A DNA stretch of 64,000 nucleotides from Schmidtea polychroa (taxonomy: Eukaryota), in NCBI GenBank assembly GCA_044892525.1, contig CM097885.1, positions 150,660,001-150,724,000 on the forward strand, in the 5' to 3' direction. Positions 1 through 64,000 of this stretch are shown here, piece by piece (positions within the stretch are counted from its first letter, which is position 1; the number at the start of each line of letters is the position of its first letter). The notes beneath the pieces are model-generated. The model did no database searches. It had not been told where the DNA came from and worked only from the letters and a program-made list of their open reading frames with translations. The position numbers and the translations under genes were made by a program.

Positions 1-225
1 CCAGTATGTGTGTATTATGCGGACACATTACAACCAAGTGTGAATGTATGTAATTAAATTTCTTCTAAATCACACCGCTCACTCAAACTACAATAGATTT
101 GATAAAAATCGGTATATTCTCGATAACTATTGGCTGATGTCAAACTAGCGAATCAGAGGAATTTGTTATTTTAAAACCATTTTTAACAGATTTTTACATT
201 TTTACAAGCTATTATATTAATTGCT

Positions 226-728
226 ATGACTGTCGATGAAAGAATTATGAATAGATATTCTCTTTCAAATTACGGTTCGACGCCATTTCAAAAACTATTT
301 GATGTATCCCAACCGTATCTTCAGAATCCCGCAGATCTATTACAGACAAAACGATTCCCATTCCAGTTCGGTACATATCCATTAAATTTCCCAAACAATT
401 CCTCAACAGAATTATCGAAATCCAATTCGAATCAATTATGGAAATCGGGAAATTCCTATCAACAAAACCCATTGCCGTATTTTTCTCTGACTCATCCTCC
501 ACTGTATCCATCGGTAAAATATTTCCCACCGCCTCCAAATTCCATGGATTTATTGAACAGTTACTTGCAAGGTCCCAGTCCCGATATGGTGAAATATATT
601 GAGAAAGTTCGTGAAGACGAAATCTCAACAAAAATCAAAGACAGCATTGAGGCGAAACTGTGCGAAGACGATTTATGGAAACGATTCAACAATCTAACCA
701 CCGAAATGGTTATCACAAAATCTGGAAG
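226..728 (+). CDS. tbx2/3: T-box transcription factor, Tbx2/3 (omb) class, exon 1
   Basis: ATG at 226. Ends with the T-box start LWKRFNNLTTEMVITKSGR, followed by a GT donor at 729 (phase 2). Confidence 0.9.
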
Positions 729-1918
729 GTTGGTGAAGTATTTAAATTACTCTTTTTCATTGTGATTAGATTGAGATAATAATAATAGTTATTATTATTA
801 TTCATCAGATATTAGAGTTAAATATTATATTGACTTTAATCGAAAACAAAACGCGATCTGTTAGCAATTTAAACAATGAGACGTTGATTTTTCACCGCTT
901 TTTTTTTGTTTAAAATGCCACGAATGTTTAACATGAATTTTCTGGTGTTAGCCGATTGTGAAATTTGATATTCTTCATCGTCTGATTCTGGAGATGAGAC
1001 AATGAATGTTCAAATTTGAATTTCGACTCTTTCTACCAAACTATTTATTATTATTTTAATTTAAATAATTAAATTGTCTAATACAAATTGATCTAATGAA
1101 TAATCGATTTTGTTTAATTAATGCACTATTAATGTATATTTGTTGAAAAATAAATCGATCGGTTTCATTCTGGGCGGCAGCGGCCGAGAAAAATCTGAGA
1201 TTTTTTTATCGATTTTTAGATAAACATCTTATCGGATTGCTCGTTGAGTGCGCAACGTAAATATTTATTCCTAATAAATGAAACTTATGAAGAGATAATG
1301 AATGTTCTGGATTATATATTTTATTGATGGTTGAAAAAAAATTAATCAAACATTTTCAACACTTTCCTAACAAAATTTCATTTAAATAATCGTAACTCTT
1401 CTAAAAATTGTATTTTTCAAAACACAAATAGAGTTAATGATATATTTAAAAAATACCTAAAAAAATTGGAAAACTTTTCTTTCTATCAAATCTGGTACAT
1501 ATTGTTTCTTTTCTAAAATCATAACCATGACCATATTTGTCACTACTTTTTAAATTATAAAAAGCCATTTATACTATATATAAAGTGACTTCATTTTTAT
1601 TATTTTTCTCTTAAAATTTTTCATTTTCTCCATTGATTGAAAAAATGCGTTTTTTCAACTGTCAACTTCTTCAGCAGTTACTATCAAGGTGCTAGTAAAC
1701 CAATATTGGTTTTGTATTTAGTAAAGAATTCAAAATTGAGTAAAAGTATTTTAATTAATTCACATAATTACTTAATAAATTTTAAAATAAAATGTAAATT
1801 TTTTCATATTCAATTTAAAAATTAATCTAATTAATTATTAATTGGATTAAACAATGGAAAAATATTTACCAAAAAATCAGCAAAAAAATATCAGATTATC
1901 AATAGATTTTCCATTTAG

Positions 1919-2186
1919 GAGAATGTTTCCCGCATTTAAGGTCCAGTTGTCCGGCTTGGATCCGAAATCAAAATATGTGCTCGCACTCGAAGTCATGCCA
2001 TGCGATGACAACAGATTCAAATTTCACAACGGCAAATGGACTCTGGCAGGAAAAGCCGATCCTGAATCAAATAGATTGGTTTATTTTCACTGTGAATCTC
2101 CAGCTTCTGGGGAAAGCTGGATGCAAAAAGCTGTGTGGTTCAACAAAGTAAAACTGACAAACAATCCAACAGATAAAGATCCTCAA
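1919..2186 (+). CDS. tbx2/3: Tbx2/3 exon 2 (T-box core)
   Basis: AG acceptor at 1917-1918. RMFPAFKVQLSGLDPKSKY...RFKFHNGKWTLAGKADPE...SPASGESWMQK...KLTNN. GT donor at 2187. The AGKADPE/SPxxGExWM motifs are typical of Tbx2/3. Confidence 0.93.
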
Positions 2187-2563
2187 GTAAATGAAAATTA
2201 TTGGAAACTATTTTCTCATTTTAACTAGATTGTATTTTGATTGGATAGCACATGTGAAAATTTCGTTATTTCTCGTCAATTCATTTATATGTATGTCTTC
2301 AGCTGTTAGTGAATCAAGTGATAAATATCACACCTTTACTGCTGAATTCACACATTCATTTTCCTATAATAACCAATCACTGACAACTATTAGCCGCTAG
2401 TAAAAATTTTTCCGTCTTTTTCTTAAAATGTTGCTGCTATTCCATTAAAATTCAATTAATTTTTAATTTGTTATAATAATAATAATTATAACAATAATTA
2501 TTATTATTATTATTATTTTCTCTCTAATTTATTTTGTTGTTTCTAACCGAATGTTGATTTCAG

Positions 2564-2716
2564 CATCTCGTGTTGAATTCGATGCACAAATATGTGATGA
2601 GGCTGCACATATTTCGCACAGATGACACGAGTAAAATTCGTTTTTGTCTCTATCCAGAGGTTTTTCTATTCAAAACCACGGAATTTATCGCAGTAACAGC
2701 TTATCAAAATGATAAG
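2564..2716 (+). CDS. tbx2/3: Tbx2/3 exon 3 (T-box)
   Basis: CAG acceptor, then HLVLNSMHKY...FKTTEFIAVTAYQNDK. GT donor at 2717. 51 whole codons. Confidence 0.93.
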
Positions 2717-5700
2717 GTTAGAGTGTTTTTGTATTGTTTTTATTGTTATTTTATANNNNNNNNNNNNNNNNNNNNNNNNNNNNNNNNNNNNNNNNNNNNN
2801 NNNNNNNNNNNNNNNNNNNNNNNNNNNNNNNNNNNNNNNNNNNNNNNNNNNNNNNNNNNNNNNNNNNNNNNNNNNNNNNNNNNNNNCATCAAATTGGTTG
2901 ATTATTATTTTATGCCGTCCTAATCTTTATTACCTGGTCGTGTTGGATTAGTTATCCAGCTGATAAATATAATTTCACTAAATTTTATGGCTAGCACAAA
3001 AATCTATATTAAATCAATATTAGTTCCATATGGCTCCAAGAATAAGAAATAATCTCCATAGATTTATCGGGGTTTTTTTAGTCTGATAAAAACAAAACTA
3101 AAATAAATCAATATTTGTTAAATTATCATTTAATTTGTTTTAATTTATGGAAAATAATTTTTTCAAAATTTTCAAATCAATTTTAAGTTCAATTTATTTT
3201 GAATTTCTCTTGTATTAGGAAATTGTGTGATCCAATATTTAATAAAATCTCTAGAAATAATTATAGAATCACAATTGTCATGAGGATTTATTGAAATCTT
3301 TAAGCCAAATATTTACCAAGAAGAAAATGACATTGGAAGTTATTAATATAACTTTTTGTTGTTTAAGCTTTATAAAGAATTTTTTTTTAAATAATTAAAT
3401 TAAAAATTGATTGATTATCCTACCTTCTAGATTAGGGGCTGGGAACCTTTTCAACAAATACCCCCAAATTATATATGGTTCTCAATTAATATGAAATAGT
3501 ATGAATAGTTATATACTTATTTATTTTTTTGCTTTCATTATTCAAAAAATTCTTTTAGTTTGCCATTATATATCCATTTAATGACGCACATATTTTATTA
3601 TATGTTGGCATTAACATAGTTGCGGAAACAGAATAATATTTTTACGTGTTTGGTGTCTTCTAAGTCTAAAAGTTAGAAGGAGTGAGAAACAACTTGCAAG
3701 AAAACCAATATACTAGCTACAAGTATTTGCAAATTTTTGTAAATTTCTGTCTATTTCAACAAGTATTCAGTATTTTATTGCTACGGCCAGTTTTATCATT
3801 TTGTGCACAGTCGCCAACCGTGATAATAATAATAAAAATAATAGACATAGGGCGTCCTAAACCTAAGTGAACGACGATAAAATTGAGGTTGGAAGTTGTT
3901 GTAAATCACTTCAATGTGTTAAATAGCCTCAATTGCTTCTTGAATTCGCATTTTATTAAAAAACCACAAAGTAATTATACAGTAATTAAGTAATTTATTC
4001 AAAATCAATGATGCGTGAAATGATAAAACATATATCCAAAATTTTTGTTTGTCAAGACTGTTCAAAATCAATACCATGGCATATTTGGAATCCGGAAATA
4101 TTTTTCCTATCCTTTCCATTAATACTTCAACAGCTAATTTATTTCATCAAAAAGGACATATACAGGGAAAAGAATGAACCAAAGAAAGCTTGTTAACAAA
4201 TTATTATCAAATATCTAATCTTTTTGGTTAAAATTCCCAGTTTCTCTTTGAAGAATGCATTCCCAATTTTAATTTCTACTCTTCTTCGTTTAATTGAATT
4301 GAAATCATTAGAATTTATTCGAAATTAAGCGCATGAAAAGAAAAACAACATTAAAAAAATATCCTCAAAAACAAGATAAATGATAATTAACCAATAAAGT
4401 GACAAGCAGAACCCGCCGAAGATGCTATCGTGGCTAATTTCCCACCTCGGGAAACGAGCATATGACATCAAGTGGCAATCCGTCCATCAATTGTTTGAAT
4501 TAGTGGCCTCACATTGCCAAAGAGGTTGACTGAATTTTATTATTGTGATTACTGAACTGTCGTAATTTGTCGATTGAATTGAACTTGGCTTTGTTTTGAT
4601 TTCCTTATTAGGCGCCTGTTCAGTTTCCTGAAATTCTGCCAGATTTATTTAACATAGGTTTTTTTCTACATTCACTTTCTCTGGGTCAGACGATTCCCTA
4701 GTTTATCTTTTCCCCTAATCTTGTTGATGGTTTTTCTGCTTTCTAGGCTTTGTATTGTAGATTTGAGTAAGCGTTGCTATGCCATATTAGATCATTGAAA
4801 TTAGAATAAAAAATTTTTGTCTTTGGTTGAGAGTAATTTAAAGGAATTATAATTAACCGACATTCAAAGACTAAATGAGTAATAAAATTATTTTTNNNNN
4901 NNNNNNNNNNNNNNNNNNNNNNNNNNNNNNNNNNNNNNNNNNNNNNNNNNNNNNNNNNNNNNNNNNNNNNNNNNNNNNNNNNNNNNNNNNNNNNNNNNNN
5001 NNNNNNNNNNNNNNNNNNNNNNNNNNNNNNNNNNNNNNNNNNNNNNNNNNNNNNNNNNNNNNNNNNNNNNNNNNNNNNNNNNNNNNNNNNNNNNNNNNNN
5101 NNNNNNNNNNNNNNNNNNNNNNNNNNNNNNNNNNNNNNNNNNNNNNNNNNNNNNNNNNNNNNNNNNNNNNNNNNNNNNNNNNNNNNNNNNNNNNNNNAAT
5201 AAATAATAATTAATTTAATTTAAATAAATAATGGTGGAATGAATGCAAATATAAAACTGATATCAATTTAATTGATGATGCAAATTATTTGTTATAATTT
5301 TTGTGACATAATCCTTCTTATCAGATCAAATTGGTGATTGTTGATAAAGAAAAGAGTTTAGTAATTAATATTTGTTTCTTTTCCTACATAGGAAACTACT
5401 GCTGTTGGCAAAATTTGGTGCTGTAATATGTTTCAGTCTGAATATCCCTATTTCTGATAAAGCCCAGTTACCTTCGGCAATTGTTAAACAGATCTTGTAA
5501 ATAGTTGATTATAATATTCTTTTGCCTGTTTGTTTTTGTTATAATAAAGTATCAACTGTACATTCCACAAGACTAATTAGTGAGTTGAGAATAATGTCAG
5601 AGAAATATGCTCATCACAAATCTCTCCATTTTCCATGAGACTGAAAATATCAACAATAAAGCAATGAGAAATGCGATATTTTGTATTTAGATTTTGTATT

Positions 5701-5800
5701 TTTCCTTTTCTCTTTTGGCACTTACCTTGATTTGGGATAATCTGATAATTTAATGTGTCAGTTAAATCGGATTTGTTAATTATTATTTCGGTTTTTTTAG

Positions 5801-5877
5801 ATCACCCAGCTGAAAATTGATCACAATCCATTTGCAAAAGGATTTAGAGATAATGGCAGCGGAAGGCGAGAGAAAAA
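5801..5877 (+). CDS. tbx2/3: Tbx2/3 exon 4 (end of T-box)
   Basis: TTTTTTTAG acceptor, then ITQLKIDHNPFAKGFRDNGSGRREK. GTGAG donor at 5878. Confidence 0.93.
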
Positions 5878-5939
5878 GTGAGAAATTTCTAATTGATCTT
5901 CTTTTCATTTATTATTAATTATCATATTCGAATTTCCAG

Positions 5940-6830
5940 AAGAATGAAATTACAACAAACGATTTCTTCGACTTCTCCTGATTCACCGGAAGATTCAGAA
6001 GATGAATGTTTGACTAACAATCCAAAATCCAATCTTAATTCTCCCGCAATTGCAGAAAATCCAACCACAGCAAAGGATAATAGTTTAAATACTAGTCAAA
6101 ATTCTCTCGAATCAACGCTTTCTAACCAGGAAAACTCTATATTAAATAATAATCATCCCACTCGAAATGATTGCCATAATTCGAATACCGTATCAAATTT
6201 GAAACGAAAAAGCAGCTGTGATTCGACAGAAATGGCACCTATTCCAAAAAAACGAANNNNNNNNNNNNNNNNNNNNNNNNNNNNNNNNNNNNNNNNNNNN
6301 NNNNNNNNNNNNNNNNNNNNNNNNNNNNNNNNNNNNNNNNNNNNNNNNNNNNNNNNNNNNNNNNNNNNNNNNNNNNNNNNNNNNNNNNNNNNNNNNNNNN
6401 NNNNNNNNNNNNNNNNNNNNNNNNNNNNNNNNNNNNNNNNNNTGACTGGGAACGAGGATTCAATTCATATTTATCAGAAGATATAAAAAACGCTATTAGA
6501 GGAAATCACACAGTTCATTACACTCCAAGAACTTTGAGCCATTCAAAGATGAGTTTGCTCGACTCGTCTAACATTCATCTCGACAAATACGACCGAGGCG
6601 GTGTCGTGATGGCAAAACCATCCTGGAATAATTGGTCAACTTCACAAATTGAATCCGGACTTGTTAATCCAATGCCGGGTTATCAAATGATGTCGAAGCT
6701 GTATCGGATGATGAGTCAGAATCCAGCGAATCACATGAACTTATCGCAGAATGATGGAATCATCAAATCCATCAGCAATATTTGGGCACTGAACAATCAA
6801 TCAAAACAAAACATTAGAGAACTAGACAAA
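5940..6830 (+). CDS. tbx2/3: Tbx2/3 exon 5 (Ser/Asn-rich region; spans N gap 6257-6442)
   Basis: Phase-compatible CAG acceptor gives RREKKRMKLQ. The frame is open up to the gap and again from 6444 (DWERGFNSY...LDK) to a GT at 6831. The gap could hide further introns. Confidence 0.6.
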
Positions 6831-7598
6831 GTTTGTGCTGAATATTTATATTTGTTAAATGTAATCTATATAAACTGTGCAAACTCATTGGAGTTTATTG
6901 ATTATATTTATATTTATATTTATATTGATATTTATTTATATCTTGATTTTCATTTAAATTATATAACTTCAATTAATCCAAACAAAAAAACATTTAAGCA
7001 GAAGTTGTTTTATTAATAGAGATTTTCCAAAGAATCATTTTTTCATTGACTTTTATTTTTCATAATTATTGAGAAAAGATCAACAAGCTTCCCCTAAAGA
7101 TAACCATAAATTTTCCCCAGATCTTTATTCGAGTCTTTGACTAAATTTTTGGAATTTATTGGCATAGTATAAACAAATACATTTTAATATTTTATTTAAT
7201 TACTGATTAGTTAAATTAATTTTTATTTTTATTGAAAATTCTTGATAAATCATGTTACCATGAATCATGAAAATTTTCTCATTTTCGGTATTTATAAATC
7301 AAATTTTAAATACATAAAATTCGGAAAAATTTTTATGAATCAGATCAATTGAATCAGATCATAAATATGAAAGTTTATTTATATTTTATAATTTTAATAA
7401 CTCGTTGAACGCTTTGATAACTCATTACGTTGATAAAATTGAAAAAGGAAAAAGTCAAAATTTTTCTTTAACCTATTAACGCACTCAATAAAGTGAACTC
7501 GGGCACAAGAAACTGAATTTATTCTACGCACTTGAGTAATACGTGCAAGTTTGGACTTTGATTTCACGTATAATTATAACCGAATATATCCACAAGAT

Positions 7599-7857
7599 CA
7601 ATGTTTCCCGAGCTTCTTTATACCATACCCCACCGTACTATTTTCAAAAGTCATATAGTCCACCAGCCCCTTTGAAGTAACTTCGATAATCAGTATTGCC
7701 AGTATGCAAAAATAACGGTCGATGAAATTGCTGTATGCACGTTGTTATATTTAGTCGTGAATGAGCATATTATATTAAAAAAAATATATGTGGAATAGTT
7801 CATAATTGCTGACATGTCCCATCTCTGAAGCGCGGTACCCCACCATGGGAAACACTG
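7599..7857. mobile_element. hAT-type MITE in the last tbx2/3 intron
   Basis: Ends CAATGTTTCCC ... GGGAAACACTG (inverted, 1 mismatch). 8-bp flanks CACAAGAT / CACTAGAT match 7 of 8, as for a hAT TSD. Confidence 0.65.
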
Positions 7858-8366
7858 CACTAGATAGTTTTGTATCTATTTCTCTTTTTTATTTATTTCC
7901 TTTTTTCAATTTTTTGCTTCATACCCAGCACCAAAGAAACAGTAGGATGAAAATAAGATAGATAAATAGATAAAAGAATAAAAGATTATATTTCTATCTA
8001 CCCTGAACCTACATTGGTAGCGCCTGGACAAAAAAACCTATATTGGAATTTTATATTTTGATCAGAATGATGATTATAAACATCAAGAATCTCTATACTA
8101 AATTTTTCCAAAAAACATCTTTGTTTAAATTAAATATTGCAATGTATTAACTGTTTATTGGTAATAATAATATTTGCAATATTATTTACATCTCCTTTTA
8201 CTGCATGATTTTTTTTATTGTTTTTCTTTTTATCTAAAGTAGGTTTCTCCCTTGTTTGATTCATTTTTAGAGTATCCTTCACTGATAGGCCTGGTAAAAA
8301 TCATGGCATCAATTTTAGAAATTAAATTTTATTAGAAATGTTTTAATTGCCTTTTCCAAAATTCAG

Positions 8367-8464
8367 CTCTCCCCAACATTCAATTCAATGAAATCATTTG
8401 AGTCGAATGAGATTAATATTATCGATGAATCAAATAATAACCAAAACAATAACAACTACAACAC

Positions 8465-8502
<38 letters not shown>

Positions 8503-8579
8503 GCAACAACCCGAAACCAGCAAAAACATTTGACAAAAAGTCTCCATCTTCCGCATTCAATGTTAGCAGCCTCATCTAG
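8367..8579 (+). CDS. tbx2/3: Probable Tbx2/3 terminal exon (poly-Asn, ends FNVSSLI*)
   Basis: TTCAG acceptor at 8362-8366, in phase 0 with the upstream donor. LSPTFNSMKSF...poly-N...AFNVSSLI, TAG at 8577-8579. Confidence 0.6.
8445..8510 (+). repeat. (AAC)n microsatellite encoding poly-asparagine
   Basis: Run of AAC/CAA triplets inside the terminal exon. Confidence 0.9.
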
Positions 8580-9289
8580 TCAAAACTGAAAATCATTTTC
8601 AGACATTCTAAAACTGTGTGATGTGACAATTGTAGATATTACACTTACAGCCACCAAATACTTTTTTTTTGAATAAANNNNNNNNNNNNNNNNNNNNNNN
8701 NNNNNNNNNNNNNNNNNNNNNNNNNNNNNNNNNNNNNNNNNNNNNNNNNNNNNNNNNNNNNNNNNNNNNNNNNNNNNNNNNNNNNNNNNNNNNNNNNNNN
8801 NNNNNNNNNNNNNNNNNNNNNNNNNNNNNNNNNNNNNNNNNNNNNNNNNNNNNNNNNNNNNNNNNNNNNNNNNNNNNNCAACTCTGCTAACAAATATTAC
8901 AATAATCAATTGTGTATTTGACCAAACAACAGTAGTCTTTTTTTCTTAAAAGCTTTCTATGTACAGGCGCCGTATTCATCTATTGGTGATATTTATGGCG
9001 CCTTGTTAGTTGATGACAGTCATTGAACTTAAAAGGCGTGCACCATAGACCCTCAATTTCATTTCATATACCTTGAAGGTAAGCTCAAGCGTGAAAATGA
9101 TTTTAGCTTAGAATTATCAATGCTCATGGAGACACCGCTCAAAGACGCCGTGAATGAGATGAGAATACTGATATGGTTTTGAAAGCACTAAACATACTCT
9201 GAGATTAAATGACACACTTAAATTTTTTTATTGGTTTTGTTTGATGAAGATACAATAAAAGACAAAAATTTTAATATATATCTATAAGA

Positions 9290-9700
9290 CTTAATTTTTT
9301 TATTATTCTTTTTAATTTTCAGCATGTCCACCATCATTATTAATACAAAGAGGAATGTGATTCTCTGTAATTCTCTGAAAAAAATTTTGAGCTGATTTTC
9401 AGAAATGCCACCAATTACATAAATTATTCTATCTTGCAAATCTTTTGAACATCGAGGTTTGTCTGAATAAACATGACTTTGAATTCACATGTTCCCATAA
9501 AAAATCCATCCCATATAGGAAAATCTGGAGAACGTGGATGCTATGAAAATGGTGATTGCTTTCAATCCATCTATTAGGCAATTTCTCATCTAGAAACGGT
9601 ATAACTTTTAGAGAAAAGCGATACGGAGCTCTATTTTTCAGAAACACTGTATTCTCCAAGCTCTCTATTCCTTTTTACAGATTCTTACTATCACATATAC
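9290..9700 (-). pseudogene. Degenerate Tc1/mariner-superfamily (DDxD-type) transposase C-terminal fragment
   Basis: Minus-strand frames give FLKNRAPYRFSLKVIPFLDEKLPNRWI, PRSPDF...DFLWEHVNSKV and QDRIIYVIGGISENQLKIFFREL. These match the QQDGAPPH...FPNRWIGR...WPPRSPDLTPLDFFLWG pattern, with frameshifts. Confidence 0.6.
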
Positions 9701-11839
9701 GTACAAAATTAGCATTTTTAACTGCACACAGATTTTATGGGCTCTATCATAGCAACTGAGACAGAAAAAAAGTACATTTTTCTAAGGAATGGATTTCGTG
9801 TTCCATAACTCCAATTGGAACTAAAAATGATAGTAGACAGGCTTCTCTTCCCCAAAAAATTAAAGAACATTCCTTATCTGACGCACACTTGAAAATTCAG
9901 GATATTATGAAACAGGCAGTGGTGTGCTGGAGGCGGCTATCTCCGGCTCGCGCGAGCCGGTTGTTACGGATTTACCAGCACCCCCGCCCCCCCCTCCTCC
10001 CCCACTGGCTCTATGTATATATCACATATATATATAAATCAGGAAATTTCAGTCGATTAAATAAAATACACTATTATTGGTTTGTTTACGGTTGGATGAT
10101 GGTAACCAGTAGTGGCTAAAGGATGTAGTATATATGCTACTAACGGTGCTACTTCAGTATAAGCTGCAGGATGTTGACAGTGTCAGGGCACATGCTAACT
10201 AGGCATCATCATTACACCTTTGTCACTGACACTGAATTCACCAGGAAGTATGATAAATGATATCGCCATCTTGAAATATATTATGCTTGTCATACTTAAG
10301 GTAGTTTAAGTTACGCATATCACGTATGCAATCAATATCGATTACGTAATTTGTAGCATTTTTGTTTAAAATTTCAAAATTTTGTTTTAATACGATTAAT
10401 AATAGTAATAATAATTCAACAGATACTTTAGAATGTGAAATTATTAAAAATAATTAATCTGTGTTATTAGTTGTTGAATAACGGTCCGTCACAGTCAATA
10501 TGTTAATACTGAATCTCCGTCTATGGCTGATCGCATTCAGTTCATTATTTTTGATAACCATCTTTATTGTCCAGGTTAGCTTTTGTGACTTTGAATTTGT
10601 GATTTCAATAACGCAAAATTTATTTAGCCCCACTCTGATGCACCATGTTCATTGTATGGACTTGTTGGTTATTGCCATGAATCAAAAATATAATTTATTA
10701 TTATTATTTATTTTTTTCCTCTTTTTTTAATACACAAGACCAGAAAAAATCGATAAACAAATAAAATGTTTTATTTAATGATTTAAAATTAATTCTTGTA
10801 ATTTTTCTATTTTTTAAATTATTTTATAAAATTTAAATTTATTTTATTTTAATTTATTTTATTTTATAAAACACATATAATATTACTATATATGTGTTTG
10901 AATAATATATTTTAATTTTTTTATAAGATTATGAAGTTATTTACGGTAATGTAAAATACGAAACTTCAAGGGTACCCAGAACCTATCTTTAACTTTATTA
11001 TTTTATGAAATAATTTTATGTACCCCCAATTTTCTTTATCAATTACCATTGTATATATTTTGAATTGGGATTGTTTGAATGGAGTTTGTAGTGGTGCATT
11101 TCCAGAGTTTGATTGTTTACGCGTAAACAATTCTTGAAGTAAATAATGATGTTGGTGTTAATATATTATTGGGTGGAGTGCGTGCGTGTGTCGGAGAAAT
11201 TGTTAATCCCGCCGAGTCTCCTGTAAAATATGTTTCGGTACAGTTGAGGTGTGTGTGTGTATGTAAATTGTCAAAATTTATGTTTGAGGTTTTATATAAT
11301 GCATAACAAATTTAACGATAAAATTCTATTAAACAAATTTAAAAGTATTAAAAAACATCAGTGTTTAAAATACATCATGCATTAGATCCTCTGGATCACA
11401 TCGTTTTCATTTATTCTGATGTTTTTTCATTTTCAATTTGAGTTCTTTAATTTAATTTTTCTAATATTTATTTTCTATTGATTTCTTTTCCTCATCCTTT
11501 TGTGTAAAGGGGGGGACAGCAATAAAAATTAATAAAAATTACATTACAAAGGATAACAAGAATTGCATTTATTATTATGAGTTTTAACAATAAATAATTG
11601 GTGAAAATTGTTTAATCGACTCATATAAAGGAAGTCTAAATGTTATGACATTGTTATGGTAGAAGTTATTGGCATATAGTACGATTTGATTCGAAACTGT
11701 TGACCCATCTAAAAATTGTCACTGGGCTTTTAAATTCCTTTTTAAAGTGTTATAGGCTCCGTTTTGAGATATGCTCATTCAAAAATAAATCATTTATTTC
11801 AGAAAATGTCTCCATTTGGTATGCGTTACGTAATATTAG

Positions 11840-14800
11840 TGTTGGCGTATGTGGGGGAAAGAAAATATATAGGCATGATTATCATACACATCAGGTGTCA
11901 TTATTCTACTCAGATCATTCCCTCACGCACTCCAAATGATCATTCGCATATTCCCACATATGAGCCCGTGGTGATGTTCCACGTTGGTACTGCTCACACG
12001 GGTTGGAAAGAGTTAGCAGGTGAGCCCCTGCCTTAGGACTACTCCTAACCCTTTCTCGGTTCGGGTTCTACGGTGCCATAGAAGGTCTTACCCATTCTTT
12101 ACGCATCATTCGGTCCGACCCTGGTCCAAAAGGTAAGACATTTAAGTTTCTACTATATTTTCGTGATCCTTCTCTCATGCAATTCAACCGTAGCAAATCA
12201 TACATACAATTTACACAATCAAAGAAAATCGAACAGTTATATTAGAACGGAACATCAAATTACATTCAGCATTGTTTAAACAAATGCAAAACATTAAAGA
12301 TTAGTCACGAGATAACGTCGCTTCTTCAAGTTCGTTCGTAATAGCAGGGGAATCGAGACCCGAGAGAGAATTGGCTACGAGAATGCTTCTCCTTCTGCGA
12401 GCATCTCGTCGATGTCAACGGGCAACCGGCGATCTTCGAGGAATTTGATACTGCCGGCCGGAACTACCCGGAATACTTCCTTTGTAGGAATGGAATGGGA
12501 AACTGTAATTTCCTTGATAGTTGCTTTGGCCACAGATAACGATGCTTCGAGCGCGGCCATGGCATTTCTACGCTTCTGATTTTTTTCAGAACGCGTCAGC
12601 CGCTTACGCTTTCGATGGGGAAATGTAGCTTCTGCTGGGGACTGAAGGAGGTGTGGCACGCGTACTGGAGCCAAGATGGGGTCCGATGGACCGCCAGCCG
12701 TAGGTCGATCGCCCGAAAGAACTGGGGCGGGAATTGGCGGCATTTGTGGGCCATGCCCTTTACAACTGGATATTGATGAGGTTTCAGCTAATTTGTGGTG
12801 TATTGGGAACACGTTAGTCCCATCTTGTATCGGGTACTCGCGAACTCGCTTCGCTAGTTCTGATTCGGAATACACCTTGTGCAGTGCCTCTGATTGGGCC
12901 TTTATGGTTAGCCGCTGGCACCTGCTTTCTTCCAGGAGACTGTCACGGCAGTGCTCCAAACGCAGAATCTTGCTCTTCTCCTCCTTCATTTGTGGTGGGG
13001 AGAACCACGTTCCCTCATAGAGGTCAATTCTCTTCTTCAATTCCCCGATGTACAAGTGGAGCTGTGCGATATCGGCATTTTTATCAGCACAGGAAAAGCA
13101 AGGTCTGAGGGTTTTCCCGGAACTGGTTGAGGTATTCATCTAAATCGTTAAGGAATTGTTATTTTTAAATTAAAAATTTACTGGGGTATTATTCATATTT
13201 TCGGAAAAAGAAATGTAAGATTTCCCCGACCAAGTTATCCAAGAGTGACCTACCAATCTACCCCGTCGGCAATTAACCACCTTCATACAATCTCAAACAT
13301 CCAAACTAACCCATGTAATCATTACTACTTTATGAGAAGAAAACGGGATTCATGAAAACAATTCATTATGCTAGCTTTTAGGTATACTTTTTGGGTTTGA
13401 CTATCTTTAACTGCTGTATGACTGTTACTTCGTTACTATGAACGCTATTATCTTAATTATCGTTATTACCTTTTAACAATTATATTTTACTCATTTTGCT
13501 GCCATGTCGTTAGATTCTACGCGTGCTATATGATGAACGGAAAATCGGCAATTACCGGGACACCCCGTCTTGTATGTAGACCCCTCGGGTTTGTACGAAA
13601 ATCATAATACTCTCACTTAAATTGTTATCATGGATTATAATTTAGTTATTTAAATTTAACGCCATAAACATCGTCATAGTGACGCTTAAATCGGGCGCAG
13701 TTATGTGTTCATTTGCTTGTCTATCTATACCGTCAACTATCGACGGGTTCGTTATGATGCATGTTGGTGCATTTAACTAGCGATTTGCACACCGACAAAA
13801 AAAAAATTTCTCGTCGCATCGCCATGTTCTCTGACGCAATCCAGTGGTCTACTAGCAGATACAAGTTTACGACTCTCTCCCTATGATTAGGTAATGATGA
13901 TATCCACATGTGCACTGTGACCTAATCTGAGTGTGATGCATGTGTACATGTGGGCGAGCGATTAATAGAGGTAGAGTTGTAGAGAGATGCTCTAGTTGAG
14001 ACGGGTACTCAGTTGGTGTGTCCAAAACTCAAGAAATTCGATTGTGTGGGTGACTTGCGGATTCAGTAGATAAAAATTACTCTATATTCTGGATTCTCGA
14101 TATTAGGTCGACTCACGATAAGACCACTCAATACACTTGATCGACTGCCGCCTTCTCAATCAACTCGTTCGATGACTTTATCAAATTATCAGCTGATTTT
14201 CCCCGTCAGAAATTTATCTGGCCATGGGCAACTAATGATTCTCCTATCGCTATTGATATCTTCACTCGGACTCACGGCAAGTGATTTATTTCCTTATCAA
14301 AAAATTTGTTTACTTTCCCCTTTTAGACGAGCCGCTGTCAACGTCAAACCAAACTTTATCAGATATTCAATGTCAAGCTAAAGTCTAAATTAGTAAATGA
14401 ATGGGTTTACTCGCTAATATCCCTGCAATGTACCTCTCGGGGTTCAATTTTTAAGGGCTTAGCAGATCTTCCAGTGAAAACTCTAACAATTCATCGCCCA
14501 TCCCTACTCAGACATCTATCAATATTCGACGGAAAAGCAAATTTTCCTAACAACAACGAACTACTGATCTCAATCCGAAAAATTGTCTCCGACTTTGGAA
14601 AATTTACATTATTTATTCTGAAACTTCAGCGTGACTTCATAAAAGAAAACGAAAGATCCTCTATCAGATCGCGCTCGAGGTGAGAAATTCTACTTCCAAC
14701 AGTATTCCACCTGCGGAGTCTCCTCACCCCTCACGACCCACCCAAGAAGGCAATCATCTCTGCCGCCGTTCTTGCATCGTCGTGAGGGACCGTTTGACTC

Positions 14801-15970
14801 GTCTTTCACAAAATCAACATTTAATATACAATTTATGAATAATAAAATGAATGAATGAATCAAATAGTAGCAAATGAATCAGTAAAAATAAATGGATCAA
14901 TAAAGCTCACCCGGCGACCCTATCATTTGGACTCCAAGTATGATGTTATTCATTCCACACAACCGCAGCCTCATCATAACCTTGGTAGATCTCTCACATG
15001 ATAAATATCCTTCTCTGCAAATGTCACATTTTCATTTTCAGCATCTTCGGGATTTCTTATGAAGGTCAACCTTCCCACTGTTGTGTTCTCTGCCGTGGTA
15101 CATTTCCAACTCATCCACATCATACTGGGAGCTCTCAGATGGTACAGTCGCCGGCACCATGAAGAAAAGGCCATTTGTATTTCAATAAATTTATTTTACG
15201 AAATGAGTTTTGTCTTTCATCATTAATAAATTAACTAATACATATAAATCAATCGGCCTACCGATAGTTTCAAAAACTGGAACGAAATCGAGTTTAAACT
15301 GGTTTCAAATTATTTGAAGGTAACTTCTGAAAATCTCTCGAATTAGCGTTTGCGATTCTAGTCCTGAATTCGGTGAAATATCTGAAGTCTATGCTCTGTA
15401 ATCGTGAAAAATTAAAAGTGGTTGTCGTCTAATTTTTCACGTTACATATATAGTATTTTTCGTCCAATCAGGACGCTACCTGCTTGTATTTTTACTATTT
15501 ATTATTATTTTTCTGTTTTTTATTATAATATATTAGATTTTAATGACTTAACTTATTTCTTATTATTATTTTATTTATTTTCCTATTTTTATTATTTTCC
15601 TCCTATTTTTCTTGTAGGTTTATTGCTACTTTATTGTAATATAATTTTTTTGTTTTAATTAGACTTAAAGATAGTTTTATTTTTTATTTATTTCTTAAAT
15701 TTCTCTTTTATTTGTTGTCACTTTTTTACTTATTTTATTCTATTTCATCTGCTGGGTCCTAACTCGCTTTATTTCTAAATCTCAAGGGGTTTATTGGATT
15801 TTATTTAGTTTGTTTACTTATTCTTATTCTTTTATTGTTATTTTATTGTTCCTTCCTATTTACTAGTGAGATTTCTATGGTACTTTATATTTTTATCTTA
15901 TTTCATTTATTTTTCAAGGATTACTTTTCTATTCGCTCCAGTTTTCGAAACTCCACATTTTAGCCCAACA
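11840..15970 (-). repeat. 3' LTR (4,131 bp)
   Basis: Direct repeat of 38363-42493 with the same length and the same ORF set. One substitution seen (13066 G vs 39589 A). Confidence 0.97.
12375..13139 (-). CDS. LTR-encoded hypothetical protein (254 aa; coiled coil, Pro-rich linker, basic NLS-like segment), 3' LTR copy
   Basis: ATG-started 765-bp ORF, GC-richer than the surrounding LTR. Contains HRKRKRLTRSEKNQKRRN. Confidence 0.6.
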   Translation of the reverse strand: MNTSTSSGKTLRPCFSCADKNADIAQLHLYIGELKKRIDLYEGTWFSPPQMKEEKSKILRLEHCRDSLLEESRCQRLTIKAQSEALHKVYSESELAKRVREYPIQDGTNVFPIHHKLAETSSISSCKGHGPQMPPIPAPVLSGDRPTAGGPSDPILAPVRVPHLLQSPAEATFPHRKRKRLTRSEKNQKRRNAMAALEASLSVAKATIKEITVSHSIPTKEVFRVVPAGSIKFLEDRRLPVDIDEMLAEGEAFS

Positions 15971-16200
15971 AATCACTCCGGGGCCCGTTAAAATTGCGCC
16001 CCGCAATTCACATAATATCATACGTTTAACTCATACCTTTTTCGGCATAACAACTAATTTCACGGTCAACATTCACACAAACATAAAATTAAAATAACTA
16101 AATAATACTTTAATTAAACAGATAAAAGGACAAATATAAGCAAGCAGTGGCCACTTTAGGTGACCGGATTTATACACACAAAGTTTATGAATAGTCGATG

Positions 16201-16566
16201 TCACATGATCTCAAGGTTCGGAATGTTATTACTGTCTTGGTTGGTTGAGTTCTGGGTCGGATGGCTGGTCGAAGTTGTTATCGTGGGGAGCTGGATTGTA
16301 ACAGGCATTTGGTCAGGGGATAGATTTTGTTGCATTTGGTCGGGTGGGTTTGGTTGTTGAAAATGTACTGCTCGTTTATGTTTATTTTTCGATCGTAGGT
16401 TCTTTCTTTCGTGTTTTTCGGATAGTGACTGGTTTCTTCTCCATGTTCGATGAATATCATACGCTTTCCAGATGACTAGTGCGCAGATGATAAGGGTTTC
16501 ACTGATGGTAGTATAGAGTAAGACTTGGCTTTCTTTTACTTCCTTCTTCCTGATGATTTCCTTCAA
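16201..16566 (-). CDS. Small accessory reading frame with one predicted TM helix (no ATG start)
   Basis: TTG-started frame with VLLYTTISETLIICALVIW, followed by a basic segment and a Q/T/N-rich tail. Confidence 0.35.
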   Translation of the reverse strand: MKEIIRKKEVKESQVLLYTTISETLIICALVIWKAYDIHRTWRRNQSLSEKHERKNLRSKNKHKRAVHFQQPNPPDQMQQNLSPDQMPVTIQLPTITTSTSHPTQNSTNQDSNNIPNLEIM

Positions 16567-16837
16567 GGATTGTTGGGTGGTTTGTTCTTGTAAGAGAATT
16601 TCGAGCTGTTCGATTTTTTTGGGTTTGTAGGTGGAGTTGCATTTGAAGTTTTTTCCAGACGACTTTGTTCCAGCATTGTTTCGGGATGTTGTTGGAGAGC
16701 TTTCTCTCGCTTTTTAGTTTGGTTAAAGGGTTTTGCTGTTTCTCGGGATTCTCCCAGAATGTTGGGATTGGCTGCCACATGGGTCTCCCGTTTATCGCTA
16801 TCATCATTATTGTCACCAAGGTTGCTCCGAACCACAT
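16499..16837 (-). CDS. Small accessory ORF with signal-peptide-like N-terminus (112 aa)
   Basis: ATG at 16837, MWFGATLVTIMMIAING hydrophobic leader. Overlaps the next frame (16201-16566). Confidence 0.4.
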   Translation of the reverse strand: MWFGATLVTIMMIAINGRPMWQPIPTFWENPEKQQNPLTKLKSERKLSNNIPKQCWNKVVWKKLQMQLHLQTQKNRTARNSLTRTNHPTILEGNHQEEGSKRKPSLTLYYHQ

Positions 16838-16892
16838 ACTGCTATACGAAAATTTTTATTTACAATTATTTACATTGATCATTCATCTTTAA

Positions 16893-17594
16893 TTATTGCC
16901 GGGTTTTCTTTTTACGGGTTTTCTCGGATGTTCTCATCACTCTCGTTTCTGCTTTTATTACTCGTTTTCTCAATTCGGGTAGTACTTTTAATTGTTTGTC
17001 TCTTTCGTCTAACTGTTGCCTTAGGGTTATTATTTTTTCTTTTAGTGCTTTTATTTCTTGTGTTGCTCTTTCGAGGTTTCTATGGTTCATTATCTGTAGG
17101 AAATCATTTTCCCTTTCCGCGTCTTCTTCGTTGTCTATTTCCTGGTATTTGTTGTTCATTCGTCTCATTATCTCACATTCTTTCTGTTTTTGGTGTAGTT
17201 GGAGTTGTAACTCTTTCAGGCTTTCTTGGTGTTTCCGTGCCTCGGTTTTCCAATAGTCACTAATCACTTCGTCGGCCTTTCGACTGGCCCTCTCCTGCCA
17301 TAATTCTTCCGCGATCTTTTCCCAATTTCTCCCTCGCTTTCTTTGCTCGTGAAGCCATTCGTTTTCTTCCTCTACCTCTTTCTTTACTCCTTCTAACAAG
17401 ATATATTCTCTTTTCAATACTTTAATCATTTTTCGATTATCTCTCCACCTTTCAACTAATCTTTCGTTTTCCTGTCTCTCTTCTTGTAATTCTTCCTTGA
17501 TAGTTTTCTTCCTCTCCACTTCATCAACTTCAATTTCTCCCTCTTCTAACTCGATTATAGATGTTATGCTGGGTTGTCCGTTTTCGGTGTTCAT
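16893..17594 (-). CDS. Accessory coiled-coil protein (233 aa)
   Basis: ATG-started, E/K/R/Q-rich with heptad character. Same strand and codon style as the other element genes. AT-rich spacers on both sides. Confidence 0.75.
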   Translation of the reverse strand: MNTENGQPSITSIIELEEGEIEVDEVERKKTIKEELQEERQENERLVERWRDNRKMIKVLKREYILLEGVKKEVEEENEWLHEQRKRGRNWEKIAEELWQERASRKADEVISDYWKTEARKHQESLKELQLQLHQKQKECEIMRRMNNKYQEIDNEEDAERENDFLQIMNHRNLERATQEIKALKEKIITLRQQLDERDKQLKVLPELRKRVIKAETRVMRTSEKTRKKKTRQ

Positions 17595-17781
17595 TTTCTA
17601 TAATATATACATAATTAATAGCTGCGCTACAGTGCGGCTTATACTTATACATTTATATGTTATTTTATAATCAGGGTTACAGTCCCTTTCATACTTTTAC
17701 TGTACCATTAATTTTTTTTTTTTTTTTTTTTGGTTGGGATACAGGTCCCGATTTTTATATTTTTTATCTTTCCTTTTATCC

Positions 17782-18819
17782 TTATACAAAGGTCTCTTCC
17801 TGGCCTACATATCCCTCATCGCTTTCTACTGACGTTTGTAATTGGAGTGCGATGGGATCAAATGGGATGTAGTACCGGGGAATCTGCGCTCTAAGTTCTT
17901 GCACTTCGTCTCTTAGTGCTCTTGACACGTTAAGTTCCTCGTCCAACAGGTATGTTAGATACCTGGTTTCATCGTCTCTTACCTCTATCTGTTTTTCTAG
18001 CTCTTCCGCTTTTTCGCCGTTTTCCCATTTCTTGATCTCTATCTCCAGATTTTTAAGATTTTCGTTATACATTTTCCTTTCGTTTTCTAACTTTTTGTTT
18101 TTCCCCGCCAGTACCATATTTCTCTGCTCCAGAGCTCCTTGGTATCCGTTGACATCTCGTTCTAGTTCTGCGACCTTATTTACCAGTTCCACGAGTCGTC
18201 CTGACTGTTGAAGTATCAGTTCTTCCATTGCGGCATTCTCGTGCTCCCTTATGGAGATTTTCATGGCTAGATGTCTTTCAAATTCCATGGCTTTGGTCTG
18301 CCATGTTTGGCTTCGGACCGCAATCTTTCTGAGCCGTTTCAGTTCTTCTCTTATGACCAGATTTTCCTCCCATTTGCCTTGTTCGCTTTCGTATTCTAAT
18401 CTCATAGGCAATTCTTTCATTTCTTTTTTCATCTCTTTGTTCTGCCGCTTCCAGTTTCGGGCTTCTGCCAATAGGTGATTCATTTTCCTTCCTTCCTTTT
18501 GTTTTTCTGCTTCTCGTTTTGTGTTTTCGTCCGTCAATCGTTTCCGTGCTTCCTGCACTAATTGTTTTAAATAGTGGCTGTGTGCTTCTTGGCGAGTGTT
18601 TTCCAATGATGCCCACTTAGAGGCTCTTTTGCATGCTTCTGCTTCGGCTCTTAAATTGTTTATTAACCACTGATATTTGTTATTCTCGTATTCCCTGGCC
18701 TCTTCGAGATGGTTGTGGGTCTGGTTCGTCAATTGTAACATTACTTTGACCCATTTTCCCTTATGGATTTTATTGACTTTGGTTTCGTGGTTTGGGGCTT
18801 CAGTTCCTTCTTGTGTCAT
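17782..18819 (-). CDS. Accessory long coiled-coil protein (345 aa)
   Basis: ATG-started, continuous charged heptad repeats, no recognisable catalytic motif. Confidence 0.8.
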   Translation of the reverse strand: MTQEGTEAPNHETKVNKIHKGKWVKVMLQLTNQTHNHLEEAREYENNKYQWLINNLRAEAEACKRASKWASLENTRQEAHSHYLKQLVQEARKRLTDENTKREAEKQKEGRKMNHLLAEARNWKRQNKEMKKEMKELPMRLEYESEQGKWEENLVIREELKRLRKIAVRSQTWQTKAMEFERHLAMKISIREHENAAMEELILQQSGRLVELVNKVAELERDVNGYQGALEQRNMVLAGKNKKLENERKMYNENLKNLEIEIKKWENGEKAEELEKQIEVRDDETRYLTYLLDEELNVSRALRDEVQELRAQIPRYYIPFDPIALQLQTSVESDEGYVGQEETFV

Positions 18820-19038
18820 CCTTGTCTAAATAACGATATCATTAACTTAACGTTGTACGCTTATATCTGGTTTATTATTTATTTATTTTTATAATTCGTT
18901 ATAGGAGTTGTTTTAGGAGTTTTTCGCTTAAGTTTACCTTTGGTAGATTTGGGGGGAATTTTCTACACTACTATATAATATTTTACTGGATATATACGCC
19001 GATATTTACAATTAGTATATACAAAATTATTCGTCTCC

Positions 19039-20427
19039 CTACTCAGTCCTACTCTTCCCATCACGTCTCACCGCTATTTTTATGTATATAGTGTCGTTTC
19101 TCGTCATGTCTTCTACTTTCCGCTGTAGGACGAAATTTGGTGCTCCAGTTGCTGGTCCTTCTTCTTCCAAGGGCCTTTGGTAACATACGAGGTTTCCCGC
19201 TGTATGGAAACTCTGTTCGTGTATACTTTGATAGTTCATCATTGCAAGGTCTATTTTTGCTTTGAATGGCCATTCTATTAACTCGTCGTATGGCCCTTTG
19301 CACATCAAGAAGAATACTGAGAAATGCGTTCCGTATGCACTTCCATCCCCATTGGGGTATGCTTTCATTTTCATTTTATACCCGTTTTTCCCTGAGTAGA
19401 ATGCTGGACTTAGTAATGTTGTATCCTTTCCATTTCTCGCTCTCTGCATCTTCTCTTTTATTCCCGTTATTTTCCATATGTACGGAGCCGTTGGTATTAA
19501 TTCGTTGAGGTTTAATTCGCTTACTTTTTGATGTAGTTCTTTCACCATAATATTGCTAGTTTCTACTAGATCTGTCTGTATCTTTGTACTTGTTCTCGCC
19601 TCTTCAAATGCTTCCTTTTCTTCCAATAGTTCTTTTACCAACGCTTTTAGCGAGACTATTTCTCTTTCTAAGTTTTCGGTTTTCCTTTCGTTTTCCTGTA
19701 ATACCGTTGACCATATTTCCGCGTGTGTTGATACGTTTTCTGCTAGATGTTGGGGTAATTCTCCTCGGTGTAATTGTTTCGGACATCCCCATTTTCCTAG
19801 CACACACGTTATCTTTTTTCTTTCACACTCTTTTAGATGTTGAGCGAGTTTTATTACTCCGGGTTTATCGCATTTGTTGGGGCATTCTCCTCTGAATTCT
19901 GCGCACACTTTCTCCTCTTGTATGTTGTGATGTTGACTGATTAGTTTCTTCCAGGTGTCGTTTTCTCCGCAATACTCGCATTTCTCTATTCTTTCTTCGC
20001 ATCGACTTTGATGTTCTGCTTCTTCATTGACTTTAATCTCTTCTTGGCAACGTTTGCATTGACTGATTTTATACTCACATTGCTCCGTATGTTGCCTCAC
20101 TTCCCATATCACTCCTCGCCAATTACATGGGGTGTTTTTACATCCTAGGTTTGCATTCAACATATCTTTTACAGCTGCTTTATCTTCGTTTGTATCTCCC
20201 AAACTTGTTATCATTGTTTCTTTGCATACTGGGCACCATTGTGGTCCCTTCTTTATTATCTCCTCTACACATTCTCTGCACATTCTGCATCCACATCTGG
20301 TTTGGTGAGGTTCTCTTAATAAGCTCTTGCATATTCCACACGTTACATGGTTGTGTATTCGAATTGTGGTGGACTTTCTAATTTGTTCAACAATTTCTCT
20401 GAATTCTTCTCGTTGTCGCTTATCCAT
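19039..20427 (-). CDS. traf: TRAF-family protein (RING, TRAF zinc fingers, coiled coil, MATH/TRAF-C), intronless, inside the retroelement
   Basis: RING CGICKSLLREPHQTRCGCRMCRECV...CPVC. Repeated CxxC...H...C zinc fingers. MATH domain YIWKITG...SPAFYSGKNGYKMKMKAYPNGDGSAYGTHFSVFFLMCKGPYDELIEWPF. Confidence 0.92.
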   Translation of the reverse strand: MDKRQREEFREIVEQIRKSTTIRIHNHVTCGICKSLLREPHQTRCGCRMCRECVEEIIKKGPQWCPVCKETMITSLGDTNEDKAAVKDMLNANLGCKNTPCNWRGVIWEVRQHTEQCEYKISQCKRCQEEIKVNEEAEHQSRCEERIEKCEYCGENDTWKKLISQHHNIQEEKVCAEFRGECPNKCDKPGVIKLAQHLKECERKKITCVLGKWGCPKQLHRGELPQHLAENVSTHAEIWSTVLQENERKTENLEREIVSLKALVKELLEEKEAFEEARTSTKIQTDLVETSNIMVKELHQKVSELNLNELIPTAPYIWKITGIKEKMQRARNGKDTTLLSPAFYSGKNGYKMKMKAYPNGDGSAYGTHFSVFFLMCKGPYDELIEWPFKAKIDLAMMNYQSIHEQSFHTAGNLVCYQRPLEEEGPATGAPNFVLQRKVEDMTRNDTIYIKIAVRRDGKSRTE

Positions 20428-20516
20428 TTCTATAATTATATATATACATATATTCGTTACCGGTACAGTTTCGTATTTTTATTTACATTTATTTACATTG
20501 CTATTTTAGGTTATAT

Positions 20517-20876
20517 TTATTGGCTGGAAGAGTCGGCCTCTTGTCCGCCCTCTTCCCTGTTGGTTAACCATTCTGACCAGTCTTCTATCTCCTCTCGCTC
20601 CATCTCTTCCGCGATTCTTATTAACTCTTCTTCTTGCACCTGGCTGTATCGTGATATTCGGTCTATCTCTCGCTGCATTTGTTCTATTTTCATTCGTTGG
20701 TCTTCGATTATTCTTACATAATTGAAGCCTTTATTTAAACTTTCGACTAAGCTTCTTTGTACAGCGAGTCCTTGTTCCTGTAAATTCGAAATCACTTGAG
20801 TTAACATTGCACATTGTTGTTTCCACATCTCCTCGGTTGTTGTACTGTGGTTTACTTCCTCGCCTATTCGCTCCAT
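20517..20876 (-). CDS. Accessory coiled-coil protein (~119 aa from first ATG; frame open from TTG at 20900)
   Basis: MERIGEEV... with helical, charged content and an acidic C-terminus. Confidence 0.6.
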   Translation of the reverse strand: MERIGEEVNHSTTTEEMWKQQCAMLTQVISNLQEQGLAVQRSLVESLNKGFNYVRIIEDQRMKIEQMQREIDRISRYSQVQEEELIRIAEEMEREEIEDWSEWLTNREEGGQEADSSSQ

Positions 20877-21044
20877 TCTTAATTTATATATACTTTTCAA
20901 TCCTTATCTAATTTTATTTTTATATTAATTATCCCCATCATTATATACTATTGATACCGCGCTTATATAAAAATATAGAATACTGTTATATAAATAAATA
21001 ATTCCTACTTACTTTTTACAATCTATATACAGTCATAATCCTTT

Positions 21045-24000
21045 CTATATACGTGAGCTTGGAGGGCGCTGAGCATTCCAGGCCTCCACCCACTGTTCCT
21101 GCTTGATATTACTTGGTCGTTTTACACGATGTTGAAAATTTCTTATTCTGGCCATTTCTAGTTCTCCGTGATGCCGTCTATCTTTGATTATTTTTATTGT
21201 CCCCCCCGTTATGATTAAAAAGGCCCCTGTTATTATTATGCCGCTGATCCACATCATCTGTTTTATGCTTATAATTTCCGCTTTTTCCTTGCTCGTTATT
21301 GTTGATATTGTTTCTGTGCTTTTTAGATTACCGTCTTTGCCATTTCCTTTCATCATTCCTCGTATTCTTGCTATTTCCTCGTTCATACCTTCCTTTGCCA
21401 TTTTTTGTATTTTCTCCATCTCCTCCTCGGATACATAATTGTCTTGGTGTTTCTCACTGTTTTTCTTGCGTTTTCCTTGCTCATCTTTTTCATCATCGAT
21501 TTTTCTTTTCTTTCCTCTTTTCCCAGGGTATCGTCGACATTCTCTCGCTGTATCTTTTCTCCAGATGCATATTGTGTATTCTTTTGGAGGTTGTTGCTGT
21601 ATTACATATTGTAGACAGTCTTCACCCGGTCTTAATCTTGCGATGCAGACTTTGTGTTCTTTTCTTGGCTGGAGTTGCGTTATCACTACCTCACCTCCTT
21701 TTCCCAGGTGTACCTCCTTCCCTTTGACTTTCGTTATTCTCTTCCCTTCTCGATTTCGGTATGCTTCTTGTATTCTTACTTCCGTTATTGGTTCTGCATC
21801 TTCATTTTTTAACACTAGTCTCTGATAAGCTCTAGACATACATCTTCCTAATATACACCTTTCTTTTAAATCCCATTCTTCTTTTAGATCCCATTGCTGC
21901 TCTTGTACTTGTTTTTTCTTTTCTTGTTTTAGTTCTTCCTCTTTGTTGTCCTTATTTCCCGTTTCTTTGGCTTCTTTTATCGTTCTCATTCCTCCCTGGG
22001 CTGTTATCATTTCCACCATTGTTAGTACGAGTATCATTATCATCATATTTGTCTCCATTTCTTTGTTGGTAAAAAGTAGGCATACCCTCTGTTTTCCACT
22101 ATTCGTCTTTTCTTCTTGCTTCATTCGGTTTCTCGGGTTATTTTCCTCTTTTTCCCTACTCGCGTCGTTATTTTCTTGATTATTCTCCTCTAATTTCTCT
22201 TTCTCTTTATTCCCGTTTCGACCTTTTTCATTATTATCGTCGTCTTTATCGTCTTTATCGTCTTTATCTCCCCCGCTATCGTTTAAAATGTCGTCCTCGA
22301 CATTTATATCATTCAACAATCTGCGGTATGCCGTTAGCACTCTGTTTCTTGCTAATTTTGCTTCGAGTTCGAACTCCTTTCTGCCTGTTGCTACATGTCT
22401 TTTTCTATTCCATTCTTTCACTAATTCTCTTAATTGTATCCGACGATGTTTCCCGATTCGCTTTTGTTCGTTTAGATTCTGCGTGAATTTGAGATCTTCC
22501 CTGTTTAATACGATCATTATGATTTTCGGAGTTCCTCCTTTTGTTAGTGTATTTTTAACCATAGCATTTTCTCCGTTTTCGTAGAACTCATTTATGTTTA
22601 TTGCATATTTATTGCTTTGTGGTATTCTCCATGTTAGCAGCAACTTCATGGCTTCTAAGTTCATCCGTATCGTGTTCCATTGGAACTGTGACGTGTTTTT
22701 ACAGATATTTTCTACCTCAGTTCTTGTAGCATTTTTACAAATGAATCTAATCATTTCCAAGTTTGGTTGTATTGTTGCCCAATCCATGGTAGAATTTCCT
22801 TCGTTTGATATTTCGTCAAGTCTCGAACCTGATTGATGTAGTATATGTAATGTTTTCGGGTGTATATTTGTTATGGCTGCATACATCATTGCTGTTTCCC
22901 CTTGTTCATTTTTTGCATTAGATTCTTCTCCGAAGTCTCTAAGGATTCTTATGATGGTTATTGCTCTGTTTTCTTTTGCAGCTAAAATGGCTTGTTGTAA
23001 TGGTGTTCTTGAGTCTTTTGTTGGTAAGGTGAATGCTAGTGGTATAAATGTTTTTATTTTTCCTATGTCTAGATTTGTGGTCTGATCTCTTGCGTAGGTG
23101 TGTACTGTCTTGGTTATTTTTGCTAGTATCGCTTCATCGGATAGATCTTGCATTTCTTCAAAGAATACTTCTTTAGCCTTACGTACTACTATCTCTTGGT
23201 CGGAGTTTATTGTCTTTGGTTTACTTGTTGTTGCTATATCGGTTATTGGTTGCTCGACCTGTTCCTCAGACTTTCTTGTTTTTACTTTCTTCATTTTTAT
23301 CTTTTTCTTGTTCGAACTGTTAATGCGTTCCTCTGCCGTTAGAACTTGAATAATACTTAGGTAGTTTTCTCGAATGTTGTTCATAGTTTCCATCATATGT
23401 AAAACACTCACGGTGTCCCAAAATTTTACTTGTACTTTATCGGTAAATTGAGATATAGCTTTTTCGAAGTTGGTAATTCGTTTTCTGATTAGTTGTTCGT
23501 CTTTGTGATTTGAGAATTTTATGCCTCGTTGTAGTAGTTGATTTGGAATTTCGAATAGGTGATGTCCTCTCATTGCTTCTCTCATCAAGGTATTTTCTCC
23601 TTTGGTAAATGTTTCGTTTATATCCACCATATAATCGTTTTTTATCGGGTTCCTCCATGCAATTAGTATTCCAGTAATTGTTGTTAATTTCTCTTTGATT
23701 GCAGTAAATAGCCCGTCATACATGTTTCCTATCTCTCTATTATCCTCGTATGATATTAGATCTACTAAGATTATGAAGGCTTCCGTACTTTTCCCTTCGA
23801 TTGCATGATGTAATGCATTTTTCTGGTTGTGATCTTGTGTGGTTATCTTTGACCCAGTTTCGAGTAATGCGATGATAATATCTTTAGCTTTATCCCGATT
23901 GGCTGCTATCATTAGTGGAGTGTAACCTTGGTTGTTTTCTTGATCTGTCGAAATGTTACAATCGCGAAATGCTTCAATTGTTTCTAATATCTGTTCGTTA

Positions 24001-27000
24001 CTACCCACCTTTAAAAGCTTGTGCAGGGGTGTGTCTCCGTAGTGGTCTGTGATCGTGAATAATATAGGCCATTGACTTTTAACTACCCTGAGCAATGGGT
24101 GTGTTCTTTCTCGGTTTGCATAATTTTCGATCATTGTTAGCAGACCTCCCAATATCTCAAAATCTAATCTGTCTTCTGCCCATCCGGGCATTTTAACTTT
24201 TACTTCCTTTATGATTTTCTCGGCTTCTGATGGTTGTAACCCTAATCGATTACCTGTTGGTTCGTTTATTTGCTGTAACATGTTTATTCTATACGTTTGT
24301 GATCTTGTCGTTAGTGTACGTCCTTCTGGCTGACTGGTGGCGGTTTTCGGAATTGGCTTACATCGTGCAACATTTACATATATTGGCCTTGTAAAAGGGT
24401 TGTTCACTAATCGTACTCTTACATTAGTTTCTCCGACGAATAGAATCTCATACGGCCCTTTACCGTTTCGTTGTAATTTTTTGGTGGTTCCTGGAATTAA
24501 TTCTGGTGTTTCAATCATCACCCAATCGCCTGTTTGAAACGTATGCTGTTTGACGTTTTTCTTTCTATCATGTAACTCTTTGTAACTTTCTTGATAAAAT
24601 TTTATATTCAATCCTGCGGTTTCCCAGATTTCCTGCATTCTTTCCTTGAACTTGGTTACATAATCGTCTATTTCCATGTACTGTGATATCGGTGGCTGAT
24701 ATTCTAAATCCATTGGCATATTGCATTCTCTGCCGTACATCAACTTGAACGGACTCATCTTTGTGGACGCGTGAATCGACATTCTGTAAGCCATGAGGCA
24801 TAATTTTATATATTCATCCCAGTCTCGTTGATGACGATCGACATAATTTGATAACATTTGAATCAGTGTTCCATTGAATCTTTCTGTCATACCATTAGTT
24901 TGTGGATGGTACGGTGATGTTCTTAATTTTGCGATCTTGAAGTAGTTGGTGACTTCGCTCATTATTTCGCTCATGAAATTCGTTCCTTGATCCGTCAGTA
25001 TTTGTTTCGGCGTTCCATATCGACAACATATTTCCTCTACTAATATTTTTGCGATTGTTCTTGCTTTCTGATCTGCCATTGCGAATGCTTCGGGAAATTT
25101 TGTCAAATAATCTGTGATTACCAATATATATATATTTCCTCTATCTGATTCTGGTAGTGGACCGACTACGTCCATTGATATCATCGTCATTGGTTCTGCT
25201 GGCACTGGCATTGGCTTTAATGGTGCCTTCCATTTTGTTCCCGTGTTTTTTCTGGTTGCGCAAGTTATGCAATTTTTCACCCATTCCGTTACATCCTCGG
25301 TCAATGTAGGCCAAAAATATTTTTGTTTCATTCGTGCCAACGTCTTTTTAGATGACATATGTCCTCCGAGTCTTCCGTCATGGTATTGTGTTAGTAGATC
25401 TTTACGTCTATTCTCGGGAATGCACATCAGTCTTTTCTCGCCATCCATTATCAATAACCAATCTTTCTCGATAATATATCGATGTCGATGTTTATCCATA
25501 TGCTCCTTCAATTTTTGATCTTTCTCATATACCTCTGCTTTCCCTGTTTTCACATATTCAATGATTTGCTTCAACTCTGTATCCTCTTGTTGGTCTTTCC
25601 GTAATTGGCAAAAATCTAAATCTTCTGCTACCATCAGACATATTCGTTGCATTTCGTGATCTACTAAATCTGGAAAGATAAATCTGGACATACAATCCGC
25701 ATTGGCATTCGCTCTTCCCGCTTTGAATTTTATGAACGGTGAATATTCTTGTAACTGCATTGCCCATCGCATCAATCTACTTGAAGCTTCTTTGTGTTGA
25801 CCAAGCCATACTAATGGTTGATGATCCGTGGTGATACATATTTCGTGTCCCCATAACAAATATCGAAAGTGTTTAATTGCTTGTATGATTGCTAACGCTT
25901 CTCTCTCGGTTACGGAATAGTTTTTCTCGTGTTTTTTAAACGTTCTACTGTAGTATCCAATCACTCTTTCTTTTCCTTCTTCGTCGAGTTGTCCCAATAT
26001 TGCTCCGGCTGCATATCCACTTGCATCTGTTGCTAATAGGAACGGTTTCTTGAAATCAGGATGTACTAGTATTGGGGCTTCAATTAATTTATCTCGCAAT
26101 GTCTCAAACGCTTTTTGTTGTTCTGCACCCCAAATAAATGGAATATCCTTTTTCACTAATTCCTGTATTGGTTTCGCAATACCTGCATAGTTTTTGATGA
26201 ATTTTCGATAATATCCGCATAATCCGAGAAATTCTTGAACTTGGGTGACAGTTTTTGGTGCTGGACATGTTTTTATTTTTTCTAGGTTTCTTGGATCTGG
26301 TTCTTTGCCTTTTGCTGACACTATGTGTCCTAAGAACGTAACTTTTTCTTTTGCCCAATCACATTTGGATGGTTTAAGTTTCAGTTTCCATTGTCGTAAT
26401 CTAACGAACACATTTCTGATATCTTCCAAATGTTGTTCGAATGTTGCTGAATATATTAATAAATCATCAATATATACCATACACTGCTTGATCCCGTGTG
26501 TGACAAAATTCATACATCTCTGGAATGATGCTGGGGCATTGGTCAGTCCGAACGGCATTTTCCTGAATTGGTATAGATCTCGGCCCAATGTGAATGCTGT
26601 TTTCTCTTTGTCTTCCTCCTTGACTTTGATCTGCCAATATCCGCTTTTCAGATCTAAAGATGTAAAATATGCGGCCCCCTGTAACATAAGTAACATCTCA
26701 TTGATGTCTGGTAACGGGTATGTGTCTCTTTTTGTTACTGCATTTAATTTCCGATAATCGATACAGAATCTCTGAGTACCGTCTTTTTTCTTCACCATGA
26801 CTACTGGAAATTGCCATGGCGAACAACTTGGTTCGATCACTTGTGCATCTAGCATTTTTTGTACTTCGGCTTCGGCTATCTCTTTTTGCTTCTCCGCTAG
26901 TTTGTATGGGCGTAGTGCGATTGGAGTTTCGTCTATTAATGGTATTGCGTGTAATGTAACATCGCATGCTCCCAAATCTAAATCCGAAATTGCGAATATA

Positions 27001-30000
27001 TCTTTATATTCTATCAATAATTGTTGAAGTCTCTCCTTTTCTTTTTCCGTTAGCAAGGTGCTATCAATTATCCATAATTCGTCCGCTTTCGTTGTTTCGT
27101 TGGTGATTTTTGGTAATTCGATGTCTATCATGGGTGTCAATCTACCCAATCTTTCATTTTCATATATGATCTTGTCTTCTTCCTCGAAATTTGTGATGTT
27201 AATTGGTATTTCCCCGTCTTCATTTATTGTTATTATTTCTCTTGCTAATGGTAATTCTCGTCGTTTTTCGAATGATTTGCTTGGCTCAAAAATGACTTCT
27301 CCTTCCATTCCTGCATCCACTTTTATTTGACATATCATCTGTGATTTTGCGGGTACAATTATTTTCTCCGGACATCTAATTATTGCGTTCATCTTGCATA
27401 TTCTACCCATTTTGTCTTTTAGACACATTGTTGTTAAATCGATTACTACCTCCTTAAACAATTCCGGCATTAAATCCGTTCCGATTATACATGGTTCACT
27501 CAGTTTGGGTATCACCGCTAGATACGTTTCAATTTCGTTATCCTGATATCGTAACGTAGTCCACCATCTTCCTACTACGTCTACGGTTTCTTTACTGCAT
27601 GCAATAATATGGATAGTTGTTTGTTCGATATCCTTCCAACATTTACTGGGTATTTGGTTTATTGCTATTGCTGATACGTTTGCTCCGGTATCTATCATGG
27701 CGCTTGTCTCTTTCCCGTTGATTTGGATCATGACTGTTACTGCCGCACCTCCTGGTGAACTCATCACTGCTATCGTTCTTACGTCGTCCGCTTGGTCTAC
27801 ACTTTTCGTTCTTCGGGTCGGCATATAGTTCATTCCTGGTTGACTTGGTAACTGTGGATACATATTTTGTGTCATGGTCAAAGCTGTTTGTTGTCCAACG
27901 ATATCTGGTGGTATGTAACTTCCGTTGGCTATCCAGGTATTTGTTTTTTCTTTCTCCCAATATGGTGCTGTTTCTATTGGCTTTTCATTCGGGTTTCTAC
28001 TTGGATATGGGTATTTGTCATTCCCGTTGTCGTCATCATCACTATCGCTGCTGTTTGATCGATTCCTAAATCTGTCTAAGAATTTTGGTTTGTTCTTTTT
28101 CAGTTGCGTCCTTGTTGCTTCATCATACATCGTTTTCCGAAATCGTCTACCGACTTCCTCGTCAGTTCCTTTTATTTTTGTCAGTATTTTGATCAATCGT
28201 TTTATTCTGTGTATGTCTTTAGAATGACCGTGCAACACCATTGTTTTCGCCAAAAATGGTAGAAAGCCTACTATTAATTTCCAATTTACCTTCTTTTCTC
28301 TCTTATAGATATCAAAACACGCTAACATTTGAGTTAATATTACTCTGACGATCTGAATAATTAAGATGATTCCCAATATTCCTGCCATCATTTGACCGAA
28401 CACTAGAAATCTTCCCCACATTGCTTTCATCATGTTTGACGTGGCTTGTTGAAAATGATCAGGTGACAATAATAGTTCGTAATTGGGGCCTGACTGGAAA
28501 TTCGTTCCCCCAGTTATGGTAACCATATTCGATAGAATGGATTCCCGTCTTGCTGGGAATAATACGTTTAATCGTGCCGTTTCTAAATCCTCCGGTGAGT
28601 ACATACCTGCTTTTGACACATCAATTGGTTTGAAATCTTGTTCTGTTGCAAGTTCTATTAGTCCAAACTTTTTAGGTTCTTGTACTTCGGTTTTTACCGG
28701 TAACATTATCCATTTCCCATCGGGTTTTTCATATAACGGTCCGTATGCATTTGAACAGTTAAAGGTGTTCGGGTAAAATCCAATTGGGTTCATTATTCGA
28801 GTGACGGGTTGAACGAATCTGTTTCGCCCTTTGTAACTAATTTCTAACTCGTTTGCACATTTCCCTGGTGGAATTGTGGGCTTTCTTGGCAGTCGCGCAA
28901 ATGTCTTGGTACATGCATATGTATACATTACCTCTCCCACCATTCTACCAAAATGTCCATCCGGTAACGGGAGTGATGGCATTGTGTTATCTGGGTGTGT
29001 TATTGCGATGGCTAATTTTGTTTTTAGTATCTCTTTATTCAATGAACAGTCATTTTGTATAAGATCGTAATACACTTTTTGCATTGTCGTTTGTCCTCGG
29101 TGAAATAAAAAGTCCATTTTGTTATTGGCGTACAGGTACAATTTTACGTCCTCTGTTGCTACCTTTCCCACTGCTCGGTCTATTACTTGCCTGGACATGT
29201 AGATACCTGCGTAGTTCGTCCGGTATACTATGCTGTCACATTTGGTGGTTTCTTTTTCTCTAATGAATCTCATGCCGATATCTGGGTCATCTGTAATTAA
29301 TGCCGTTGGTGTTTTTTGGGTTGTGAGTCTCTTTTCTTTGGGGGATGGCGGAACTGGTTTCCCATTTCGCATCCTTACGTTTCCATTCTCTTCATCGTCA
29401 TCCTCGTTTTCGTAAATTTCTCCTTTTACTTCATTGAATAGAGCACTTTTTAACAATTGGAGTCGGCATTTTTGGGTGTTAGCTTCATATATTATAGTCG
29501 AAATTCCCGTTCTACACACGTTTTCCGTAGCTCTGCATGCTGGGTTGGTTTTCATTTGATAGTTGTTCGCGTCGAATTGTGCTTCGTATTCCTTCAACTC
29601 CACTGTGTAGGACTCAATTACTACTACTCCCGATATCACCTCTCCTCTGATCGTATATGTGCCTCCGTTACATGATCCATCAGTTGATTTTACTCGTCCA
29701 GCGACATAGATACTTTCTGTCTTGATCATTCCGCTTTGTCCGTGTATTGTTACTCCATCCCTGATTCTCATTGCTCCGGTTCTAAAAAGCTCTTTACAGT
29801 CTTCCCGTTGTATAGGTACTATTTCTTTATCTAATCCCGGTAATATAAGGGTTGAATATGAGTATTGTCCACAGTAATATGCCAACACTTTCTTTGATAC
29901 TACACATTCTCTAGCTTGCGTTCTAATGAAATCTGATTCTTGGTATACGTGATAGGAGACTTTCTTCTTTACTATATCTAATTTATTCGGAGACGCCTGT

Positions 30001-33000
30001 CTACATTCCTCTATATCTCTCAGGGAGTATCTTTCTCCTATTATCGAATTGTCACAGTCGTAAATAGTAAATCCCGCGGCTCCACTGGTGCAGAGCATCC
30101 ATATCATCATGGTCATCATTAGTGAATTAATCGACGCTTTTCTGCTGGCTGGGTCTTTCAATGGCAATTCCCATTCTAGCTCATGTAGTAACTTCTTCAA
30201 CCGAATTTGCATTGATCTCTCTTGCTCGTTTTTTCGTGGCGCTTGTATGAGTCTTTTCCACCCACCGGCGCGGATGATATGTGGTTCGATTGTATTTTCA
30301 ATGATTGTGACGGTCATTTCTACATGATTTGCGAATTGTTTGTTAGGTATTTTCCTTGCTGCTAATCCCATCAAATTGTACATTAGATACGTTAATACTA
30401 CTAAATGATGTTCGTCGTCGTTTGCGTTTAAAGTTAATTGTTCAATTACTCTTCTTGTCTCTTCCCAATCGGTTTTAGTGGTTTTTGTCTTCTCTTTGAT
30501 TAATTTCGGAATTATTCCGGATATTGTATTCCATAGTTGTCTGGCGTCTACGCTTGCTACTTTTCGTTGCCATAACCGTCGCAATTGTGGGTTCGTTATT
30601 ATTAGCATATCTTTTACTAGCTCTCGTATCCATTTTTCGCCTCTTTCGATAGTTGGCTGGGCCTCTTTTAGATCCCACACTATTTTATCCAGTTTCTCTA
30701 ATCTGACTTGTCCTTGTTCTTGTTTCAGTTGTTCTCTAGTTTTAAATTCCGGTTTTTCTCCTTGCTTCTTGGGTCTCCCTTTTGCCCGTTTTTCCATCAT
30801 TGTTCCGGCTTCCCTTGTATTTTCATAATTCGGGTTTCTCTCGTTATCCGTTCTTGGCAATGAGCTATCGTTATTTCTTAGCCATTCGTTCCATTCGTCT
30901 ATTATTTTGTCCGTTTGACCTTCTGGTGTTGCTTTCGTTGGTCCTTTCTGTCGTTGGAATTGTTCGTCGGTTTCGGTTTCTGTTGTATTATCGATAATCT
31001 CCTCGATACTCAGCTTATTTGGCTGCTGATAGCTAGTTGACGGTTGGCTTGTTGTCCATATTTCGGCTCCTGTCGGCCATCTTACCAGAATTGGTGATCT
31101 TTCTCCAGCTCCTTCATCGCTGTCTTCCAATATAATTTCCTCGATTTCCTCGGTTTCATTCGTTTTACTTGCCACTTTGTTAGGGCTTGGTGTACTCAAG
31201 CTACCTTTCGTAGGTTTACTGGATTTGTTCTTCCTTTTAATCGGTTTTCCCAATGTTTCTGCCATTGTCAATACATTGATCTCCCCCAATCTCATGGGTG
31301 TTATTCCGACATCTGCATTATCATCCAACGATTTTCCGAATAGTTGTAGGTGAAATGGAGTTTCGTATGCTAATTTCTTTTTTAACTCTCTGATCTTTGT
31401 TGTTGGATGTACTTCTGTATCCTCAATGCTTTTGTCGGGATACTTGACTCGGATACGATACCTTTCCTGGGTATCTTGTGCCCATTCTTGGTTTCTCCAT
31501 TTCCTAATAATTTGTTCTAGCTGTTCTGGGTACCATTCGTTATATTGTCTGTATTCCTCAATCGCTTTCGCCATTTCTCTTAGATTGTGGATATTCTCTG
31601 ATGTCTTTAGGATGATGTTAGCCAATGCTATTACTTGACGTTTTTGATTTTTTGTTCCCGTTGCTAAGATATCACCTAATTGTTTATATCTTTCCTTCTC
31701 TTCTCGTTCTCGAGCTTCCATCGCTTCTTCGCTATCCATATCGGCATATTCGCGTTCTTTCTTTCTCATCGCATGAATATGTCTGGTTTCCGTTTCACTT
31801 TCTGATGTAACATCCGTTTCGCTTCCGTCGTCCGATGTCGATTCTATTTCGTCCTCTTCGTATTTTGGAGGTTCATCTTCCTCTTCTTCTGATTCACTTT
31901 CTATCTCACTAATGTCTGTTTCCACGAAAATCCCTTTCCTGATTTTCCATTCTTTGTTTTCCGCATTCCACGTCCTTTCCCATGGGGTTCGTCTGCAGGA
32001 TCTCACACTTAGTTTCTTTATTTTTCCTTGAAGCTCTTTTTCTTTTAACCACTGTTGATGAATTTCAATTATCTCTACTGATTTTTGATATAGCGTTTTC
32101 ATCCTGTCTCGTATTTCTTTCTGGTATGTTATATCTCTTGTTCGGAATTCGTCCATGGGCAATATTCTGATGATTTGATGATTATCCCACATTCCCATTT
32201 CGCTTAGCGAGGTGTCGTCTTCGGCCCGTAATATTATTTTATCGTACATCATGACTACGTCATCTATCATCCCGTCGCTACTCTCGCTTCGTACTTTTTC
32301 CGTTATCTCTTGGTTTATCTTGGTTACTAAGTCATCTACCGTACTCTGATTACTCATCTTTATTCGTCGTTTCTCCTCGTTTGGTAACCATATGGTTATT
32401 TCTAATTTCTGCGGTTGCGTTTCTTTCAACCTGCCATATTTGTGGATCAAATTTATGGTTCTCCAATCGCTCATCCTGAGCAATTCTGTATCTCGTAATC
32501 GGCTCATTAGTTCATGCATGTCTGGAGTTCGTCTTGCTATGAGTAAATCCCAGTTATCTTCGACTTGTTCTTGAATTTGTTTGATTAATTTATCTAGATT
32601 TCGTCGCAAGGTGCATTGTTTTATTTGTTCCAGCTTCAGCTTGATGCTAAAATCGTACTCGGCCTTTGCGTCTTTAGCCCATTCGTGAATATTTGCTGGT
32701 TGTTTCTCTTTATACAATTTCAATATTTGAGTTTCTCCTGGCCAGATCAATGCATCTATTAGGTGCATGTCTGGTTTGATTTGTTCTCCTTGATGTTGAT
32801 ACAGATATTCTTTCTTTCTCGAGCTGCCCAAATGTTCTCTTATCCAATCGAAAAGGTCGTCTGTGACTGCATTTTTTATCCATATTCTCTCGAGTCCTTT
32901 ACTCGTTCCGATTTTTATTACATAGCGTGTTGTCTCCGCTTGTTTCATTTTTTCCATATACTTCTTTATTATCACTTTTTCCTCGTTTGGTATTAGGTCT

Positions 33001-35480
33001 TTTTCGTTTCTTTCTAGTTTCATTATCTTTTGTATGAAGCGTCGGTATGGTATGATGTCAATGAATTCCTGGTTTCTTACCACCACTGGAAGTATTTCCT
33101 TTACTTGTTTTATCGCTTCTTCTCTTTCTTTTCTCAATTTCATTTCGATATTCTCGTCTTCGCTTTCGCTTGTCACGTCGCTTTCTCTTTCATCTTCATC
33201 TGCTCCGATCTTTTCTCTTAGTTGGTCGATATTTTCATTTAACTGTAACATTTCTCCACCAAGGCTACTCACATAATCCTCATCGTCATCTGTTGACAAC
33301 ACCTTCTTTGTTGTCCTCATCATATTAATTCGTAAATTTCTCATTCTTGGTACTTTCTTTAACTTGTTGTTCTCGAGTATCGTTAGCTCCTCTGAGTCTA
33401 ATTCTCGTATCATATTATGCTTTAGATGATTAATCTGTTTTTCATTTTCGTTATTTTCTGCTTCTGCTTCTGTTTTTGTTTGCTCATTTTCTCTTTCGAT
33501 TTTATCTTTTATCTTTTTCCAAAATATTTTCTGAATTCTCTGATTTCCTTTTAGTGGTGTTGTTGAATTTTCCTTTTTTGCTGCTGTAATTGTTTCTTTC
33601 GGTTTCTCTGGTTCGCTCATAGGTACAACTCTTGGATTTTTACCGTAATTGTAACAATATTGCTCCTTTATCTCCTTTACCATCCTCATCATATTTATTC
33701 GTAGTGGTTGTTCTTGTCGCTGCTGAATTCGCTCTCTTTTTATCCTTTCTTCTTCAGCTTGTAGTCTTTGCCATTCTTGTGCATGTTGTTGCACTTCATA
33801 ATTGTTAAGATTCTCGGTGCTTCTCATCATGCGTATATTCTGGGTTGGTTGTGGTACTTGCTCTTGTCTCGGTCTCATCATTTGTTGCATCATCTGCTTC
33901 ATTTGTGAAATTTCTTGCATCACATTCATTTGCTTTCCCTCACTAGGATTACTTTGTCGTTGCGGATTTGGTGCATAGTTATTATTTCGCTGTGGTGGTC
34001 GTTGCTGTTGGCTCCTTTCTCGACAGTCTCTTGAGATATGACCTAGTTGCCCGCAGTTAAAACATCCTCTTGATTGGCATATATTTTCCGTGTGTCCTCG
34101 TCGTCCACACCTATTGCAATTTGCGTTTCGGTAACAATCTCTATCCCAATGTCCTGGTTTACCGCATGTTCGGCATTGTTTGTTATCGTTCATATTTCGT
34201 CGATTATTAAAGTTGTTCCCATTGTTCGAGTTGTTGCGTTCACTGTTATTCCCGTTTGATCGTCCTTGTGGTGGTTTGAAAATTTGATGTGCTCCTGGTA
34301 TAAACTGATTCATCTTGGGTTCATGATTATTGTTATCCCCATTTTCCGTTTTCACCGTGGCTGTTGCGATTCTTCCCTCCTCTTGCATGACGTTCATTTG
34401 TGCTGGGAGGTGTAGTTCGCATCTTGTGGCCCAATCTATGGCTTCTTCTAGTGTTTTACACATTTGACATCCCACCGAGGCCCTTACCTCTTCTCGGCGT
34501 AGTCCTTCTATGAAGTAACCAATTAAATTTTCCTCCGGCAAGTTTCCGTTCATGGCCTTCTTTGCCAATCTTCGCAATTCACTTGCGTATAACGTAATTG
34601 ACTCGTTTGCTCTTTGTTTTCTACTTGCCAGTTCACCTAACGCTTGATTTATTGGTTTGCTGGCTCCGAATGTTTTTCTCAAAAATGTTTTGATGTTTTC
34701 CCAATTGTCTAATTTCGTATTTCTTTCTTTTGCTTCCAGATACACTTCGAGTGCGCTATCGCACAAAAACAGAGGCATTCGTTTACTAATTGCTTCGGAT
34801 GTCCATCCACACACATCGATATAGACTTCAAAATTTGTTATGAACGTTGCCAACTTGTTCGCATTCCCGTTGAACGGTTCGCCTCTAAATTTTTCTTTAT
34901 ATTCGTCGGGTTTTGCTACATTCATCTTGATTGGTTCTTGAAATGCTATTATTTCTTTTAAATTTTCTAGTGATGTAGCTAAACTATGGACGGATAATTC
35001 TTCCGTTGACCCGGTTAGGTTGTTTGTTATATCGGATAGACTTTCTCTACTTCTAGATCGACTGGGCGTATGTCCGGCTGTGGGGTTTTCTTGATCGTAT
35101 ATCGGTGTTTTGTGGGGTCTTTTTGCTCCTTGTGATATTCCTCTCTGCTGCCTAAATGATCGTCCTCTTTTGAGTTGATCTAATTCGTCTCCTGAAAATA
35201 ATACGTCTCCTGGCTTACTTGAAGATCTAAGGTTGGGTTTATCCGTGATTTTCCTTTTACTCTTTTCTGTCTTTTCACGTGGATTTTCTACAGTTAGCGT
35301 CTGCTGAATTGGTCGAGTTCGGTTTTGATATTGTCTTCCTTTGTGCGGGTTCTGAATTGCTTTTCCTGGGTTGTTTGTATATTCTCTGGATTCCTCTTGA
35401 GCTGGTTCTGAATTGACTTGGTTGGATGGATGTCTACAATGAAAATATGATATCGTGTTGCCTTTGCTTACACGAATCAA
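21045..35480 (-). CDS. Single-ORF giant polyprotein: Gag, Ubl x3, Bcl-2-like, chuvirus-like glycoprotein, PR, RT, RH, INT, ankyrin, signal/TM module (4,811 codons)
   Basis: No internal stop over 14,436 bp. First in-frame ATG at 34925 (Met186). Motifs: three CX2CX4HX4C, DTG, YIDD, TDAS, HHCC and D-D-E, ankyrin TPLH repeats. Confidence 0.96.
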   Translation of the reverse strand: MIRVSKGNTISYFHCRHPSNQVNSEPAQEESREYTNNPGKAIQNPHKGRQYQNRTRPIQQTLTVENPREKTEKSKRKITDKPNLRSSSKPGDVLFSGDELDQLKRGRSFRQQRGISQGAKRPHKTPIYDQENPTAGHTPSRSRSRESLSDITNNLTGSTEELSVHSLATSLENLKEIIAFQEPIKMNVAKPDEYKEKFRGEPFNGNANKLATFITNFEVYIDVCGWTSEAISKRMPLFLCDSALEVYLEAKERNTKLDNWENIKTFLRKTFGASKPINQALGELASRKQRANESITLYASELRRLAKKAMNGNLPEENLIGYFIEGLRREEVRASVGCQMCKTLEEAIDWATRCELHLPAQMNVMQEEGRIATATVKTENGDNNNHEPKMNQFIPGAHQIFKPPQGRSNGNNSERNNSNNGNNFNNRRNMNDNKQCRTCGKPGHWDRDCYRNANCNRCGRRGHTENICQSRGCFNCGQLGHISRDCRERSQQQRPPQRNNNYAPNPQRQSNPSEGKQMNVMQEISQMKQMMQQMMRPRQEQVPQPTQNIRMMRSTENLNNYEVQQHAQEWQRLQAEEERIKRERIQQRQEQPLRINMMRMVKEIKEQYCYNYGKNPRVVPMSEPEKPKETITAAKKENSTTPLKGNQRIQKIFWKKIKDKIERENEQTKTEAEAENNENEKQINHLKHNMIRELDSEELTILENNKLKKVPRMRNLRINMMRTTKKVLSTDDDEDYVSSLGGEMLQLNENIDQLREKIGADEDERESDVTSESEDENIEMKLRKEREEAIKQVKEILPVVVRNQEFIDIIPYRRFIQKIMKLERNEKDLIPNEEKVIIKKYMEKMKQAETTRYVIKIGTSKGLERIWIKNAVTDDLFDWIREHLGSSRKKEYLYQHQGEQIKPDMHLIDALIWPGETQILKLYKEKQPANIHEWAKDAKAEYDFSIKLKLEQIKQCTLRRNLDKLIKQIQEQVEDNWDLLIARRTPDMHELMSRLRDTELLRMSDWRTINLIHKYGRLKETQPQKLEITIWLPNEEKRRIKMSNQSTVDDLVTKINQEITEKVRSESSDGMIDDVVMMYDKIILRAEDDTSLSEMGMWDNHQIIRILPMDEFRTRDITYQKEIRDRMKTLYQKSVEIIEIHQQWLKEKELQGKIKKLSVRSCRRTPWERTWNAENKEWKIRKGIFVETDISEIESESEEEEDEPPKYEEDEIESTSDDGSETDVTSESETETRHIHAMRKKEREYADMDSEEAMEAREREEKERYKQLGDILATGTKNQKRQVIALANIILKTSENIHNLREMAKAIEEYRQYNEWYPEQLEQIIRKWRNQEWAQDTQERYRIRVKYPDKSIEDTEVHPTTKIRELKKKLAYETPFHLQLFGKSLDDNADVGITPMRLGEINVLTMAETLGKPIKRKNKSSKPTKGSLSTPSPNKVASKTNETEEIEEIILEDSDEGAGERSPILVRWPTGAEIWTTSQPSTSYQQPNKLSIEEIIDNTTETETDEQFQRQKGPTKATPEGQTDKIIDEWNEWLRNNDSSLPRTDNERNPNYENTREAGTMMEKRAKGRPKKQGEKPEFKTREQLKQEQGQVRLEKLDKIVWDLKEAQPTIERGEKWIRELVKDMLIITNPQLRRLWQRKVASVDARQLWNTISGIIPKLIKEKTKTTKTDWEETRRVIEQLTLNANDDEHHLVVLTYLMYNLMGLAARKIPNKQFANHVEMTVTIIENTIEPHIIRAGGWKRLIQAPRKNEQERSMQIRLKKLLHELEWELPLKDPASRKASINSLMMTMMIWMLCTSGAAGFTIYDCDNSIIGERYSLRDIEECRQASPNKLDIVKKKVSYHVYQESDFIRTQARECVVSKKVLAYYCGQYSYSTLILPGLDKEIVPIQREDCKELFRTGAMRIRDGVTIHGQSGMIKTESIYVAGRVKSTDGSCNGGTYTIRGEVISGVVVIESYTVELKEYEAQFDANNYQMKTNPACRATENVCRTGISTIIYEANTQKCRLQLLKSALFNEVKGEIYENEDDDEENGNVRMRNGKPVPPSPKEKRLTTQKTPTALITDDPDIGMRFIREKETTKCDSIVYRTNYAGIYMSRQVIDRAVGKVATEDVKLYLYANNKMDFLFHRGQTTMQKVYYDLIQNDCSLNKEILKTKLAIAITHPDNTMPSLPLPDGHFGRMVGEVMYTYACTKTFARLPRKPTIPPGKCANELEISYKGRNRFVQPVTRIMNPIGFYPNTFNCSNAYGPLYEKPDGKWIMLPVKTEVQEPKKFGLIELATEQDFKPIDVSKAGMYSPEDLETARLNVLFPARRESILSNMVTITGGTNFQSGPNYELLLSPDHFQQATSNMMKAMWGRFLVFGQMMAGILGIILIIQIVRVILTQMLACFDIYKREKKVNWKLIVGFLPFLAKTMVLHGHSKDIHRIKRLIKILTKIKGTDEEVGRRFRKTMYDEATRTQLKKNKPKFLDRFRNRSNSSDSDDDDNGNDKYPYPSRNPNEKPIETAPYWEKEKTNTWIANGSYIPPDIVGQQTALTMTQNMYPQLPSQPGMNYMPTRRTKSVDQADDVRTIAVMSSPGGAAVTVMIQINGKETSAMIDTGANVSAIAINQIPSKCWKDIEQTTIHIIACSKETVDVVGRWWTTLRYQDNEIETYLAVIPKLSEPCIIGTDLMPELFKEVVIDLTTMCLKDKMGRICKMNAIIRCPEKIIVPAKSQMICQIKVDAGMEGEVIFEPSKSFEKRRELPLAREIITINEDGEIPINITNFEEEDKIIYENERLGRLTPMIDIELPKITNETTKADELWIIDSTLLTEKEKERLQQLLIEYKDIFAISDLDLGACDVTLHAIPLIDETPIALRPYKLAEKQKEIAEAEVQKMLDAQVIEPSCSPWQFPVVMVKKKDGTQRFCIDYRKLNAVTKRDTYPLPDINEMLLMLQGAAYFTSLDLKSGYWQIKVKEEDKEKTAFTLGRDLYQFRKMPFGLTNAPASFQRCMNFVTHGIKQCMVYIDDLLIYSATFEQHLEDIRNVFVRLRQWKLKLKPSKCDWAKEKVTFLGHIVSAKGKEPDPRNLEKIKTCPAPKTVTQVQEFLGLCGYYRKFIKNYAGIAKPIQELVKKDIPFIWGAEQQKAFETLRDKLIEAPILVHPDFKKPFLLATDASGYAAGAILGQLDEEGKERVIGYYSRTFKKHEKNYSVTEREALAIIQAIKHFRYLLWGHEICITTDHQPLVWLGQHKEASSRLMRWAMQLQEYSPFIKFKAGRANANADCMSRFIFPDLVDHEMQRICLMVAEDLDFCQLRKDQQEDTELKQIIEYVKTGKAEVYEKDQKLKEHMDKHRHRYIIEKDWLLIMDGEKRLMCIPENRRKDLLTQYHDGRLGGHMSSKKTLARMKQKYFWPTLTEDVTEWVKNCITCATRKNTGTKWKAPLKPMPVPAEPMTMISMDVVGPLPESDRGNIYILVITDYLTKFPEAFAMADQKARTIAKILVEEICCRYGTPKQILTDQGTNFMSEIMSEVTNYFKIAKLRTSPYHPQTNGMTERFNGTLIQMLSNYVDRHQRDWDEYIKLCLMAYRMSIHASTKMSPFKLMYGRECNMPMDLEYQPPISQYMEIDDYVTKFKERMQEIWETAGLNIKFYQESYKELHDRKKNVKQHTFQTGDWVMIETPELIPGTTKKLQRNGKGPYEILFVGETNVRVRLVNNPFTRPIYVNVARCKPIPKTATSQPEGRTLTTRSQTYRINMLQQINEPTGNRLGLQPSEAEKIIKEVKVKMPGWAEDRLDFEILGGLLTMIENYANRERTHPLLRVVKSQWPILFTITDHYGDTPLHKLLKVGSNEQILETIEAFRDCNISTDQENNQGYTPLMIAANRDKAKDIIIALLETGSKITTQDHNQKNALHHAIEGKSTEAFIILVDLISYEDNREIGNMYDGLFTAIKEKLTTITGILIAWRNPIKNDYMVDINETFTKGENTLMREAMRGHHLFEIPNQLLQRGIKFSNHKDEQLIRKRITNFEKAISQFTDKVQVKFWDTVSVLHMMETMNNIRENYLSIIQVLTAEERINSSNKKKIKMKKVKTRKSEEQVEQPITDIATTSKPKTINSDQEIVVRKAKEVFFEEMQDLSDEAILAKITKTVHTYARDQTTNLDIGKIKTFIPLAFTLPTKDSRTPLQQAILAAKENRAITIIRILRDFGEESNAKNEQGETAMMYAAITNIHPKTLHILHQSGSRLDEISNEGNSTMDWATIQPNLEMIRFICKNATRTEVENICKNTSQFQWNTIRMNLEAMKLLLTWRIPQSNKYAININEFYENGENAMVKNTLTKGGTPKIIMIVLNREDLKFTQNLNEQKRIGKHRRIQLRELVKEWNRKRHVATGRKEFELEAKLARNRVLTAYRRLLNDINVEDDILNDSGGDKDDKDDKDDDNNEKGRNGNKEKEKLEENNQENNDASREKEENNPRNRMKQEEKTNSGKQRVCLLFTNKEMETNMMIMILVLTMVEMITAQGGMRTIKEAKETGNKDNKEEELKQEKKKQVQEQQWDLKEEWDLKERCILGRCMSRAYQRLVLKNEDAEPITEVRIQEAYRNREGKRITKVKGKEVHLGKGGEVVITQLQPRKEHKVCIARLRPGEDCLQYVIQQQPPKEYTICIWRKDTARECRRYPGKRGKKRKIDDEKDEQGKRKKNSEKHQDNYVSEEEMEKIQKMAKEGMNEEIARIRGMMKGNGKDGNLKSTETISTITSKEKAEIISIKQMMWISGIIITGAFLIITGGTIKIIKDRRHHGELEMARIRNFQHRVKRPSNIKQEQWVEAWNAQRPPSSRI
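22730..24065 (-). other. Two ankyrin-repeat blocks (~23720-24065 and ~22730-23015) after integrase
   Basis: DHYGDTPLHKLL, NNQGYTPLMIAA, DHNQKNALHHAI; DSRTPLQQAI, NEQGETAMMYAA, NEGNSTMDWA. Confidence 0.88.
24400..25440 (-). other. Integrase (HHCC, DDE, GPY motif)
   Basis: HDGRLGGH...CITC, DVVGPLP, TDQGTNF, NGMTERFN, GKGPYEI. Confidence 0.96.
25690..26940 (-). other. pol: Reverse transcriptase and RNase H (Ty3/gypsy type)
   Basis: FCIDYRKLNAVTKRDTYPLP, LDLKSGYWQI, MPFGLTNAPASFQR, VYIDDLLI (YIDD at 26463-26474). RNase H LATDASGYAAGAIL, YSVTEREALAII, TDHQPL. Confidence 0.97.
27400..27770 (-). other. Aspartic protease domain
   Basis: AMIDTGANVSAI (DTG at 27684-27692) and the downstream CIIGTDLM flap-side motif. 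Confidence 0.93.
28230..30135 (-). other. Env-like chuvirus-type (class III) glycoprotein: internal signal peptide, Cys-rich ectodomain, TM
   Basis: Signal LMMTMMIWMLCTSGAAG then FTIYDC. Conserved pattern YCGQYSYS, GSCNGGTY, YANNKMDFL, GHFGRMVGEVMYTYAC, CANELEISYKGRNRFVQPVTRI, GMYSPEDL...FP. TM WGRFLVFGQMMAGILGIILIIQIVRVIL. Confidence 0.82.
30240..30720 (-). other. Divergent Bcl-2-like helical domain
   Basis: VIEQL...(hydrophobic helix)...IEPHIIRAGGWKRL matches Bcl-2 VVEEL...LHTWIQDNGGWDAF, spanning 64 vs 63 residues from the first V to GGW. The BH1 NWGR motif is absent. Confidence 0.6.
31261..32927 (-). other. Three ubiquitin-like (beta-grasp) domains (~32705-32927, ~32158-32408, ~31261-31463)
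   Basis: The third, RYRIRVKYPDKSIEDTEVHPTTKIRELKKKL...LQLFGKSLDD, aligns by eye to ubiquitin [30 protein letters not shown]...LIFAGKQLED. The second has STVDDL...YDKIIL...DDTSLSEMG. The first is weaker. Confidence 0.7.
34023..34925 (-). other. gag: Gag domain (capsid plus three CCHC zinc knuckles at 34134-34175, 34077-34118, 34023-34064)
   Basis: EPFNGNANKLATFITNFE...YASELRRLAKKA...YFIEGL capsid pattern. Knuckles CRTCGKPGHWDRDC, CNRCGRRGHTENIC, CFNCGQLGHISRDC. Confidence 0.93.
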
Positions 35481-36145
35481 TCATTCCTTTTTGCCACATT
35501 CAAGCACAGACACCGTTTTAGGGCCTCTGTTATACTTCTCTTCATTTCCCCTCATACGCTTCTTCGCGGAATATAATTTCCCATCAACCCATATTTTTCG
35601 TCGATTTTAAATTATCTATTTGGGGTGGTAACAATTATCTATATAGTCGTATAAATTATCTATAGCTAGCATTTATAATATCGATAGGTCGTTGTCAGTT
35701 ACTGCTTATTACCCCCCATATTTTCTTAATCCTTTTACGCGGTTCCGCTATTTTACTTAATCTTTCATCTCTGTTTCCCCTTATTTGGTTCTACTCTGTA
35801 ACCAAAACAAAATTCGTTTAACCGGTTTAAACCAAAAAAATTCTGTAGAACTTTGTCTACTTATCTGGGATCCCTTTTAATTAATTAATCACCTTCCTCT
35901 TTTACTCATCACTTATTCTTTATTTTCATTATCTCTTTAATTCATTTTCCTTTTCCGTTTCTCTTTCCCACTGAAAAAAAATTTTCATTATTACTTCCCA
36001 CGAGCTCGTTTAATTCTTTCTAAATTCAAATACCATATTTCAAACTCACTTTGCTTCTAGCTAGCTTTAATATTCCATCTCACTAGTAATTTAAATGTTA
36101 TCAACTTGTAGCTTGAATGCTATCTCACTATTACTTTAGGCCTTT

Positions 36146-36820
36146 ACGACTGGCTGGCACTTTTCAACAGCTCAATCTTCTTCTCCTGACCGGTTGGACT
36201 ATTCAACAACTCGATCTTACGACTGGCTGGCACTATTCAACAGCTCAATCTTCTTCATCTCCGAACTGGCTGGACTTTTCACAGCTCAGTTTTAATTTTC
36301 CCTGCCCGGCTGGACTTTTCAACAGCTCGGCCTTAATATCTCCGACTGGCTGGACTTTTCACAGCTCAGTTTTAATTTTTCCTGACCGGCTGGACTTTTC
36401 AACAGCTCGGCCTTAATATCTCCGACTGGCTGGACTTTTCACAGCTCAGTTTTAATTTTTCCTGACCGGCTGGACTTTTCAACAGCTCGGCCTTAATATC
36501 TCCGACTGGCTGGACTTTTCACAGCTCAGTTTTAATTTTTCCTGACCGGCTGGACTTTTCAACAGCTCGGCCTTAATATCTCCGACTGGCTGGACTTTTC
36601 ACAGCTCAGTTTTAATTTTTCCTGACCGGCTGGACTTTTCAACAGCTCGGCCTTAATATCTCCGACTGGCTGGACTTTTCACAGCTCAGTTTTAATTTTT
36701 CCTGACCGGCTGGACTTTTCAACAGCTCGGCCTTAATATCTCCGACTGGCTGGACTTTTCACAGCTCAGTTTTAATTTTTCCTGACCGGCTGGACTTTTC
36801 AACAGCTCGGCCTTAATATC
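36146..36820. repeat. Tandem array, 80-bp unit made of two diverged 40-mers, in the element's 5' leader
   Basis: TCCGACTGGCTGGACTTTTCACAGCTCAGTTTTAATTTTT + CCTGACCGGCTGGACTTTTCAACAGCTCGGCCTTAATATC, repeated exactly 6 times at 36341-36820. Progressively degenerate copies back to ~36146. Confidence 0.95.
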
Positions 36821-37405
36821 TCTAAACTCTGCATGCTTCCGTTCCTTTTTGTCTTTATTCTATACTGTCATCTTCCTATTTTTACTTTTATTTGTCGACT
36901 TAATCTGTACCGCTTTGGAAGGTTTCCCCTTTCCCCCCTTGCTTAAAACGCAAAACGATCGCATTGATCCATTTCTGCATTGGTATGGTGATCAGCCATA
37001 CCGCAGAAACTTTTCAATATTCGCGATGGTACCTCGCCTTACATCTCTTACTCGGGGTGATCGGTTATCCCCTCCCGAACGGTTTTTCAATTATCGTACC
37101 TCCCGAAGGTGGCTCGGTTTATTCCCCCTTTAATCTTATGTTGGGACTAGCTCCACTTTATGTACTCGATTTAAATTTTAAAATACCCTTTCTTCATGGT
37201 GAAAATTATGATACCACAGATCAAATTATAGCTTCGCAAAATGAAATAAACACACAAAAATGATTTATTGATTATTCAGTCCATGCTACATATGATATAT
37301 GATACCATTATTAAAATATTAATGAATCAAATCAAAAAAAAATTAAAATATTTTAGTTTAATTGTTCAACCATCCAATTTCTCTCACCGAGCGACGATCA
37401 CGTAC

Positions 37406-37885
37406 CTAACTGAAGTAGATTGTGTGCTTCTCTTTTATTACACATGTGCACATAGAACACCGGATTAAACTGGCGGCGCATTCGTCACAATGGCTAAGGT
37501 GCCCACAAGGTAGAATCAGAATTTTGACAGGTCGCATCTTGCAAATGTTACAAGTTCTCAAGGCCGCTGCTTTCTCTACTATTGATGTTCGTATCCGCTG
37601 AGACAGAGTTTTGACTCGTTCGCGTATCCTCACATATTCGATGTTCAGCGCTGGGTCGTCGAGACGTTGCTGAAACCATTGGTAATGAATCGACAAGTCG
37701 GTATCGGTATTTGTTGATCCTAATCTGTCGGTTAGAAAGTTTTGTTTGGATATCAGCGGTGCGTTGTGGCTTTGTTGTTCTAGCAGTTCTATTTGTTTCA
37801 GTTTTTCCCTTAATGTTTTTATTGAATCATTTTCTATTTCGACGAACCGGCTTAGCTGTTGTAGATGTTGTCTAGCGTCTGACAT
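37406..37885 (-). CDS. RING-finger protein, IAP/MDM2-type C-terminal RING, no BIR domain (159 aa)
   Basis: CNICKMRPVKILILPCGHLSHCDECAASLIRCSMC...KHTIYFS*. The RING ends at the extreme C-terminus with an aromatic tail, as in IAPs. Coiled-coil N-terminus. Confidence 0.85.
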   Translation of the reverse strand: MSDARQHLQQLSRFVEIENDSIKTLREKLKQIELLEQQSHNAPLISKQNFLTDRLGSTNTDTDLSIHYQWFQQRLDDPALNIEYVRIRERVKTLSQRIRTSIVEKAAALRTCNICKMRPVKILILPCGHLSHCDECAASLIRCSMCTCVIKEKHTIYFS

Positions 37886-38337
37886 ATCTAAATGAATGTG
37901 TTGTTATTATTTGTTCTTACTAGTATTAGCAATAATATTATTACGTTGTATTTAATATTCGTTTCTCTTTTATTTGTTATTGTTTCTAGCTTTCGTATTT
38001 TATTTAGTCTTTTTAACAATCCCCGTCGTATTTTTGACTTTAATCTTTTAATTTTATTGTCATTACTTTCTTTTGTCTCCCCTTTTTAATTTAATAAATT
38101 AAAATTAAACAAAGTAACTAATTCCCGTTTCCTTCTCTCATCATACTCTATCATATACATTCATACTCATTTAGGTTCATCTTTATTCATACATGCTCTA
38201 TTTTCAGTTCGTATCATCATTCTATTGTATTACGATATCGATTCGTTTCAGTCCCGATTCCATTTTTAATCATAATTAATTAAATTGTTAATCTAACACA
38301 TCATAACACAATAATAGGTAATCAACAAATCGAATTC

Positions 38338-38355
38338 ATCCCGGCTGAGCCCCCA
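38338..38355 (-). other. Primer-binding site, tRNA-Pro type
   Basis: Minus strand reads TGGGGGCTCAGCCGGGAT (18 nt), close to the known tRNA-Pro PBS TGGGGGCTCGTCCGGGAT. It lies 7 nt inside the 5' LTR end. Confidence 0.85.
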
Positions 38356-38362
38356 AAAATCA

Positions 38363-41300
38363 TGTTGGCGTATGTGGGGGAAAGAAAATATATAGGCATG
38401 ATTATCATACACATCAGGTGTCATTATTCTACTCAGATCATTCCCTCACGCACTCCAAATGATCATTCGCATATTCCCACATATGAGCCCGTGGTGATGT
38501 TCCACGTTGGTACTGCTCACACGGGTTGGAAAGAGTTAGCAGGTGAGCCCCTGCCTTAGGACTACTCCTAACCCTTTCTCGGTTCGGGTTCTACGGTGCC
38601 ATAGAAGGTCTTACCCATTCTTTACGCATCATTCGGTCCGACCCTGGTCCAAAAGGTAAGACATTTAAGTTTCTACTATATTTTCGTGATCCTTCTCTCA
38701 TGCAATTCAACCGTAGCAAATCATACATACAATTTACACAATCAAAGAAAATCGAACAGTTATATTAGAACGGAACATCAAATTACATTCAGCATTGTTT
38801 AAACAAATGCAAAACATTAAAGATTAGTCACGAGATAACGTCGCTTCTTCAAGTTCGTTCGTAATAGCAGGGGAATCGAGACCCGAGAGAGAATTGGCTA
38901 CGAGAATGCTTCTCCTTCTGCGAGCATCTCGTCGATGTCAACGGGCAACCGGCGATCTTCGAGGAATTTGATACTGCCGGCCGGAACTACCCGGAATACT
39001 TCCTTTGTAGGAATGGAATGGGAAACTGTAATTTCCTTGATAGTTGCTTTGGCCACAGATAACGATGCTTCGAGCGCGGCCATGGCATTTCTACGCTTCT
39101 GATTTTTTTCAGAACGCGTCAGCCGCTTACGCTTTCGATGGGGAAATGTAGCTTCTGCTGGGGACTGAAGGAGGTGTGGCACGCGTACTGGAGCCAAGAT
39201 GGGGTCCGATGGACCGCCAGCCGTAGGTCGATCGCCCGAAAGAACTGGGGCGGGAATTGGCGGCATTTGTGGGCCATGCCCTTTACAACTGGATATTGAT
39301 GAGGTTTCAGCTAATTTGTGGTGTATTGGGAACACGTTAGTCCCATCTTGTATCGGGTACTCGCGAACTCGCTTCGCTAGTTCTGATTCGGAATACACCT
39401 TGTGCAGTGCCTCTGATTGGGCCTTTATGGTTAGCCGCTGGCACCTGCTTTCTTCCAGGAGACTGTCACGGCAGTGCTCCAAACGCAGAATCTTGCTCTT
39501 CTCCTCCTTCATTTGTGGTGGGGAGAACCACGTTCCCTCATAGAGGTCAATTCTCTTCTTCAATTCCCCGATGTACAAGTGGAGCTGTACGATATCGGCA
39601 TTTTTATCAGCACAGGAAAAGCAAGGTCTGAGGGTTTTCCCGGAACTGGTTGAGGTATTCATCTAAATCGTTAAGGAATTGTTATTTTTAAATTAAAAAT
39701 TTACTGGGGTATTATTCATATTTTCGGAAAAAGAAATGTAAGATTTCCCCGACCAAGTTATCCAAGAGTGACCTACCAATCTACCCCGTCGGCAATTAAC
39801 CACCTTCATACAATCTCAAACATCCAAACTAACCCATGTAATCATTACTACTTTATGAGAAGAAAACGGGATTCATGAAAACAATTCATTATGCTAGCTT
39901 TTAGGTATACTTTTTGGGTTTGACTATCTTTAACTGCTGTATGACTGTTACTTCGTTACTATGAACGCTATTATCTTAATTATCGTTATTACCTTTTAAC
40001 AATTATATTTTACTCATTTTGCTGCCATGTCGTTAGATTCTACGCGTGCTATATGATGAACGGAAAATCGGCAATTACCGGGACACCCCGTCTTGTATGT
40101 AGACCCCTCGGGTTTGTACGAAAATCATAATACTCTCACTTAAATTGTTATCATGGATTATAATTTAGTTATTTAAATTTAACGCCATAAACATCGTCAT
40201 AGTGACGCTTAAATCGGGCGCAGTTATGTGTTCATTTGCTTGTCTATCTATACCGTCAACTATCGACGGGTTCGTTATGATGCATGTTGGTGCATTTAAC
40301 TAGCGATTTGCACACCGACAAAAAAAAAATTTCTCGTCGCATCGCCATGTTCTCTGACGCAATCCAGTGGTCTACTAGCAGATACAAGTTTACGACTCTC
40401 TCCCTATGATTAGGTAATGATGATATCCACATGTGCACTGTGACCTAATCTGAGTGTGATGCATGTGTACATGTGGGCGAGCGATTAATAGAGGTAGAGT
40501 TGTAGAGAGATGCTCTAGTTGAGACGGGTACTCAGTTGGTGTGTCCAAAACTCAAGAAATTCGATTGTGTGGGTGACTTGCGGATTCAGTAGATAAAAAT
40601 TACTCTATATTCTGGATTCTCGATATTAGGTCGACTCACGATAAGACCACTCAATACACTTGATCGACTGCCGCCTTCTCAATCAACTCGTTCGATGACT
40701 TTATCAAATTATCAGCTGATTTTCCCCGTCAGAAATTTATCTGGCCATGGGCAACTAATGATTCTCCTATCGCTATTGATATCTTCACTCGGACTCACGG
40801 CAAGTGATTTATTTCCTTATCAAAAAATTTGTTTACTTTCCCCTTTTAGACGAGCCGCTGTCAACGTCAAACCAAACTTTATCAGATATTCAATGTCAAG
40901 CTAAAGTCTAAATTAGTAAATGAATGGGTTTACTCGCTAATATCCCTGCAATGTACCTCTCGGGGTTCAATTTTTAAGGGCTTAGCAGATCTTCCAGTGA
41001 AAACTCTAACAATTCATCGCCCATCCCTACTCAGACATCTATCAATATTCGACGGAAAAGCAAATTTTCCTAACAACAACGAACTACTGATCTCAATCCG
41101 AAAAATTGTCTCCGACTTTGGAAAATTTACATTATTTATTCTGAAACTTCAGCGTGACTTCATAAAAGAAAACGAAAGATCCTCTATCAGATCGCGCTCG
41201 AGGTGAGAAATTCTACTTCCAACAGTATTCCACCTGCGGAGTCTCCTCACCCCTCACGACCCACCCAAGAAGGCAATCATCTCTGCCGCCGTTCTTGCAT

Positions 41301-42493
41301 CGTCGTGAGGGACCGTTTGACTCGTCTTTCACAAAATCAACATTTAATATACAATTTATGAATAATAAAATGAATGAATGAATCAAATAGTAGCAAATGA
41401 ATCAGTAAAAATAAATGGATCAATAAAGCTCACCCGGCGACCCTATCATTTGGACTCCAAGTATGATGTTATTCATTCCACACAACCGCAGCCTCATCAT
41501 AACCTTGGTAGATCTCTCACATGATAAATATCCTTCTCTGCAAATGTCACATTTTCATTTTCAGCATCTTCGGGATTTCTTATGAAGGTCAACCTTCCCA
41601 CTGTTGTGTTCTCTGCCGTGGTACATTTCCAACTCATCCACATCATACTGGGAGCTCTCAGATGGTACAGTCGCCGGCACCATGAAGAAAAGGCCATTTG
41701 TATTTCAATAAATTTATTTTACGAAATGAGTTTTGTCTTTCATCATTAATAAATTAACTAATACATATAAATCAATCGGCCTACCGATAGTTTCAAAAAC
41801 TGGAACGAAATCGAGTTTAAACTGGTTTCAAATTATTTGAAGGTAACTTCTGAAAATCTCTCGAATTAGCGTTTGCGATTCTAGTCCTGAATTCGGTGAA
41901 ATATCTGAAGTCTATGCTCTGTAATCGTGAAAAATTAAAAGTGGTTGTCGTCTAATTTTTCACGTTACATATATAGTATTTTTCGTCCAATCAGGACGCT
42001 ACCTGCTTGTATTTTTACTATTTATTATTATTTTTCTGTTTTTTATTATAATATATTAGATTTTAATGACTTAACTTATTTCTTATTATTATTTTATTTA
42101 TTTTCCTATTTTTATTATTTTCCTCCTATTTTTCTTGTAGGTTTATTGCTACTTTATTGTAATATAATTTTTTTGTTTTAATTAGACTTAAAGATAGTTT
42201 TATTTTTTATTTATTTCTTAAATTTCTCTTTTATTTGTTGTCACTTTTTTACTTATTTTATTCTATTTCATCTGCTGGGTCCTAACTCGCTTTATTTCTA
42301 AATCTCAAGGGGTTTATTGGATTTTATTTAGTTTGTTTACTTATTCTTATTCTTTTATTGTTATTTTATTGTTCCTTCCTATTTACTAGTGAGATTTCTA
42401 TGGTACTTTATATTTTTATCTTATTTCATTTATTTTTCAAGGATTACTTTTCTATTCGCTCCAGTTTTCGAAACTCCACATTTTAGCCCAACA
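38363..42493 (-). repeat. 5' LTR (4,131 bp)
   Basis: Direct repeat of 11840-15970. On the minus strand it is followed by the PBS. Confidence 0.97.
38898..39662 (-). CDS. LTR-encoded hypothetical protein (254 aa), 5' LTR copy
   Basis: Same ORF as 12375-13139 with one Ala/Val difference. Confidence 0.6.
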   Translation of the reverse strand: MNTSTSSGKTLRPCFSCADKNADIVQLHLYIGELKKRIDLYEGTWFSPPQMKEEKSKILRLEHCRDSLLEESRCQRLTIKAQSEALHKVYSESELAKRVREYPIQDGTNVFPIHHKLAETSSISSCKGHGPQMPPIPAPVLSGDRPTAGGPSDPILAPVRVPHLLQSPAEATFPHRKRKRLTRSEKNQKRRNAMAALEASLSVAKATIKEITVSHSIPTKEVFRVVPAGSIKFLEDRRLPVDIDEMLAEGEAFS

Positions 42494-45241
42494 TTAGTAT
42501 AATATTTATACAATCATGAGACTATTATTTCGAAATTCGTTTCATTTAAAAAATCATTTTGGAGAGGTCATGCCTAGAGATTCACAAGAAGTTGTATTGT
42601 ATTTAATTCTGAACACTTACATATTTGAAAAATACAATAAAAGATAAATGAGACATATTCAATAAATTTATACAAAATGGTTTCCGCATGAATAACAGAC
42701 TTGTTTCGCATCATATAGGTGTTAAATTTTCCTCTTTCTTAAAAAAGGTCAAAGAGTTGGTGAAAAAAGAATAAAATGGACTCATCTCCACACTGTGTAC
42801 TAATACGGCACAAATACAAGTTTTCGTATACTATAAGTTCAAAATAAAATGCATAAACTAAAGGATTAACACATTAAGGGTCGCATTAAATTTTTATAAT
42901 GACGTGTTCTGTAAATCCAGTGTTAATAAATCAGAAAGCATAAATATTTTGTATTAGAAATATATATTGATTATTAAGCATATATACTGAAACATGTATT
43001 TATCTGAGTTTGTTTTCTTCTAAGACCCTCAAATTTCGAGTATCTGTATGTAGTATACCTTTTCCCCGAATACCCGTCAAATTGAAGGGTTAATTATATT
43101 AGAAGATTTTTGTTCTGAAAGCACTGTTTTCTTCCCACCACTTTCTCCAACTGCTTTATGAGTGAAGATAATATAATTTTTGTATGTCAGGACAGGCTTA
43201 TGAATGCCATTAAAATGAATACATTAAAAAACGAGGATACTATGAGCGAATAGTTTTAAACGGGTACTACTATTGAAATGAAAGATAAAGGATCCAATGC
43301 AGAAGAATTATTTTTTGGTTATTCAAAAAATTGAAGAATTAAGCAAAGGAAATTCTTAAAGGAAATATTTAATTTAAATTCTTTTAGACAATAATAATAA
43401 AAATATAAAATATGAAAAACAAATATAGCAAGATTTCCTTTATCCATTTAAAAAGAAAGATGTAATTCACTTTGATAACATGTCATACTGCNNNNNNNNN
43501 NNNNNNNNNNNNNNNNNNNNNNNNNNNNNNNNNNNNNNNNNNNNNNNNNNNNNNNNNNNNNNNNNNNNNNNNNNNNNNNNNNNNNNNNNNNNNNNNNNNN
43601 NNNNNNNNNNNNNNNNNNNNNNNNNNNNNNNNNNNNNNNNNNNNNNNNNNNNNNNNNNNNNNNNNNNNNNNNNNNNNNNNNNNNNNNNNNNNNNNNNNNN
43701 NNNNNNNNNNNNNNNNNNNAATGAAAACCTTTATATTGAAAATCAAATCAAAATTCATTCATCAATTAAAGAGTTAATTAATTTATTAAATCAAAAACAA
43801 AATAATAATTCGATGTTAGTCTAAATGTATTAAAAAATACCAAACAAAAAGCGTGAACACAAAATTGTTTACGACAGTCAAATGTTACTCCATAATGACT
43901 GCAAATCGAGAAAAGCGGCATCAATTACGAAAACTTTAACAAAAAATATTAATATTTATTTTAATATAAATTATATGTTTTAATTGGATGTTGATTTGTT
44001 GTTTAAATGGTGTTGATTTTCATCACTATTTTGAATTATGTCGATAAAGTTCATGAAAATATTTTCCAAACAAAGCAACAGATAAGTGACAACATGTAAA
44101 AATAATAAGCATGTACAATCACGATGATATAATTTTCGGAAAAGATAAACAAATAATGTTTAGATACACATCTTTGATCATAGATAGCCTCATGCCATTC
44201 AATGTCTACTTCCTGGACAACGGCTTGTAATCTCGTCTTCGTGTTGATGGCGGAACCAGGATGTCATAAATACACGTATTTACTAACTGGTATCTATGTA
44301 GCACTGGTATTGCGCCTTACGGTAGTTGTTTTATATTAAACAAATCTTTTATCTATCAAACCTGTGCAGTAAAAAGACCTGCAGTATCTAATAAATTATT
44401 ATCACTTTACTTACCGTTATTATTTTCATTTTTCGTTTCCATTTTGACTTTGACTTTTTCCCTTTTACGAAAAAATTGAATTTCATTTTCATTAGATATA
44501 TTTTTGGACAGTAAATACTTTTGAGAACATTTAAACAAATATTTGTTAATAAAATAGTTATTAATAAAAACAAAAATAGATTATTGAATAAATATGAAGT
44601 TGTTATGGTTTTGTAATATTACAGATTCAAAATGTATATTAAAAATATTTTTAATAAATTAATTATATGTGGAATATAGTAAATGAAAGAGCGAAGAAGA
44701 TTTAAAATTTAAAGTTCTTTCGTAATTTTATAATTATTTAGAATTTGAAATATATTTGGCCTAAAGAACCGGGAGAACAAATAAGTCGAGGAAAAGAAAT
44801 TCAAGAAAAGTAACATTAAAATTCTTATATAACAGATTTTGTATCTTATTAGATATAAACAATTAATATTAACAATATAATGAAACAAATAATGGAATAA
44901 TTTTGACGGAAAATTCAATAATCGAAATTCTAAAATAAAAATGCAGAATTATTAACGGACCACACAAAAGATTATCAAGGAACTGATAAACTAATTTATT
45001 TAATTAAGTAGATGAAATAATAAAAAATTAAATTAATTAAAACATTAAAATAATTTTTTATTAACTAAATATTTAATAACAACCCATTTGCTAAAGAATA
45101 TTAAATTTTTGAAACCAAATGTAAAATATGATGTTTGGAATATTTAGTAAAATGAAAGATTTTTTTTCAGGTATATCTGTATTAATACGATTGTTTTATT
45201 TAATTTTTAGAAACAATAGGACATAAACTGGGCTAGTTTTA

Positions 45242-45300
45242 AAAAGTAAACAGAATAAAGTGTATTTAATAATTAAATACACTTTATTCTGTTTACTTTT
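45242..45300. repeat. Perfect palindrome, 29-bp arms with 1-nt spacer
   Basis: AAAAGTAAACAGAATAAAGTGTATTTAAT-A-ATTAAATACACTTTATTCTGTTTACTTTT. Confidence 0.9.
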
Positions 45301-46379
45301 AAATTATTAAATTTTAATTGATCATGACATGCATTTTTTTTCGTCTAGTCTTGCATAACAGCATATTGTATGAAGTGATTTTCTAGTAGTTTATTTTGTC
45401 AGAGTTCTCTTTGCTAGCCGTTAAGTGACACTGGAAACTTCGGCGTGAGTACTGTATCAGAGAAAACTTACGTGTTTGTAAGTTGTAACGCGGCGCCTTA
45501 TAAAGCGCGATGCCAGATTCTAGGGAACGCATTAAACCCACATTGGGTTTGTGCTGAAAAAATACTTTAGAGAAAGTCGAATCACATATAAAAATTCCAA
45601 AACTAAGACAATAACACAGTCAGCTACAACTTTCATTGAATATATACTGTAATTTTGTAATTTTCATAAATGTCAACTTTCATATTAAGATAAGGGACTT
45701 CATTTTCATATTAATATTCGTAAGACTATATTTCGGCACAGCCTTTATCAAAATACACACTTGATAACGGCTGGGTGAAATATCATATACCTTATATATT
45801 GATATGCATTGATATTAATATGAAAATTATTGAATTGAAAAAAGATCAAAGGTGAAATCAAAATATAAATACAGTATATATCACGTCAATGTATGATACA
45901 TATCTAAAATTTGGTAATAGTATAATTATATGAAATAAAATCAAATGAATTTTCATTCAAACAGTTTTTTTTTGTTCTGCAAGTTAAGTAATTATTTCAG
46001 AAAGAATCTAACGTTGCAATAACCCAACTGATATAAAAGATTGCTAATCCATCCAACAGTTCTAGTCGAAAATTTGAAAGATGCTAATTTTTGATTTGTT
46101 TCAAAACGGTGAAAGATCCTCCACAGGATATCACAAATGAAAATTCGTACAGCAATTGTAATATTAAGAAACACCACAGAAAGCCAAGTCCAAATATTTT
46201 TTCAATAACTTTTTTAGTTTTAAATTCACGACATAAACATTTTAGAGAAAAAATACTTTGTCATCTAGAATCTAGATATTGCGATATTTCTTTATCAGGA
46301 AAGCAACTGACAATTTTTGGCAGTCATCAAAAGACTTCATCGGTCAAGCTTTAAAACCTTTAGAAAAATTGAAATAAAT

Positions 46380-46821
46380 GACAATGACTAAAATATGCGT
46401 TTTTGCCCCAATTTAATCGAATCAATGATGAAAAAAATATAATCCAGCATCAGCGAAACTTTGGAAAATTCGCAAAGTTTTGAAATAATTTTTATTTGGT
46501 CAAGATACTTCTCCACAATTCACATAAAGTTTGCATGGCATTAGTATGACTTACAATGCAATCCATTCTAATGACAAAAGTCCGAATGCGTGATCCGATT
46601 CGGTTTGATGAATATTTTGGAGTAGCTTCATCCATGTTAAATTATATTATTATGGAAGTATTTATATTTGTGAACAGCTACTTTCACAAATAATAAAAAA
46701 CCAACGTCGAAGCAACCTGTGTGATGAAAGATTAGAAAATTGTTTGCGTGCGTCAGTTTCATCTATACAAGCCAACATAGACAAACTTGTAGCTGACAAA
46801 CAGTGGCAAAAATGGCATTAA
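46380..46821 (+). pseudogene. hAT (SPIN/GTF2IRD2-like) transposase C-terminal remnant
   Basis: YGSIYICEQLLSQIIKNQRRSNLCDERLENCLRASVSSIQANIDKLVADKQWQKWH* matches the hAT dimerisation-domain pattern. Confidence 0.7.
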
Positions 46822-47519
46822 AAATAAAAAATTTCCATTATTTTATATTAAGCATAAATTTATATGTAATAAAATTTGAGCAAATTTTTTTGAGCTTTTA
46901 AATTTTAAAATTTATAAATGTAAATATTTTAAACAACACTTTATTAAAAAAATTATTTATTTTTTCGGTCCATTTAATAAAAAGGTTGCTCATCACTGTT
47001 ATAGGACATTAAATAAAACCTATAATAATAGATAAAAAGACTAACCAATAATAAACGCATGTCTCATTATCGACATGAACATTAAATAGGACCATATACA
47101 TATGCAATATTGGAGGATAAAAAAATTTAACTCATAAACGAAAATAAATATCTTCACACAAACAAAATATCATAAAATTTATAATATAAAAATAGACGAA
47201 ATCGGACAATAAATAACATTTTATTCTGCTTTTACACAATAAATATATGTTTCCATAGACTTCGTGTAAAAATTCATATAAAACCAAACACAGTTAACAA
47301 AGTAAATAGTAATTGAGAATGCAACAAGAAGAAATAAATTACCAAAATAAATCCTTAGAATTTTGGGATCGTGTAAAATCAAAACACCTTATGTAAAAAC
47401 ACATTATGCAATAGTTCTTGTCGATATTATATTACGTTGAGGTAATTTAGATCGCTATATTGATGTATGTTTTTAATTAAATAAACATTGTGCTTCTTGT
47501 CTTATAACCATTATTCAAC

Positions 47520-48285
47520 AAGCCATCGCGACGATGGAATTTCAAAGCCCTATGGTGGAATAGGTGAATTCTCGACATGGTTGAAGAAATTCAAATTGGT
47601 GGCTACTCATCGGAAAATAGAAAATATATCACTCGTGCTACCGTTGCTGTTAGAGATTCCTGATTTCTTGGTCTACGATCATTTGACGGAAAAAATAAGC
47701 GTTGTTGCAACATAATCGAAAGGGCGCTGTTAGACACATTTTCAATGGATGGTTTTCAGGCCTATGATAAATTTCGAACCAGGTCATGGAACGGCGAGCC
47801 GGTTGACATCTTCCTCGCAGATCTAAAGCGATTGGTCACATTGGCTGGCATTGAAGAAGATAATCTGCTCAAGAGAGCATTTGTTGCAGGTTTGCCATCA
47901 CCAGTATCCCAACAAATGCGAGCCTCGGCAAAAATTTACGAAATAAGACTTACAGAAATAGTTCGTCAAGCTCGTGCTCTGTTATCAGAACATTCCGAGT
48001 CAGTCGGACTGGTCGAGTCGAAGACATCGCCTAACAATATCAGAATGGAAAGTAGACTGTGTAGGAGACCTGGTCATTACGTAAACAAATGTCCTATGCA
48101 AGAATGATGGACATGGTGGAAGACAGGGCACTCATCCAGACTATGTCCAAAAAGATCGCAAGGAAACGCCAGAAAAGAAACTGTAGCGCCAGCAGTTTCT
48201 CAATAATGTCGGGAATGGTGCAGGTGAAAAAAGTGGTGCGTTGGATTAGTCGATTCTGGATGCTCCCAAACCATGACATTTAGCA
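47520..48285 (+). pseudogene. Degenerate LTR-retrotransposon gag-protease fragment
   Basis: WLKKFKLVA, QAYDKFRTRSWNGEPVDIFLADLKRL...AFVAGLP, a knuckle remnant CRRPGHYVNKCP, then LVDSGCSQT. Frameshifted. Confidence 0.75.
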
Positions 48286-48461
48286 GGCTTGTGTGAGGTA
48301 GAGGCGAAAACAAGGACGTCTGTAGATGAAGTCTCTAAAAATTTATTTGAAATTATTATGTGATGACATATATTTTTAAACTTGGACTCATTTATTTATC
48401 AATCGAGAATGAATAATGAAATTGAACTAGCAATAAGAATAACAAAATTTCTATCTATCAC

Positions 48462-48781
48462 TGTGAGGTGTTTTCAGCTGAGAATTAAATATTTCAATGA
48501 TTTATTAAAATAATTTTAAATAATAAATAAATGACTATTTAAAATAATTCTTAAATTTTTAAATTTAAAAAGCTTTTTAATAATAAATCATTTTTAAATA
48601 AATATATTTTAAATATCGAATTTTTAATAAATGGTTTTTGAAATATTTTATTCAACGCTGAAAATTTGTTTGGAAATTATACAATATTTCATAAAATAAA
48701 TACTTGGAATTATGTAGTTAACTTTTGAACCGGATTTAAAAAATAATTTAGAAGATGTATTAGCAGCTTCTAATAATCACA
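48462..48781 (+). repeat. Probable solo LTR (TGTGA...TCACA), inverted homologue of 49887-50236
   Basis: Reverse-complement similarity to 49887-50236 over about 310 bp. Inverted 5-bp termini. No TSD found. Confidence 0.5.
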
Positions 48782-48807
48782 ATGATTGAATTTGCGCTTT
48801 TTGATTA

Positions 48808-49009
48808 CAGTCATACCCCGGATAACGTTGCCCCGAATAAAGTTGTTTCGCCGTAACGTCGGTCCACCATGGTGAAAAAGGATCTTTTAAATCTTAAATC
48901 TATTTAATTGCGAATTTTTTTCTTAATTATAATTCCTTCGTATAACGTTGTTTCGGTTAACATCGCGTTTTTCTGGAACCATTTAACAACGTTAACCGGG
49001 GTATGACTG
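48808..49009. mobile_element. Tc1/mariner (pogo/Tigger-like) MITE, 202 bp
   Basis: TIR CAGTCATACCCCGG(A/T)TAACGTTG (23 bp, 1 mismatch). TA on both flanks (48806-48807, 49010-49011). Confidence 0.9.
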
Positions 49010-49886
49010 TATTCTATTTTGTCATTTGTCAGTAAATAAGTGCGTTTTTTTGATCGTTATCCTATTTAATTTATCATTCTACCATATTCACTGAAAGCAA
49101 GTGTAATTATCAAAAATTTTCCTTTTGAAGCTTCTTTTTCAAATAAATCCCCTTTGTGGTATTTGAGGTCGTAAATCCTAGAAAGATAGACTTTCAGTAT
49201 TGGATATTGAGATGTAAATACTTGTAACAACTCAAATGAAATACAAACTGATGTTAATTTTTTCTCTTGAAAATATTTAGAAAATATTGCTGATAATAAT
49301 AATAATAACTAGCGGCATTAACAGACATTTTCTTCCAATGAAAGAATTTCAAATTAACTTGGTTGATTGAACATAATTTTATAAGTAGTATAATAAAATA
49401 GAAATAGTAACTACTTGTATTATAAATACTTAAGTAGCCTTGATTTATCAGCCAATTTAACTTGAAATAAAAGTTTTAATTCATTCAAAATTAATATTTG
49501 ATTTATTTAATTATATTTAATAAATATATTTAATTGACAATATTTATTATGTGACAGCTTTGAGATCAAAGTATGTAACTTTTCCTTGAAAGTAATTTTT
49601 AAAAATGAAGAATAATATATATATTTTCTATTAGGGAAAGGTTAAAACTCCTTCAAAGAGCCATGTTTCTAAACATGTGTTCACTGATAAGTGATAACAG
49701 AGATAAATGTAACATTGCACTCTTTACATGTAAATTTCCACACTAAATTAAAATCTATTATTGACTGAAATTTATAACTAAACATACGTCTAGTTCATAG
49801 ACAATTTCGGTAGGAATATAATAGTAATATATATAATAGAATATCTAATATCCATTACCTGTTTTATCTCAAATTATTTTGTAATT

Positions 49887-50830
49887 TGTATTAGAAGCTG
49901 CTAACACATCTTCTAAATTATTTTTTAAATCCAGTTCAAAAGTTAACGTCATAATTCCAATTATTTATTTAATGAAATATTGTATAATTTCCAAAAAAAA
50001 TTTCAGCGTTGAATAAAATATTTCAAAAACCGTTTATAAAAATTTCGATATTTAAAATATATTTATTTAAAAATGATTTACTAATAAAAAGCTTGTTTAA
50101 TTTTTTAATTTAAAAATTTAAAAATTTCAATTTAAAAATGTTTTAAAAAGTAATTTTAAATAGTCAATTATTTATCATTTAAAATTATTTTAATAAATCA
50201 TTGAAATTTTTAATTCTCAGCTGAAAACACCTCACATTCCCCTTCTTTAAGAAATTTCTTTAACATTTCTTTGAAGCATTTTCCCACTTTGGTCTTGTAG
50301 CAGATATCGGCGATCATGGATCTTCTGAATTATTCTGTATGGCCCTTCATATCTTTCTTTGTCTTTCGTTCTTGATTCGACTTTTACCAGAACCTCATCT
50401 ACAATATTGAGTGATCTTTTGTTCTCGAGCTATTCTTCTATTCTTCATCTATTCTTCTTCAAATTCGCCCTATTGATTTTTGAAATGTTGCATTCATGGT
50501 TAATTCAATCTCTGGTATGATATCTGCCCAATCTGTTCTACTTTTTTATTTTAATGATGCATTTATATAGTCTCTTATTGTCCTGAATTGACGTTCTATC
50601 ACACCATTTATATTATGTTGGTATGGACTTGAAAAGCATAGTGTAATTCCCATTGATTTTGTAAAATCTTTCATCGTCTTAGATTCAAATACTTTCCCAC
50701 AATCTGTGTGAATTTCCTTTGGTGCTCCAAATCTAAGAATCCATTTTTGTAGTATTCTTTCCTTTACCGTTTCCTCATCCTGTTTAGAGACAGCAGTTAG
50801 AGAGATATATCTGCTAAATTGATCAATCAT
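49887..50830 (-). mobile_element. Gypsy remnant: integrase fragment, polypurine tract and short 3' LTR
   Basis: IDQFSRY...FGAPKEIHTDCGKVFES...NGVIERQFRTI. On the minus strand AAGAAGGGGAA directly precedes TGTGAGG at 50236. Confidence 0.75.
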
Positions 50831-51220
50831 TGTGACTGTTGTGACGACACTGCCGGCAAACCCATGATTAATGCGCTTTTAAGTATGATCTCGTTTTCTA
50901 TCTTGGCTAGAGATGCTAAGTTTTTGAGATCATTCAAATAGACATCTGGCTCATTGCATTACTTTCGTTCACGGGATCGGTCATATGCTTGGAACATATC
51001 TATCGAATAGACATCGATTAAGGCATGTTCGATCTTCAATGCGTTGCCTTTGTCTTCCGCGCTCAAATACTGATATACTGCAAAAGTTGGCCCATCTACT
51101 AGGTATATAAAAGAATTATTGATTCCAACTCCAAGATTTTTTGAATTTTTGCCACTAGCTTAACTTTCTGAATCCACTGTTGAATGTAATCTTTTCCCTT
51201 GAAAATAAGTATCATCTTGT
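50830..51220 (-). pseudogene. Degenerate gag fragment related to 47520-48107
   Basis: Minus strand gives QWIQKVKLVAK...DMFQAYDRSRERK*...YLNDLKNLASLAKIENEIILKSALIMGLPAVSSQQ, collinear with the plus-strand gag at 47745. Confidence 0.65.
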
Positions 51221-51613
51221 CCATGATATGGCCGCGATAGCTTGTAGTTTTATTGACAAGTTGAAAACACAAGTTTTTAAAATTCTATTTTTATTACAAA
51301 ATGAATATATAAAAAAAATTAAATTATGCAATTACAATTTTAGATTGAAATTTTGTTGAAATATTTTTCAATGTTAATTTTAGATGCAAATCTTTGTGAA
51401 TTAATCAATGACCACATGGAATTATTGGTTAAATATGTAAATAAAGGTTATATTTGGTTGTTAAGTAAATTATGGTGTAAAATTAAGTAATAAAGGATAA
51501 ATAGGTAAATTAAGGATAATTAAGCAAATCATGGGCTCAAATATTTTAATTAAAGTAAATCAATGGAAATATTTGGTAAACAAGGGTTAAATTAAGTAAT
51601 CAATGGTCTAGAA

Positions 51614-53321
51614 CAGTGGTCGCAATTAGATTTTAGGTATCGTGCCAAGAAAGATGATTTTCCTCAAACCATTATTTCGGCGTGCCGAATATATTCCATA
51701 AAATAAAATATTATTGAAATGTAAGAAATTAATATGTACTTATTCGTTTTTATATTAATTTTTATTTATTTCATTTATACTTTGATTTTATTTATATTTA
51801 AATATAAATTAATATAAAAAAAACTTAAATATATTTAATCAAAAGAAAACAAAAATATCAGATACATTCTTCAATATCAAAAATTAAATTAAATAAAACA
51901 TAATAAGAATTAAACAACCAAAAAAAAATATCAAAAATTAAACAATGAATAAAAGTTTACTTAAATTAGTAAGGAACAAAATATTTTTTCTACTGTTGTC
52001 CAGTATCAGATCTTTTTTATATAAATTGCGACTCTAAGTGGTCTATATTTGGTATGTAATGGGTTACTTTTAAAGCAACACAAGCCTCGGAATTGTCACT
52101 AACCATTCTTTTTCTGGTTTTGGTTAAAATTACATTCATTTGAGAAAATAAGAATTCGCAAAAGTAAGTTGAAGGATATACTGTTAATACGGCTATTACT
52201 AGCTTTTTAATGATGAAAACTGATTTGGAAAACCTTGCCACAACTTTAGAACTTCATCGTCCATGTTAAATGTTATATCATTTTCTTTTAATTGACTTTC
52301 GACCATTATTCTAAAATCTACAAATTTTTCACGCCAAATCAAACTGGCTTGGAATTCTAGCAGTTCACTATCGAAATCGTCAAAGTCTAGCCATCTAAAT
52401 TCACCGAAATTATTGTCCGGAATAAACTTGTCAGGATATCGGATAAACTTAATTAAATGTTCGATATTTTTAATATGTTGGAATCGATTTTCAAATGATT
52501 CTTGTGTACTTAATATAATTTTACGAAATTCATCAAAAATATCTTGTAGGTTTTCTTCTCTTATGTCAGTATTTTTCAAAAAAAATTTAAATTTGGAAAA
52601 TATTTCAATTCTTCATAATTTGTTTCTAATTTTTTAAGTAATTTACAATTAATTTTAGTTTCATTTCAAAAGCATTAATGTGTCAAAATAAAATATCCAA
52701 TGATTTTCCATAACCCTGCAGTTTCTTGTTTAATTCATTCAAATGTATAGTAAAATCAGTTAAAAATATTAACTTTAGTAACCATCTAGTATCGGTAAGC
52801 TCTGTAAATATTTTTTATGTCATGTAAAAAAAGACGAATTTCGTCCAAGCATAAAACAAATCTTTCTAAAGATAGTGCGCGACTAAGCCATCGAACGTGA
52901 TTATATGGTACATTTAGATCTGCCATTAACTTTTTAAACTGTCTTTTGGACAAATCAATGGCAACAATATAATTAAATATCTTACTCACAACATTCATCA
53001 CGTGATTTAGTAAAAAAAAACTCCATCTTTGGCACATAGTGCTTCGAGATGAATGATACAATGGAAACCCAAAACAGGGTGACCGATTTCATTTTGTAGT
53101 AATACTTGGAATCCTGAATCTTTACCTACCATATTGGGGCACCTATCAGTAGAAATTGAGCATATTTTTTTAATATCAATGTTCGAATCAATTAATGTTT
53201 TTTTTACAATTTCAAAAATGTCAACGCCCCATGTTCGCTCTGGTAAAGTTTCCAACTTTAATAATTCTTCACGCATTTTTCCTTCTGTAGCATATCGTAT
53301 AGTTATTGTTAGCCTTGCATC

Positions 53322-53363
<42 letters not shown>

Positions 53364-54283
53364 TACTTTCATCAACGCCGATAGCGAATACCTCAGCTGA
53401 GCATATATCTGATTTTAACTGGGAAAAAATATTTTCCCGTAGTTTTAATATTCTATCTTTAACCGTATTTGGGCTCAGTTGAACGTTTTTAATGCGCATG
53501 ATTATTTTATGTTTATTATCGAAGTCTTCAAAAAGTTTTTCAGTACAATTCAAAAGAGTAGTTTTAAAAAAATCACCATCAGTAAATGGTTTTCCGTGTT
53601 TAGCGATTTCGTTTGCTATATTAAAACTAGCGGCAGTTATATTATTTGTCAATTTGACAAATTTATTCATATTACTTGATTGGCATTGAAGATTCTCAAT
53701 TTTTTTCGAAAAAAAAACTTAATTTTGCAATCGATGAATGGCTGGATTCAAAATGACGTTTGACTGATGATGGACTACAGATATGAGACATAAAACACAA
53801 TGTGCTTTGGCATTCTTTTCAATCATCCCATAATGAAATTTCCAAGAATCTTGAAATGAATCTTTACGATTATCTGTTGAAGTTTTATACATTTTGGACG
53901 GCTAATAATAAAAACCAAACTAAAAAAAACTTACCAAATGTAATTCAGTGAAATATTTTGAAAGTTTTCTGAACGAATTTTTTCGAACGTCTTCGATTTC
54001 TTTATTCGATAATATTCAAAATATCAAAAAAAGATTGCATTTTTAAACAAAACACTAAGACTAGGTAAAACATAAATATTTTTAACAAACAAAATAAAAC
54101 AGTAAATAAAAATGCAACTCACTGAAATGTCAAAAAATTATCTTAATGATTGAAAGTAAAAAAATAAATAATAAAATCTATTTTTGTGACAAAATTTATT
54201 TTTTTCATATTTTTATCATTCATGCCAGCAAAATTTCGAAGCGTGCCAATCTTGGCACGTGTGCCACGTAATTGCGACCACTG
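51614..54283 (-). mobile_element. hAT DNA transposon (2,670 bp) with disrupted SPIN/GTF2IRD2-like transposase
   Basis: 15-bp TIR CAGTGGTCGCAATTA. Perfect 8-bp TSD GTCTAGAA (51606-51613, 54284-54291). Minus-strand pieces VDEST, STDRCPNMVGK, FHCIIHLEALC, HVRWLSR, STYFCEFLFSQM are broken by stops and frameshifts. Confidence 0.92.
53325..53360. repeat. (TA)n microsatellite inside the hAT transposase
   Basis: About 18 TA units, directly after the DEST motif codons on the minus strand. Confidence 0.9.
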
Positions 54284-56584
54284 GTCTAGAATTTGAAATA
54301 AGTAAATTAAAGTTAAAAATTTTAAATAAGTAAATTAAAGTAAGATTTTTAAATTTATTAACAAAAATTTTGTATAACCAACAGGTTCTGAGAAATAAAA
54401 ATTTTAAATGTAAATTTTAATGAAATAATTTTTAAAATCAAATTTAAATGAAAATTTTTATGAAAAAAGGTAAAATTAAATACAAATTTTTATTAAATTA
54501 ATTTCAAAGGCAGAATTCAATTAACTTCTACTAACAATAACACTAGTAAATAAAGGTTATATTTGGTAAATAAGTAAATGAAGGACTAAATTTAAAAAAG
54601 CTAATATACCCAATTTTTTACGGACGAAAATGGCACACCCCAAAAAATGACTAGATTTTGCCAAATTCACATTAACCCTATCAGACATAAAATCATCAAC
54701 AACATTATGCTCACACATAATAGCCGTAATACCCAGCAATATTTTAAATGAGATAGCAGACAGTATCGACGAGATAGCAGTCAACAAGAACCCTTTCGAA
54801 ATACAACTGGGAAAAGAAAAACCTAGCGAATTCTTAAAGAACCTCAAAAGAAAACTAGAACACTTACAGCCCAAAATAACAAGTTCGGAGTCTAATGAAT
54901 TCGTAAAAGATTTTTTTATGAGGGCTGTGCCATCGGAAATCAGGCGCATCTTCGTTGCAAACGACTGCACAGACCTCAACGCGTTAGCCGAAATAGCTGA
55001 CAAAATTAACGACAAAATATTTCCAACAATCTGTAAGACATACAGAAAACAAAACCAGTTGGAAAAAAAACGAGAAAATATGCAAGAACAAGAAAACCAT
55101 AACAATGAAACCAATAAACTTCTAAACTCTCTAATAAAGAAAGTAGATGAAGTAATAACAGAAAACAAGAACCTTCGGATTGACCTACAAGAATCACAAA
55201 GGAGAGAAGCAAGGAAAAACCAAAACTACCAAAACATACCTATCGAATAAAATACAAATTTTAACAACCGATTCGACAAAACACACATTTCAAATAATAA
55301 TTATAATTAGAACCAAAACTGGTGCAACGATCAAAAAAAATTCAGAGACAAGGCTTCCAAACGCAATGGCCCTTGCTCTTTCCACAACAAAAGTTCGGAA
55401 AACAATTAAAGTCGCCAATTACAGCACCAACATTCGGCGACTGCGAAATATTCATGTGGCAAAGTAAAAACACAAGTTTCCTTGTTGACACAGGTTCAAT
55501 AATCAGCATATTACCCATATATTTATTCAAAAACCCAAAAGAAAAAATTTCAAACTCTGCGCAACAAACGGCAAGAACATAAAAACCTACGGCAAACAAC
55601 AACTATCCATCAAAATAAATCAGACAGATTACAGCTGGGAATTTACTATAGCCGACGTAAAATAAGCTATTTTAGGCGCTGATTTCCTATTCAACTACAA
55701 CCTATTCGTAGACTGCAGAAACAAAAAAATAATACAAAACCCAACAAAACAGACAAATACCCAAACAACAAACCTAACTACACAATCGCGAACACACAAT
55801 TAAATTGCAACATTGGCGTAATATATACGAAGACAATCGAAAACAATACCAAAAACTGCGAAAAAACAACAACAAACATAAACAACCCAAAATCAAAAGT
55901 AATAAAAGAACTTCTCAAAGATTACCTCACAATAACAGACAAACTCACATATGAAAACACAAATAAATGCATAACAGAACACGCAATCATAAATCCAGTC
56001 CACGCCAAAGTAAGACAACTAGATAACAAAAAGCTCACAATGAAAAAATTAATTTCCAACGACCTATTAAAAAATAAAATAGTCTAACACTCAAACTCAA
56101 ACTGGTCTTTGGCACTAATGTTAAAAGAAAAAGCAAACAGCGAATGGAGAGCATGCGGAGACTACAGAACACTAAACCATATAACAGTACCCGACAAATA
56201 CCACATACCGATAATCAACGACATCATTAACAGAATACATAACCCGAACTATTTCAGCAAGATCGACTTAAAAAAAGCCTACCACCAAATTCCAGTGCGC
56301 GACAAAGACATTAAAAAGACTGCAATAATAACACCAATCGGTCTATTTGAATACAACAGAATGCCATTTGGTTTAAAAAGTCCAGCGCGACTTTCCATAT
56401 ATTCATGGATCAAATACTAAGAAATCATAGAAACACAGTAACGTATTTAGACAATATTTTAATCGCAGAACACATACAAGACATAAACGAAGTATTAAAA
56501 ACCCTCAACAACCACAACCTCAAAATCAACATAAAAAATTCATGAAACACGAAGTGAAATTTCTCAGCGAAAACGGAACAAGAC

Positions 56585-57295
56585 TGTAATGTACAGTTAT
56601 ACATTTTATTATTTTTTAAACAAGGTTTCATGATACCTTGTTATTCCATTGAGCGTATGTCACGTTTGGAAAGCAATAAAAAGACTATATAGCGATAATT
56701 TACCATAGTAAATTATCGCTATACAAAAATTGATGAAAAATTAAAAAAAATCAATTAAGAAAATAGCAGAAATCAAAATTCCGACTTCCAACAAATCTCA
56801 AGTGTATTATCTTACCTTATGTATCCGGGAAAGTTTTATTAAGTGATATTTGTTCAATCCACAGTTTAATCCTTGTTTAATCCTCAAGCAACAAAGAAAT
56901 CTGAGCAGATTATTTAGCAAGAACTGGTTCGCCGTAACAAACGTCATCTCCATCCTCAAGGTTTTTTTAATTTCAATTAAATAAAGTTATTGTTACAATT
57001 GTTAATTTGTTAAGTAGATTAATTTGCTTTAATATTTTTACTACGATTTTATATCGTTAAGATTTTATCTCGTTAGTACTGTAATTTTATTAGAATTTAT
57101 TATAGTAAAATGTCCTTACACAGCACACACCCGATTGTCCCGCCACATTTTTTAACGGCGACTCTATCGGGCTCTACAAATTTCTCCTCACACTCGCACA
57201 TAGCAACACGAACTTAACATAGTTCGCATTATAGTCTGGAATAAAATATAATTATATAACAGAAAATTAATAACCTAAAGCCTCCAACTATAATA
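56585..57295. mobile_element. Nested 711-bp insertion, probable solo LTR
   Basis: 5-bp TSD AAGAC (56580-56584, 57296-57300). Removing it restores RT ...ENGTRPLEDKIK. Starts TGTAAT and ends ATAATA (degenerate end). Confidence 0.65.
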
Positions 57296-57375
57296 AAGAC
57301 CATTGGAGGACAAAATAAAGACAATTAAAGAATTTCCACTTCCCAAAACAACAAAAGAATTGAGACGATTCCTAG

Positions 57376-58393
57376 TGTTGAAGTTGTTAAAGTAAATTAT
57401 TAAATTATGTCAAATTGAATAGTTCCAAATAAAAAGAAAACCGAAATTGAACAAAAAAGAATGGTGGTCAAGCAGAGAATTAATGGCAAAGAAAGATATG
57501 AAAAAAACAGAACTATAAAAGAGTACAATCAGACACGAAATGGAAAAATGCGCAAACCTGAGGAAGTGGAATAAAGTTAAATGTTATTTAAATTGAAGCT
57601 GGAAAACGGGAGAGGTGTAGATTAGGGAATGGTGAAGAAGGCAGTGAGCAATAAATTGTTAGAAAATGTTTAGCAAGGGTCGTAAAACAGGCAAATATGA
57701 AAAGACACAAAATATTAACTAATTAATTAATTGGCTAATGGGAAACCCGAGCTAATGGGAAGTCCGAGCCAATCGAGAACCCGAGCAATGAAGAATACCC
57801 GAGCGCGGTAATTTTGGTAAATAAACAAACTGGGAGTTTAGAGGGAAATCATCCAAACAGTCGGATAAACGATGGTAAACACAAGAAGGGGAATTACTAA
57901 AAGGGTCAACAGAAATATCTAACTAGAGAACATTAACTAAAGAAGTCAAAACCAATTAGGTCAAAAATGGAGCAATTACAACGATTATGGGAATATATAA
58001 GGAAACTCGAAATTCAGATGATCGGCAGTAGCCTCAGGTAGGGAAGAAGAAACTGACAATAGGAGTCTGAGGAATAAACTCAAGAACTGAAAGGGAATTA
58101 TAAGAGGAACTGAAGATTTAGAAAAAGGATTATTAAAGGAGTTTGGATCAGAGAGCGGAATATCAAATAAAAAGGTGAAAGTTATTTTAAAATATCACAA
58201 GGTCGAGACTATCCTGAGCGAAGTTCGATCAGAAATCGCAAGCAAAATCGTGGTTAACTAACAGTTGTACTTATTTATTGAGAATTGTAAATTTGCTATA
58301 AAAATATACATTGGGAGTTTGTGTTTGTCAATTTTGGAACACGTGGAGTCACAGTAACCAACAGTCGACTTCTTAGTATCATAAAACCCAACA
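57376..58393. mobile_element. Nested solo LTR (1,018 bp)
   Basis: TGTTG...CAACA termini. 4-bp TSD CTAG (57372-57375, 58394-58397). Removing it restores LRRFLGMINFY. Confidence 0.85.
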
Positions 58394-59869
58394 CTAGGAA
58401 TGATCAATTTCTACCACAAACACAACCCAAAATACAGCGAAATCCTTGCACCATTAAACGAACTAAACAAAACTAAAAGAGACATCAAAAATCAACTGGA
58501 ACAGTGACCTAGAAAGATCTTTCGAAAAGGCTAAAACGAATTTATCAAACACAAGCCTAATAAATTACCCAGACCCAAACCAAACATACATCATCAACAC
58601 ATATTGCTCAGGAACAGCAATGGGAGGCACAATATACCAAGAGAAAAACAACGACCCATAGCATTCTTTTTAAAAATAACTCAAAGTACACAAAATGCGT
58701 CATTCCACTTTCGACAGAGAACTGCTGGCAGTACATGACACAATAAAACACTTTCAATACCTTTAAGAAGGAAAAGAGTTCAAAGTGTTCACAGACTTCA
58801 AACCACTAGTAAACGCAATCAACATGAAACTACCGTCCAAAAGACAAATATGTCAACTAAATTACATCTCATAATTCAATTGTAAAATAAAGTACATAGC
58901 AGGCGCAACAAATATTTTTTGCAGACACACTTTCACGAATTCAAACAAAAACAAACGCAATTAGTATGAACCCGATTGTGGACAAAGAAACAATGAAAAA
59001 CAAACAAGAAACAACCATAAAAAAGTTTCTAAAACATCACTCATTAACCTTAAAAGAGATCAACGAAATTTGGCACGACGTATCAAACGAAAACAATAAA
59101 AGAGTCATAGTGCCTGAGGAGTACAGAAACGAACTTACAAAACGATTCCACAACATTTACCATCCAGGAACAAAAGCCACATACGAACCTTTACACACCA
59201 AAGTCGTTTGTCCATGTATAAGAAGGGACGTAAAAACGTTTGTAGAAAACTGCCCACATTGCTAAAAGAACAAAATAATAACAAAACAACTCAAAGCAAC
59301 AGTTGTACAATTTCCAAATTCGGAACCATTCGAAACAATACATATCGACATAGTCGATTCTCTACCCCAAAACAACAAACACAAGTATTTGCTAACTATA
59401 ACAGACCGAAAAACAAATTGATTCGAAGCCATACCCATAAAAAAAATATCAGCAACAAAAATATGTAGTAAATTAGAACTAAACTGGTTCGCACGGTATG
59501 GCTGCCCAAAAACAATAATCAGCGATCATGGTAGACAGTTCGAATCCGACATTTTTAAAGGACTTTGCAACAAATATAACATCACCAAAATAAGAACAGC
59601 ATACAATCTACAATCAAATGGAAAAGTGAAGAGTTTACAACGATCAATAAAACAAGCAATCAGAACAAAAACGAACAATTAAAACAACTGGTTAGAAAAA
59701 TTGCCAGAAATATTAATAGGATTACGAAACAACCCTTCAAGCTTTTCGGACACAACACAAATCTGAAAACAAGATAAAAACAAATAATAACGAACCACAA
59801 ATACCCAAACAAAAAAACATCCTGAAAAACAAAATCACTCAACAAACACAAAACCAAACAGAATTAATA

Positions 59870-60910
59870 ATAATAATTTACTTTGTCAAAAAAATATCGC
59901 TTGTATGAAAGAATTTAATATAAAACGCCATTATGAAACAAATCATCATGAGTATCATAAATTTGAGGATAAAATTCGAAAAACTCGATTTACTGAAAAA
60001 AGTTTTTTTCTCACCACAAAGTATTTTCAGAAACATAAACCAAGATGGTGAGGTGTCTCTGGAAACTAGCTATAATCTTGGTCTTTTGATTGCGAAATCT
60101 TATCGTCCATTTACTAAAGGTGAATTTATAAAAAATGTTTAATAACTGCATCGGAAAAATGTGTCCTGATCTTACCAAAAAAATTGAAAATCTCTCACTG
60201 AGCAGAACAACAGTACAAAGACGAGTTTTTGAACTTGTAAAAGATTTTTCTTCGCAATTAAAGGAGCAATCACAAAAAAATTTTTTATATTTGTCCCTTG
60301 TCGCAGATGAATCTACCGATATTTTATCAACAGCACAATTGATGATTTTTTTTTCGGGGTATAACTGATAATTGTAAAGTTATCGAGGAAATGCTGGCCG
60401 TCAAATCGATGAAGGGACAAACAATAGTTGAAGACTTAAGATTAATTTATTGGAAGCCTGCAAGGATGCCAATTTTAATTTAGATAGGTTAGCTGGAATT
60501 ACTACCGACGGTGCACCGTCTTTGATTGGTGTTAATAATGTTATGGTGTCATTGATTGCCAAAGATCTCGGAGAGCGAAATCACAAATTATTACGATTTC
60601 ATTGCATAATTCACTAACAAAACCTTTGGGGAAGAGACCTTGGAATGGAACACGTAATGAAAATCGTTATTTCAACTGTTAATTTCATTAAAAAGAGGGC
60701 AAATAATCTGTTTCTTGAGGAGATAGAAGCTGAATATCATGATCTTATCTATTACTGTGAAGTACGATGGCTTAGTAAAGGAAATTGCCTGAAACGGTTA
60801 CTGAATTTATTATCAGAGATTTATGAGGGATAAAGAAAACATTGTACCAGAAATTAATGATGAAAAAAGGCTAAGTGAATTAGCTTTCCTGGTAGATGTC
60901 ACAACTCAGC
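59870..60910 (+). pseudogene. hAT (SPIN/GTF2IRD2-like) transposase pseudogene, truncated
   Basis: CQKNIACMKEFNIKRHYET, LSRTTVQRR, DESTDILSTAQL, TTDGAPS, FHCIIH, YYCEVRWLSKG. Frameshifted, no TIRs found. Confidence 0.85.
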
Positions 60911-63900
60911 GTAAGCTTTGATACCTAGTGCAAGTCCTAATATTAGAGTAATTTAAGGTTTTGGCTATCATCAGTACTATGCAGGAGACGCGAATATTTC
61001 TCTTATACAACAGTAAATATACAACAGTGTTGATTCAACTTTATTGCTTACTTTCCTCAGCACACTGAATATCACATCGTTTGCCAAAAGCTCGAAACTA
61101 GTCTACTATTGGGACTTACGCTGGGTTGCACAAAGCTTACAATTTTTAATTATTGTTTGAACTTTATTATTAATTTTTGTTATTAAACGAGAATAAACAA
61201 TTGTCGGGTAGTGGTGAAAATCAAAAAGAAAATGTTGACGAAACCGTTAGTTACTAAAAGAAAATTGAAAAATAAAATCAACCTTTCCAACCTTTATACT
61301 AAATTTAATAATATTTTAAAAGTAATCGATTTAATAGCTGAGATTGTGCTTTAGACAATCTCTGTTTATAAATGTAATAATTATTCTATACCCCAAATTG
61401 TATTTGTATACATTATACATTCATATTCATATCAATAAACACGGAATTCCTATACAGCACATCTAATCCTGCTTAAATTGAATTTGTACAATTTCACTGA
61501 TTACATTTATAAATACACTATTTTCATGAAGTAGTTTTTACTAATCAGGACGATAAAAATCGTAAACATTTTTCATGGGTCCCGGACGCCATCCATGACA
61601 AACTCAAGCCGGTTTACAAACATAACGTTTGTTTTTAACTATTTGAAACAAATAAACCGATTGCCGTTGAAAATTTGTCATTGTTTTGAAAATGTTTTAC
61701 TGATACACTCCACAAACCCAAATCAATTGTTTACTATTGCAAAAGTAAACAAGTCATCGGTAAACATTGTATTACTATTAACAATAAACAACTAATCTTG
61801 GCGGAAAGGTTTTCTGTAAATTTTCTCTGACAAATCTTTAATAATGATTTCGCAAAGGGTCACTATGACAAAAAAACGATAATATATAAATTCATTTTGA
61901 TTATAATTTAATATTATAATTTAATATTATAATTAATTATAATTTAATATCCATCAAGATTCCCCATTCAGACGTGCAAGGTAATTAGGTGAAATACTCT
62001 TGTTTTGCATCTAGTTTATACCTGCATTATTTAATACATGAAACAACAATAAATATATCAAATCACTCTAACATCTTTGTAAGGAGTTAGTAAACCTCTA
62101 TATAAAATTATTATGGTTAAATGGTAGAAGTGAGATCAGTTAGTAGAAATAATTATTTCTGTTAAATTTGTATATTTAAATTCTATATTAAATTATATCA
62201 TATTATATTAAATTATATTAAATTAAATCAATTAAATGTATGACCAGTAATTACATTAATATTAATAATTATCACGCCTCGGTGTTTAAATATTCTAGTA
62301 AACGGCTCAATTTTTGAAGTTGTTATAAAAATAAATGCTTGAAGAAGACTTGAATTTAATTGCGTCTAACAATCTTTATATAATGTCCGGTTAATTATTC
62401 TTAAAAAATTAAGGTTACAAAAAGTTTATCATGTAACATATCACGCGATTTTTCATGAATATCACATCCATTCTTGACATGTCTTGTGGATTCGAACCTT
62501 CAATCACATGTTAAAGTATATACAGTAATGTATTCTTATAAGGCGGCTTCTTATAGAGAGATTTTCTCTGACCAGGTTTCAAAGGATCTTGTTCGTTTAG
62601 TTTGTGTCGCCAGGATGTTATAAAACTATGACGCTGGACAAAAGTTCGATGAAAGAAAATCAATTTTTAATTTAACATCACGGAAATGAGGAAAAATTTA
62701 TTGATAAAGGATAATTTAAAAAGGATTGAAAATGTAAGTGGGTTCGACCGAGTTTCAATAATATATACTATTTATCAGTGATTTGTCCTGTTAGTGAATT
62801 ATTCATTATCTTTACTGTAAGAAAATATTTTTAATAGGGAATATAAAATCATTCATTTTAACTTCTTATATGGAGTCCTATTTTGTATTCAAAAGATGAA
62901 AAACCACTTTATTTCCATTTGTCAATTATATGTGCACAAAACATATTTCATACTTACAAAGACTTCGGTTTTAAGTCAAAAATTTCGAAGCCAGATGTTT
63001 TTCCAAATTTACCCATTCAATCTTTTGATTAAACTTTCACTTAACTGAAATTTTATGTTTTTCGACAGTCTTTTGTTTAAGTATTTATTTAATAATTATT
63101 TATATTTAAATTGTATATCTATAATTATCAATGTATGATTGTAATGAGTGATGAATGAATAAATTATGATCAATGGCTCAAAATATGAAAATATTATTTC
63201 TCAAACAATTTATAATGTTGTCTAAATAATAATAGTTTTGAACTTAAATTCAAAAAGAAGTGTTTTAATTCTAATAAAACAGTTTGCTAAACGCGACAAA
63301 ACAATGATGAAATGTATATTTTTCTGCCATATTGTTTGTATACAGAGCCGAAATCCGGTCACGTTTGAGAAGACTTTGTGATTCACGAAAAGCTTATTCT
63401 AAAATATGCGGGGCCCATATGCATTGATATCATGCGTACATGTAGTAATTTAAATCACAGAGCTCATTAATTGCAGACAAATGGAGTCAGCTGGCTGAAT
63501 TTGTAAATGATAAGTCTTGTGGATTGCAATCAAGCATGTCCATTTTATAAAACAATTATAAAATTGAGTTTGAAATGATATAATATTTCCCTGTAATTCT
63601 GAGATCTAAACTGAGTTATGTACTTCCAGCGGCCATTCATTTTGAAAACGTTTGATTTTTGGTAGGTATTGATAATTTGTTTACCTTTTTGTAACTTGAT
63701 GTCAAAAATTTACACAAATGGCTGCCTAGAAAGAGATTGGTGCCAATATGAATATGAAACCCAAATCATTTAACGCATTAAGAACTGAATGTTTAAATTA
63801 ACTGCGCAAGCAAAGTCTAAAAATTTTCGAAAATGATATGCTTTTTTATTTTTTCAGGCACTTCAAATCTGCATATGGACGTTGTTGAGTTTTTTAACTT

Positions 63901-64000
63901 TTTTTAATTTCTTTGCCGCTTCGCTCATATTCTGATATGATTTTCCAAGCTGTATTATACTTAATACCAACTGACTTTGCAGCAACACCGATATCCGAGC

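Follow-up and report, generated by a model that had tools for sequence, protein, structure and literature searches.

A very young, envelope-carrying Burro-type Gypsy element of Schmidtea polychroa that likely works in the manner of a complex retrovirus

The size and the giant Gag-Env-Pol protein of planarian Gypsy elements were already known from work of 2007-2019, and the layout was published in 2019. As described in PMC6431247, Burro1 (GYPSM1; Jurka 2007, Grohme 2018) of Schmidtea mediterranea exceeds 30 kb, carries tandem repeats and accessory ORFs, and encodes one polyprotein of ~4,600-4,900 aa with a Gag bearing three CCHC knuckles, ubiquitin-like and Bcl-2-like parts, an in-frame Env that separates Gag from PR, PR-RT-RH-IN and ankyrin repeats. 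The element analysed here shares this plan and domain order, its counterparts of the ubiquitin-like and Bcl-2-like parts being sub-threshold. The same source describes a Burro-like element of Dugesia tigrina in which MATH/TRAF also lies outside the polyprotein, in an accessory ORF; the D. tigrina ORF lies upstream and is paired with a two-knuckle Gag, against a downstream TRAF and a three-knuckle Gag here. Plant Ogre elements (PMC6431247) are similar in total size and have multi-kb LTRs, but their interior spans 11-13 kb, against 22.4 kb between the LTRs here, with an envelope and animal cargo genes. Among the GAG-ENV-POL HSV/gB-type errantiviruses of PMC13524379, Smed_errantivirus_5 and _6 likewise have a gB-type Env between gag and pol and a similar coding span; that source credits them with 1 intact copy, calls neither LTR nor PBS and names no cargo genes in the rows consulted, whereas the present family has at least 66 junction-bearing copies. 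Smed_errantivirus_2 was considered as the giant counterpart and dropped, since the spans fit _5/_6.

The Gypsy-type element occupies 30,654 bp (11840..42493) of a 64-kb stretch of S. polychroa DNA (the window) and lies on the minus strand, as do all features below except the TSD copies and a tandem array, to which no strand is assigned. Given this orientation, 38363..42493 is the 5' LTR and 11840..15970 the 3' LTR, each of 4,131 bp. The original prediction had noticed a single LTR-LTR substitution, and pairwise alignment of the full 4,131 bp returned exactly that one (13066 G, 39589 A) and no gaps. The predicted ends were found as well: the LTRs terminate in TGTTGG...CCAACA, and the TSD TTAG directly abuts both (11836..11839 and 42494..42497). 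The PBS (38338..38355), 7 nt from the LTR, is identical over 18/18 nt to the 3' terminus (with CCA added) of a tRNA-Pro(TGG) gene in this genome, in agreement with the proposed tRNA-Pro primer; the 64-kb window itself contains no tRNA gene, and an Rfam search of the element gave no match. The 5' leader includes an 80-bp tandem array of 7.5 copies (36221..36822). The PR-RT-RH-IN order, TG...CA LTRs, tRNA PBS and a TSD within the 4-6-bp range place the element in Ty3/Gypsy (Metaviridae), while the polypurine tract expected before the 3' LTR is missing, no purine run of 8 or more being present within 60 nt of the LTR. A short palindrome and GC-rich motif stand at the expected site (15971..16010), also in a sister family of the same genome; a 5-nt repeat at both interior ends was rejected as functional, the sister family being without it. 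The element had been called intact, which the LTRs, TSD, PBS and long ORF bear out; the description needs qualifying, since the first intron of the LTR is missing and the last gene is split, and no PPT is present.

The original prediction of an unbroken 14.4-kb ORF holds from stop to stop (35480-21045, 4,811 codons), and the polyprotein counted from the first ATG is 4,626 aa (13.9 kb, 21045..34925). It begins with a Gag capsid and three CCHC zinc knuckles (34023..34775; PF03732 E 1e-9, PF00098 E 3e-10). A weak Bcl-2-like (BH2-type) segment follows at 30258..30410 (PF00452 E 0.06, below cut-off; Bcl-xL E 0.57), with a weak ubiquitin-like match upstream of it (PF00240 E 0.017, also below cut-off); the model of this region reached pLDDT 45 with no fold match, and the Atlas returned no named family. 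A candidate internal signal peptide (aa 1595-1618, 30072..30143), picked by eye and below the hydropathy cut-off, precedes a class III gB-like envelope glycoprotein (28302..30071; PF24664 E 7e-72) with a TM helix at aa 2179-2197. The Env model matches herpes gB by structure comparison (E 1.6e-13), although its sequence has no match among PDB sequences at E<0.3. In its class III gB-like Env with a TM anchor the element agrees with HSV/gB-type errantiviruses. Env is in frame between Gag and the protease (DTG), RT (YIDD), RNase H and integrase with a GPY motif (24456..27734), and integrase is followed by two ankyrin-repeat blocks (22839..23984) and a C-terminal hydrophobic helix (21186-21242). 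Pfam matched no dUTPase-like domain in the polyprotein, its Burro position being between PR and RT; the Burro dUTPase of PMC6431247 was detected by HHpred. Envelope, cargo genes, LTR gene and LTR intron had all been overlooked by the original prediction.

By its domain order we class the element as a Burro-type, envelope-carrying Gypsy retroelement, and the Burro scale proposed for it is upheld by size and domain order. It differs from Burro1 as that element is described: TRAF stands as a complete gene of its own downstream of pol, MATH is not inside the polyprotein, and BIR-IAP is absent (best BIR match in the element E 0.08; none in 80 sampled stretches of other copies). The sister family carries MATH in ORF1 and a 392-aa BIR-RING gene and, judged on these genes, fits Burro1 better than the window family does; its MATH matches only the separate TRAF gene of the window element. 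Identity between the two families is 91% in RT, 58% in Env and 43% in Gag. Recent pol swapping as the source of the high RT identity was rejected, pS being 0.68-0.94 in all eight segments. An RT-RNase H tree, made by a quick method with L122 and P0099 omitted for short cover, joins the window family and the BIR-bearing giant family as sisters (SH-aLRT 100), both nested in a clade (97) of Gag-Env-Pol elements. The suggestion of a possibly new family holds only narrowly, with Burro1 as described being the Burro family compared, and is tempered by an Env ~55% identical to that of the published Smed_errantivirus_5 (82/150 residues, by eye); a Pol similarity search returned no named Burro.

Seven accessory genes accompany the polyprotein. 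The LTR itself encodes a 254-aa protein (38898..39662, second copy 12375-13139) with coiled coils, an invariant EGTWFSP motif and a basic NLS-like tract. It has homologues in two further families and 1 match in 1.84 billion representative sequences, and an Atlas search gave no lead; against type-B LTRs it is 70-72% identical (pN 0.16-0.19, pS 0.81-0.88). Next come a RING-finger gene (37406..37885, 159 aa; IAP-type RING without BIR, PF13920 E 3e-8) and, beyond the polyprotein, a 119-aa coiled-coil gene (20517..20876) with a sister-family homologue 33-36% identical and a full-length, intronless TRAF gene (19039..20427, 462 aa) composed of RING, zinc fingers, coiled coil and MATH (E 3e-26), whose relatives are 17 unnamed proteins at 23-29% identity. 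The dN/dS of the RING gene, about 0.1-0.2 against divergent alleles, and of TRAF, mostly 0.1-0.3, indicate purifying selection on both. A 345-aa coiled-coil gene (17782..18819) exists in two allele classes (98-100% and 76-86%), which are separated by a pN of about 0.09 and a pS of about 0.73, and a 233-aa coiled-coil gene (16893..17594) has dN/dS 0.06-0.15 against divergent alleles. The last, a predicted type I membrane protein (16201..16837), is split over two frames in the window copy and open over 208-223 aa in 18/20 copies with a detected start. A motif-based frame count of this gene (19 in one frame, 9 in two frames or partial, 12 absent) misclassifies some copies. An acceptor-like [A/T]AG lies within 6 nt before 7/7 accessory ATGs, compared with 18-33% of control ATGs (P 4e-4 versus the non-coding DNA of the element), under a rule set after the window sites had been inspected. 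The sister family likewise has [A/T]AG at 7/7, one of its sites (LTR ORF) having been chosen by position rather than homology, and TAG abuts the LTR-gene ATG across several upstream sequences that are unrelated to one another.

The LTR promoter is represented by a CCAAT-like box and TATA box (41970..41995) kept in 8/8 aligned LTR types, a putative function. Predicted exon 1 (~28 nt, 41919..41946) is followed by a second donor-like GT (41779..41784), a candidate leader donor whose GT is kept in 8/8 aligned LTR types and which was found by motif in 66/72 LTR promoters. The AATAAA at 41713..41718 is a candidate poly(A) signal that would end R, and AATAAA occurs within 110 nt downstream of donor 2 in 64/66 promoters. 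From the promoter and AATAAA positions we predict a U3 of ~550 nt, an R of ~250 nt and a U5 of ~3.3 kb. After exon 1, 67/71 sampled LTR promoters carry a predicted intron of 44-51 nt, and in 65 of these 67 introns the last 24-30 nt repeat the intron's own exon 1 exactly, despite 11 exon-1 types as low as 46% identical to each other. The same layout is present in a third family (L114); none was found in the searches made of the BIR-bearing sister family, so the layout is not universal. Both window LTRs are precisely without this ~50-nt intron, exon 1 being fused directly to exon 2. The base preceding the exon-1 copy is G in 9/25 intron types, where 10.5% would be expected, which hints weakly at copying of the cap. 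Of the LTR gene, LTR intron and acceptor pattern, the Burro section of PMC6431247 makes no mention.

What the DNA shows directly is the gene content with its LTRs, PBS and TSD, the selection acting on cargo genes, and a large set of copies just as young. We read the element as a very young Burro-type Gypsy copy whose life cycle likely resembles that of a complex retrovirus. Complex retroviruses such as foamy viruses, HIV and MMTV express accessory genes on spliced RNAs that share a leader, and carry a gene within the LTR. The accessory genes here likely use spliced RNAs with a shared leader too, and one gene lies in the LTR; the element departs from those viruses in its Gypsy-type Pol, in a class III Env placed in frame after Gag and before Pol, and in the predicted position of its LTR gene, which is U5 instead of U3. 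Pol II would initiate ~30 nt past the LTR TATA box, and the long RNA would yield one Gag-Env-Pol-ankyrin polyprotein, likely cut at two places, ahead of Env by signal peptidase and past its TM helix by the viral protease; with these cleavage sites Pol would initially be tied to the Env tail, not to Gag. Cis-splicing of the LTR leader, which is free of ATG once the predicted splicing is done, to the AG 0-6 nt before each start would likely supply the mRNAs for seven accessory proteins (LTR protein, RING, TRAF, three coiled-coil and one membrane protein), which likely modulate ubiquitin and cell-death signalling of the host. Reverse transcription would be primed by tRNA-Pro, and strong-stop DNA, having been copied from spliced RNA at the 5' end, would pair with the exon-1 copy closing the intron in the unspliced 3' R, so that the intron would be rebuilt every cycle. 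The double loss in the window copy is what would be expected had the 3' R intron been removed too, or had the polymerase slipped from one repeat to the other. Integrase would insert the product with a 4-bp duplication, and frequent template switching would combine LTR types and cargo alleles into mosaic copies. The fullest version of this proposal is tentative and in our judgement falls somewhat short of an even chance: a spreading planarian complex retrovirus that joins a ~28-nt leader by splicing to seven genes modulating the host, keeps a conserved nuclear regulator in a 3.3-kb U5, packages Pol via the Env tail, primes its plus strand without a PPT, swaps LTR modules 33% apart and rebuilds a spliceosomal LTR intron at first-strand transfer, the window copy being a rare failure in both LTRs.

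The accessory cassette could instead be an operon that the host separates into mRNAs by spliced-leader trans-splicing and by polyadenylation at internal sites. Its stop-to-start gaps are 55-219 nt with AATAAA in 4/5, SL trans-splicing in S. mediterranea and operons in flatworms are described (PMC12582326, PMC8629364), and Cer1 of C. elegans is reported to acquire SL1 on spliced RNA (PMC3315495). We nevertheless regard this as improbable: the LTR has conserved donors and, after splicing, a leader devoid of ATG, AATAAA is frequent anyway in an A-rich strand, and no SL-like loose end appeared among 13 of 81 loose ends listed. Contigs from 4+4 sequencing runs, none recorded as RNA, contained neither the leader nor a joint spliced to any of the acceptors, which is evidence neither way; a T-run loose end at 21295 was discounted as a poly(A) site, an A-rich coding stretch lying there. 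No paper on Burro splicing was among the matches listed, weak evidence of absence. The exon-1 repeat might also be a plain tandem duplication homogenised by DNA-level conversion or slippage, with no strand-transfer rebuilding. Short direct repeats are readily deleted in reverse transcription, and one copy (L087/L088) lacks the intron in its 3' LTR only, so deletion between repeats at the DNA level can yield the same precise loss. Against this, the copy begins 29-31 nt after TATA in 62/67 introns, pinned between the predicted start site and donor, and the remainder of the intron is not repeated; conversion would ignore such limits, which makes the duplication account rather unlikely. A narrow literature search returned no paper on an LTR intron maintained via strand transfer, weak evidence of absence.

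It is rather unlikely that the family is now intracellular only or is retained for a benefit of its cargo to host stem cells, Env not serving infection. According to PMC13465017, a 2026 study reports host benefit of the Burro1 IAP, but the window family is without BIR-IAP, the C-terminal half of Env is at pN 0.17 and pS 0.82 against the sister family, and its modelled gB fold appears kept. Identical LTRs as an assembly artefact are exceedingly improbable. Differences of 0-3 per 4.2 kb would be near long-read consensus error, but a 4-bp TSD private to each copy was found in 27/27 resolvable other copies (40 sampled by exact junction pattern, which favours young ones; 13/40 unresolvable), and LTR pairs match within each copy (0-3 differences; 24 substitutions in 113,327 aligned columns) while differing from the window LTRs by 1-33%. 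Moreover, a 20-mer at the U3 end is present genome-wide only in the two LTRs of the window copy. The genome holds 66 exact LTR-PBS junctions, and the predicted very recent insertion of a recently active family is thereby supported.

We hold the cycle set out above to be the likeliest account, and what the family adds to the known size and polyprotein is mechanism that lends itself to testing. Among 35 copies, LTR, RING and coiled-coil allele classes occur in 7 combinations and LTR types are mosaic, and such dozens of young mosaic copies reveal selection on cargo genes; one of these, the LTR gene, has next to no relatives in databases. Having spread as recently as the IAP-bearing kind, the BIR-less family is a natural counterpart against which to set the host benefit reported for Burro1. 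The exon-1-copy intron may represent a route by which a retroelement is spliced yet retains its intron, the window copy being a natural loss product. High-copy TRAF/MATH cargo may feed the MATH-domain expansion reported for S. mediterranea (PMC6109357), a candidate link. Finally, a contig of one sequencing run stops exactly at 11840, the last base common to filled and empty alleles, a weak hint of presence/absence polymorphism of the insertion.

The window element, a minus-strand giant Gypsy copy at 11840–42493, is bounded by a 5' LTR at 38363–42493 and a 3' LTR at 11840–15970, and full alignment of the two 4,131-bp repeats yields one substitution and no gap, the same count as in the original prediction. 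The anticipated TTAG duplication lies on both sides. A gap of 7 nt separates the 18-nt PBS from the LTR, against 8 nt in a sister family, and the genome itself has a tRNA-Pro(TGG) gene whose 3' end, with CCA added, is identical to the PBS. The insertion is real and very young, as proposed; LTR divergence is 1/4,131 (0.024%), close to assembly error; an assumed rate of 1e-8 per site per year, rather than one measured in the host, would turn this into some 12,000 years. Every long ORF runs on the minus strand. The predicted unbroken 14.4-kb ORF holds as a stop-to-stop frame (4,811 codons) but is shorter when counted from its ATG (4,626 aa). Likewise, "intact" describes the LTRs, PBS and long frame, but not the last accessory gene, which encodes a predicted membrane protein and is split here (it reads 208–223 aa in 18 of the 20 copies whose start was detected), nor the LTRs' intron, which both have lost. 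No PPT was found ahead of the 3' LTR of the window element; a palindrome and GC motif common to this element and the sister family occupy the usual place and may function in plus-strand priming. By eye, an imperfect inverted repeat of ~22 nt (42452–42474 / ~41795–41815) connects the start of U3 with the R region.

The polyprotein is composed, in Pfam order, of Gag, zinc knuckles (three CCHC motifs), a fusion glycoprotein, protease, RT, RNase H, integrase and ankyrins. Env is a Monjiviricetes-type fusion glycoprotein (E 7e-72), and its predicted model (pLDDT 69) resembles herpes gB (E 1.6e-13). A signal-like stretch is seen by eye ahead of Env, and a TM helix at its end; host and viral cleavages would leave Pol attached to the Env tail. 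Between Gag and Env, ubiquitin (E 0.017) and Bcl-2 (E 0.06) matches both fall under the cut-off; the profile of the Bcl-2-like segment ranks Bcl-xL top at E 0.57, and its predicted fold did not settle its identity.

Size and giant polyprotein are already known from elements of the Burro kind, and the predicted Burro scale agrees with PMC6431247, which describes planarian Burro elements of this layout, in-frame Env included. PMC13524379 describes six S. mediterranea GAG-ENV-POL elements. Compared by eye with published sequences, the window Env is alike at 82/150 residues to Smed_errantivirus_5 and at 19/50 to Smed_errantivirus_2, and the sister-family Env shows likeness to Smed_errantivirus_6. 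A BIR search of the searched genome (G000) scored 150 of 309 candidates, mostly 392–393-aa frames, none of them in the window. Five BIR loci represent the sister giant family, which has an upstream RING and downstream TRAF as in the window element, a tRNA-Pro PBS in 4/5, MATH within the polyprotein in 4/5, and a BIR-RING gene. Identity between the families is 91% in RT, 81% in IN, 58% in Env and 43% in Gag, with synonymous sites saturated along the whole comparison. Because the Burro layout is present yet in-frame MATH and BIR are both missing, the window element is, judged by sequence, Burro-type but not Burro1; the suggestion of a possibly new family thus stands against Burro1 as described, but the layout is already published for Burro, and Burro2–4 lie outside the comparison. 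An RT-RNase H tree (48 rows, quick method) places the two families as sisters, in a clade that takes in smaller Gag-Env-Pol elements as well.

The sister family (L129–L148) is high in copy, with ~5.2-kb LTRs, polyprotein MATH, two RING genes, TRAF and a BIR-RING IAP. Three smaller Gag-Env-Pol elements (L111, L116, L121) have short LTRs and RT ~50% identical to that of the window element; an Env profile search of the genome returned 2,580 candidates. Metagenomic Env-Pol polyproteins (database rows P0054, P0059, P0063, P0074, P0075, P0077, P0078 and P0084; Pol 48–53% identical) cluster with the window lineage; P0077, entered under a bacterial MAG, is probably animal DNA. P0069 and P0099 carry ankyrins downstream of integrase.

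Beyond the layout, the points of interest are the LTR gene, the BIR-less cargo, the predicted leader splicing and the intron-loss state. Seven accessory genes are present: one within the LTR (254 aa), a RING gene ahead of gag, and five downstream of pol (119-aa, TRAF, 345-aa, 233-aa and membrane protein). Compared with divergent alleles, the LTR gene gives pN 0.16–0.19 and pS 0.81–0.88, and RING, TRAF and two coiled-coil genes give dN/dS mostly of 0.03–0.3, in pairs that share ancestry. The LTR protein has one unnamed match among 1.84 billion representatives and homologues in two other families of the genome, in which the motif EGTWFSP is invariant and a basic tract is present too; that of a third family (L114:6863–7612, minus strand; 250 aa, 42%) has the same exon-copy intron.

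An (A/T)AG lies at most 6 nt upstream of 7/7 accessory ATGs, compared with 18–33% of control ATGs, as it does for 7/7 in the sister family. These sites were initially read as SL trans-splicing acceptors, a process reported in flatworms (PMC12582326, PMC8629364) and also for Cer1 (PMC3315495). That reading now falls behind cis-splicing from a common LTR leader, the best reading and a predicted one, because the CCAAT-like and TATA boxes of the LTR are conserved, a second donor is present in 66/72 LTR promoters with AATAAA just downstream in 64/66, and ATGs precede donor 2 in only four cases, each within the first intron. AATAAA is a poly(A) motif, TATA boxes keep a typical spacing to the start, and the predicted cis-spliced arrangement recalls complex retroviruses.

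In 67 of 71 promoters (80 stretches of sampled copies), an exon 1 of ~25–28 nt is followed by a predicted 44–51-nt GT-AG intron, whose tail in 65 is an exact 24–30-nt copy of the same LTR's exon 1, although the eleven exon-1 types are down to 46% identical to one another. The copy begins 29–31 nt past TATA in 62/67. The layout recurs in the third family, and none was seen in the BIR sister family in the searches made. The intron is absent, with a precise join, from four of the sampled LTRs and from the two of the window; it is missing from 5 of the 40 closest places in the genome, the window's own two included. Rebuilding of the intron at first-strand transfer would account for the fixed limits and concerted change of the exon-1 copy; for the losses, slippage is an equally good explanation.

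For a stretch of RT, 40 matches at 98–100% were scored out of 880 candidates, and the genome contains 66 exact LTR-PBS junctions. Among 40 of the other 65 junctions, a sample biased toward young copies by its exact pattern, both LTRs were resolvable in 27, and 27/27 have their own 4-bp TSD and 0–3 LTR substitutions (24 in 113,327 columns), in line with the supposed activity of the family's recent past. The TSDs show a weak preference for T at position 2 (16/27) and A or T at position 3 (26/27). LTRs are window-like (1–5% off), ~33% off with ends in common, or intermediate; internal genes are nearly identical across these classes, and 35 copies show 7 combinations of allele classes. Contigs of three runs directly join two similar intergenic motifs that lie 3.6 kb apart here (window 16876–20505), a deletion variant without TRAF and two coiled-coil genes. 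The tRNA-Pro(TGG) motif has 2,190 matches in the genome, an abundant primer source, and its genes form a tandem array of ~475-bp period from G000:C1:130901009 onward (L150).

Exons of a host T-box gene (226–7016, plus strand; PF00907, E 4e-29) end ~5 kb before the insertion, and an effect on regulation of this gene is possible. The right flank contains a gag fragment (47745–48107), an inverted repeat pair (48462–48775 / 49889–50236; 85%, ~340 bp) that is probably a MITE or DNA-transposon remnant, and a fragment at 53269–53670 that looks like a transposase.

Follow-up and report, generated by a model that had tools for sequence, protein, structure and literature searches.

A giant Burro-type Ty3/gypsy retroelement of Schmidtea polychroa lacks a BIR domain and keeps Bcl-2-like, ubiquitin-like, ankyrin, TRAF and RING modules under purifying selection

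The window, i.e., the whole stretch of 64,000 nucleotides from Schmidtea polychroa that was analysed, contains a recently inserted giant Ty3/gypsy element that carries an envelope and is of the Burro kind found in planarians. Its cargo modules are under purifying selection, with dN/dS between 0.03 and 0.16 and all bootstrap upper limits below 0.3. Selection maintains the Bcl-2, ubiquitin-like (UBL), ankyrin, TRAF and RING modules, and we somewhat favour the reading that they keep the producing cell alive, with ubiquitin-based stress signalling damped during replication. The element is a known type that here lacks BIR, and it probably has a function in cell survival. The apoptosis and ubiquitin kit has been in print since 2007-2019 and one of its genes was tested in 2026; therefore, the kit as such is no discovery. 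This copy adds the selection values for each module and the contrast of a thriving family that has no BIR-RING gene with one that carries it.

Structure and age of the element

The element (11840-42493) is 30,654 bp long and is a very young insertion, with a single-base difference between its two 4,131-bp LTRs. All features given below lie on the minus strand, except for the unstranded tandem array. The five module types that the sequence-only reading had seen in one element were all recovered inside this one LTR element. The 5' LTR (38363..42493) has TG...CA ends and a TTAG target-site duplication and shows one mismatch to the 3' LTR (11840..15970). The primer-binding site (38338..38355), located 7 nt inside the 5' LTR, is complementary to tRNA-Pro(TGG). 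The internal region of 22,392 bp gives the element the dimensions of the Burro type (more than 30 kb in total, an internal region of at most 25 kb and long LTRs). An 80-bp tandem array of 7.5 units (36221..36822) occupies the leader before gag. Within the LTR, an ORF of 254 aa with a basic motif (38901..39662, second copy 12378-13139) matched no protein family; its dN/dS was 0.10, and an open frame of 252-259 codons was present in 17 of 20 copies.

The polyprotein

A giant single frame of 4,811 codons (21048..35480, first Met at 34925) encodes, in this order, Gag, three UBLs, the Bcl-2-fold domain, Env, protease (PR), reverse transcriptase (RT), RNase H (RH), integrase (IN), two ankyrin blocks and a membrane tail. 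Frames of at least 4,590 codons were present in 41 of the 109 copies listed for the BIR-less family. The domain search placed the Gag capsid region with three CCHC knuckles at 34020..34775. The envelope fusion glycoprotein (Monjiviricetes_fusion, 28302..30074; Pfam PF24664, E=8e-72), with a C-terminal transmembrane helix, lies in frame between the Bcl-2-like domain and the protease; a single-sequence PDB search with it gave nothing useful. This in-frame glycoprotein was absent from the module list of the earlier reading.

The protease, the reverse transcriptase, RNase H and integrase, assigned with Pfam, lie at 24681..27734 together with a dUTPase-position domain. The four enzymes (PR, RT, RH and IN) had dN/dS values of 0.013-0.032 and the dUTPase-position domain 0.089; this last region, between PR and RT, is 69% identical to that of a sister family, also present in this genome, and had no match in the Pfam search. 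The polyprotein ends in a predicted second membrane protein (21186..22046; dN/dS 0.12) with a signal-like helix, a beta-rich cysteine ectodomain and a transmembrane helix. The model of this ectodomain (pLDDT 55) has an all-beta core, and the atlas search gave no usable match for it.

Both the Bcl-2 domain and the UBLs have weak sequence matches, and single-sequence PDB searches with these regions gave nothing useful. The three UBLs (UBL1, 32706..32930, dN/dS 0.064; UBL2, 32151..32417, dN/dS 0.044; UBL3, 31257..31469, dN/dS 0.080) were singly below the Pfam cut-offs (UBL3 to ubiquitin, E=0.014; UBL2 to PI3K_rbd, E=0.005), and UBL1, the weakest, had no ubiquitin-like match in Pfam. A joint profile of all three from three families matched ubiquitin-fold chains with E=1.8e-6, which upholds the three domains proposed earlier, and a low-confidence model (mean pLDDT 40.5) predicts a strand-strand-helix start in each. 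A C-terminal Gly-Gly is absent from all three. A death-fold domain was weighed for the helical segment that separates UBL1 from UBL2 and found no support in the domain and fold searches.

The Bcl-2-like assignment also stood: the profile of the domain (30225..30653) matches Bcl-xL with E=0.0018, and Bcl-2 folds filled the top 29 of 50 rows of the fold search (best Z 12.1, rmsd 3.3, 136/144 aligned); an atlas search gave no usable match. A BH2-like motif is retained, and the NWGR signature of BH1 is replaced in 21/21 copies; therefore, the domain may not form a groove that binds BH3. The fold is common to the viral proteins ASFV A179L, KSHV Bcl-2, BHRF1 and poxvirus M11L, N1L and A52, which also belong to selfish genetic elements; unlike these, the predicted domain sits in a retroelement polyprotein, and its identity to them is 3-16%. 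Homologue searches gave one Gag-UBL-Bcl2 relative. A smaller relative retains Gag-UBL-Bcl2-Env-Pol, which indicates that this core is old; P0004 and P0011 point the same way. The profile search of representatives yielded 16 matches: six ankyrin-repeat proteins, which are likely artefacts, four with Pfam Bcl-2, five env/CCHC proteins, one of which is also among the Pfam Bcl-2 four, and two unannotated.

Two ankyrin blocks (block 1, 23451..24248, dN/dS 0.061; block 2, 22491..23003, dN/dS 0.081) confirmed the predicted repeats (Ank_2, E=2e-20); the sister family has one block only. The NF-kB/IkB role that had been attached to them found no support. No IkB chain was present among the best 60 of 164 PDB matches to the blocks, and the DSGxxS degron is absent, although viral mimics may be without it as well. 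According to the accessible part of PMC13563047, S. mediterranea has no clear NF-kB homologue, knockdown of its best candidate had no effect, and seven divergent RHD genes are present. Our Rel-homology genome search gave 0 candidates versus 19 for the T-box control; because of those seven divergent genes in the accessible part of PMC13563047, we judged it too insensitive to count as evidence.

The RING and TRAF genes

The gene previously read as an IAP-type RING gene is an ORF of 159 aa (37409..37885) with a helical N-terminus and a C-terminal RING. The RING part of this reading holds: Pfam gave zf-C3HC4_3 (E=3e-8), the ten best PDB matches were RINGs of cIAP1/2, XIAP and ML-IAP, and all eight zinc ligands are intact in 20/21 copies. 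The gene is not an IAP, because the BIR domain is missing. BIR is the domain by which IAPs bind caspases. No BIR motif was found in six frames of the window, and the BIR domain query matched only the sister-family loci L063 and L066, with best E values above 0.4 for the window and the other stretches. The ORF is constrained (dN/dS 0.12-0.16 over the window and 20 copies) and retained in at least 102/109 copies. Its full-length homologue is the upstream RING ORF of the sister family (27% identity over 151 aa) and not the BIR-RING gene of that family. As it is present in the sister family too, it was not born as a BIR-RING replacement.

The full TRAF claimed earlier was found with all its parts in an intronless gene (19039..20427): an all-cysteine RING, zinc fingers, a coiled coil and a C-terminal MATH domain. 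Where a RING usually has His, this one has Cys in 21/21 copies, with the zinc ligands intact, and the TRAF parts had dN/dS values of 0.10-0.15. Anchored on the RT region, TRAF was complete in 102/109 copies, and 84 of the 92 copies listed carried no stop in it. Its closest solved relatives are TRAF3 and TRAF2, and in the alignment it lacks the serine triad of TRAF3, which has a role in receptor binding. The homologue searches yielded ten unnamed TRAFs of 23-29% identity and no donor TRAF. RNAi of host planarian TRAFs led to more cell death (PMC7586133, available part), and an expansion of planarian TRAF genes is described in the accessible part of PMC6109357; counts of such genes can include retroelement copies.

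Selection and expression

The dN/dS values were computed over the window copy and 20 further copies (21 in total), with bootstrap limits. The Bcl-2 domain (0.030, 95% 0.014-0.053) equals RT (0.032) and env (0.031), the UBLs range between 0.04 and 0.08 and the ankyrins between 0.06 and 0.08, and the shifted-frame control gave 0.9-6.8. In every module, variants shared by copies were more constrained than singletons. Neutral evolution of the modules and their loss from most copies, which the sequence-only reading had listed as evidence against itself, do not agree with these values and with the retention of the TRAF and RING genes. The polyprotein linkers are constrained too (0.08-0.22), thus low dN/dS by itself is no proof of a signalling role. 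The values for the last ORF (0.52) and the polyprotein tail (0.34) were set aside because frame differences distort them. In one presumed RNA run, 30/30 internal-region bins had coverage and the single-copy flank had none, a pattern that a trace of multicopy-repeat DNA would also give; no splice-type joints were listed in this run.

Comparison with known elements

The sequence-only reading had pointed to possible overlap with earlier anti-apoptotic work, and this overlap is real. Burro/GYPSM1 are giant gypsy-like planarian LTR elements (Jurka 2007, Grohme 2018, as described in PMC6431247), for which the hypothesis of tinkering with apoptosis and ubiquitin, together with the cargo list, has already been stated (PMC6431247). 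Like them, the present element exceeds 30 kb and encodes, in a polyprotein some 4,800 aa long, a three-CCHC Gag, ubiquitin-like and BCL2-like domains, an in-frame env, PR-RT-RH-IN and ankyrin, as well as TRAF/MATH and coiled-coil accessory genes. Unlike them, it is without any BIR and without a polyprotein MATH, as is the element of Dugesia tigrina in the case of MATH (PMC6431247), and two ankyrin blocks and three UBLs were resolved. A stem-cell-protective role of the Burro1 protein B-IAP (BIR+RING) is attributed to Lee et al., Dev Cell 2026, in the accessible part of PMC13465017. The present element shares with this case, as cited there, an IAP-type RING on a Burro element and a proposed role in cell survival, but its RING ORF is BIR-less. 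Because the BIR of the reportedly protective protein is missing, we can only infer an anti-death role for this element. A BIR-less Burro may already have been described in Grohme 2018, Lee 2026 or their supplements.

The sister family (L061-L066) has the Burro1-type layout and the same gene order as the window element, with identities of 88% in RT-RNase H, 58% in env, 34% in Bcl-2 and 35% in TRAF. Unlike the window element, it carries a MATH domain between UBL2 and UBL3, present in loci L061 and L064 and a gap in the window protein, and a 392-aa BIR-RING ORF after TRAF. The slot of this ORF, between TRAF and a coiled-coil ORF, is a 223-bp gap in the window element. The sister family is the more abundant (at least 150 BIR matches), and both families are young and numerous. 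The contrast between them makes it testable if the reported host benefit is Burro-wide or belongs to one gene, and directs attention to the Bcl-2 domain and TRAF as the remaining arms.

In the part of PMC13524379 available to us, the GAG-ENV-POL errantiviruses of Platyhelminthes with an HSV/gB-type env place this gene between gag and pol. Their Smed env rows resemble the window env by eye, two of the Smed rows are about 15 kb long, and the accessible main text never mentions Burro, Bcl, ubiquitin or TRAF.

Possible functions

If the modules keep the producing cell alive, a recurring motif, chosen here by eye, would be where the element protease cleaves the polyprotein. This would release UBL1-UBL2, the ankyrin blocks and a UBL3-Bcl-2 fragment that the signal sequence of the envelope anchors, and splicing would supply the RNAs for the small ORFs. 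Survival would depend mainly on the Bcl-2 domain, acting at membranes. Host TRAF-TBK1/TAK1-JNK/p38 signalling, not NF-kB, would be the target of TRAF and the BIR-less RING, working as E3 ligases or decoys. The benefit would accrue to the element, and that of the host, if any, would be a by-product. It is rather unlikely that the modules, once captured from host genes, now work in the cycle of the element itself (sorting of the polyprotein, topology of the envelope, assembly, trafficking and turnover of its own proteins) and leave death and immune pathways untouched. A complete TRAF, retained as a separate gene with its zinc ligands intact, argues against this, and the repeated choice of domains from one pathway is hard to explain on structural grounds alone. 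The eroded functional signatures (no BIR, NWGR, Gly-Gly or IkB degron) agree with such a role, as do the enzyme-like constraint on the Bcl-2 domain and UBLs and the in-frame position that they also hold between Gag and Env of distant relatives, but viral Bcl-2 folds of little sequence likeness have been solved with BH3 peptides bound, judging from the titles in the fold search.

A complete kit against apoptosis and NF-kB that is also good for host stem or germ cells, as the sequence-only reading had it, appears improbable. The conservation of all modules and the protection reported for the Burro1 BIR+RING protein (cited in the accessible part of PMC13465017) speak for such mutualism, yet the BIR-RING gene is missing from the window family and present in its sister, the ankyrins showed no likeness to IkB among the best 60 of 164 PDB matches, and S. 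mediterranea is without a clear NF-kB, its best candidate giving no effect on knockdown (PMC13563047, part available). The benefit to host stem or germ cells is likewise unsupported, as selection acting among copies is evidence of a gain for the element and cannot show one for the host. Very unlikely is free-riding of the BIR-less family on the BIR-RING protein made by its sister in the same cells, or competition of the lone RING with it: the 223-bp gap and the youth and number of both families (41/109 listed long frames; at least 150 BIR matches) are consistent with this, whereas the upstream RING ORF in the sister family excludes an origin by replacement. Also unlikely is a split of the host-cell survival job between Burro families. 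In this reading the window family multiplies without a caspase-binding IAP by means of a Bcl-2 domain that has no NWGR but is as tightly conserved as RT, and of a captured TRAF that would rewire TBK1/JNK in an animal with no clear NF-kB, possibly with the sister BIR-RING acting in trans. If this were true, these two families would offer a natural experiment on mutualist versus cheater among giant retroelements.

Other accessory ORFs

AG stands 0-3 nt upstream of all eight start codons checked, a count without a chance control. A helical ORF of 119 aa (20520..20876; dN/dS 0.13) has a sister-family homologue, and a coiled-coil ORF of 345 aa (17785..18819; dN/dS 0.10) is homologous to the 533-aa ORF of that family. 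They are accompanied by a second coiled-coil ORF of 233 aa (16896..17594; dN/dS 0.21). The last accessory ORF (16204..16855), a predicted membrane protein, is split into two frames in the window copy, and its slot holds an open frame of 208-224 codons in 18/20 other copies.

Structure and Age of the Element

All the modules noted from the sequence alone lie within one Ty3/gypsy LTR element, 30,654 bp long, which spans 42493 to 11840 of the minus strand. The LTRs, each of 4,131 bp, start with TG and end with CA. Because they are identical except for a single base and TTAG stands on either side of the element, the insertion is very recent. The primer site spans 18 nt, is separated from the 5' LTR by 7 nt on the internal side and shows complementarity to the tRNA-Pro(TGG) of the genome; genes of this tRNA form a long tandem array with 475-bp spacing from position 130,901,009 of contig G000:C1, and their pattern gave 1,580 matches across the genome.

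A RING ORF of 159 aa is followed by a tandem array with an 80-bp unit and by a 4,811-codon open frame. After these come a small ORF of 119 aa, a TRAF of 462 aa and a pair of coiled-coil ORFs; the final ORF is divided between two frames in the window copy. Each LTR also carries an ORF of 254 aa (12378-13139 and 38901-39662), within which the sole mismatch between the LTRs falls. This ORF was open in 17 of 20 copies, though many of them are only ~68% identical to the window LTR DNA, and its dN/dS was 0.10.

Exons of a host T-box gene are present to the left of the element (187 to ~7000, plus strand; Pfam T-box matches at 658-759, 1917-2186 and 2561-2722). Decayed gypsy-like and transposase-like fragments occupy 47600-60400, and a long inverted-repeat pair lies at 48462-50236.

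Identity of the Cargo Domains

The sequence-only reading had listed an IAP-type RING gene, three ubiquitin-like domains, a Bcl-2-like domain, ankyrin repeats and a full TRAF. The RING is indeed IAP-like, as the best ten PDB matches were all IAP RINGs; however, neither this ORF nor the remaining frames of the element yielded a BIR domain in searches with Pfam and a BIR query, hence no IAP is encoded. The TRAF has the complete architecture, with TRAF3 and TRAF2 nearest among solved chains; the serine triad that TRAF3 shows in the alignment is replaced in it. In TRAF3 this triad has a role in receptor binding.

The three ubiquitin-like domains (UBL1-3) matched weakly one at a time, but their joint profile matched ubiquitin folds (E=1.8e-6); none ends in a C-terminal Gly-Gly. 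The next domain is Bcl-2-like: its profile matched Bcl-xL (E=0.0018), and with a structure model of low confidence (mean pLDDT 40.5, ~50-75 across the domain) all 32 rows listed by Foldseek were Bcl-2 folds, as were ranks 1-29 of the 50 in a wide fold search (best match Z 12.1, rmsd 3.3, 136/144 aligned). The NWGR of BH1 is replaced in 21 of 21 copies. An RGRP motif, which we take to be AT-hook-like or nuclear-signal-like, directly precedes the domain (~30770-30795) in every family compared.

The ankyrin repeats were recovered as two blocks downstream of the integrase. No IkB chain occurred among the best 60 of their 164 PDB matches, and no DSGxxS degron of the IkB type was found.

Two proteins were additional to the earlier list: a fusion glycoprotein encoded in frame after Bcl-2 and before the protease (E=8e-72), and what is predicted to be a second membrane protein, at the end of the polyprotein. 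In both this and the sister family, the polyprotein C-terminus has a signal-like helix, a beta-rich ectodomain with cysteines and a transmembrane helix; the two regions (6859-7850 of sister locus L062 and 21186-22046 of the window) aligned across 77 aa with 21% identity (E=0.001). This C-terminal protein is not mentioned in the Burro account of section 7 of PMC6431247.

Relation to Burro Elements

The overlap with work on planarian giant elements, for which the sequence-only reading had asked for a check, is present. MATH_TRAF, BIR, ankyrin, BCL2-like, Ubi/SUMO-like and dUTPase-like modules and an in-frame env are described for Burro/GYPSM1, together with the proposal of interference with host apoptosis and ubiquitination (PMC6431247). 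The finding is real and mostly known already. The BIR+RING protein of Burro1 is reported to protect stem cells (Lee et al. 2026, as cited in PMC13465017), BURRO1 transcripts rise upon PIWI knockdown (PMC8532177), and flatworm GAG-ENV-POL elements without this cargo are covered (PMC13524379). The additions here are the selection values per module and the contrast between BIR-less and BIR-bearing families; the supplements of Lee et al. 2026 and Grohme 2018 may already describe a BIR-less family.

Of 309 candidates in a Pfam BIR search, at least 150 were listed as matches, for the most part within frames of 392-393 codons. Two such BIR elements, which represent the sister family (L061-L066), have the gene order of the window element and the published Burro1 layout. 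Unlike the window element, they carry a single ankyrin block instead of two, a MATH domain that separates UBL2 from UBL3, and a BIR-RING ORF between the TRAF and the coiled-coil ORF, where the window element has a 223-bp gap. The window RING ORF aligned over its full length with the upstream RING ORF of the sister family (27% over 151 aa) and over 61 aa only with the BIR-RING protein. The BIR-less layout is common to a diverged subfamily (L067-L072). The window element is of the Burro kind and probably works like Burro1, but it is not Burro1. Its agreement with the Burro anatomy in print suggests a planarian host.

Conservation and Selection among Copies

The search with the dUTPase-position/RT region revealed at least 109 family copies at ≥93% identity. 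Of the 109 listed copies, 41 had a frame of 4,590 codons or more, one of these with a stop inside the match. The cargo is not missing from most copies: TRAF was among the listed matches for 81, and of the remaining 28, 21 had both halves, two the N-half only and five lacked it within 10 kb; TRAF is thus complete in 102 of the 109. For the RING ORF, 98 copies had a listed match, and it was found in four of ten further copies checked, one of which stops at a contig end (at least 102 of 109). Several copies (L017/L037, L020/L040, L098, L099 and L101) are mosaic: the RING ORF matches, e.g., at 82% and the TRAF at 98%, or the integrase at 97-98% and the TRAF at ~70%, which suggests that accessory blocks were recombined between subfamilies.

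The dN/dS values were obtained from the window and 20 copies, chosen for RING and TRAF both on the plus strand and for divergence spread. They were 0.032, 0.013 and 0.021 for RT, RNase H and integrase, 0.031 for env, 0.030 for Bcl-2, 0.064, 0.044 and 0.080 for UBL1, UBL2 and UBL3, 0.061 and 0.081 for the ankyrin blocks, 0.10-0.15 for the TRAF parts and 0.12-0.16 for the RING ORF. The bootstrap upper limits were <0.3 for every cargo module, so that none evolves neutrally, and a control with shifted frame gave 0.9-6.8. The cargo therefore appears to be translated and of use while the element replicates. Selection among copies reflects benefit to the element and is not evidence of host benefit.

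Proposed Role of the Cargo

The most likely reading, of moderate confidence, is that the cargo helps the cell that produces the element to survive and dampens stress signalling that relies on ubiquitin. The protease would cut the polyprotein at a recurring motif, chosen by eye; the Bcl-2 piece would be anchored through the envelope signal sequence, also read by eye; and the small ORFs would be expressed through splicing, AG lying 0-3 nt upstream of 8 of 8 start codons in a comparison made without a chance control. The main alternative, that the captured domains have no function today beyond assembly or processing, is rather improbable. The linkers are constrained too (dN/dS 0.08-0.22), so that dN/dS alone does not demonstrate a signalling role.

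The lack of a BIR, the replaced NWGR and serine triad, the missing degron and the absence of IkB from the best 60 ankyrin matches count against the classical reading. Its NF-kB/IkB part is unsupported; PMC13563047 gives no clear NF-kB homologue for S. mediterranea. Since TRAF induction there depends on TBK1 (same paper) and knockdown of host TRAF increases cell death (PMC7586133), TBK1/TAK1-JNK/p38 is a more plausible target.

Bcl-2 domains were also observed elsewhere in the genome. A smaller gypsy family (L079-L081, L088) encodes Gag-UBL-Bcl2-Env-Pol in frames of ~3,050 codons, its Bcl-2 domain scoring near the Pfam cut-off with a more BH1-like motif. At L082 (G000:C1:34772001-34780000), a Pfam Bcl-2 match and, at a distance of a few kb, an ORF for a P-loop ATPase are present; the ATPase ORF recurs in L076-L077 next to integrase-like ORFs. 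By likeness this element is presumably of the Maverick/Polinton type, so a second class of mobile element in the genome may carry a Bcl-2 gene.

Follow-up and report, generated by a model that had tools for sequence, protein, structure and literature searches.

A giant Burro-type retroelement with a complete TRAF gene

The window, a stretch of 64,000 nt from Schmidtea polychroa (GenBank assembly GCA_044892525.1, contig CM097885.1, positions 150,660,001–150,724,000 of the forward strand; coordinates below count from its first letter), holds an enveloped Ty3/gypsy retroelement of the Burro type, which spans 30,654 nt on the minus strand (11840–42493). Its 3′ LTR (11840–15970, minus strand) contains an ORF of 254 aa (12375–13139), its 5′ LTR lies at 38363–42493 (minus strand), and the insertion is flanked by the 4-bp target-site duplication TTAG (11836–11839, plus strand; second copy at 42494–42497). 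This insertion is very young, because the two LTRs, each of 4131 nt, differ by a single mismatch and the element retains TG..CA ends next to the 4-bp duplication. Six nucleotides inside the end of the 5′ LTR we observed a primer-binding-site-like stretch (38339–38356), which is presumably similar to a proline tRNA at its 3′ end, and the 5′ leader contains a tandem array of about 80-bp units (36144–36904). Read along the element, all on the minus strand, there follow an upstream accessory ORF of 159 aa with a C-terminal C3HC4 RING of the IAP kind (37406–37885; also found in a Burro1-type element), a 4626-aa gag-env-pol polyprotein (21045–34925), the helical accessory ORF A (119 aa; 20517–20876), the TRAF ORF (19039–20427), the coiled-coil-like ORFs B (345 aa; 17782–18819) and C (233 aa; 16893–17594), ORF D with a hydrophobic N-terminus (112 aa in the window copy; 16499–16837) and the 3′ LTR. 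Family searches gave no assignment for ORF A, which directly precedes the TRAF in all three element families described below; ORF B corresponds by homology to the C-terminal portion of an ORF of 532 aa in the Burro1-type element. In the polyprotein, Pfam searches recovered gag with CCHC knuckles, an in-frame viral fusion glycoprotein (env), protease, RT, RNase H, integrase and ankyrin repeats, together with a Bcl-2-like (E 0.023) and a ubiquitin-like region (E 0.062) ahead of env, both of which fall below the Pfam cut-offs and had no sequence match in PDB; the same searches found the MATH domain to be absent from it. Outside the element, a host T-box gene is split over several exons and frames (187–765, 1851–2228 and 2558–2923), in agreement with the preliminary description, which had noted a neighbouring host gene with introns; it ends some kb before the insertion. 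On the other side, an inverted repeat at 48462–50236, with arms of about 350 nt (85–92%) around 1.1 kb, is probably a non-autonomous DNA transposon.

The TRAF ORF runs through 462 aa without an internal stop, and its domains bear out the preliminary description of a complete intronless TRAF, from RING and zinc fingers through a coiled coil to MATH, located after pol and before the 3′ LTR. Cys/His spacing defines a C4C4-type RING (C30, C33, C45, C47, C50, C53, C65 and C68) and five TRAF-type zinc fingers (aa 96–235), whose ligand sets are mostly conserved across our alignments; a coiled coil (aa 232–304) and a MATH domain (aa 316–453) follow. The MATH domain is recovered by the Pfam profiles MATH_2 (E 2.8e-26) and TRAF-mep_MATH (E 3.8e-26) and the RING by zf-C3HC4 (E 9.5e-5, above the cut-off); zf-TRAF_2 gives a weak match below its cut-off. 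Sequence searches of PDB matched the C-terminal part best to TRAF3, TRAF2, TRAF5 and TRAF1 (E about 1e-29 for TRAF3 and TRAF2 against the MATH domain) and the RING and fingers best to TRAF6, TRAF5 and TRAF2. An AlphaFold model built from a 12-row alignment (mean pLDDT 80.9), used in place of a single-sequence model with a pLDDT of 40.5, shows the RING, the fingers, a 73-residue helix (232–304; pLDDT 84–91 in most blocks) and a beta-rich MATH sandwich; in Foldseek searches with this model TRAF2 and TRAF3 domains rank first. Domain order, zinc ligands and fold are common to the element protein, animal TRAF2/3/5 adaptors and the intronless TRAFs of the host genome. Unlike the animal adaptors, it resides in a mobile element present in hundreds of copies, has a cysteine for a histidine in the RING (as do host TRAFs) and has lost the serine-rich segment of the MATH groove to other residues. 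It is 28–32% identical to host TRAFs; a search for homologues outside the genome returned 17 TRAFs, all distant (23–29%), and a search of representative proteins found nothing above 39% identity and no close outside relative.

Relationship to Burro elements

By published description, the window element is a relative of Burro. It shares with Burro/GYPSM1, as portrayed in PMC6431247 (citing Jurka 2007 and Grohme 2018), a length above 30 kb, long LTRs, a huge gag-env-pol frame with in-frame env, ankyrin repeats and accessory ORFs; its below-cut-off Bcl-2-like and ubiquitin-like regions may correspond to the weak regions of this kind in Burro. Its polyprotein is 57% identical to that of the Burro1-type element over 2770 aa. 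It is not Burro1 itself, because the MATH domain inside the polyprotein and the BIR gene, both features of Burro1/GYPSM1, are absent from it and present in another family of this genome. That Burro1-type element (G000:C1 21.54–21.56 Mb; L082, L083) has, besides the MATH domain in its polyprotein, a separate whole TRAF of 474 aa after pol, directly followed by a gene with BIR and RING. At least 61 scored copies of this 474-aa TRAF score identically, and the Burro1-type family is therefore bursting now.

In the same source, MATH_TRAF_C is reported in Burro1–4 of these planarian gypsy-like LTR elements, and in an accessory ORF, described as upstream, of a Dugesia tigrina element. The text there names a MATH domain only; the window element has a whole TRAF with RING and five fingers downstream of pol. 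In the literature that we searched for LTR elements with a whole TRAF, PMC6431247 alone reports a TRAF domain in such elements, and Grohme 2018 or Lee 2026 may show a full TRAF. The presence of a TRAF domain in Burro is thus already published; the whole architecture, the probable single capture, the selection and the groove change set out below do not appear in the texts found.

The TRAF ORF is conserved across three element families

A genome search returned 92 full-length TRAF matches with 90–100% identity (the best 92 of 1902 candidates), 84 of them without a stop. A sister family, whose TRAF is 68% identical, yielded at least 92 scored copies (91 open), and the Burro1-type family, with a TRAF only 33% identical, at least 90 (all open); the three lists, at least 274 full-length element ORFs, favour the best copies, and their open fraction is accordingly biased upward. 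All 50 of the copies inspected, made up of the 30 top-ranking and the 20 most divergent ones among the 92, sit in element sequence. Among 40 LTR matches, 36 form 18 pairs, and every one of these pairs encloses a full-length TRAF when LTR and TRAF positions are compared by hand. Pairwise comparison of the window copy with each of these 20 most divergent copies gave dN/dS values of 0.08–0.19 for the TRAF and a similar 0.05–0.25 for the 3′ part of pol, these pairs sharing one reference and hence not being independent. Split by domain in five diverged copies, the RING (0.09–0.14) and the MATH domain (0.04–0.12), as well as the fingers and the coiled coil, are each under purifying selection, and all eight RING cysteines are kept in 47 of 50 element copies. 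The preliminary description had set its proposal against two outcomes, absence of the ORF from other copies and neutral decay; the search and the selection estimates go against both. Neutral decay is ruled out by a dN/dS of about 0.1 together with a frame that stays open across families 33% identical. These comparisons make the TRAF a well-supported stable and selected cargo of the element families.

Two observations concern the stretch downstream of the TRAF. For ORF B (17782–18819), dS exceeds 1.2 in every comparison with the 20 diverged copies, as against 0.1–0.5 for the TRAF and pol, a difference suggestive of recombination between subfamilies immediately behind the TRAF. Contigs of three runs join a point at about 16876 to about 20505–20527 through a repeated spacer motif; such a join would remove the TRAF, ORF B and ORF C together, and the contigs may represent element deletion variants or assembly joins.

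Origin of the element TRAFs

In a full-length tree of 56 rows the element TRAFs form one clade (support 97). A mixture-model tree of 26 of those rows also recovers this clade (99/99), nested in a clade of TRAFs from the host genome (98/96) to which the other animal TRAF2/3/5-like proteins do not belong. In the window family, the sister family and the Burro1 type alike, the genes follow in the order pol, ORF A, TRAF. MATH-only trees did not recover the element TRAFs as one clade and are too weak to place either them or the MATH domain of the Burro1 polyprotein (92/72 with the window family); both element TRAF branches are long, and their monophyly rests on the full-length trees and synteny. Since one element clade lies inside the host TRAF radiation and the synteny is shared, a single old capture of a TRAF from the host family, by the common ancestor of the element families, appears likely. 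The base make-up of the gene matches pol (A 0.42, T 0.18) rather than host TRAFs (T 0.27–0.29), which fits long residence in the element. The trees, the presence in other copies and the purifying selection thus agree with the earlier proposal of a captured TRAF2/3/5-like gene. Its intronless state, also put forward at that time as a sign of capture, is real and carries little evidential weight: several host TRAFs outside elements, single-copy genes among them, are intronless too, and the feature is rejected as proof of capture. Among the intronless TRAFs of the host, the one that scores best for MATH (L091:7842–9472) is single-copy, its next match being at 52%; hAT transposase fragments are found some 1.4 kb away from it, a proximity that is probably due to chance.

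The RING is host-like and the MATH groove is diverged

The element RING reads CGCRMC, with C47 in the place of the histidine of most TRAFs, as the preliminary description had read it. The same cysteine occurs in all 5 host intronless TRAFs aligned and in every one of the 21 RING segments tallied from the host, the two sets having one locus in common; among 101 TRAFs from outside this genome, the position is Cys in 15 and His in 74. The replacement had been taken as pointing to a dominant-negative protein, a reading that falls away with a trait found in every host RING examined and a RING under purifying selection, and we accordingly discard it as an inactivating change. All-Cys RINGs of the CNOT4 type can bind zinc and act as ligases, and the element RING with its eight cysteines is host-like and, in the reading preferred below, would be zinc-bound and active.

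The MATH domain presents a different picture. The groove positions, including the segment aligned with TSSSF of TRAF2, are those that we take to grip receptor tails. This segment reads NLVCY in the window element and QIAY in the sister family, as against RSACY, RSTCY or KSPSY in host intronless TRAFs and a host-like RSACY in the MATH domain of the Burro1 polyprotein. Elsewhere in the groove, Y357, D361 and the F432-side residues are kept, and the changes are Arg to Lys355, the serine segment to L413-V414-C415, and Ser to Thr427. By alignment, then, it is the predicted receptor-binding groove, and not the RING, that is the diverged part of the element TRAF. Host TRAFs in tandem arrays also have a changed MATH groove.

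Spacers and putative splice acceptors

The 89-nt spacer before the TRAF start (20428–20516, minus strand) contains a doubled TGTAAATA with overlapping AATAAA, kept in the TRAF spacer of all three families, and, two bases ahead of the ATG, a TAG that all 50 tallied copies share and that we regard as a putative splice acceptor. Across the three families, 12 of the 14 spacers compared have a YAG no more than 8 nt from the ATG, with 2.9 expected from shuffles; the spacers, being related, are not independent, the second, homology-matched ATG was used for two sister-family ORFs, and the count omits two spacers whose first ATG is without an AG (12 of 16 with them). For the window element alone the figure is 4 of 5 (P 0.008). 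Each accessory ORF there has an AG at most 8 nt from its ATG (spacers 16838–16892, 17595–17781, 18820–19038, 20428–20516 and 20877–21044), and these spacers carry AATAAA and doubled TGTAAATA or TATAAGC motifs, giving the region the look of an operon or of a set of splice acceptors. Because the TRAF lies more than 14 kb downstream of the gag start, we propose that it would be translated from a short spliced mRNA by way of the AG just before its ATG. Spliced-leader trans-splicing is known in flatworms, and either this or cis-splicing from the LTR leader would fit the acceptor pattern. No RNA run was found for the accessory region among the matches listed. One run, presumed to be RNA, gave contigs across the whole region at 85–90% identity; they cover the spacers too, and the run is therefore not distinguishable from DNA. 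Among the matches listed, there was no splice joint or leader at the TRAF start, and these RNA comparisons speak neither for nor against expression.

Host TRAF arrays and the element TRAFs

The TRAF family of Schmidtea mediterranea is reported in PMC6109357 to be expanded, with 121 MATH domains in 99 transcripts, and the preliminary description had suggested that elements like this one could help to explain such an expansion. In the S. polychroa genome, among 150 scored matches to the MATH domain, the best cluster in tandem on one chromosome and element-type frames dominate lower down. We observed dense tandem arrays of split host TRAF genes at G000:C2 about 1–5 Mb and 105–124 Mb, with a RING, few fingers and a changed MATH groove; these are likely to be the body of the reported planarian expansion. 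That element-borne TRAFs seeded this host family is, in our judgement, very improbable. The suggestion can draw on the at least 274 full-length element ORFs, which could inflate domain counts, and on topology tests in which a sister relation between the array clade and the element TRAFs is compatible with the data (AU p 0.40) and nesting of the arrays with the Burro1-type TRAF is borderline (AU p 0.053). Against it, nesting with the window-element family is rejected (AU p 0.005), the arrays form a clade of their own (100/100 in the mixture-model tree) on one chromosome, and their genes are split between RING and MATH at 18 of 19 loci (the remaining one is an intronless gene of the host). Moreover, neither the 30 best MATH matches nor the 21 host loci read over 10 kb have genes of the element beside them; 4 of these 21 loci have retroelement fragments (29–40% identical) nearby. 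Most likely, the elements multiply the genomic copies of TRAF and the host arrays expanded on their own; of the earlier suggestion, the compatible sister relation is what stands.

Proposed role and its alternatives

We think the chances about even that the product is an active TRAF adaptor or ligase with a changed choice of partners, carried as part of the survival cargo of the element. In this scenario it would act as a zinc-bound RING adaptor or ubiquitin ligase. TRAFs form trimers through the coiled coil and MATH domain, and the element protein would presumably do so as well; its MATH groove would bind a changed set of partners, a step proposed because the TSSSF-aligned segment reads NLVCY. 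It would act together with other cell-death cargo, namely the Bcl-2-like region, the IAP-type RING gene and the BIR-RING gene that directly follows the TRAF in the Burro1-type element; this last adjacency recalls, by analogy, the TRAF2-cIAP pairing. The outcome would be a shift of stress and immune signalling in the host that helps to keep alive the cell where the element is being copied. A BIR-RING region of Burro1 reportedly shields stem cells from apoptosis (Lee et al. 2026, Dev Cell, as cited in PMC13465017), planarian TRAFs are tied to innate signalling (PMC7958881) and Burro1 RNA rises on loss of PIWI (PMC8532177). It counts against the survival reading that the window element is without a BIR gene and that its own Bcl-2-like match is below the Pfam cut-off.

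Purifying selection implies that the element TRAF is used, and does not tell which use. It makes a neutral passenger, that is, a recently captured retrocopy carried without use, next to inconceivable: the window copy is indeed young, with its single LTR mismatch, but the dN/dS is about 0.1 and the frame has been kept open between families only 33% identical. The changed groove would fit a decoy as well as a re-targeted adaptor. As a decoy or dominant-negative, the element TRAF would join host trimers or take up their partners without signalling and thereby damp innate and death signalling, for which a receptor-gripping segment unlike that of TRAF2 and of host intronless TRAFs, and a copy number far above that of single-copy host genes, would be well suited. 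Classic dominant-negative TRAFs, however, lack the RING, whereas here both RING and zinc fingers are under purifying selection; the His-to-Cys change on which this idea originally rested is common to host TRAFs, and the array TRAFs of the host have a changed groove too. We hold it to be rather unlikely. The constant company of ORF A and the coiled-coil ORFs, likewise under purifying selection, the env gene and ubiquitin-like regions of the element, and a groove that has moved away from the host form would also suit a role inside the element, in which the TRAF binds and ubiquitinates Gag, the Env tail or the coiled-coil proteins for the routing, assembly or release of particles, with little effect on host signalling. 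The element nonetheless keeps the whole signalling architecture with five zinc fingers, the neighbouring cargo in the Burro1 type is a cell-death regulator, and the partner binding called for is hypothetical; such an internal role is in our view unlikely.

Implications

As described in PMC13465017, B-IAP of Burro1 is likewise a host-derived RING regulator of cell death that serves as a Burro accessory gene, and it has functional support; the role of the element TRAF is a proposal from sequence. A bolder form of the adaptor-or-ligase reading, which we entertain as possible but doubtful, is that a whole TRAF captured once, together with an IAP, an IAP-type RING and a Bcl-2-like domain, would amount to a transplanted, self-contained death-receptor signalling module. 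Each accessory gene would be expressed by splicing to an acceptor of its own, and the TRAF, with a re-tuned groove, would rewire planarian innate-immune and survival signalling from hundreds of copies. Were this so, the element TRAF would join B-IAP as the second retroelement gene in the service of the host, and would be a complete TRAF carried by a virus-like genome, of which we found none described in the literature searched. In planarian genomics, TRAF and MATH counts and short-read expression values can be inflated by the hundreds of element copies, and the real host TRAF expansion sits in separate tandem arrays. Within the Burro elements, a whole TRAF under selection since the common ancestor of the families is the next candidate beside the known cell-death cargo.

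What the first reader, a model, noticed from the sequence alone, without database searches (positions are those of the whole stretch)
28230..30135. Chuvirus-type fusion glycoprotein fused in-frame BETWEEN Gag and protease
Seen: a ~610-aa Cys-rich ectodomain with an internal signal peptide (…CTSGAAG|FTIYDC) and a C-terminal TM, inside the same ORF as Gag and Pol and upstream of the DTG protease. Known: this Cys/motif pattern is that of Chuviridae glycoproteins (class III fusogens), which BEL/Pao elements in mosquitoes have captured. Retroelement env genes normally lie 3' of pol as a separate spliced ORF, and here the RT is clearly gypsy. Inference: an independent env capture with a new architecture. 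Signal peptidase would split Gag from Env-Pol, leaving Pol attached to the glycoprotein's cytoplasmic tail. That would deliver Pol to membrane budding sites at 1:1:1 stoichiometry without frameshifting, i.e. a candidate infectious retrovirus-like lineage.
Basis: partly seen in the sequence, partly recalled or inferred. Interest (0 to 1): 0.95.

Follow-up and report, generated by a model that had tools for sequence, protein, structure and literature searches.

The report
Giant retroelement with in-frame envelope gene
An intact 30.7-kb Burro-type gypsy retroelement carries a chuvirus-like class III fusion glycoprotein in the same reading frame between Gag and protease; this is real and striking, but the layout was already described for planarian Burro elements in 2019.

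Summary
Window 11840-42493 (minus strand) is a complete LTR element of 30,654 bp. Its 4,131-bp LTRs differ at one base, and a 4-bp target duplication flanks it. It has one uninterrupted 4,811-codon ORF. Residues 1784-2420 of that ORF (window 28221-30131) lie between Gag/3xCCHC and the DTG protease. They match Pfam PF24664, the Monjiviricetes fusion glycoprotein family (E 7.6e-72). They fold with confidence (pLDDT 85.6). The nearest predicted structures are chuvirus-like glycoproteins (Foldseek E 1e-38, TM up to 0.60). The nearest solved structures are herpesvirus gB (E 2e-14). All 14 ectodomain cysteines are conserved, and so are an internal signal peptide and a C-terminal membrane anchor. At least 17 diverged polyproteins elsewhere keep the order Gag-Env-PR-RT-RH-IN. 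In one sister pair env has dN/dS of about 0.03, as constrained as integrase. Arkhipova and Yushenova (2019) reported this in-frame env between gag and pol in Burro/GYPSM1. Gag-Env-Pol elements with gB-type Env are also published for nematodes, bryozoans and flatworms. The signal-peptidase and membrane-tethered-Pol model is plausible but remains an inference. Verdict: real, functional-looking and already known.

The parts
11840..42493 (-). Complete giant LTR retroelement (30,654 bp), Burro-like Ty3/gypsy type
   Evidence: LTR pair found by self-BLAST. GC is 36-43% against 25-30% in the flanks. Ends read TG...CA.
38363..42493 (-). 5' LTR (4,131 bp)
   Evidence: 99.976% identical to the 3' LTR over 4,131 bp. 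It holds a 254-aa ORF with no Pfam match.
11840..15970 (-). 3' LTR (4,131 bp)
42494..42497 (-). Target-site duplication, upstream copy (CTAA on the element strand)
   Evidence: Read directly. The same 4 bases lie at 11836-11839.
11836..11839 (-). Target-site duplication, downstream copy
21045..35480 (-). Uninterrupted polyprotein ORF: 4,811 codons, first ATG at 34925, 0 stops, no frameshift seen
34023..34775 (-). Gag: Retrotrans_gag (residues 236-329) plus three CCHC zinc knuckles (residues 436-486)
   Evidence: Pfam; regex for the knuckles.
30258..30410 (-). Weak Bcl-2-like match (residues 1691-1741) just upstream of the Env signal
   Evidence: Pfam E 0.76, below the family cut-off. The literature reports BCL2-like at this position in Burro. 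The single-sequence AF2 model was unusable.
30072..30131 (-). Internal signal-peptide-like segment (residues 1784-1803), predicted cleavage after A-A-G
   Evidence: Uncharged run at 1786-1807. It sits at the same position as the N-terminal signal peptides of free-standing viral glycoproteins. It is conserved in 17 polyprotein relatives.
28416..30071 (-). Env ectodomain (residues 1804-2355), class III fusogen fold, 14 conserved Cys
   Evidence: Pfam PF24664 E 7.6e-72. AF2 pLDDT 85.6. Foldseek against PDB finds gB at E 2e-14. Foldseek against BFVD finds chu-like glycoproteins at E 1e-38. Cys columns are invariant or at least 90% conserved.
28317..28415 (-). Env membrane anchor (about residues 2356-2388)
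   Evidence: Kyte-Doolittle peak of 2.53 at 2364-2382. The model has a long helix across it.
27735..28316 (-). Cytoplasmic tail / linker from the Env anchor to the protease (about 195 aa)
   Evidence: No Pfam match. No BLAST match to relatives, and its length varies among them.
27459..27734 (-). Retroviral aspartyl protease (residues 2583-2674, DTG at 2597)
   Evidence: Pfam RVP E 2.1e-7; motif.
24849..26795 (-). RT (2896-3054, YIDD), RNase H (3117-3246), integrase H2C2 + core (3354-3544)
   Evidence: Pfam; motif.
22839..23984 (-). Ankyrin-repeat region after integrase (residues 3833-4214)
   Evidence: Pfam Ank_2 and Ank_4.
19039..20427 (-). Accessory ORF, 462 aa, TRAF-like (RING + TRAF zinc finger + MATH)
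   Evidence: Pfam MATH_2 E 2.8e-26 and zf-C3HC4 E 9.5e-5.
37406..37885 (-). Leader ORF, 159 aa, with a C-terminal RING (zf-C3HC4_3)
   Evidence: Pfam E 3e-8.
36185..36904 (.). 80-bp tandem repeat array in the 5' leader

Best explanation
What it is. This is a recently inserted, intact member of the Burro-type giant Ty3/gypsy retroelements, the kind described in planarians. An ancestor of this clade captured the glycoprotein gene of a chuvirus-like negative-strand RNA virus. It fixed that gene in the polyprotein reading frame between the Gag side and the protease.

Shown here:
- The captured segment keeps everything a free-standing viral G has: a signal peptide, a class III ectodomain with the family's 14 cysteines, and a C-terminal anchor.
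- The layout is conserved across a diverse clade.
- In relatives, env is under purifying selection as strong as that on integrase.

Inferred mechanism:
1. The roughly 1,600 N-terminal residues (Gag, zinc knuckles, ubiquitin-like and Bcl-2-like modules) are made in the cytosol.
2. The internal signal then targets the ribosome to the ER.
3. Signal peptidase cuts after residue 1803.
4. The ectodomain enters the lumen and folds with seven disulfides.
5. The anchor at about 2356-2388 stops transfer.
6. The tail, PR, RT, RNase H, IN and ankyrin region stay cytosolic, tethered to the membrane through Env.
7. The element's own protease then releases the mature parts.

This processing logic is that of flavivirus and alphavirus structural polyproteins (established knowledge). 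Gag, Env and Pol would be made in equal amounts. Trimeric Env would allow membrane fusion and spread between cells.
For: Element integrity:
- LTRs 99.976% identical over 4,131 bp.
- TSD and TG..CA ends.
- A 4,811-codon ORF without stops.

Env identity:
- PF24664 at 242.7 bits, E 7.6e-72.
- 1,034 relatives at E<1e-3, including the Tacheng Tick Virus 4 glycoprotein.
- AF2 pLDDT 85.6 with a 48-residue central helix.
- gB is the best PDB match; chu-like, qin-related and xinmovirus glycoproteins are the best BFVD matches, TM up to 0.60.

Signal peptide:
- All 17 polyprotein relatives examined have a charged n-region, a hydrophobic h-region and a small-residue c-region.
- This sits where the free-standing glycoproteins have their N-terminal signal.
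- A/G/S occupies the position 6 residues before the conserved Cys in 20 of 25 sequences.

Architecture and selection:
- Of 17 long representative proteins with an embedded Env, all six full-length ones read Gag-Env-(PR)-RT-RH-IN. The rest, several of them partial, carry Gag upstream of Env and/or Pol domains downstream.
- All 18 embedded Envs fall on one side of one split in a neighbour-joining tree of 129 Envs.
- dN/dS for P0001 against P0002: env 0.026, IN 0.024, RH 0.01, variable modules about 0.2.

Literature:
- Burro env lies in-frame between gag and pol (PMC6431247).
- BURRO1 is described as abundant, active, transcribed and PIWI-controlled (PMC8532177).
Against: - No direct evidence here for translation, ER targeting, cleavage, glycosylation, trimerisation, fusion or particles.
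- No sister copies of this exact element could be retrieved. Selection was therefore measured on relatives that are only 40% identical to it, and dS there is saturated (1.45).
- The signal and anchor rest on hydrophobicity and positional homology, not on a trained predictor.
- The host could not be identified. Assignment to Burro rests on matching published descriptions, not on alignment to a reference Burro sequence.
- MATH/TRAF lies in a separate ORF here, not inside ORF1 as reported for Burro-1.
- Pfam did not detect the reported dUTPase-like module.
- Equimolar Gag:Pol is unusual for retroviruses, and a spliced mRNA cannot be excluded.
Confidence: 0.75

Rival explanations
1. Env (or Env-Pol) is made mainly from a spliced or internally initiated subgenomic mRNA, as in ordinary retroviruses. 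On this view the in-frame position is a by-product of where the gene was inserted, not the basis of a polyprotein-processing mechanism.
For: The signal segment of the window copy begins with a cluster of Met codons (residues 1788-1794 region). Several relatives also have Met in that stretch. Env expression by splicing is the rule in retroviruses and errantiviruses (established knowledge).
Against: No stop follows the Env anchor in any of the relatives examined. Such an mRNA would therefore still encode Env-Pol. Met at the start of the signal is not conserved: P0005, for example, has none there. The signal keeps a charged n-region typical of a functioning internal or N-terminal signal in either case. 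No transcript data were available.
Confidence: 0.2
2. The glycoprotein module is kept for an intracellular or cell-to-cell role, not to make free infectious virions. Possible roles are tethering Pol and assembly to internal membranes, or fusing neighbouring cells.
For: Pol is physically joined to the Env tail in every relative. Strong constraint shows that there is a function but not which one. The element carries host-manipulating modules: TRAF-like, RING, ankyrin and a weak Bcl-2-like match.
Against: The whole ectodomain is conserved with bona fide RNA-virus entry proteins, including all 14 cysteines and the class III domain layout. That fits a retained fusion function better than a mere tether.
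Confidence: 0.2
3. The segment is a decaying passenger, a relic of an endogenous viral element, with no present function.
For: None specific. Only one N-glycosylation sequon is present.
Against: The frame is intact inside a 4,811-codon ORF. All family cysteines, the signal and the anchor are kept. dN/dS is 0.026 in a sister pair. Few sequons is a trait of the whole family: median 2 in embedded Envs and 3 in free-standing glycoproteins.
Confidence: 0.03
4. The arrangement is an assembly chimera or a nested insertion of an unrelated env-bearing element.
For: The window has assembly gaps elsewhere (N runs outside the element).
Against: There are no N runs inside 11840-42493. A single frame runs through both junctions. 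The same order occurs on independent contigs from several sources. Composition is uniform across the ORF.
Confidence: 0.01

Closest known systems
Burro / GYPSM1 giant gypsy-like LTR retrotransposons of planarians (Jurka 2007; Grohme et al. 2018; Arkhipova & Yushenova 2019, PMC6431247)
   Same: More than 30 kb with multi-kb LTRs. A single huge ORF1 (4,873 aa reported; 4,811 codons here). Retrotrans_gag plus three CCHC knuckles, ankyrin repeats, a MATH/TRAF module, a Bcl-2-like region before env, tandem repeats, and env in-frame between the Gag side and PR with hits to mononegavirus glycoproteins.
   Different: MATH/TRAF is a downstream accessory ORF here, not part of ORF1. The dUTPase-like and BIR motifs were not detected by Pfam. 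Nucleotide identity to a reference Burro and the host species could not be checked. The 2019 paper linked env to gypsy Env by HHpred; here the fold is clearly class III, chuvirus/gB-like.
Gag-Env-Pol 'errantiviruses' with HSV/gB-type Env in Nematoda, Bryozoa and Platyhelminthes (eLife 2026, PMC13524379), and the non-canonical nematode ERVs of Sacco et al. 2022 cited there
   Same: Ty3/gypsy backbone, a class III Env captured from an RNA-virus-like source, and env placed before pol.
   Different: Those are described as separate GAG, ENV and POL ORFs of ordinary size. Here all three are one frame inside a 14.4-kb ORF with many extra modules.
Mosquito BEL/Pao elements carrying Chuviridae-like glycoproteins (Dezordi et al. 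2020, as cited in PMC13524379)
   Same: The same glycoprotein family was captured by an LTR retroelement.
   Different: The backbone differs (BEL/Pao against gypsy). Polyprotein-embedded Envs form their own group apart from 108 free-standing relatives, which fits a separate capture.
Glycoproteins of Chuviridae and related Monjiviricetes (Pfam PF24664), e.g. Tacheng Tick Virus 4 G
   Same: Sequence family membership, 14 conserved Cys, signal and anchor, and the best structural match (TM 0.60).
   Different: Identity is only 19-27%. The protein is embedded in a retroelement polyprotein instead of being a 650-690-aa stand-alone protein.
Herpesvirus gB (class III fusogen)
   Same: Overall fold. 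Foldseek E 2e-14, probability 1.0, about 640 aligned columns.
   Different: About 10% identity and TM 0.35-0.40. There was no sequence-level hit to any PDB chain. The relationship is at fold level only.
Flavivirus / alphavirus structural polyproteins (works-like comparison only)
   Same: An internal signal sequence after a cytosolic capsid-side protein. The glycoprotein is translocated and anchored, with host signal peptidase plus a viral protease doing the processing (established knowledge).
   Different: These are unrelated proteins and a different replication strategy. No membership is claimed.

Membership tests
Ty3/gypsy (Metaviridae) LTR retroelement | Pol order PR-RT-RNase H-IN, with gypsy-type RT_RNaseH_2 and Integrase_H2C2 domains | tested here: met
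   Pfam order and E-values. No BEL/Pao-type protease family was reported.
Ty3/gypsy (Metaviridae) LTR retroelement | Flanking LTRs with TG...CA ends and a short target-site duplication | tested here: met
   4,131-bp LTRs at 99.976% identity. TG/CA ends and a 4-bp CTAA duplication.
Ty3/gypsy (Metaviridae) LTR retroelement | Gag with a nucleocapsid zinc knuckle | tested here: met
   Retrotrans_gag E 2e-10. Three CCHC knuckles.
Burro / GYPSM1 family | Total length above 30 kb and ORF1 of about 4.8-5.1 thousand residues | tested here: met
   30,654 bp and 4,811 codons, against the description in PMC6431247.
Burro / GYPSM1 family | Env-like segment in-frame between a Bcl-2-like region and PR | tested here: met
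   Env at residues 1784-2420 and PR at 2583. The Bcl-2 match itself is only E 0.76.
Burro / GYPSM1 family | Extra modules: ankyrin repeats, MATH/TRAF, ubiquitin-like, dUTPase-like, BIR | tested here: inconclusive
   Ankyrin is met. MATH/TRAF is present but in an accessory ORF. Ubiquitin-like is only E 0.14. dUTPase and BIR were not reported by Pfam.
Burro / GYPSM1 family | Sequence identity to reference Burro elements; planarian host | not testable with these tools
   No reference sequence or host label is available. The exact proteins are not in the collection. No close loci were found.
Monjiviricetes fusion glycoprotein (Pfam PF24664; chuvirus-type G) | Profile score above the curated cut-off | tested here: met
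   242.7 bits against a cut-off of 27.
Monjiviricetes fusion glycoprotein (Pfam PF24664; chuvirus-type G) | Conserved cysteine framework; signal at the N-terminal end of the module and a C-terminal anchor | tested here: met
   All 14 ectodomain Cys columns are invariant or at least 90% conserved in 62 sequences. Signal and anchor.
Class III viral fusion proteins (gB / rhabdovirus G / gp64) | Fold similarity of the whole ectodomain to solved class III structures, with a long central helix | tested here: met
   Foldseek against PDB: gB at E 2e-14, probability 1.0. Helix at residues 335-382 of the model.
Class III viral fusion proteins (gB / rhabdovirus G / gp64) | No internal furin-type priming cleavage needed | tested here: met
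   No R-x-K/R-R motif within the ectodomain. This shows absence of the motif only.
Class III viral fusion proteins (gB / rhabdovirus G / gp64) | Bipartite internal fusion loops; trimer; membrane-fusion activity | not testable with these tools
No multimer prediction or assay was possible.
Infectious enveloped retrovirus-like agent | Enveloped particles and transmission between cells or hosts | not testable with these tools
   No expression, particle or distribution data for this copy.

The most novel reading that the evidence does not exclude
This copy belongs to a currently transmissible enveloped retrovirus-like lineage of flatworms. In it, host signal peptidase separates the Gag side from an Env-Pol fusion, and Pol reaches budding sites because it hangs on the cytoplasmic tail of a class III fusogen. 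No studied retrovirus uses this packaging route.
Probability: 0.2. Interest if true: 0.75.

Novelty: already known. Interest (0 to 1): 0.3.

Why it matters
Burro-type elements are among the largest retroelements known and make up a large share of planarian genomes. An env kept under strong selection inside the polyprotein suggests that they behave as proviruses, not as simple transposons. That bears on how they spread, and on why PIWI control of them matters in regenerating animals.

The core point is already in the literature, so this finding does not open a new question. This analysis adds four things:
- a confident class III, chuvirus-like fold assignment;
- a conserved internal signal peptide at the exact position of the viral one;
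- a single-origin pattern for the embedded Envs;
- a quantitative constraint estimate (env dN/dS of about 0.03).

Tried and rejected
- The word-indexed protein search with the Env piece alone found nothing. Relatives sit inside much longer proteins, outside that tool's length window. Searching again with the whole ORF and a region worked.
- Sequence search of the PDB gave only chance hits for Env and nothing for the Bcl-2-like region.
- Scans of viral and metagenome contigs for close sister copies found none.
- Exact look-up of six of the element's proteins found none. The host and the copy number in its genome therefore stayed unknown, and dN/dS could not be measured on true sister copies.
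- A single-sequence AF2 model of residues 1600-1810, meant to test the Bcl-2-like claim, was unusable (pLDDT 42). It was not sent to fold search.
- The Grohme et al. 2018 paper is not held in the library.
- tblastn of the polyprotein against the rest of the window found only an unrelated, decayed pol (about 29% identity), not a sister copy.
- The decay, chimera and chance readings are rejected for the reasons given under the rival explanations.

Full report
**1. What is in the sequence**

The finding sits inside a very large element on the minus strand.
- Self-comparison finds two direct repeats of 4,131 bp, at 11840-15970 and 38363-42493. They are 99.976% identical, which is one difference.
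- On the element strand they begin TG and end CA. The same four bases, CTAA, flank them on both sides.
- The unit is therefore a complete LTR element of 30,654 bp, and its near-identical LTRs point to a recent insertion.
- Its G+C is 36-43%, against 25-30% in the flanks.
- None of the window's N runs lies inside it.

One ORF runs from 35480 to 21045, 4,811 codons without a stop. The ORF lister uses bacterial start codons; the first ATG is codon 186. No breaks were seen in this ORF or in the accessory ORFs.

**2. Domain order**

Pfam on the whole ORF, together with motif searches, gives this order:
- Retrotrans_gag (residues 236-329)
- three CCHC knuckles (436-486)
- a long stretch with only sub-threshold hits: ubiquitin-like E 0.14 and Bcl-2 E 0.76
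- PF24664 'Monjiviricetes_fusion' (242.7 bits against a cut-off of 27, E 7.6e-72)
- RVP (2583-2674, DTG at 2597)
- RVT_1 (2896-3054, YIDD)
- RNase H
- Integrase_H2C2 and rve
- ankyrin repeats

The PR-RT-RH-IN order, together with RT_RNaseH_2 and Integrase_H2C2, is the Ty3/gypsy pattern. The finding's coordinates, 28230-30135, correspond to residues 1782-2417.

**3. The glycoprotein segment**

- Residues 1786-1807 form an uncharged run. Basic residues precede it, and it ends A-A-G before F1804.
- Residues 2364-2382 are the most hydrophobic stretch of the whole polyprotein.
- Between them lie 552 residues with 14 cysteines. The 1,264 residues before the signal have three.
- There is one N-x-S/T sequon and no furin-type motif in the ectodomain. 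Few sequons are typical of the family: median 2 in embedded Envs and 3 in free-standing relatives.

An exhaustive HMMER search found 1,034 relatives at E<1e-3. Many are free-standing proteins of 620-700 aa at 22-27% identity. One of these is the annotated glycoprotein of Tacheng Tick Virus 4 (E 2.3e-36). Others are beetle and bee genome copies annotated as glycoprotein or as uncharacterised.

In a 62-sequence alignment, all 14 ectodomain cysteine columns are invariant or at least 90% conserved.

**4. Fold**

- AlphaFold2 on that alignment gave mean pLDDT 85.6, with beta-rich domains and a 48-residue central helix.
- Against solved structures, the 50 listed matches, the best of 115 with E <= 0.001, are all herpesvirus gB. 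The best has E 2e-14, probability 1.0 and TM 0.35-0.40 over about 640 columns.
- Against predicted viral structures, the best matches are chu-like, chuvirus, qin-related and xinmovirus glycoproteins (E 1e-38 to 1e-30, TM up to 0.60). Rhabdo-like glycoproteins come next, then gB.
- Sequence search of the PDB found nothing meaningful.

The 'chuvirus-type, class III' part of the reading is thus confirmed by family profile, named sequence hit and fold. Fusion loops and trimer state could not be examined, because the model's coordinates are not exposed to scripts.

**5. Is the internal signal real?**

I mapped the first conserved cysteine in 17 polyprotein relatives and 7 free-standing glycoproteins, then read the 40 residues before it.
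- Every polyprotein has basic residues, a 10-14-residue hydrophobic core (best 10-residue Kyte-Doolittle score 1.9-3.5) and a short polar stretch.
- This occupies the place where the free-standing proteins have their N-terminal signal peptide, 20-37 residues from Met1.
- The residue six positions before the conserved Cys is A, G or S in 20 of 25 sequences.

The viral signal peptide was therefore kept when the gene was captured, and it has been conserved as an internal signal. No trained signal or topology predictor was available, so cleavage itself is an inference.

**6. Do relatives keep the layout, and is env constrained?**

- A region-restricted search with the whole ORF found six polyproteins of 2,694-4,057 aa whose precomputed Pfam lists include PF24664 together with PR, RT, RH and IN.
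- Mapping the window's modules onto them by BLASTP shows the order Gag-Env-(PR)-RT-RH-IN in all six. Env is 32-40% identical and RT 62-65% identical to the window.
- Among the exhaustive-search representatives, 17 long proteins have Env joined to Gag upstream and/or Pol downstream.
- The linker from the Env anchor to PR varies from about 90 to about 600 residues. In one relative it contains ankyrin repeats.
- In a neighbour-joining tree of 129 Env segments, all 18 embedded Envs fall on one side of a single split. Only two short proteins join them, and these look like fragments of polyproteins. There are no support values. The pattern fits one capture at the base of this clade, separate from the free-standing copies.

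Two relatives, P0001 and P0002, are 93% identical in Env. Their DNA was fetched and Nei-Gojobori estimates were made per module:

| Module | dN/dS | Note |
|---|---|---|
| env | 0.026 | pN 0.037, pS 0.64 |
| IN | 0.024 | |
| RH | 0.010 | |
| RT region | 0.056 | |
| variable middle and post-IN parts | about 0.2 | |

dS is saturated (about 1.45), so the ratios are approximate. The ranking is clear all the same: env is core, not a passenger. One relative's contig shows direct repeats about 16 kb apart around the polyprotein.

True sister copies of the window's own element could not be found.

**7. What is already known**

- Arkhipova & Yushenova 2019 (PMC6431247) review the planarian Burro elements (Grohme et al. 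2018; GYPSM1 of Jurka 2007). These exceed 30 kb and have a 4,873-aa ORF1. They carry Retrotrans_gag followed by three CCHC knuckles in Schmidtea mediterranea, MATH/TRAF, ubiquitin-like, Bcl-2-like and ankyrin motifs, and tandem repeats.
[quoted passage not shown] It proposes that Burro elements are integrated proviruses.
- The window's element matches that description point by point. The exception is that its TRAF-like module is a separate downstream ORF.
- A 2026 eLife paper (PMC13524379) reports GAG-ENV-POL Ty3/gypsy elements with gB-type Env in Nematoda, Bryozoa and Platyhelminthes. It notes chuvirus-like glycoproteins next to gypsy POL in arthropods. It cites Sacco et al. 2022 for nematode metaviruses that captured an RNA-virus glycoprotein, and Dezordi et al. 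2020 for the mosquito BEL/Pao case.
- Li et al. 2021 (PMC8532177) describe BURRO1 as abundant, active, intestine-enriched in expression and controlled by SMEDWI-2.

The host of this window could not be established. AT-rich flanks fit a planarian genome (my own knowledge), but that is not proof.

**8. Mechanism**

Shown: the anatomy, family, fold, conservation of signal and anchor, conserved layout, and constraint in relatives.

Inferred:
- The Gag-side part is cytosolic.
- The internal signal engages the ER and is cut after residue 1803.
- The ectodomain is lumenal.
- The anchor stops transfer.
- The tail, PR, RT, RH, IN and ankyrin part stays cytosolic on the membrane until the element's protease frees it.

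This is the logic of flavivirus and alphavirus structural polyproteins (established knowledge). Equal output of Gag, Env and Pol follows from the single frame. Single-frame gag-pol is itself not unique among Ty3/gypsy elements (my own knowledge, for example Tf1). A spliced or internally started env-pol mRNA remains possible, as does a role limited to cell-to-cell events.

**9. Verdict**

It is wrong about novelty.

Score: already known, interest 0.3. The most novel reading still open is a transmissible enveloped agent that packages Pol through its tether to the Env tail. I put this at about 0.2.

Noticed in passing
window 19039-20427 (-): Accessory ORF of 462 aa downstream of the polyprotein, with RING, TRAF-type zinc finger and MATH domains. 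This is a TRAF-like protein carried by the element. In published Burro-1 the MATH/TRAF module is inside ORF1.
   Followed up: partly
window 37406-37885 (-): 159-aa ORF in the 3.4-kb leader, with a C-terminal zf-C3HC4_3 RING (E 3e-8) of the kind found at the end of IAP-type proteins. No BIR domain was detected.
   Followed up: partly
window 36185-36904: Array of 80-bp tandem repeats in the leader, between the 5' LTR and the polyprotein ORF. The central copies are 98-99% identical.
   Followed up: no
window 21186-22046 (-), ORF residues 4479-4765: The C-terminal end of the polyprotein has a second hydrophobic pair: a signal-like stretch at 4479-4497 and a strong anchor-like stretch at about 4745-4765. 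A very charged 247-aa stretch with 6 Cys lies between them. There is no Pfam match and no match in the relatives. It could be a second membrane module or a tail anchor.
   Followed up: partly
window 30072-30410 (-), ORF residues 1691-1803: The weak Bcl-2-like match ends about 45 residues before the Env signal peptide. If signal peptidase cuts after 1803, the hydrophobic core would be left as a C-terminal membrane anchor on the Bcl-2-like module, which is the usual topology of Bcl-2 proteins. This is an idea only; the AF2 model of the region was unusable.
   Followed up: partly
window 31350-31454 and 32286-32426 (-): Sub-threshold ubiquitin-family (E 0.14) and PI3K ras-binding-domain (ubiquitin-like fold, E 0.21) matches between Gag and Env. 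They fit the Ubi2/SUMO-like motif reported for Burro.
   Followed up: no
window 12375-13139 and 38898-39662 (-): Each 4.1-kb LTR holds a 254-aa ORF with no Pfam match.
   Followed up: partly
window about 50591-50836 (-) and 55869-59661 (+): Fragments of a different LTR-retroelement pol (RT, RNase H and IN, about 29% identical to the main element). No ORF of 120 aa or more lies on the + strand there, so this copy is decayed. The breaks were not counted. The strong positive AT skew at 54-60 kb marks it.
   Followed up: partly
P0004 residues 2126-2316: In one relative the ankyrin repeats lie between the Env anchor and PR instead of after IN. The accessory modules have therefore moved around within the polyprotein during the clade's history.
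   Followed up: no
L001 16872-18689; L003 14249-15688: Contigs of relatives carry other genes near the polyprotein. L001 has a DNA_pol_B_2 gene; on L001 direct repeats lie about 16 kb apart, and the second copy lies between the polyprotein and this gene. L003 has an RNase_T-family exonuclease ORF.
   Followed up: no

What the first reader, a model, noticed from the sequence alone, without database searches (positions are those of the whole stretch)
30240..30720. Cryptic viral-style Bcl-2 homologue inside the Gag-Env linker
Seen: ETRRVIEQLTLNANDDEHHLVVLTYLMYNLMGLAARKIPNKQFANHVEMTVTIIENTIEPHIIRAGGWKRLIQ. It mirrors Bcl-2 alpha4-alpha8 (VVEELFRDGVNWGRIVAFF...LHTWIQDNGGWDAF) with nearly identical spacing and a BH2-like GGW, but lacks NWGR. 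Known: viral Bcl-2-fold proteins often lose BH1 sequence and keep the fold. Inference: the following hydrophobic segment (INSLMMTMMIWML) could serve both as the Bcl-2 tail anchor and as the glycoprotein signal peptide.
Basis: partly seen in the sequence, partly recalled or inferred. Interest (0 to 1): 0.85.

Follow-up and report, generated by a model that had tools for sequence, protein, structure and literature searches.

The report
Bcl-2-like domain in planarian Burro retroelement
A giant virus-like retrotransposon carries a much-diverged, conserved copy of the cell-death regulator Bcl-2 just ahead of its envelope protein, where it would likely stay tied to the membrane by the envelope's signal peptide and may help keep the host cell alive; this cargo has already been noted in print for the planarian Burro elements.

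Summary
The peptide is there as quoted: residues 1674-1746 of a 4811-codon Gag-Env-Pol frame in a young 30.65-kb LTR element with the layout of planarian Burro elements. It is a real but degenerate Bcl-2-family domain. Alone it scores weakly (Pfam E 0.02, under the cut-off), but four other Gag-Env-Pol families of this genome and one outside relative carry the same domain at the same place; their profile finds only Bcl-2 proteins among its 60 best solved structures (E 4e-5 to 2e-4), and a low-confidence eight-helix model ranks only Bcl-2 folds on top. The domain is as conserved as capsid and protease. NWGR is absent in 13 of 13 element rows. The hydrophobic stretch is best read as the Env signal peptide: it persists in a relative without the domain. 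It would still anchor the upstream product, more likely in the ER than in mitochondria. Binding to BH3 motifs and protection from death are untested. A BCL2-like motif between ubiquitin-like domain and Env is already described for Burro (Arkhipova 2019, citing Grohme 2018), and this scan noted it before on other DNA of this genome.

The parts
11840..42493 (-). Whole LTR retroelement, 30,654 bp, Burro-like, flanked by a 4-bp target-site duplication
38363..42493 (-). 5' LTR, 4131 bp, TG...CA ends
   Evidence: 99.976% identical to the 3' LTR; ends
11840..15970 (-). 3' LTR, 4131 bp
21045..35480 (-). Single Gag-Env-Pol polyprotein frame, 4811 codons stop to stop (first Met at residue 186, window 34925)
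34494..34775 (-). Retrotransposon Gag (capsid) domain, residues 236-329
   Evidence: Pfam PF03732 E 2e-10
34020..34175 (-). Three CCHC zinc knuckles, residues 436-487
   Evidence: seen; PF00098 E 3.5e-10
31251..31478 (-). Ubiquitin-like domain nearest the Bcl-2-like domain (two further weak candidates upstream at about 32166-32423 and 32706-32939)
   Evidence: Pfam ubiquitin E 0.013, under cut-off; Ubiquitin_4 E 0.18 for the second; no ubiquitin-like hit for the third
30765..30791 (-). AT-hook-like basic GRP motif just before the domain, residues 1564-1572
   Evidence: same motif at the same place in family B and P0002; Pfam AT_hook E 0.063 only for L067, none for the window
30237..30722 (-). 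Bcl-2-like domain, residues 1587-1748, eight predicted helices
30243..30461 (-).
30072..30143 (-). Predicted internal signal peptide of Env, residues 1780-1803 (basic n-region, hydrophobic core, small residues at -3/-1)
   Evidence: kept in P0003, which lacks the Bcl-2-like domain
28302..30071 (-). Env: mononegavirus/gB-type fusion glycoprotein, residues 1804-2393, transmembrane helix at 2364-2382
   Evidence: PF24664 E 7.6e-72; hydropathy
24903..27734 (-). Pol: protease (2583-2674), reverse transcriptase (2896-3054), RNase H (3117-3246), integrase (3354-3526)
22839..23984 (-). Ankyrin repeats in the polyprotein tail, residues 3833-4214
   Evidence: PF12796 E 5.9e-16, PF13637 E 1.5e-08
19039..20478 (-). 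Accessory ORF: TRAF-like protein (RING, TRAF zinc finger, MATH) downstream of the polyprotein, inside the LTRs
   Evidence: MATH E 2.8e-26, RING E 9.5e-05

Best explanation
A Burro-type enveloped LTR retroelement carries a diverged, selected Bcl-2-family domain at the end of the cytosolic Gag-side part of its polyprotein, which would be left anchored in the ER membrane by the Env signal peptide and likely acts as a viral-style pro-survival protein that holds back host Bak/Bok-type killers while the element is expressed. Shown: the domain, its place between ubiquitin-like domain and Env, its presence in five element families of this genome and one outside relative, and purifying selection. Inferred: a full Bcl-2 fold (about 0.9); the hydrophobic stretch is the Env signal peptide, cut after residue 1803 (about 0.85); it stays on the upstream product as an ER anchor unless a second cut removes it (about 0.6); BH3 binding through a non-canonical groove, as in poxviral proteins that lack BH motifs (about 0.45, the weakest step).
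For: Homology: 19 of 19 element rows hit Pfam Bcl-2 at E<=1, best 4.7e-7; three family-B copies pass the curated cut-off (L052 33.3, L076 32.6, L065 32.2 bits, assigned to the family). Element-only profiles rank only Bcl-2, Bcl-xL and A1 chains in the 60 rows shown (E 3e-4 to 1.6e-3, 129 matches, E 3.9e-5 to 2e-4, 143 matches). hhalign to 7 non-retroelement Bcl-2 sequences of the genome: 94.8%, E 5e-8, 67 columns. Fold: eight helices; all 35 PDB rows listed by Foldseek are Bcl-2-family (Bcl-xL, Bcl-2, BAK, BAX, Bcl-w), aligned over 133-164 columns; the top viral rows include herpesvirus, iridovirus, adenovirus E1B and adintovirus Bcl-2. Selection: against subfamily copy L073 the domain keeps 94.3% of residues while 76 of 99.5 synonymous sites differ (saturated) and 13.7 of 371.5 non-synonymous; capsid 93.4%, protease 94.2%, Env ectodomain 89.1%, linkers 76-85%. 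Signal peptide: small residue at -1 in 10 of 10 rows and Ala/Ser/Thr/Ile at -3, placed two residues before the conserved YDC block of Env (one further row had no YDC match and was dropped). Context: TRAF-like ORF and ankyrins in the same element; BIR and MATH in Burro1. Precedent for BH3 binding without BH motifs: DPV022, SPPV14, N1L (PMC11209288, passages). The host has Bak-like genes (L043, best PDB hit BAK E 2e-8) and 5 of 7 of its other Bcl-2 sequences also lack NWGR.
Against: The models are poor: pLDDT 47 without alignment, 55 and pTM 0.42 with 12 rows; no Foldseek match reaches E 0.001 (best 0.042, TM 0.41-0.55 apart from one domain-swapped row, rmsd 6-9 A; viral best 0.46), so the groove cannot be read from them. 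Sequence similarity covers only helices 4-8; helices 1-3 do not match Bcl-2 by sequence. NWGR is missing in 13 of 13 element rows; the Gly is kept only in P0002, the Arg is Lys in 3, Val in 8 and His in the window's family, which also has a 3-residue insertion in BH1 and His for the first BH2 Trp. The Arg-Asp salt bridge is called a hallmark of BH3 binding, and mouse Boo with an altered motif binds none (PMC5691656, passages). Bcl-2 folds are reused for other jobs (A52, B14; PMC2494871 abstract). The whole polyprotein, linkers included, is under purifying selection, so selection does not name the function. The anchor lies 29-64 residues behind the GGW and varies in distance. Relative P0003 does without the domain.
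Confidence: 0.45

Rival explanations
1. The domain keeps the Bcl-2 fold but has been turned to another host pathway, like vaccinia A52 and B14 (NF-kB/TRAF signalling) or Beclin/IP3R binding at the ER, and works together with the element's TRAF-like protein, ankyrins and ubiquitin-like domains.
For: BH1 Gly/Arg lost, with acidic residues at the groove edge in 12 of 13 element rows; TRAF-like ORF and ankyrin repeats in the same element; A52 and B14 have the fold, no groove and no effect on apoptosis; predicted ER rather than mitochondrial anchor (inference).
Against: BH2 GGW is invariant in 19 of 19 rows and the profile still resembles cellular pro-survival proteins by sequence, unlike A52/B14, which show no sequence likeness; Foldseek ranks cellular Bcl-xL/BAK and classical vBcl-2 first. 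Presence of a TRAF-like ORF in families B-E was not examined.
Confidence: 0.27
2. The domain is now structural: a matrix-like, membrane-proximal helical module that, tied to the ER by the Env signal peptide, links the Gag shell to the budding membrane and Env.
For: It sits at the last cytosolic position before the signal peptide in six lineages; it is as conserved as capsid, including helices 1-3 that no longer resemble Bcl-2; a basic AT-hook-like motif precedes it in families A, B and P0002; HCV core is anchored in this way.
Against: P0003 has the same Gag-Env-Pol layout, with Pfam hits to Env, protease, RT, RNase H and integrase, and no such domain, so the layout does not need it; the distance to the anchor varies.
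Confidence: 0.17
3. The domain is a decaying remnant of a captured Bcl-2 gene, kept only as an in-frame spacer.
For: Only about 15-25% identity between families; BH1 lost; absent in P0003.
Against: 94.3% residue identity at saturated synonymous sites, against 76-85% in true linkers; no stop inside the stretch in 144 of 150 scored copies; hydrophobic core positions and GGW invariant across families.
Confidence: 0.06
4. The likeness to Bcl-2 is chance: an unrelated helical domain with a GGW.
For: Single-sequence searches are blank or weak (Pfam E 0.02); Foldseek E-values are not significant.
Against: Three separate routes (Pfam on 19 of 19 rows, PDB sequence profile, fold ranking) all return Bcl-2 and no competing family; 0 of 1000 shuffles reach the score; family-B copies pass Pfam's cut-off.
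Confidence: 0.05

Closest known systems
BCL2-like motif of Burro / GYPSM1 giant Gypsy-like LTR elements of planarians (Jurka 2007 and Grohme 2018 as described by Arkhipova and co-author 2019, PMC6431247, section 7 read in full)
   Same: Size over 30 kb with LTRs, one polyprotein of about 4800 residues, Gag with three CCHC knuckles, ubiquitin-like domain, BCL2-like motif, then in-frame mononegavirus-like Env, then PR-RT-RH-IN, ankyrins and MATH/TRAF cargo.
   Different: Here the TRAF-like protein is a separate ORF downstream of the polyprotein (in Burro1 MATH is in ORF1; in the Dugesia element an upstream ORF); Pfam found no BIR domain in the polyprotein. No sequence comparison with the published Burro elements was possible. 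The review gives no fold, selection, motif or anchor analysis and calls for experimental confirmation.
GAG-ENV-POL errantiviruses with HSV/gB-type Env in Platyhelminthes, Nematoda and Bryozoa (PMC13524379, passages)
   Same: Gene order and Env class; Env ectodomain flanked by a signal peptide or membrane helix.
   Different: The main text has no occurrence of 'bcl', 'burro' or 'apopto'; supplements were not looked at.
Viral Bcl-2 proteins of dsDNA viruses (KsBcl-2, E1B 19K, F1L, SPPV14, DPV022, N1L; PMC11209288, passages)
   Same: Diverged Bcl-2 fold in a virus-like agent; loss of BH motifs is compatible with BH3 binding in several of them.
   Different: Those are stand-alone genes of DNA viruses, mostly with a true C-terminal tail anchor for mitochondria; this one is a polyprotein domain of a reverse-transcribing element, followed by an Env signal peptide; activity unknown.
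Vaccinia A52 and B14 (PMC2494871, abstract)
   Same: Bcl-2 fold without canonical BH3-binding features, in an immune-modulating context.
   Different: They have no sequence likeness to Bcl-2 and inhibit NF-kB; this domain keeps BH2 and is still found by Bcl-2 profiles.
Hepatitis C virus core-E1 junction (PMC5402940, abstract)
   Same: An internal envelope signal peptide stays as the C-terminal ER anchor of the upstream cytosolic protein after signal peptidase cleavage.
   Different: Unrelated virus and proteins; used only as a precedent for the topology; there a second cut releases the upstream protein, which is unknown here.

Membership tests
Bcl-2 family (Pfam PF00452) | Score at or above the curated cut-off of 31.4 bits | tested here: not met
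   Window domain 16 bits, E 0.02; three copies of sister family B do pass, 32.2-33.3 bits
Bcl-2 family (Pfam PF00452) | Homology by profile to solved Bcl-2 proteins | tested here: met
   Element-only profiles: 60 of 60 rows shown are Bcl-2/Bcl-xL/A1, best E 3.9e-5; hhalign 94.8%; helices 4-8 only
Bcl-2 family (Pfam PF00452) | Bundle of about eight helices around a central hydrophobic helix 5 | tested here: inconclusive
   Eight helices, pLDDT 55; Foldseek lists only Bcl-2 folds (35 of 35 rows) but best E 0.042 and TM about 0.5
Bcl-2 family (Pfam PF00452) | BH1 motif NWGR | tested here: not met
   Absent in 13 of 13 element rows; present in 2 of 7 other Bcl-2 sequences of the genome
Bcl-2 family (Pfam PF00452) | BH2 motif (W...GGW) | tested here: met
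   GGW invariant in 19 of 19 rows; the first Trp is His in the window's family
Pro-survival viral Bcl-2 | Open groove that binds BH3 motifs of Bak/Bax/BH3-only proteins | not testable with these tools
   Model quality too low to read the groove; needs a binding assay
Pro-survival viral Bcl-2 | Protects cells from apoptosis | not testable with these tools
   No functional study surfaced
Pro-survival viral Bcl-2 | Own C-terminal tail anchor ending the protein | tested here: not met
   The frame runs on into Env; the hydrophobic stretch has signal-peptide marks in 10 of 10 rows and persists without the domain in P0003
Burro giant Gypsy-like LTR elements | Total length over 30 kb with long LTRs | tested here: met
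   30,654 bp, LTRs 4131 bp
Burro giant Gypsy-like LTR elements | One polyprotein of about 4900-5100 residues with Env in frame between Gag and Pol | tested here: met
   4811 codons; Gag, PF24664 Env, PR-RT-RH-IN in this order
Burro giant Gypsy-like LTR elements | Ubiquitin-like domain, BCL2-like motif, ankyrins and MATH/TRAF cargo | tested here: met
   (ubiquitin-like hit weak, E 0.013); MATH/TRAF as separate ORF
Burro giant Gypsy-like LTR elements | BIR domain (Burro1/GYPSM1) | tested here: not met
   No BIR family among the 18 Pfam hits of the polyprotein at E<=1; other accessory frames only partly scanned
Burro giant Gypsy-like LTR elements | Sequence or RT-tree kinship with the published Burro1-4 | not testable with these tools
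   The published sequences are not in the collections reached here

The most novel reading that the evidence does not exclude
This is a working viral-style Bcl-2 of a reverse-transcribing element: released from the polyprotein and held in the ER by the Env signal peptide, it neutralises planarian Bak/Bok through a groove without NWGR, so that hundreds of genomic copies give a highly regenerative animal an element-encoded brake on cell death. One capture of a Bcl-2 gene would have been kept through the whole radiation of these Gag-Env-Pol elements.
Probability: 0.3. Interest if true: 0.65.

Novelty: new member of a known kind. Interest (0 to 1): 0.28.

Why it matters
The viral Bcl-2 proteins in the review consulted are those of dsDNA viruses; a functional one in an LTR retroelement would extend apoptosis mimicry to reverse-transcribing agents and bear on planarian cell turnover, since Burro RNA rises in differentiated cells when PIWI silencing fails (PMC8532177, passages). 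The annotation itself is published, so the gain here is incremental: evidence of selection, presence in five families, systematic loss of the BH1 Gly/Arg pair, and a natural control (P0003) showing that the hydrophobic stretch belongs to Env. These make the open question, what the domain does, directly testable on a 160-residue protein.

Full report
1. What is at the coordinates. The stretch 30240-30720 lies on the minus strand inside one open frame of 4811 codons, 21045-35480. The frame encodes, in order, retrotransposon Gag, three CCHC knuckles, weak ubiquitin-like domains, the domain in question, a mononegavirus-type fusion glycoprotein (PF24664, E 7.6e-72), protease, RT, RNase H, integrase and ankyrin repeats; a TRAF-like ORF follows at 19039-20478. 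Two LTRs of 4131 bp, 99.976% identical, at 11840-15970 and 38363-42493, with TG...CA ends and a 4-bp target-site duplication, bound a 30,654-bp element, so the insertion is young. The genome holds many copies: all 150 scored matches (of 901 candidates) are 93-100% identical over the 213-residue query, 144 of 150 without a stop inside it, and 18 of the first 30 rows lie in frames of 4700 codons or more. That the host is a planarian is my inference from the match to Burro elements.

2. Is it Bcl-2? Alone the signal is weak: Pfam Bcl-2 is the only family hit by the isolated domain, E 0.02, 16 bits against a cut-off of 31.4, and single-sequence searches are blank. Relatives make the case. A Pfam Bcl-2 search and an Env search of the genome gave four further Gag-Env-Pol families (B: L061, L068; C: L077; D: L079; E: L087), about 30-35% identical to the window over domain and Env, each with a GGW-ending helical domain right before the Env signal. 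All 19 of 19 rows of the element-only alignment A4 hit Pfam Bcl-2 at E<=1 (best 4.7e-7), and three family-B copies pass the cut-off. Profiles of the element rows, with no host sequence in them, rank Bcl-2, Bcl-xL and A1 in all 60 rows shown (best E 3.9e-5). hhalign against 7 non-retroelement Bcl-2 sequences of the genome gives 94.8%; their profile scores the window's domain 13.9 bits, with 0 of 1000 shuffles reaching it. These matches cover helices 4-8 only. The AlphaFold model on 12 rows has eight helices but low confidence (pLDDT 55, pTM 0.42). Foldseek lists only Bcl-2-family chains in its 35 PDB rows, over 133-164 columns, and viral Bcl-2/E1B proteins at the top of the viral library, yet no match reaches E 0.001. 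Together: a real, degenerate Bcl-2-family domain; the full fold is likely, not proven.

3. Is it kept by selection? Against subfamily copy L073 the domain shows 94.3% residue identity over 157 codons while 76.3 of 99.5 synonymous sites differ (saturated) and 13.7 of 371.5 non-synonymous sites; L072 gives the same picture. Capsid (93.4%) and protease (94.2%) are alike, RT 97.5%, Env ectodomain 89.1%, long linkers 76-85%. Helices 1-3 are as conserved (95.1%) as helices 4-8 (93.4%). Linkers are also under selection, so this shows a folded, needed domain but not its job.

4. The groove motifs. NWGR is absent in 13 of 13 element rows; the Gly survives only in P0002, the Arg is Lys, Val or His, and the window's family adds a 3-residue insertion and has His for the first BH2 Trp; GGW stays. 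The Arg-Asp bridge is a hallmark of BH3 binding and changes in the motif can abolish it (PMC5691656, passages). Against over-reading this: poxviral DPV022, SPPV14 and N1L bind BH3 motifs with little or no BH sequence (PMC11209288, passages), and 5 of 7 other Bcl-2 sequences in this genome lack NWGR too.

5. Tail anchor or signal peptide? In 10 of 10 rows examined the hydrophobic stretch has a basic or polar start, a hydrophobic core and a small residue at -1 with Ala/Ser/Thr/Ile at -3, set two residues before the conserved start of Env; one more row lacked the search motif and was dropped, and L061 is shifted by a short deletion. The distance back to the GGW varies from 29 to 64 residues. Of the two outside relatives found through Env, P0002 has the Bcl-2-like domain (25.8 bits with the A4 profile, which does not contain it) and P0003 does not (-5.9 bits) but keeps the same hydrophobic stretch. 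So the stretch belongs to Env. No dedicated signal-peptide predictor was run.

6. How it most likely works. The polyprotein is made on ER-bound ribosomes once the internal signal emerges; Env enters the lumen, the Gag-Ubl-Bcl-2-like part stays cytosolic and anchored, and Pol returns to the cytosol after the Env membrane helix (inference). I put 0.45 on the domain acting as a pro-survival decoy for host Bak/Bok-type proteins, 0.27 on a non-apoptotic signalling role like A52/B14 (PMC2494871, abstract) in concert with the TRAF-like and ankyrin cargo, 0.17 on a matrix-like structural role, and 0.11 on remnant or chance. The host has Bak-like genes and planarians use mitochondrial apoptosis (PMC7022251, passage).

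7. What is known. The 2019 review PMC6431247 (section 7 read in full) describes Burro elements: over 30 kb, one ORF of 4873-5140 residues, Ubi/SUMO-like domain, a BCL2-like motif noted by Grohme 2018, Env between BCL2 and protease, ankyrins, MATH/TRAF, BIR, and says the meddling with apoptosis awaits experiment. PMC13524379 (passages) covers GAG-ENV-POL errantiviruses of flatworms without mentioning Bcl-2 in its main text. Five literature searches listed no structural or functional study of the domain; the library lacks most subscription papers, and Grohme 2018, Jurka 2007 and all supplements were not seen. Earlier notes of this scan on other windows of the genome reached the same reading; I had formed mine before and checked it here.

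8. Verdict. Observation confirmed, interpretation partly supported, feature already annotated for this class of element. New here are only the supporting details: five families, selection, motif loss and the P0003 control. Interest 0.28; 0.65 if the domain proves to be a working death inhibitor.

Noticed in passing
L053-L058 (e.g. L053 1405-1860 minus; 2521-2988 plus), L070: A different dispersed multi-copy element carries a stand-alone 152-residue Bcl-2 ORF (Pfam 33 bits), 94-99.9% identical over 2-3 kb between chromosomes, next to an ORF that looks TATA-binding-protein-like (label from recall). Possibly a DNA-virus-like or Polinton-like element.
   Followed up: partly
L046-L051, L059, L060; also L095 1985-2266: A second multi-copy, apparently intron-split Bcl-2-like gene inside a repeated unit of 3 kb or more (75-98% identity between copies) with several unknown ORFs.
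   Followed up: no
L042 (G000:C1:268.5 Mb): The non-retroelement Bcl-2 sequence that best fits the element profile (34.5 bits, next L054 22.9); both lack NWGR in a similar way. A lead for the donor lineage, not resolved by the tree.
   Followed up: partly
L031-L037 (G000:C4:89.9-90.8 Mb): Cluster of seven near-identical NWGR-bearing Bcl-2 genes, 97-99% identical over 2.7 kb.
   Followed up: no
window 30765-30791: AT-hook-like GRP motif directly before the Bcl-2-like domain, shared with family B and P0002, seen by eye also in P0003, absent in families C-E.
   Followed up: partly
window 19039-20478, 17782-18825, 16893-17597, 16201-16713, 20517-20903 (minus): Accessory ORFs behind the polyprotein: a full TRAF-like protein and four charged, coiled-coil-like ORFs without a convincing Pfam family.
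   Followed up: partly
window 21190-22100 (polyprotein residues about 4479-4765): A second signal-like hydrophobic stretch (4479-4497) and a membrane helix (4747-4765) at the end of the polyprotein suggest a second surface protein; P0002 and P0003 end in the same way.
   Followed up: no
window 36185-36904: Tandem array of 80-bp units in the 5' leader between LTR and Gag.
   Followed up: no
window 12375-13139 and 38898-39662 (minus): A 254-codon open frame inside each LTR, no Pfam hit.
   Followed up: partly
window 48462-50236: Inverted repeats of 230 and 94 bp about 1.1-1.6 kb apart outside the element, probably a DNA transposon remnant.
   Followed up: no

Follow-up and report, generated by a model that had tools for sequence, protein, structure and literature searches.

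A BIR-less IAP-type RING gene upstream of gag in a Burro-type giant LTR retrotransposon of Schmidtea polychroa

The giant, Gypsy-like LTR retrotransposons Burro and GYPSM1 of planarians carry BIR, MATH, BCL2, ubiquitin-like and ankyrin motifs, and in the text of their description the MATH domain of Burro1/GYPSM1 lies within the polyprotein (PMC6431247). The same text notes extra ORFs in the plant Ogre elements, of unknown function and with no RING reported there (PMC6431247). One piece of Burro cargo, the B-IAP of Burro1, reportedly guards planarian stem cells against caspase-driven death (PMC13465017, text). That Burro elements carry IAP, TRAF and BCL2 genes is already known, and their link with apoptosis and ubiquitin has been published.

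The E2 contacts of cIAP1 include Val573 and Met575. Its linchpin residue is Arg606, the R606A variant being defective, and ubiquitin is held in place by Phe616 from the tail of the partner (PMC6349121). Placing Thr, Ala, Val or Asp at the linchpin of RNF38 lowers its affinity for E2-Ub by a factor of 21-28, while XIAP is active with a Tyr at that position and loses only a little strength in the Y485E variant (PMC12326332). The inactive RING of MDMX lends its tail to its partner (PMC7190642).

Here we analyze a 64,000-nucleotide stretch of the S. polychroa genome (contig CM097885.1, positions 150,660,001 to 150,724,000), called the window below, in which an element of this kind carries a RING gene ahead of gag.

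The element and its 5' RING gene

The window contains an LTR element of 30,654 bp on the minus strand (11840-42493), delimited by a 5' LTR (38363..42493, minus strand) and a 3' LTR (11840..15970, minus strand) of 4131 bp each, and bordered by the 4-bp target-site duplication TTAG. The LTRs differ at a single base, which together with the 4-bp duplication indicates a young insertion. Along the element strand come the 5' LTR with a 254-aa ORF, a primer-site-like sequence, the RING ORF, an 80-bp tandem array, and then a 4626-aa polyprotein followed by ORFs of 119, 462, 345, and 233 aa. The primer-binding-site-like sequence lies just inside the 5' LTR (38338..38355, minus strand) and may resemble the 3' end of tRNA-Pro; 64 of 67 copies have the motif ahead of the RING ORF. 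The tandem array (36185..36904, strand unassigned) occupies the interval from the RING ORF to gag. As delimited from the ORF list and Pfam domains, the polyprotein (21045..34925, minus strand) contains Gag, CCHC, Bcl-2, fusion glycoprotein, protease, RT, RNase H, integrase, and ankyrin domains, the Bcl-2 match being weak (E 0.09). The 462-aa ORF is intronless and TRAF-like, with a RING, a zinc finger, and a MATH domain (19039..20427, minus strand), and its product is a possible partner of the RING ORF protein. By its size, single Gag-Env-Pol ORF, and domain order, the sequence identifies the element as a Burro-type giant LTR retrotransposon, the features present being a length of about 30 kb, an Env between Gag and protease, and BCL2-like and ankyrin parts.

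The 254-aa ORF within the LTR, upstream of the RING ORF (38898..39662, minus strand), has no Pfam match and recurs at 12375-13139 (minus strand). It retains 35-94% identity among other copies, and a TAG abuts its ATG. Elsewhere in the window, pieces of a T-box-like host gene lie at the left end (187-765, plus strand; 1851-2228, minus strand), and inverted repeat arms of about 310 bp, 85% alike and about 1.1 kb apart, at 48462-50236 probably mark a DNA transposon.

The RING ORF itself (37406..37885, minus strand) starts with ATG and encodes 159 aa ending in IYFS. A sequence-only reading of the window had placed it about 480 bp inside the 5' LTR end and ahead of gag, and the measured distances are 478 nt from the LTR end and 2960 nt to the first gag ATG (34925). 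That reading had also described a terminal RING in a protein devoid of a BIR, and both points held on searching Pfam: the RING was recognized as zf-C3HC4_3 (E 3e-8, above the cut-off), and no BIR was matched in the window protein. Nor was a BIR matched in three homologues, while the 393-aa Burro IAP discussed below has one. As it lacks the BIR, the RING ORF protein is, by sequence, not a member of the IAP family.

The same reading had proposed a coiled coil. Helices are indeed predicted, but as several amphipathic segments (residues 3-15, 22-40, and 64-108, with a low-confidence loop at 42-62) and not as one long coiled coil, in an AlphaFold2 model having a mean pLDDT of 72.6 and a pTM of 0.51. 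From this model and profile searches, the protein can be divided into an N-terminal helical domain of residues 1-108 (37562..37885, minus strand), a C3HC4 RING of residues 112-146 (37448..37552, minus strand) whose aligned zinc ligands have the spacing of cIAP1/2 and XIAP, and a tail of 13 residues past the last Cys (37409..37447, minus strand), in which Tyr157 corresponds to cIAP1 Phe616 when counted from that Cys. Predictions of a homodimer, made in two runs with no alignment used, scored 0.00, which speaks neither for nor against self-pairing. Relatives of the N-terminal domain were found among Burro copies only. Among the proteins collected for comparison, an HMM of residues 1-105 matched just the two Burro-type ones, and it matched none of the exons of 13 IAP and host loci. 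Two proteins placed near the RING clade in the tree described below (P0021 and P0078) could be aligned only from the pre-RING helix onward. Word-index protein searches with the RING ORF protein returned no match at near or longer lengths, and Foldseek matched the RING only, with no match at E ≤ 0.001.

Conservation and class of the RING

When 150 of 3593 candidate genome matches to the RING ORF were scored, all 150, including the window's own, had 42-100% identity, and 131 were free of internal stops (stops occurred in 19), so the ORF is, judged on these sequences, not a chance one and the copy number is at least 150. We retrieved 70 copies (the 30 top-ranked ones and 40 others sampled down the ranking) and made counts on 67, of which about 30 are near-identical, so that the counts are not independent. 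The window's family comprises two lineages, A (that of the window) and B, with about 43% identity in the RING ORF. By the Nei-Gojobori method on hand-picked intact copies, the mean dN/dS was 0.10 in lineage A (19 copies) and 0.11 in lineage B (7 copies), with values between 0.07 and 0.12 in every part of the protein, whether N-terminus, middle, or RING. The RING ORF is under purifying selection, with a dN/dS of about 0.1. Lack of conservation across copies had been named in advance as a result that would speak against the gene; with 131 of 150 matches free of stops and with purifying selection, conservation is instead borne out.

Relative to the window, lineage B is 90-97% identical in Gag, 43% in the RING ORF, about 70% in the TRAF, and 35-37% in the LTR ORF, indicating that the accessory genes diverge faster. 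In one copy (L063), dS was 0.39 in Gag and saturated in the RING ORF, which suggests recombination. In the window, as in 9 of 12 other elements of its family, the RING ORF is accompanied by the TRAF ORF. The interval from the TRAF to the next ORF holds no BIR-IAP in the window, nor in 9 of 12 other copies; the remaining 3 stretches gave no information.

A genome search for BIR led to a second, distant Burro family, whose Gag is about 44% identical to that of the window and which has a full TRAF ORF besides a MATH domain inside the polyprotein, the latter as in Burro1/GYPSM1. All three mapped elements of this family carry, at the same place upstream of gag, a 160-aa homologue of the RING ORF protein with 26-27% identity over residues 8-158 (E 3e-17), and this homologue is present in at least 150 copies. 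Being kept in both Burro families examined, the RING ORF is, as far as sequence comparison can tell, old and conserved. Twenty-one columns are invariant over the three lineages, including the eight zinc ligands, Tyr157, Glu152, Arg110, and seven N-terminal positions. Outside the genome, a HMMER search of 1.84 billion proteins returned one full-length relative, nearly the same as the second-family protein, and the other 149 matches listed were aligned mainly via the RING region.

The same three mapped elements carry a 393-aa BIR-RING IAP downstream of the TRAF. Intronless forms of 392-393 aa occur in at least 150 copies (for example L073:1273-2451, plus strand; L107, L110, L116), and this protein is probably the published B-IAP. 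At a further locus (L101-L103; G000:C1:162.81-162.83 Mb), a lineage-B copy ends after the ankyrin region at an LTR, and the 3' part of a second-family element follows this truncating LTR; blastn found no match between the DNA of that LTR and the window LTR.

The assignment of the RING to the IAP-type class agrees with sequence searches of the PDB, where the best matches were cIAP2, cIAP1, and XIAP at 38-45 bits and other RINGs fell far below (MYLIP 27, MDM2 ≤ 19, MUL1 16.5), RNF34/RFFL being outside the set of references compared and the tree. A fold search likewise gave cIAP/XIAP/BIRC7-type RINGs as best matches, at E above 0.001. Of the 149 outside matches listed, 62 were scanned for domains, chosen mostly for length; 39 have a BIR, and FYVE, GIDE, SWIB, and FERM, as partner domains of RNF34, MUL1, MDM2, and MYLIP, were matched in none of the 62. 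In a RING tree of 71 rows and 62 columns, in which 33 of 68 forks are open, all ten 5' RINGs fall into a single group (98/89), together with three ungrouped BIR-less rows. The B-IAP RING is placed with three host IAP-like RING exons instead (100/97), and BIR exons lie upstream of two of these. The 5' RINGs thus stand apart from these three host RINGs and from B-IAP, deeper forks being open, and because they fall in different groups, the 5' RING and B-IAP look like separate captures by sequence. The grouping of B-IAP with host exons points to its capture from host mRNA. In vertebrate IAPs the tail has 13 residues; the host IAP-like RING exons (L134-L136) encode longer ones.

The E2- and ubiquitin-facing positions were then compared with those of cIAP1. 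Among the 67 copies, 61 have an intact RING pattern and were counted, with 6 left out. The tail is 13 residues long in 51, 14 in 8, and 15 in 2, and a Tyr stands at the position of cIAP1 Phe616 in 59 of the 61, in keeping with the aromatic tail noticed at the outset. By alignment, the window RING keeps Ile114 (cIAP1 Val573), His129, and Tyr157, and has Ser144 in place of Pro603, Thr147 in place of Arg606, and Lys116 in place of Met575. The linchpin position is Thr in 38 copies, Ala in 14, Lys in 6 (all of lineage B), Val in 2, and Ser in 1, and the Pro position is Ser in 53 and Thr in 8; with Arg in 0/61 and Pro in 0/61, these RINGs depart from the linchpin and E2-facing residues of a canonical cIAP1-type E3. 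The Met575 position is Lys, Glu, or Arg in the copies, and the second-family homologue has Asp at the linchpin and Asn or Asp at the Pro position. In the copies examined, three E2/ubiquitin-facing positions have therefore changed with the zinc ligands and tail tyrosine kept. The 393-aa B-IAP retains CPMCR, that is, both the Pro and the Arg, and among the 39 BIR-bearing outside RINGs the linchpin is Arg in 27 and the Pro is present in 25.

From the aromatic tail, it had been supposed that dimerization and E2 activation would follow as in IAP and MDM2 RINGs. The tail is there, but activation of the E2 is the weaker part of that proposal, because the linchpin Arg, the preceding Pro, and the Met575 position are all changed. 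The absence of Arg does not prove inactivity, as XIAP is active with Tyr at the linchpin. A kept dimerization tail beside a worn catalytic face resembles, by analogy, the arrangement in MDMX.

Upstream ATGs and splice signals

The position of the RING ORF had suggested an early product of the genomic RNA. This now appears unlikely. Besides the 254-aa LTR ORF upstream, a scanning ribosome would meet 17 ATGs from the LTR end to the RING ORF, and 96 when counted from the putative start site (near 41945), which makes simple scanning implausible; splice signals suggest a subgenomic mRNA. A splice-acceptor-like site (37888..37900, minus strand) consists of a T-rich tract and an AG ending 2 nt before the ATG. 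This AG is found at -4/-3 of the ATG in 66 of 67 copies, though its codon varies, and abuts the ATG in all three copies of the second family; a spacing of 2 nt in one family and 0 nt in the other fits a non-coding leader. A strict form of the acceptor pattern, defined after the sites had been seen, precedes 13 of the element's 691 ATGs; among these are the starts of 5 of the 7 accessory ORFs.

Candidate donor sites are found in the LTR. A CCAAT-like motif (41991) and a TATA-like motif (41975) precede a putative ATG-free leader, the whole spanning 41784..41991 on the minus strand, and a donor-like G/GTAGG follows 41785 (minus strand). Such CCAAT-like and TATA-like motifs lie near the LTR 5' end in 17 of 23 stretches; a donor-like site is found about 205-290 nt beyond them in 17/17 of these putative promoters, and the leader is ATG-free in 16/17. 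In 14 of the 17, an earlier AG/GTAA donor opens an intron-like piece of 46-53 nt, which is missing from the window and two others. In the copies having it, among the loci L184-L197 and L058-L063, the piece directly follows the putative start, and a repeat of the short first exon forms its 3' end; this repeat varies from lineage to lineage but is matched within each copy. In the window it is missing from both LTRs, at about 41915-41945 (minus strand) in the 5' LTR. Aligned with its closest copies (L186 and L190), the window shows a gap whose borders coincide with the GT and AG ends of the piece, a sequence pattern that fits splicing followed by reverse transcription. Simple deletion would explain the loss equally well, since a direct repeat flanks the piece. 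Contigs of four sequencing runs aligned on 34500-42500 showed no joint at the acceptor; the run covering the RING ORF is DNA-like, and the contigs of the two putative-RNA runs do not cover the RING ORF.

Together, these signals make it likely that the RING ORF is translated from a spliced mRNA. We also considered that splicing might add a BIR from an upstream coding exon, and judged this unlikely because the start Met is invariant, because the splice phase differs between families, and because the window has no BIR-like match to the 393-aa IAP. Spliced-leader trans-splicing would be another use of the acceptors, but the LTR donors favor cis-splicing.

The Gag frame is itself open and free of ATG for 185 codons ahead of the first Met (34926-35480, minus strand). 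The corresponding frame is ATG-free for 106-137 codons in 13 of 14 loci (one of which, L102, repeats L057), with conserved amino acids. This stretch starts near an ACG in good context and contains an acceptor-like site, so that Gag may start at a non-AUG codon or via a splice.

Ligase or decoy, and comparison with known systems

The explanation we prefer, although we would put it at about even chances, is that the RING ORF is an accessory gene, likely expressed from spliced mRNA, whose RING acts as a weak or decoy, MDMX-like dimer partner of IAP-type ligases and not as a potent ligase in its own right. It is favored by the changed E2- and ubiquitin-facing surface, by the retained zinc ligands and Tyr157, and by the MDMX precedent. 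The short ATG-free LTR leader would be spliced to the AG just ahead of the RING ORF ATG, and the protein would pair with its partner through the pre-RING helix and the tail. Within such a heterodimer, its tail would serve the partner while it would itself load ubiquitin poorly, thereby changing the turnover or targets of the partner, and its N-terminal helices would bind an adaptor or substrate. Since the window's family has no IAP at the usual place, the protein would have to pair with a host IAP or with the B-IAP of another Burro family. Several observations temper this proposal. Ile114 and His129 are kept, six lineage-B copies have Lys at the linchpin, and Arg is absent from 12 of the 39 BIR-bearing outside RINGs as well; the 5' RING does not group with host IAPs, and the longer host tails may not suit pairing with a RING having a 13-residue tail. 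More tentatively still, Burro control of IAPs might have two parts, B-IAP and an older, separately acquired RING-only pseudo-ligase that would pair with IAPs as MDMX does with MDM2 and, in the window's family, would retune host IAPs or the B-IAP of another family in trans.

The protein might instead be an active, stand-alone E3 homodimer in which the N-terminal helices replace the BIR and which, using an E2 independent of the linchpin, marks host defense or cell-death proteins. We regard this as possible but doubtful. The zinc ligands, Ile114, tail length, and Tyr157 are all kept, the N-terminal domain is selected as strongly as the RING, XIAP functions without the Arg, and this Pfam family has many helical-plus-RING members among eukaryotes and large DNA viruses; yet three E2/ubiquitin-facing positions have changed together across lineages, the second family has Asp at the linchpin, and the B-IAP of the same elements keeps those positions. 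An adaptor for the element's own TRAF, BCL2-like domain, or Gag/Env in particle assembly, in which IAPs play no part, would account for the co-travel of the TRAF in the window, in 9 of 12 further copies, and in the three mapped second-family elements, and for the missing BIR-IAP of the window's family. IAP binding to TRAF normally requires BIR1, however, and the type of tail fits pairing with an IAP-like RING, so we consider an adaptor improbable.

The two remaining alternatives concern the gene more than its product. Reading of the RING ORF first from unspliced genomic RNA, with the polyprotein reached by reinitiation or an IRES, agrees with its location between the primer site and gag, and the transcription start, from which 96 ATGs were counted, is itself putative. 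Yet the 17 ATGs past the LTR end would be met whichever start is used, and the acceptor and donor-like sites are conserved, making this reading quite unlikely. That the ORF is a captured host fragment merely hitch-hiking might be thought from the internal stops in 19 of 150 matches, but with a dN/dS near 0.1 and a frame kept down to 26% identity this is refuted by the selection result, and we give it almost no weight.

In the text of PMC6431247, PMC8532177, PMC11410931, PMC13524379, and PMC13465017, figures and supplements aside, there is no mention of a BIR-less RING ORF before gag, and Grohme (2018) or the Dev Cell (2026) paper on Burro1 may already show it. The ORF is a second IAP-type RING gene, BIR-less and kept in each of the two Burro families studied; in the window's family no other IAP-type gene was found. 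Such a gene could be the more basic tool of these elements for handling host ubiquitin and death signaling. As a small, multi-copy, RNAi-accessible target, it poses a clear question, ligase or decoy. Were the two-part system real, it would be a transposon-encoded regulator of stem-cell survival expressed from its own spliced mRNA.

The closest described elements are Burro/GYPSM1. Like the element in the window, they measure about 30 kb with long LTRs, encode a single Gag-Env-Pol polyprotein that includes BCL2-like and ankyrin parts, and carry a TRAF and accessory ORFs related to apoptosis and ubiquitin; their description, in its text and figures aside, names no RING-only ORF before gag (PMC6431247). 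The window's family is unlike Burro1/GYPSM1, as described in that text, in having no MATH domain in the polyprotein and no BIR-IAP at the usual place. B-IAP is likewise an element-borne IAP-type RING gene (PMC13465017, text), but it bears a BIR, is located 3' of pol, retains CPMCR, and falls with the host IAP RINGs in the tree (100/97), whereas the RING ORF is BIR-less, lies 5' of gag, and belongs to a separate clade, the two co-existing in the same elements. With the RINGs of cIAP1/2, XIAP, and BIRC7, the RING ORF protein shares the ligand spacing, the 13-residue tail, and the aromatic residue at the Phe616 position; it differs from those proteins in the missing BIR, the changed Met575, Pro603, and Arg606 positions, and an unrelated helical N-terminus. 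MDMX (MDM4), in complex with MDM2, offers a parallel, since its RING has little intrinsic activity and contributes the tail in trans (PMC7190642, text). MDM2 and MDMX match the window RING weakly (≤ 19 bits), so the likeness is one of analogy and not of membership. Their ligand pattern also differs from that of the window RING. The extra ORF of Ogre elements lies upstream of gag, as does the RING ORF of the window. Complex retroviruses reach their accessory genes by splicing, which is what we propose for the RING ORF here.
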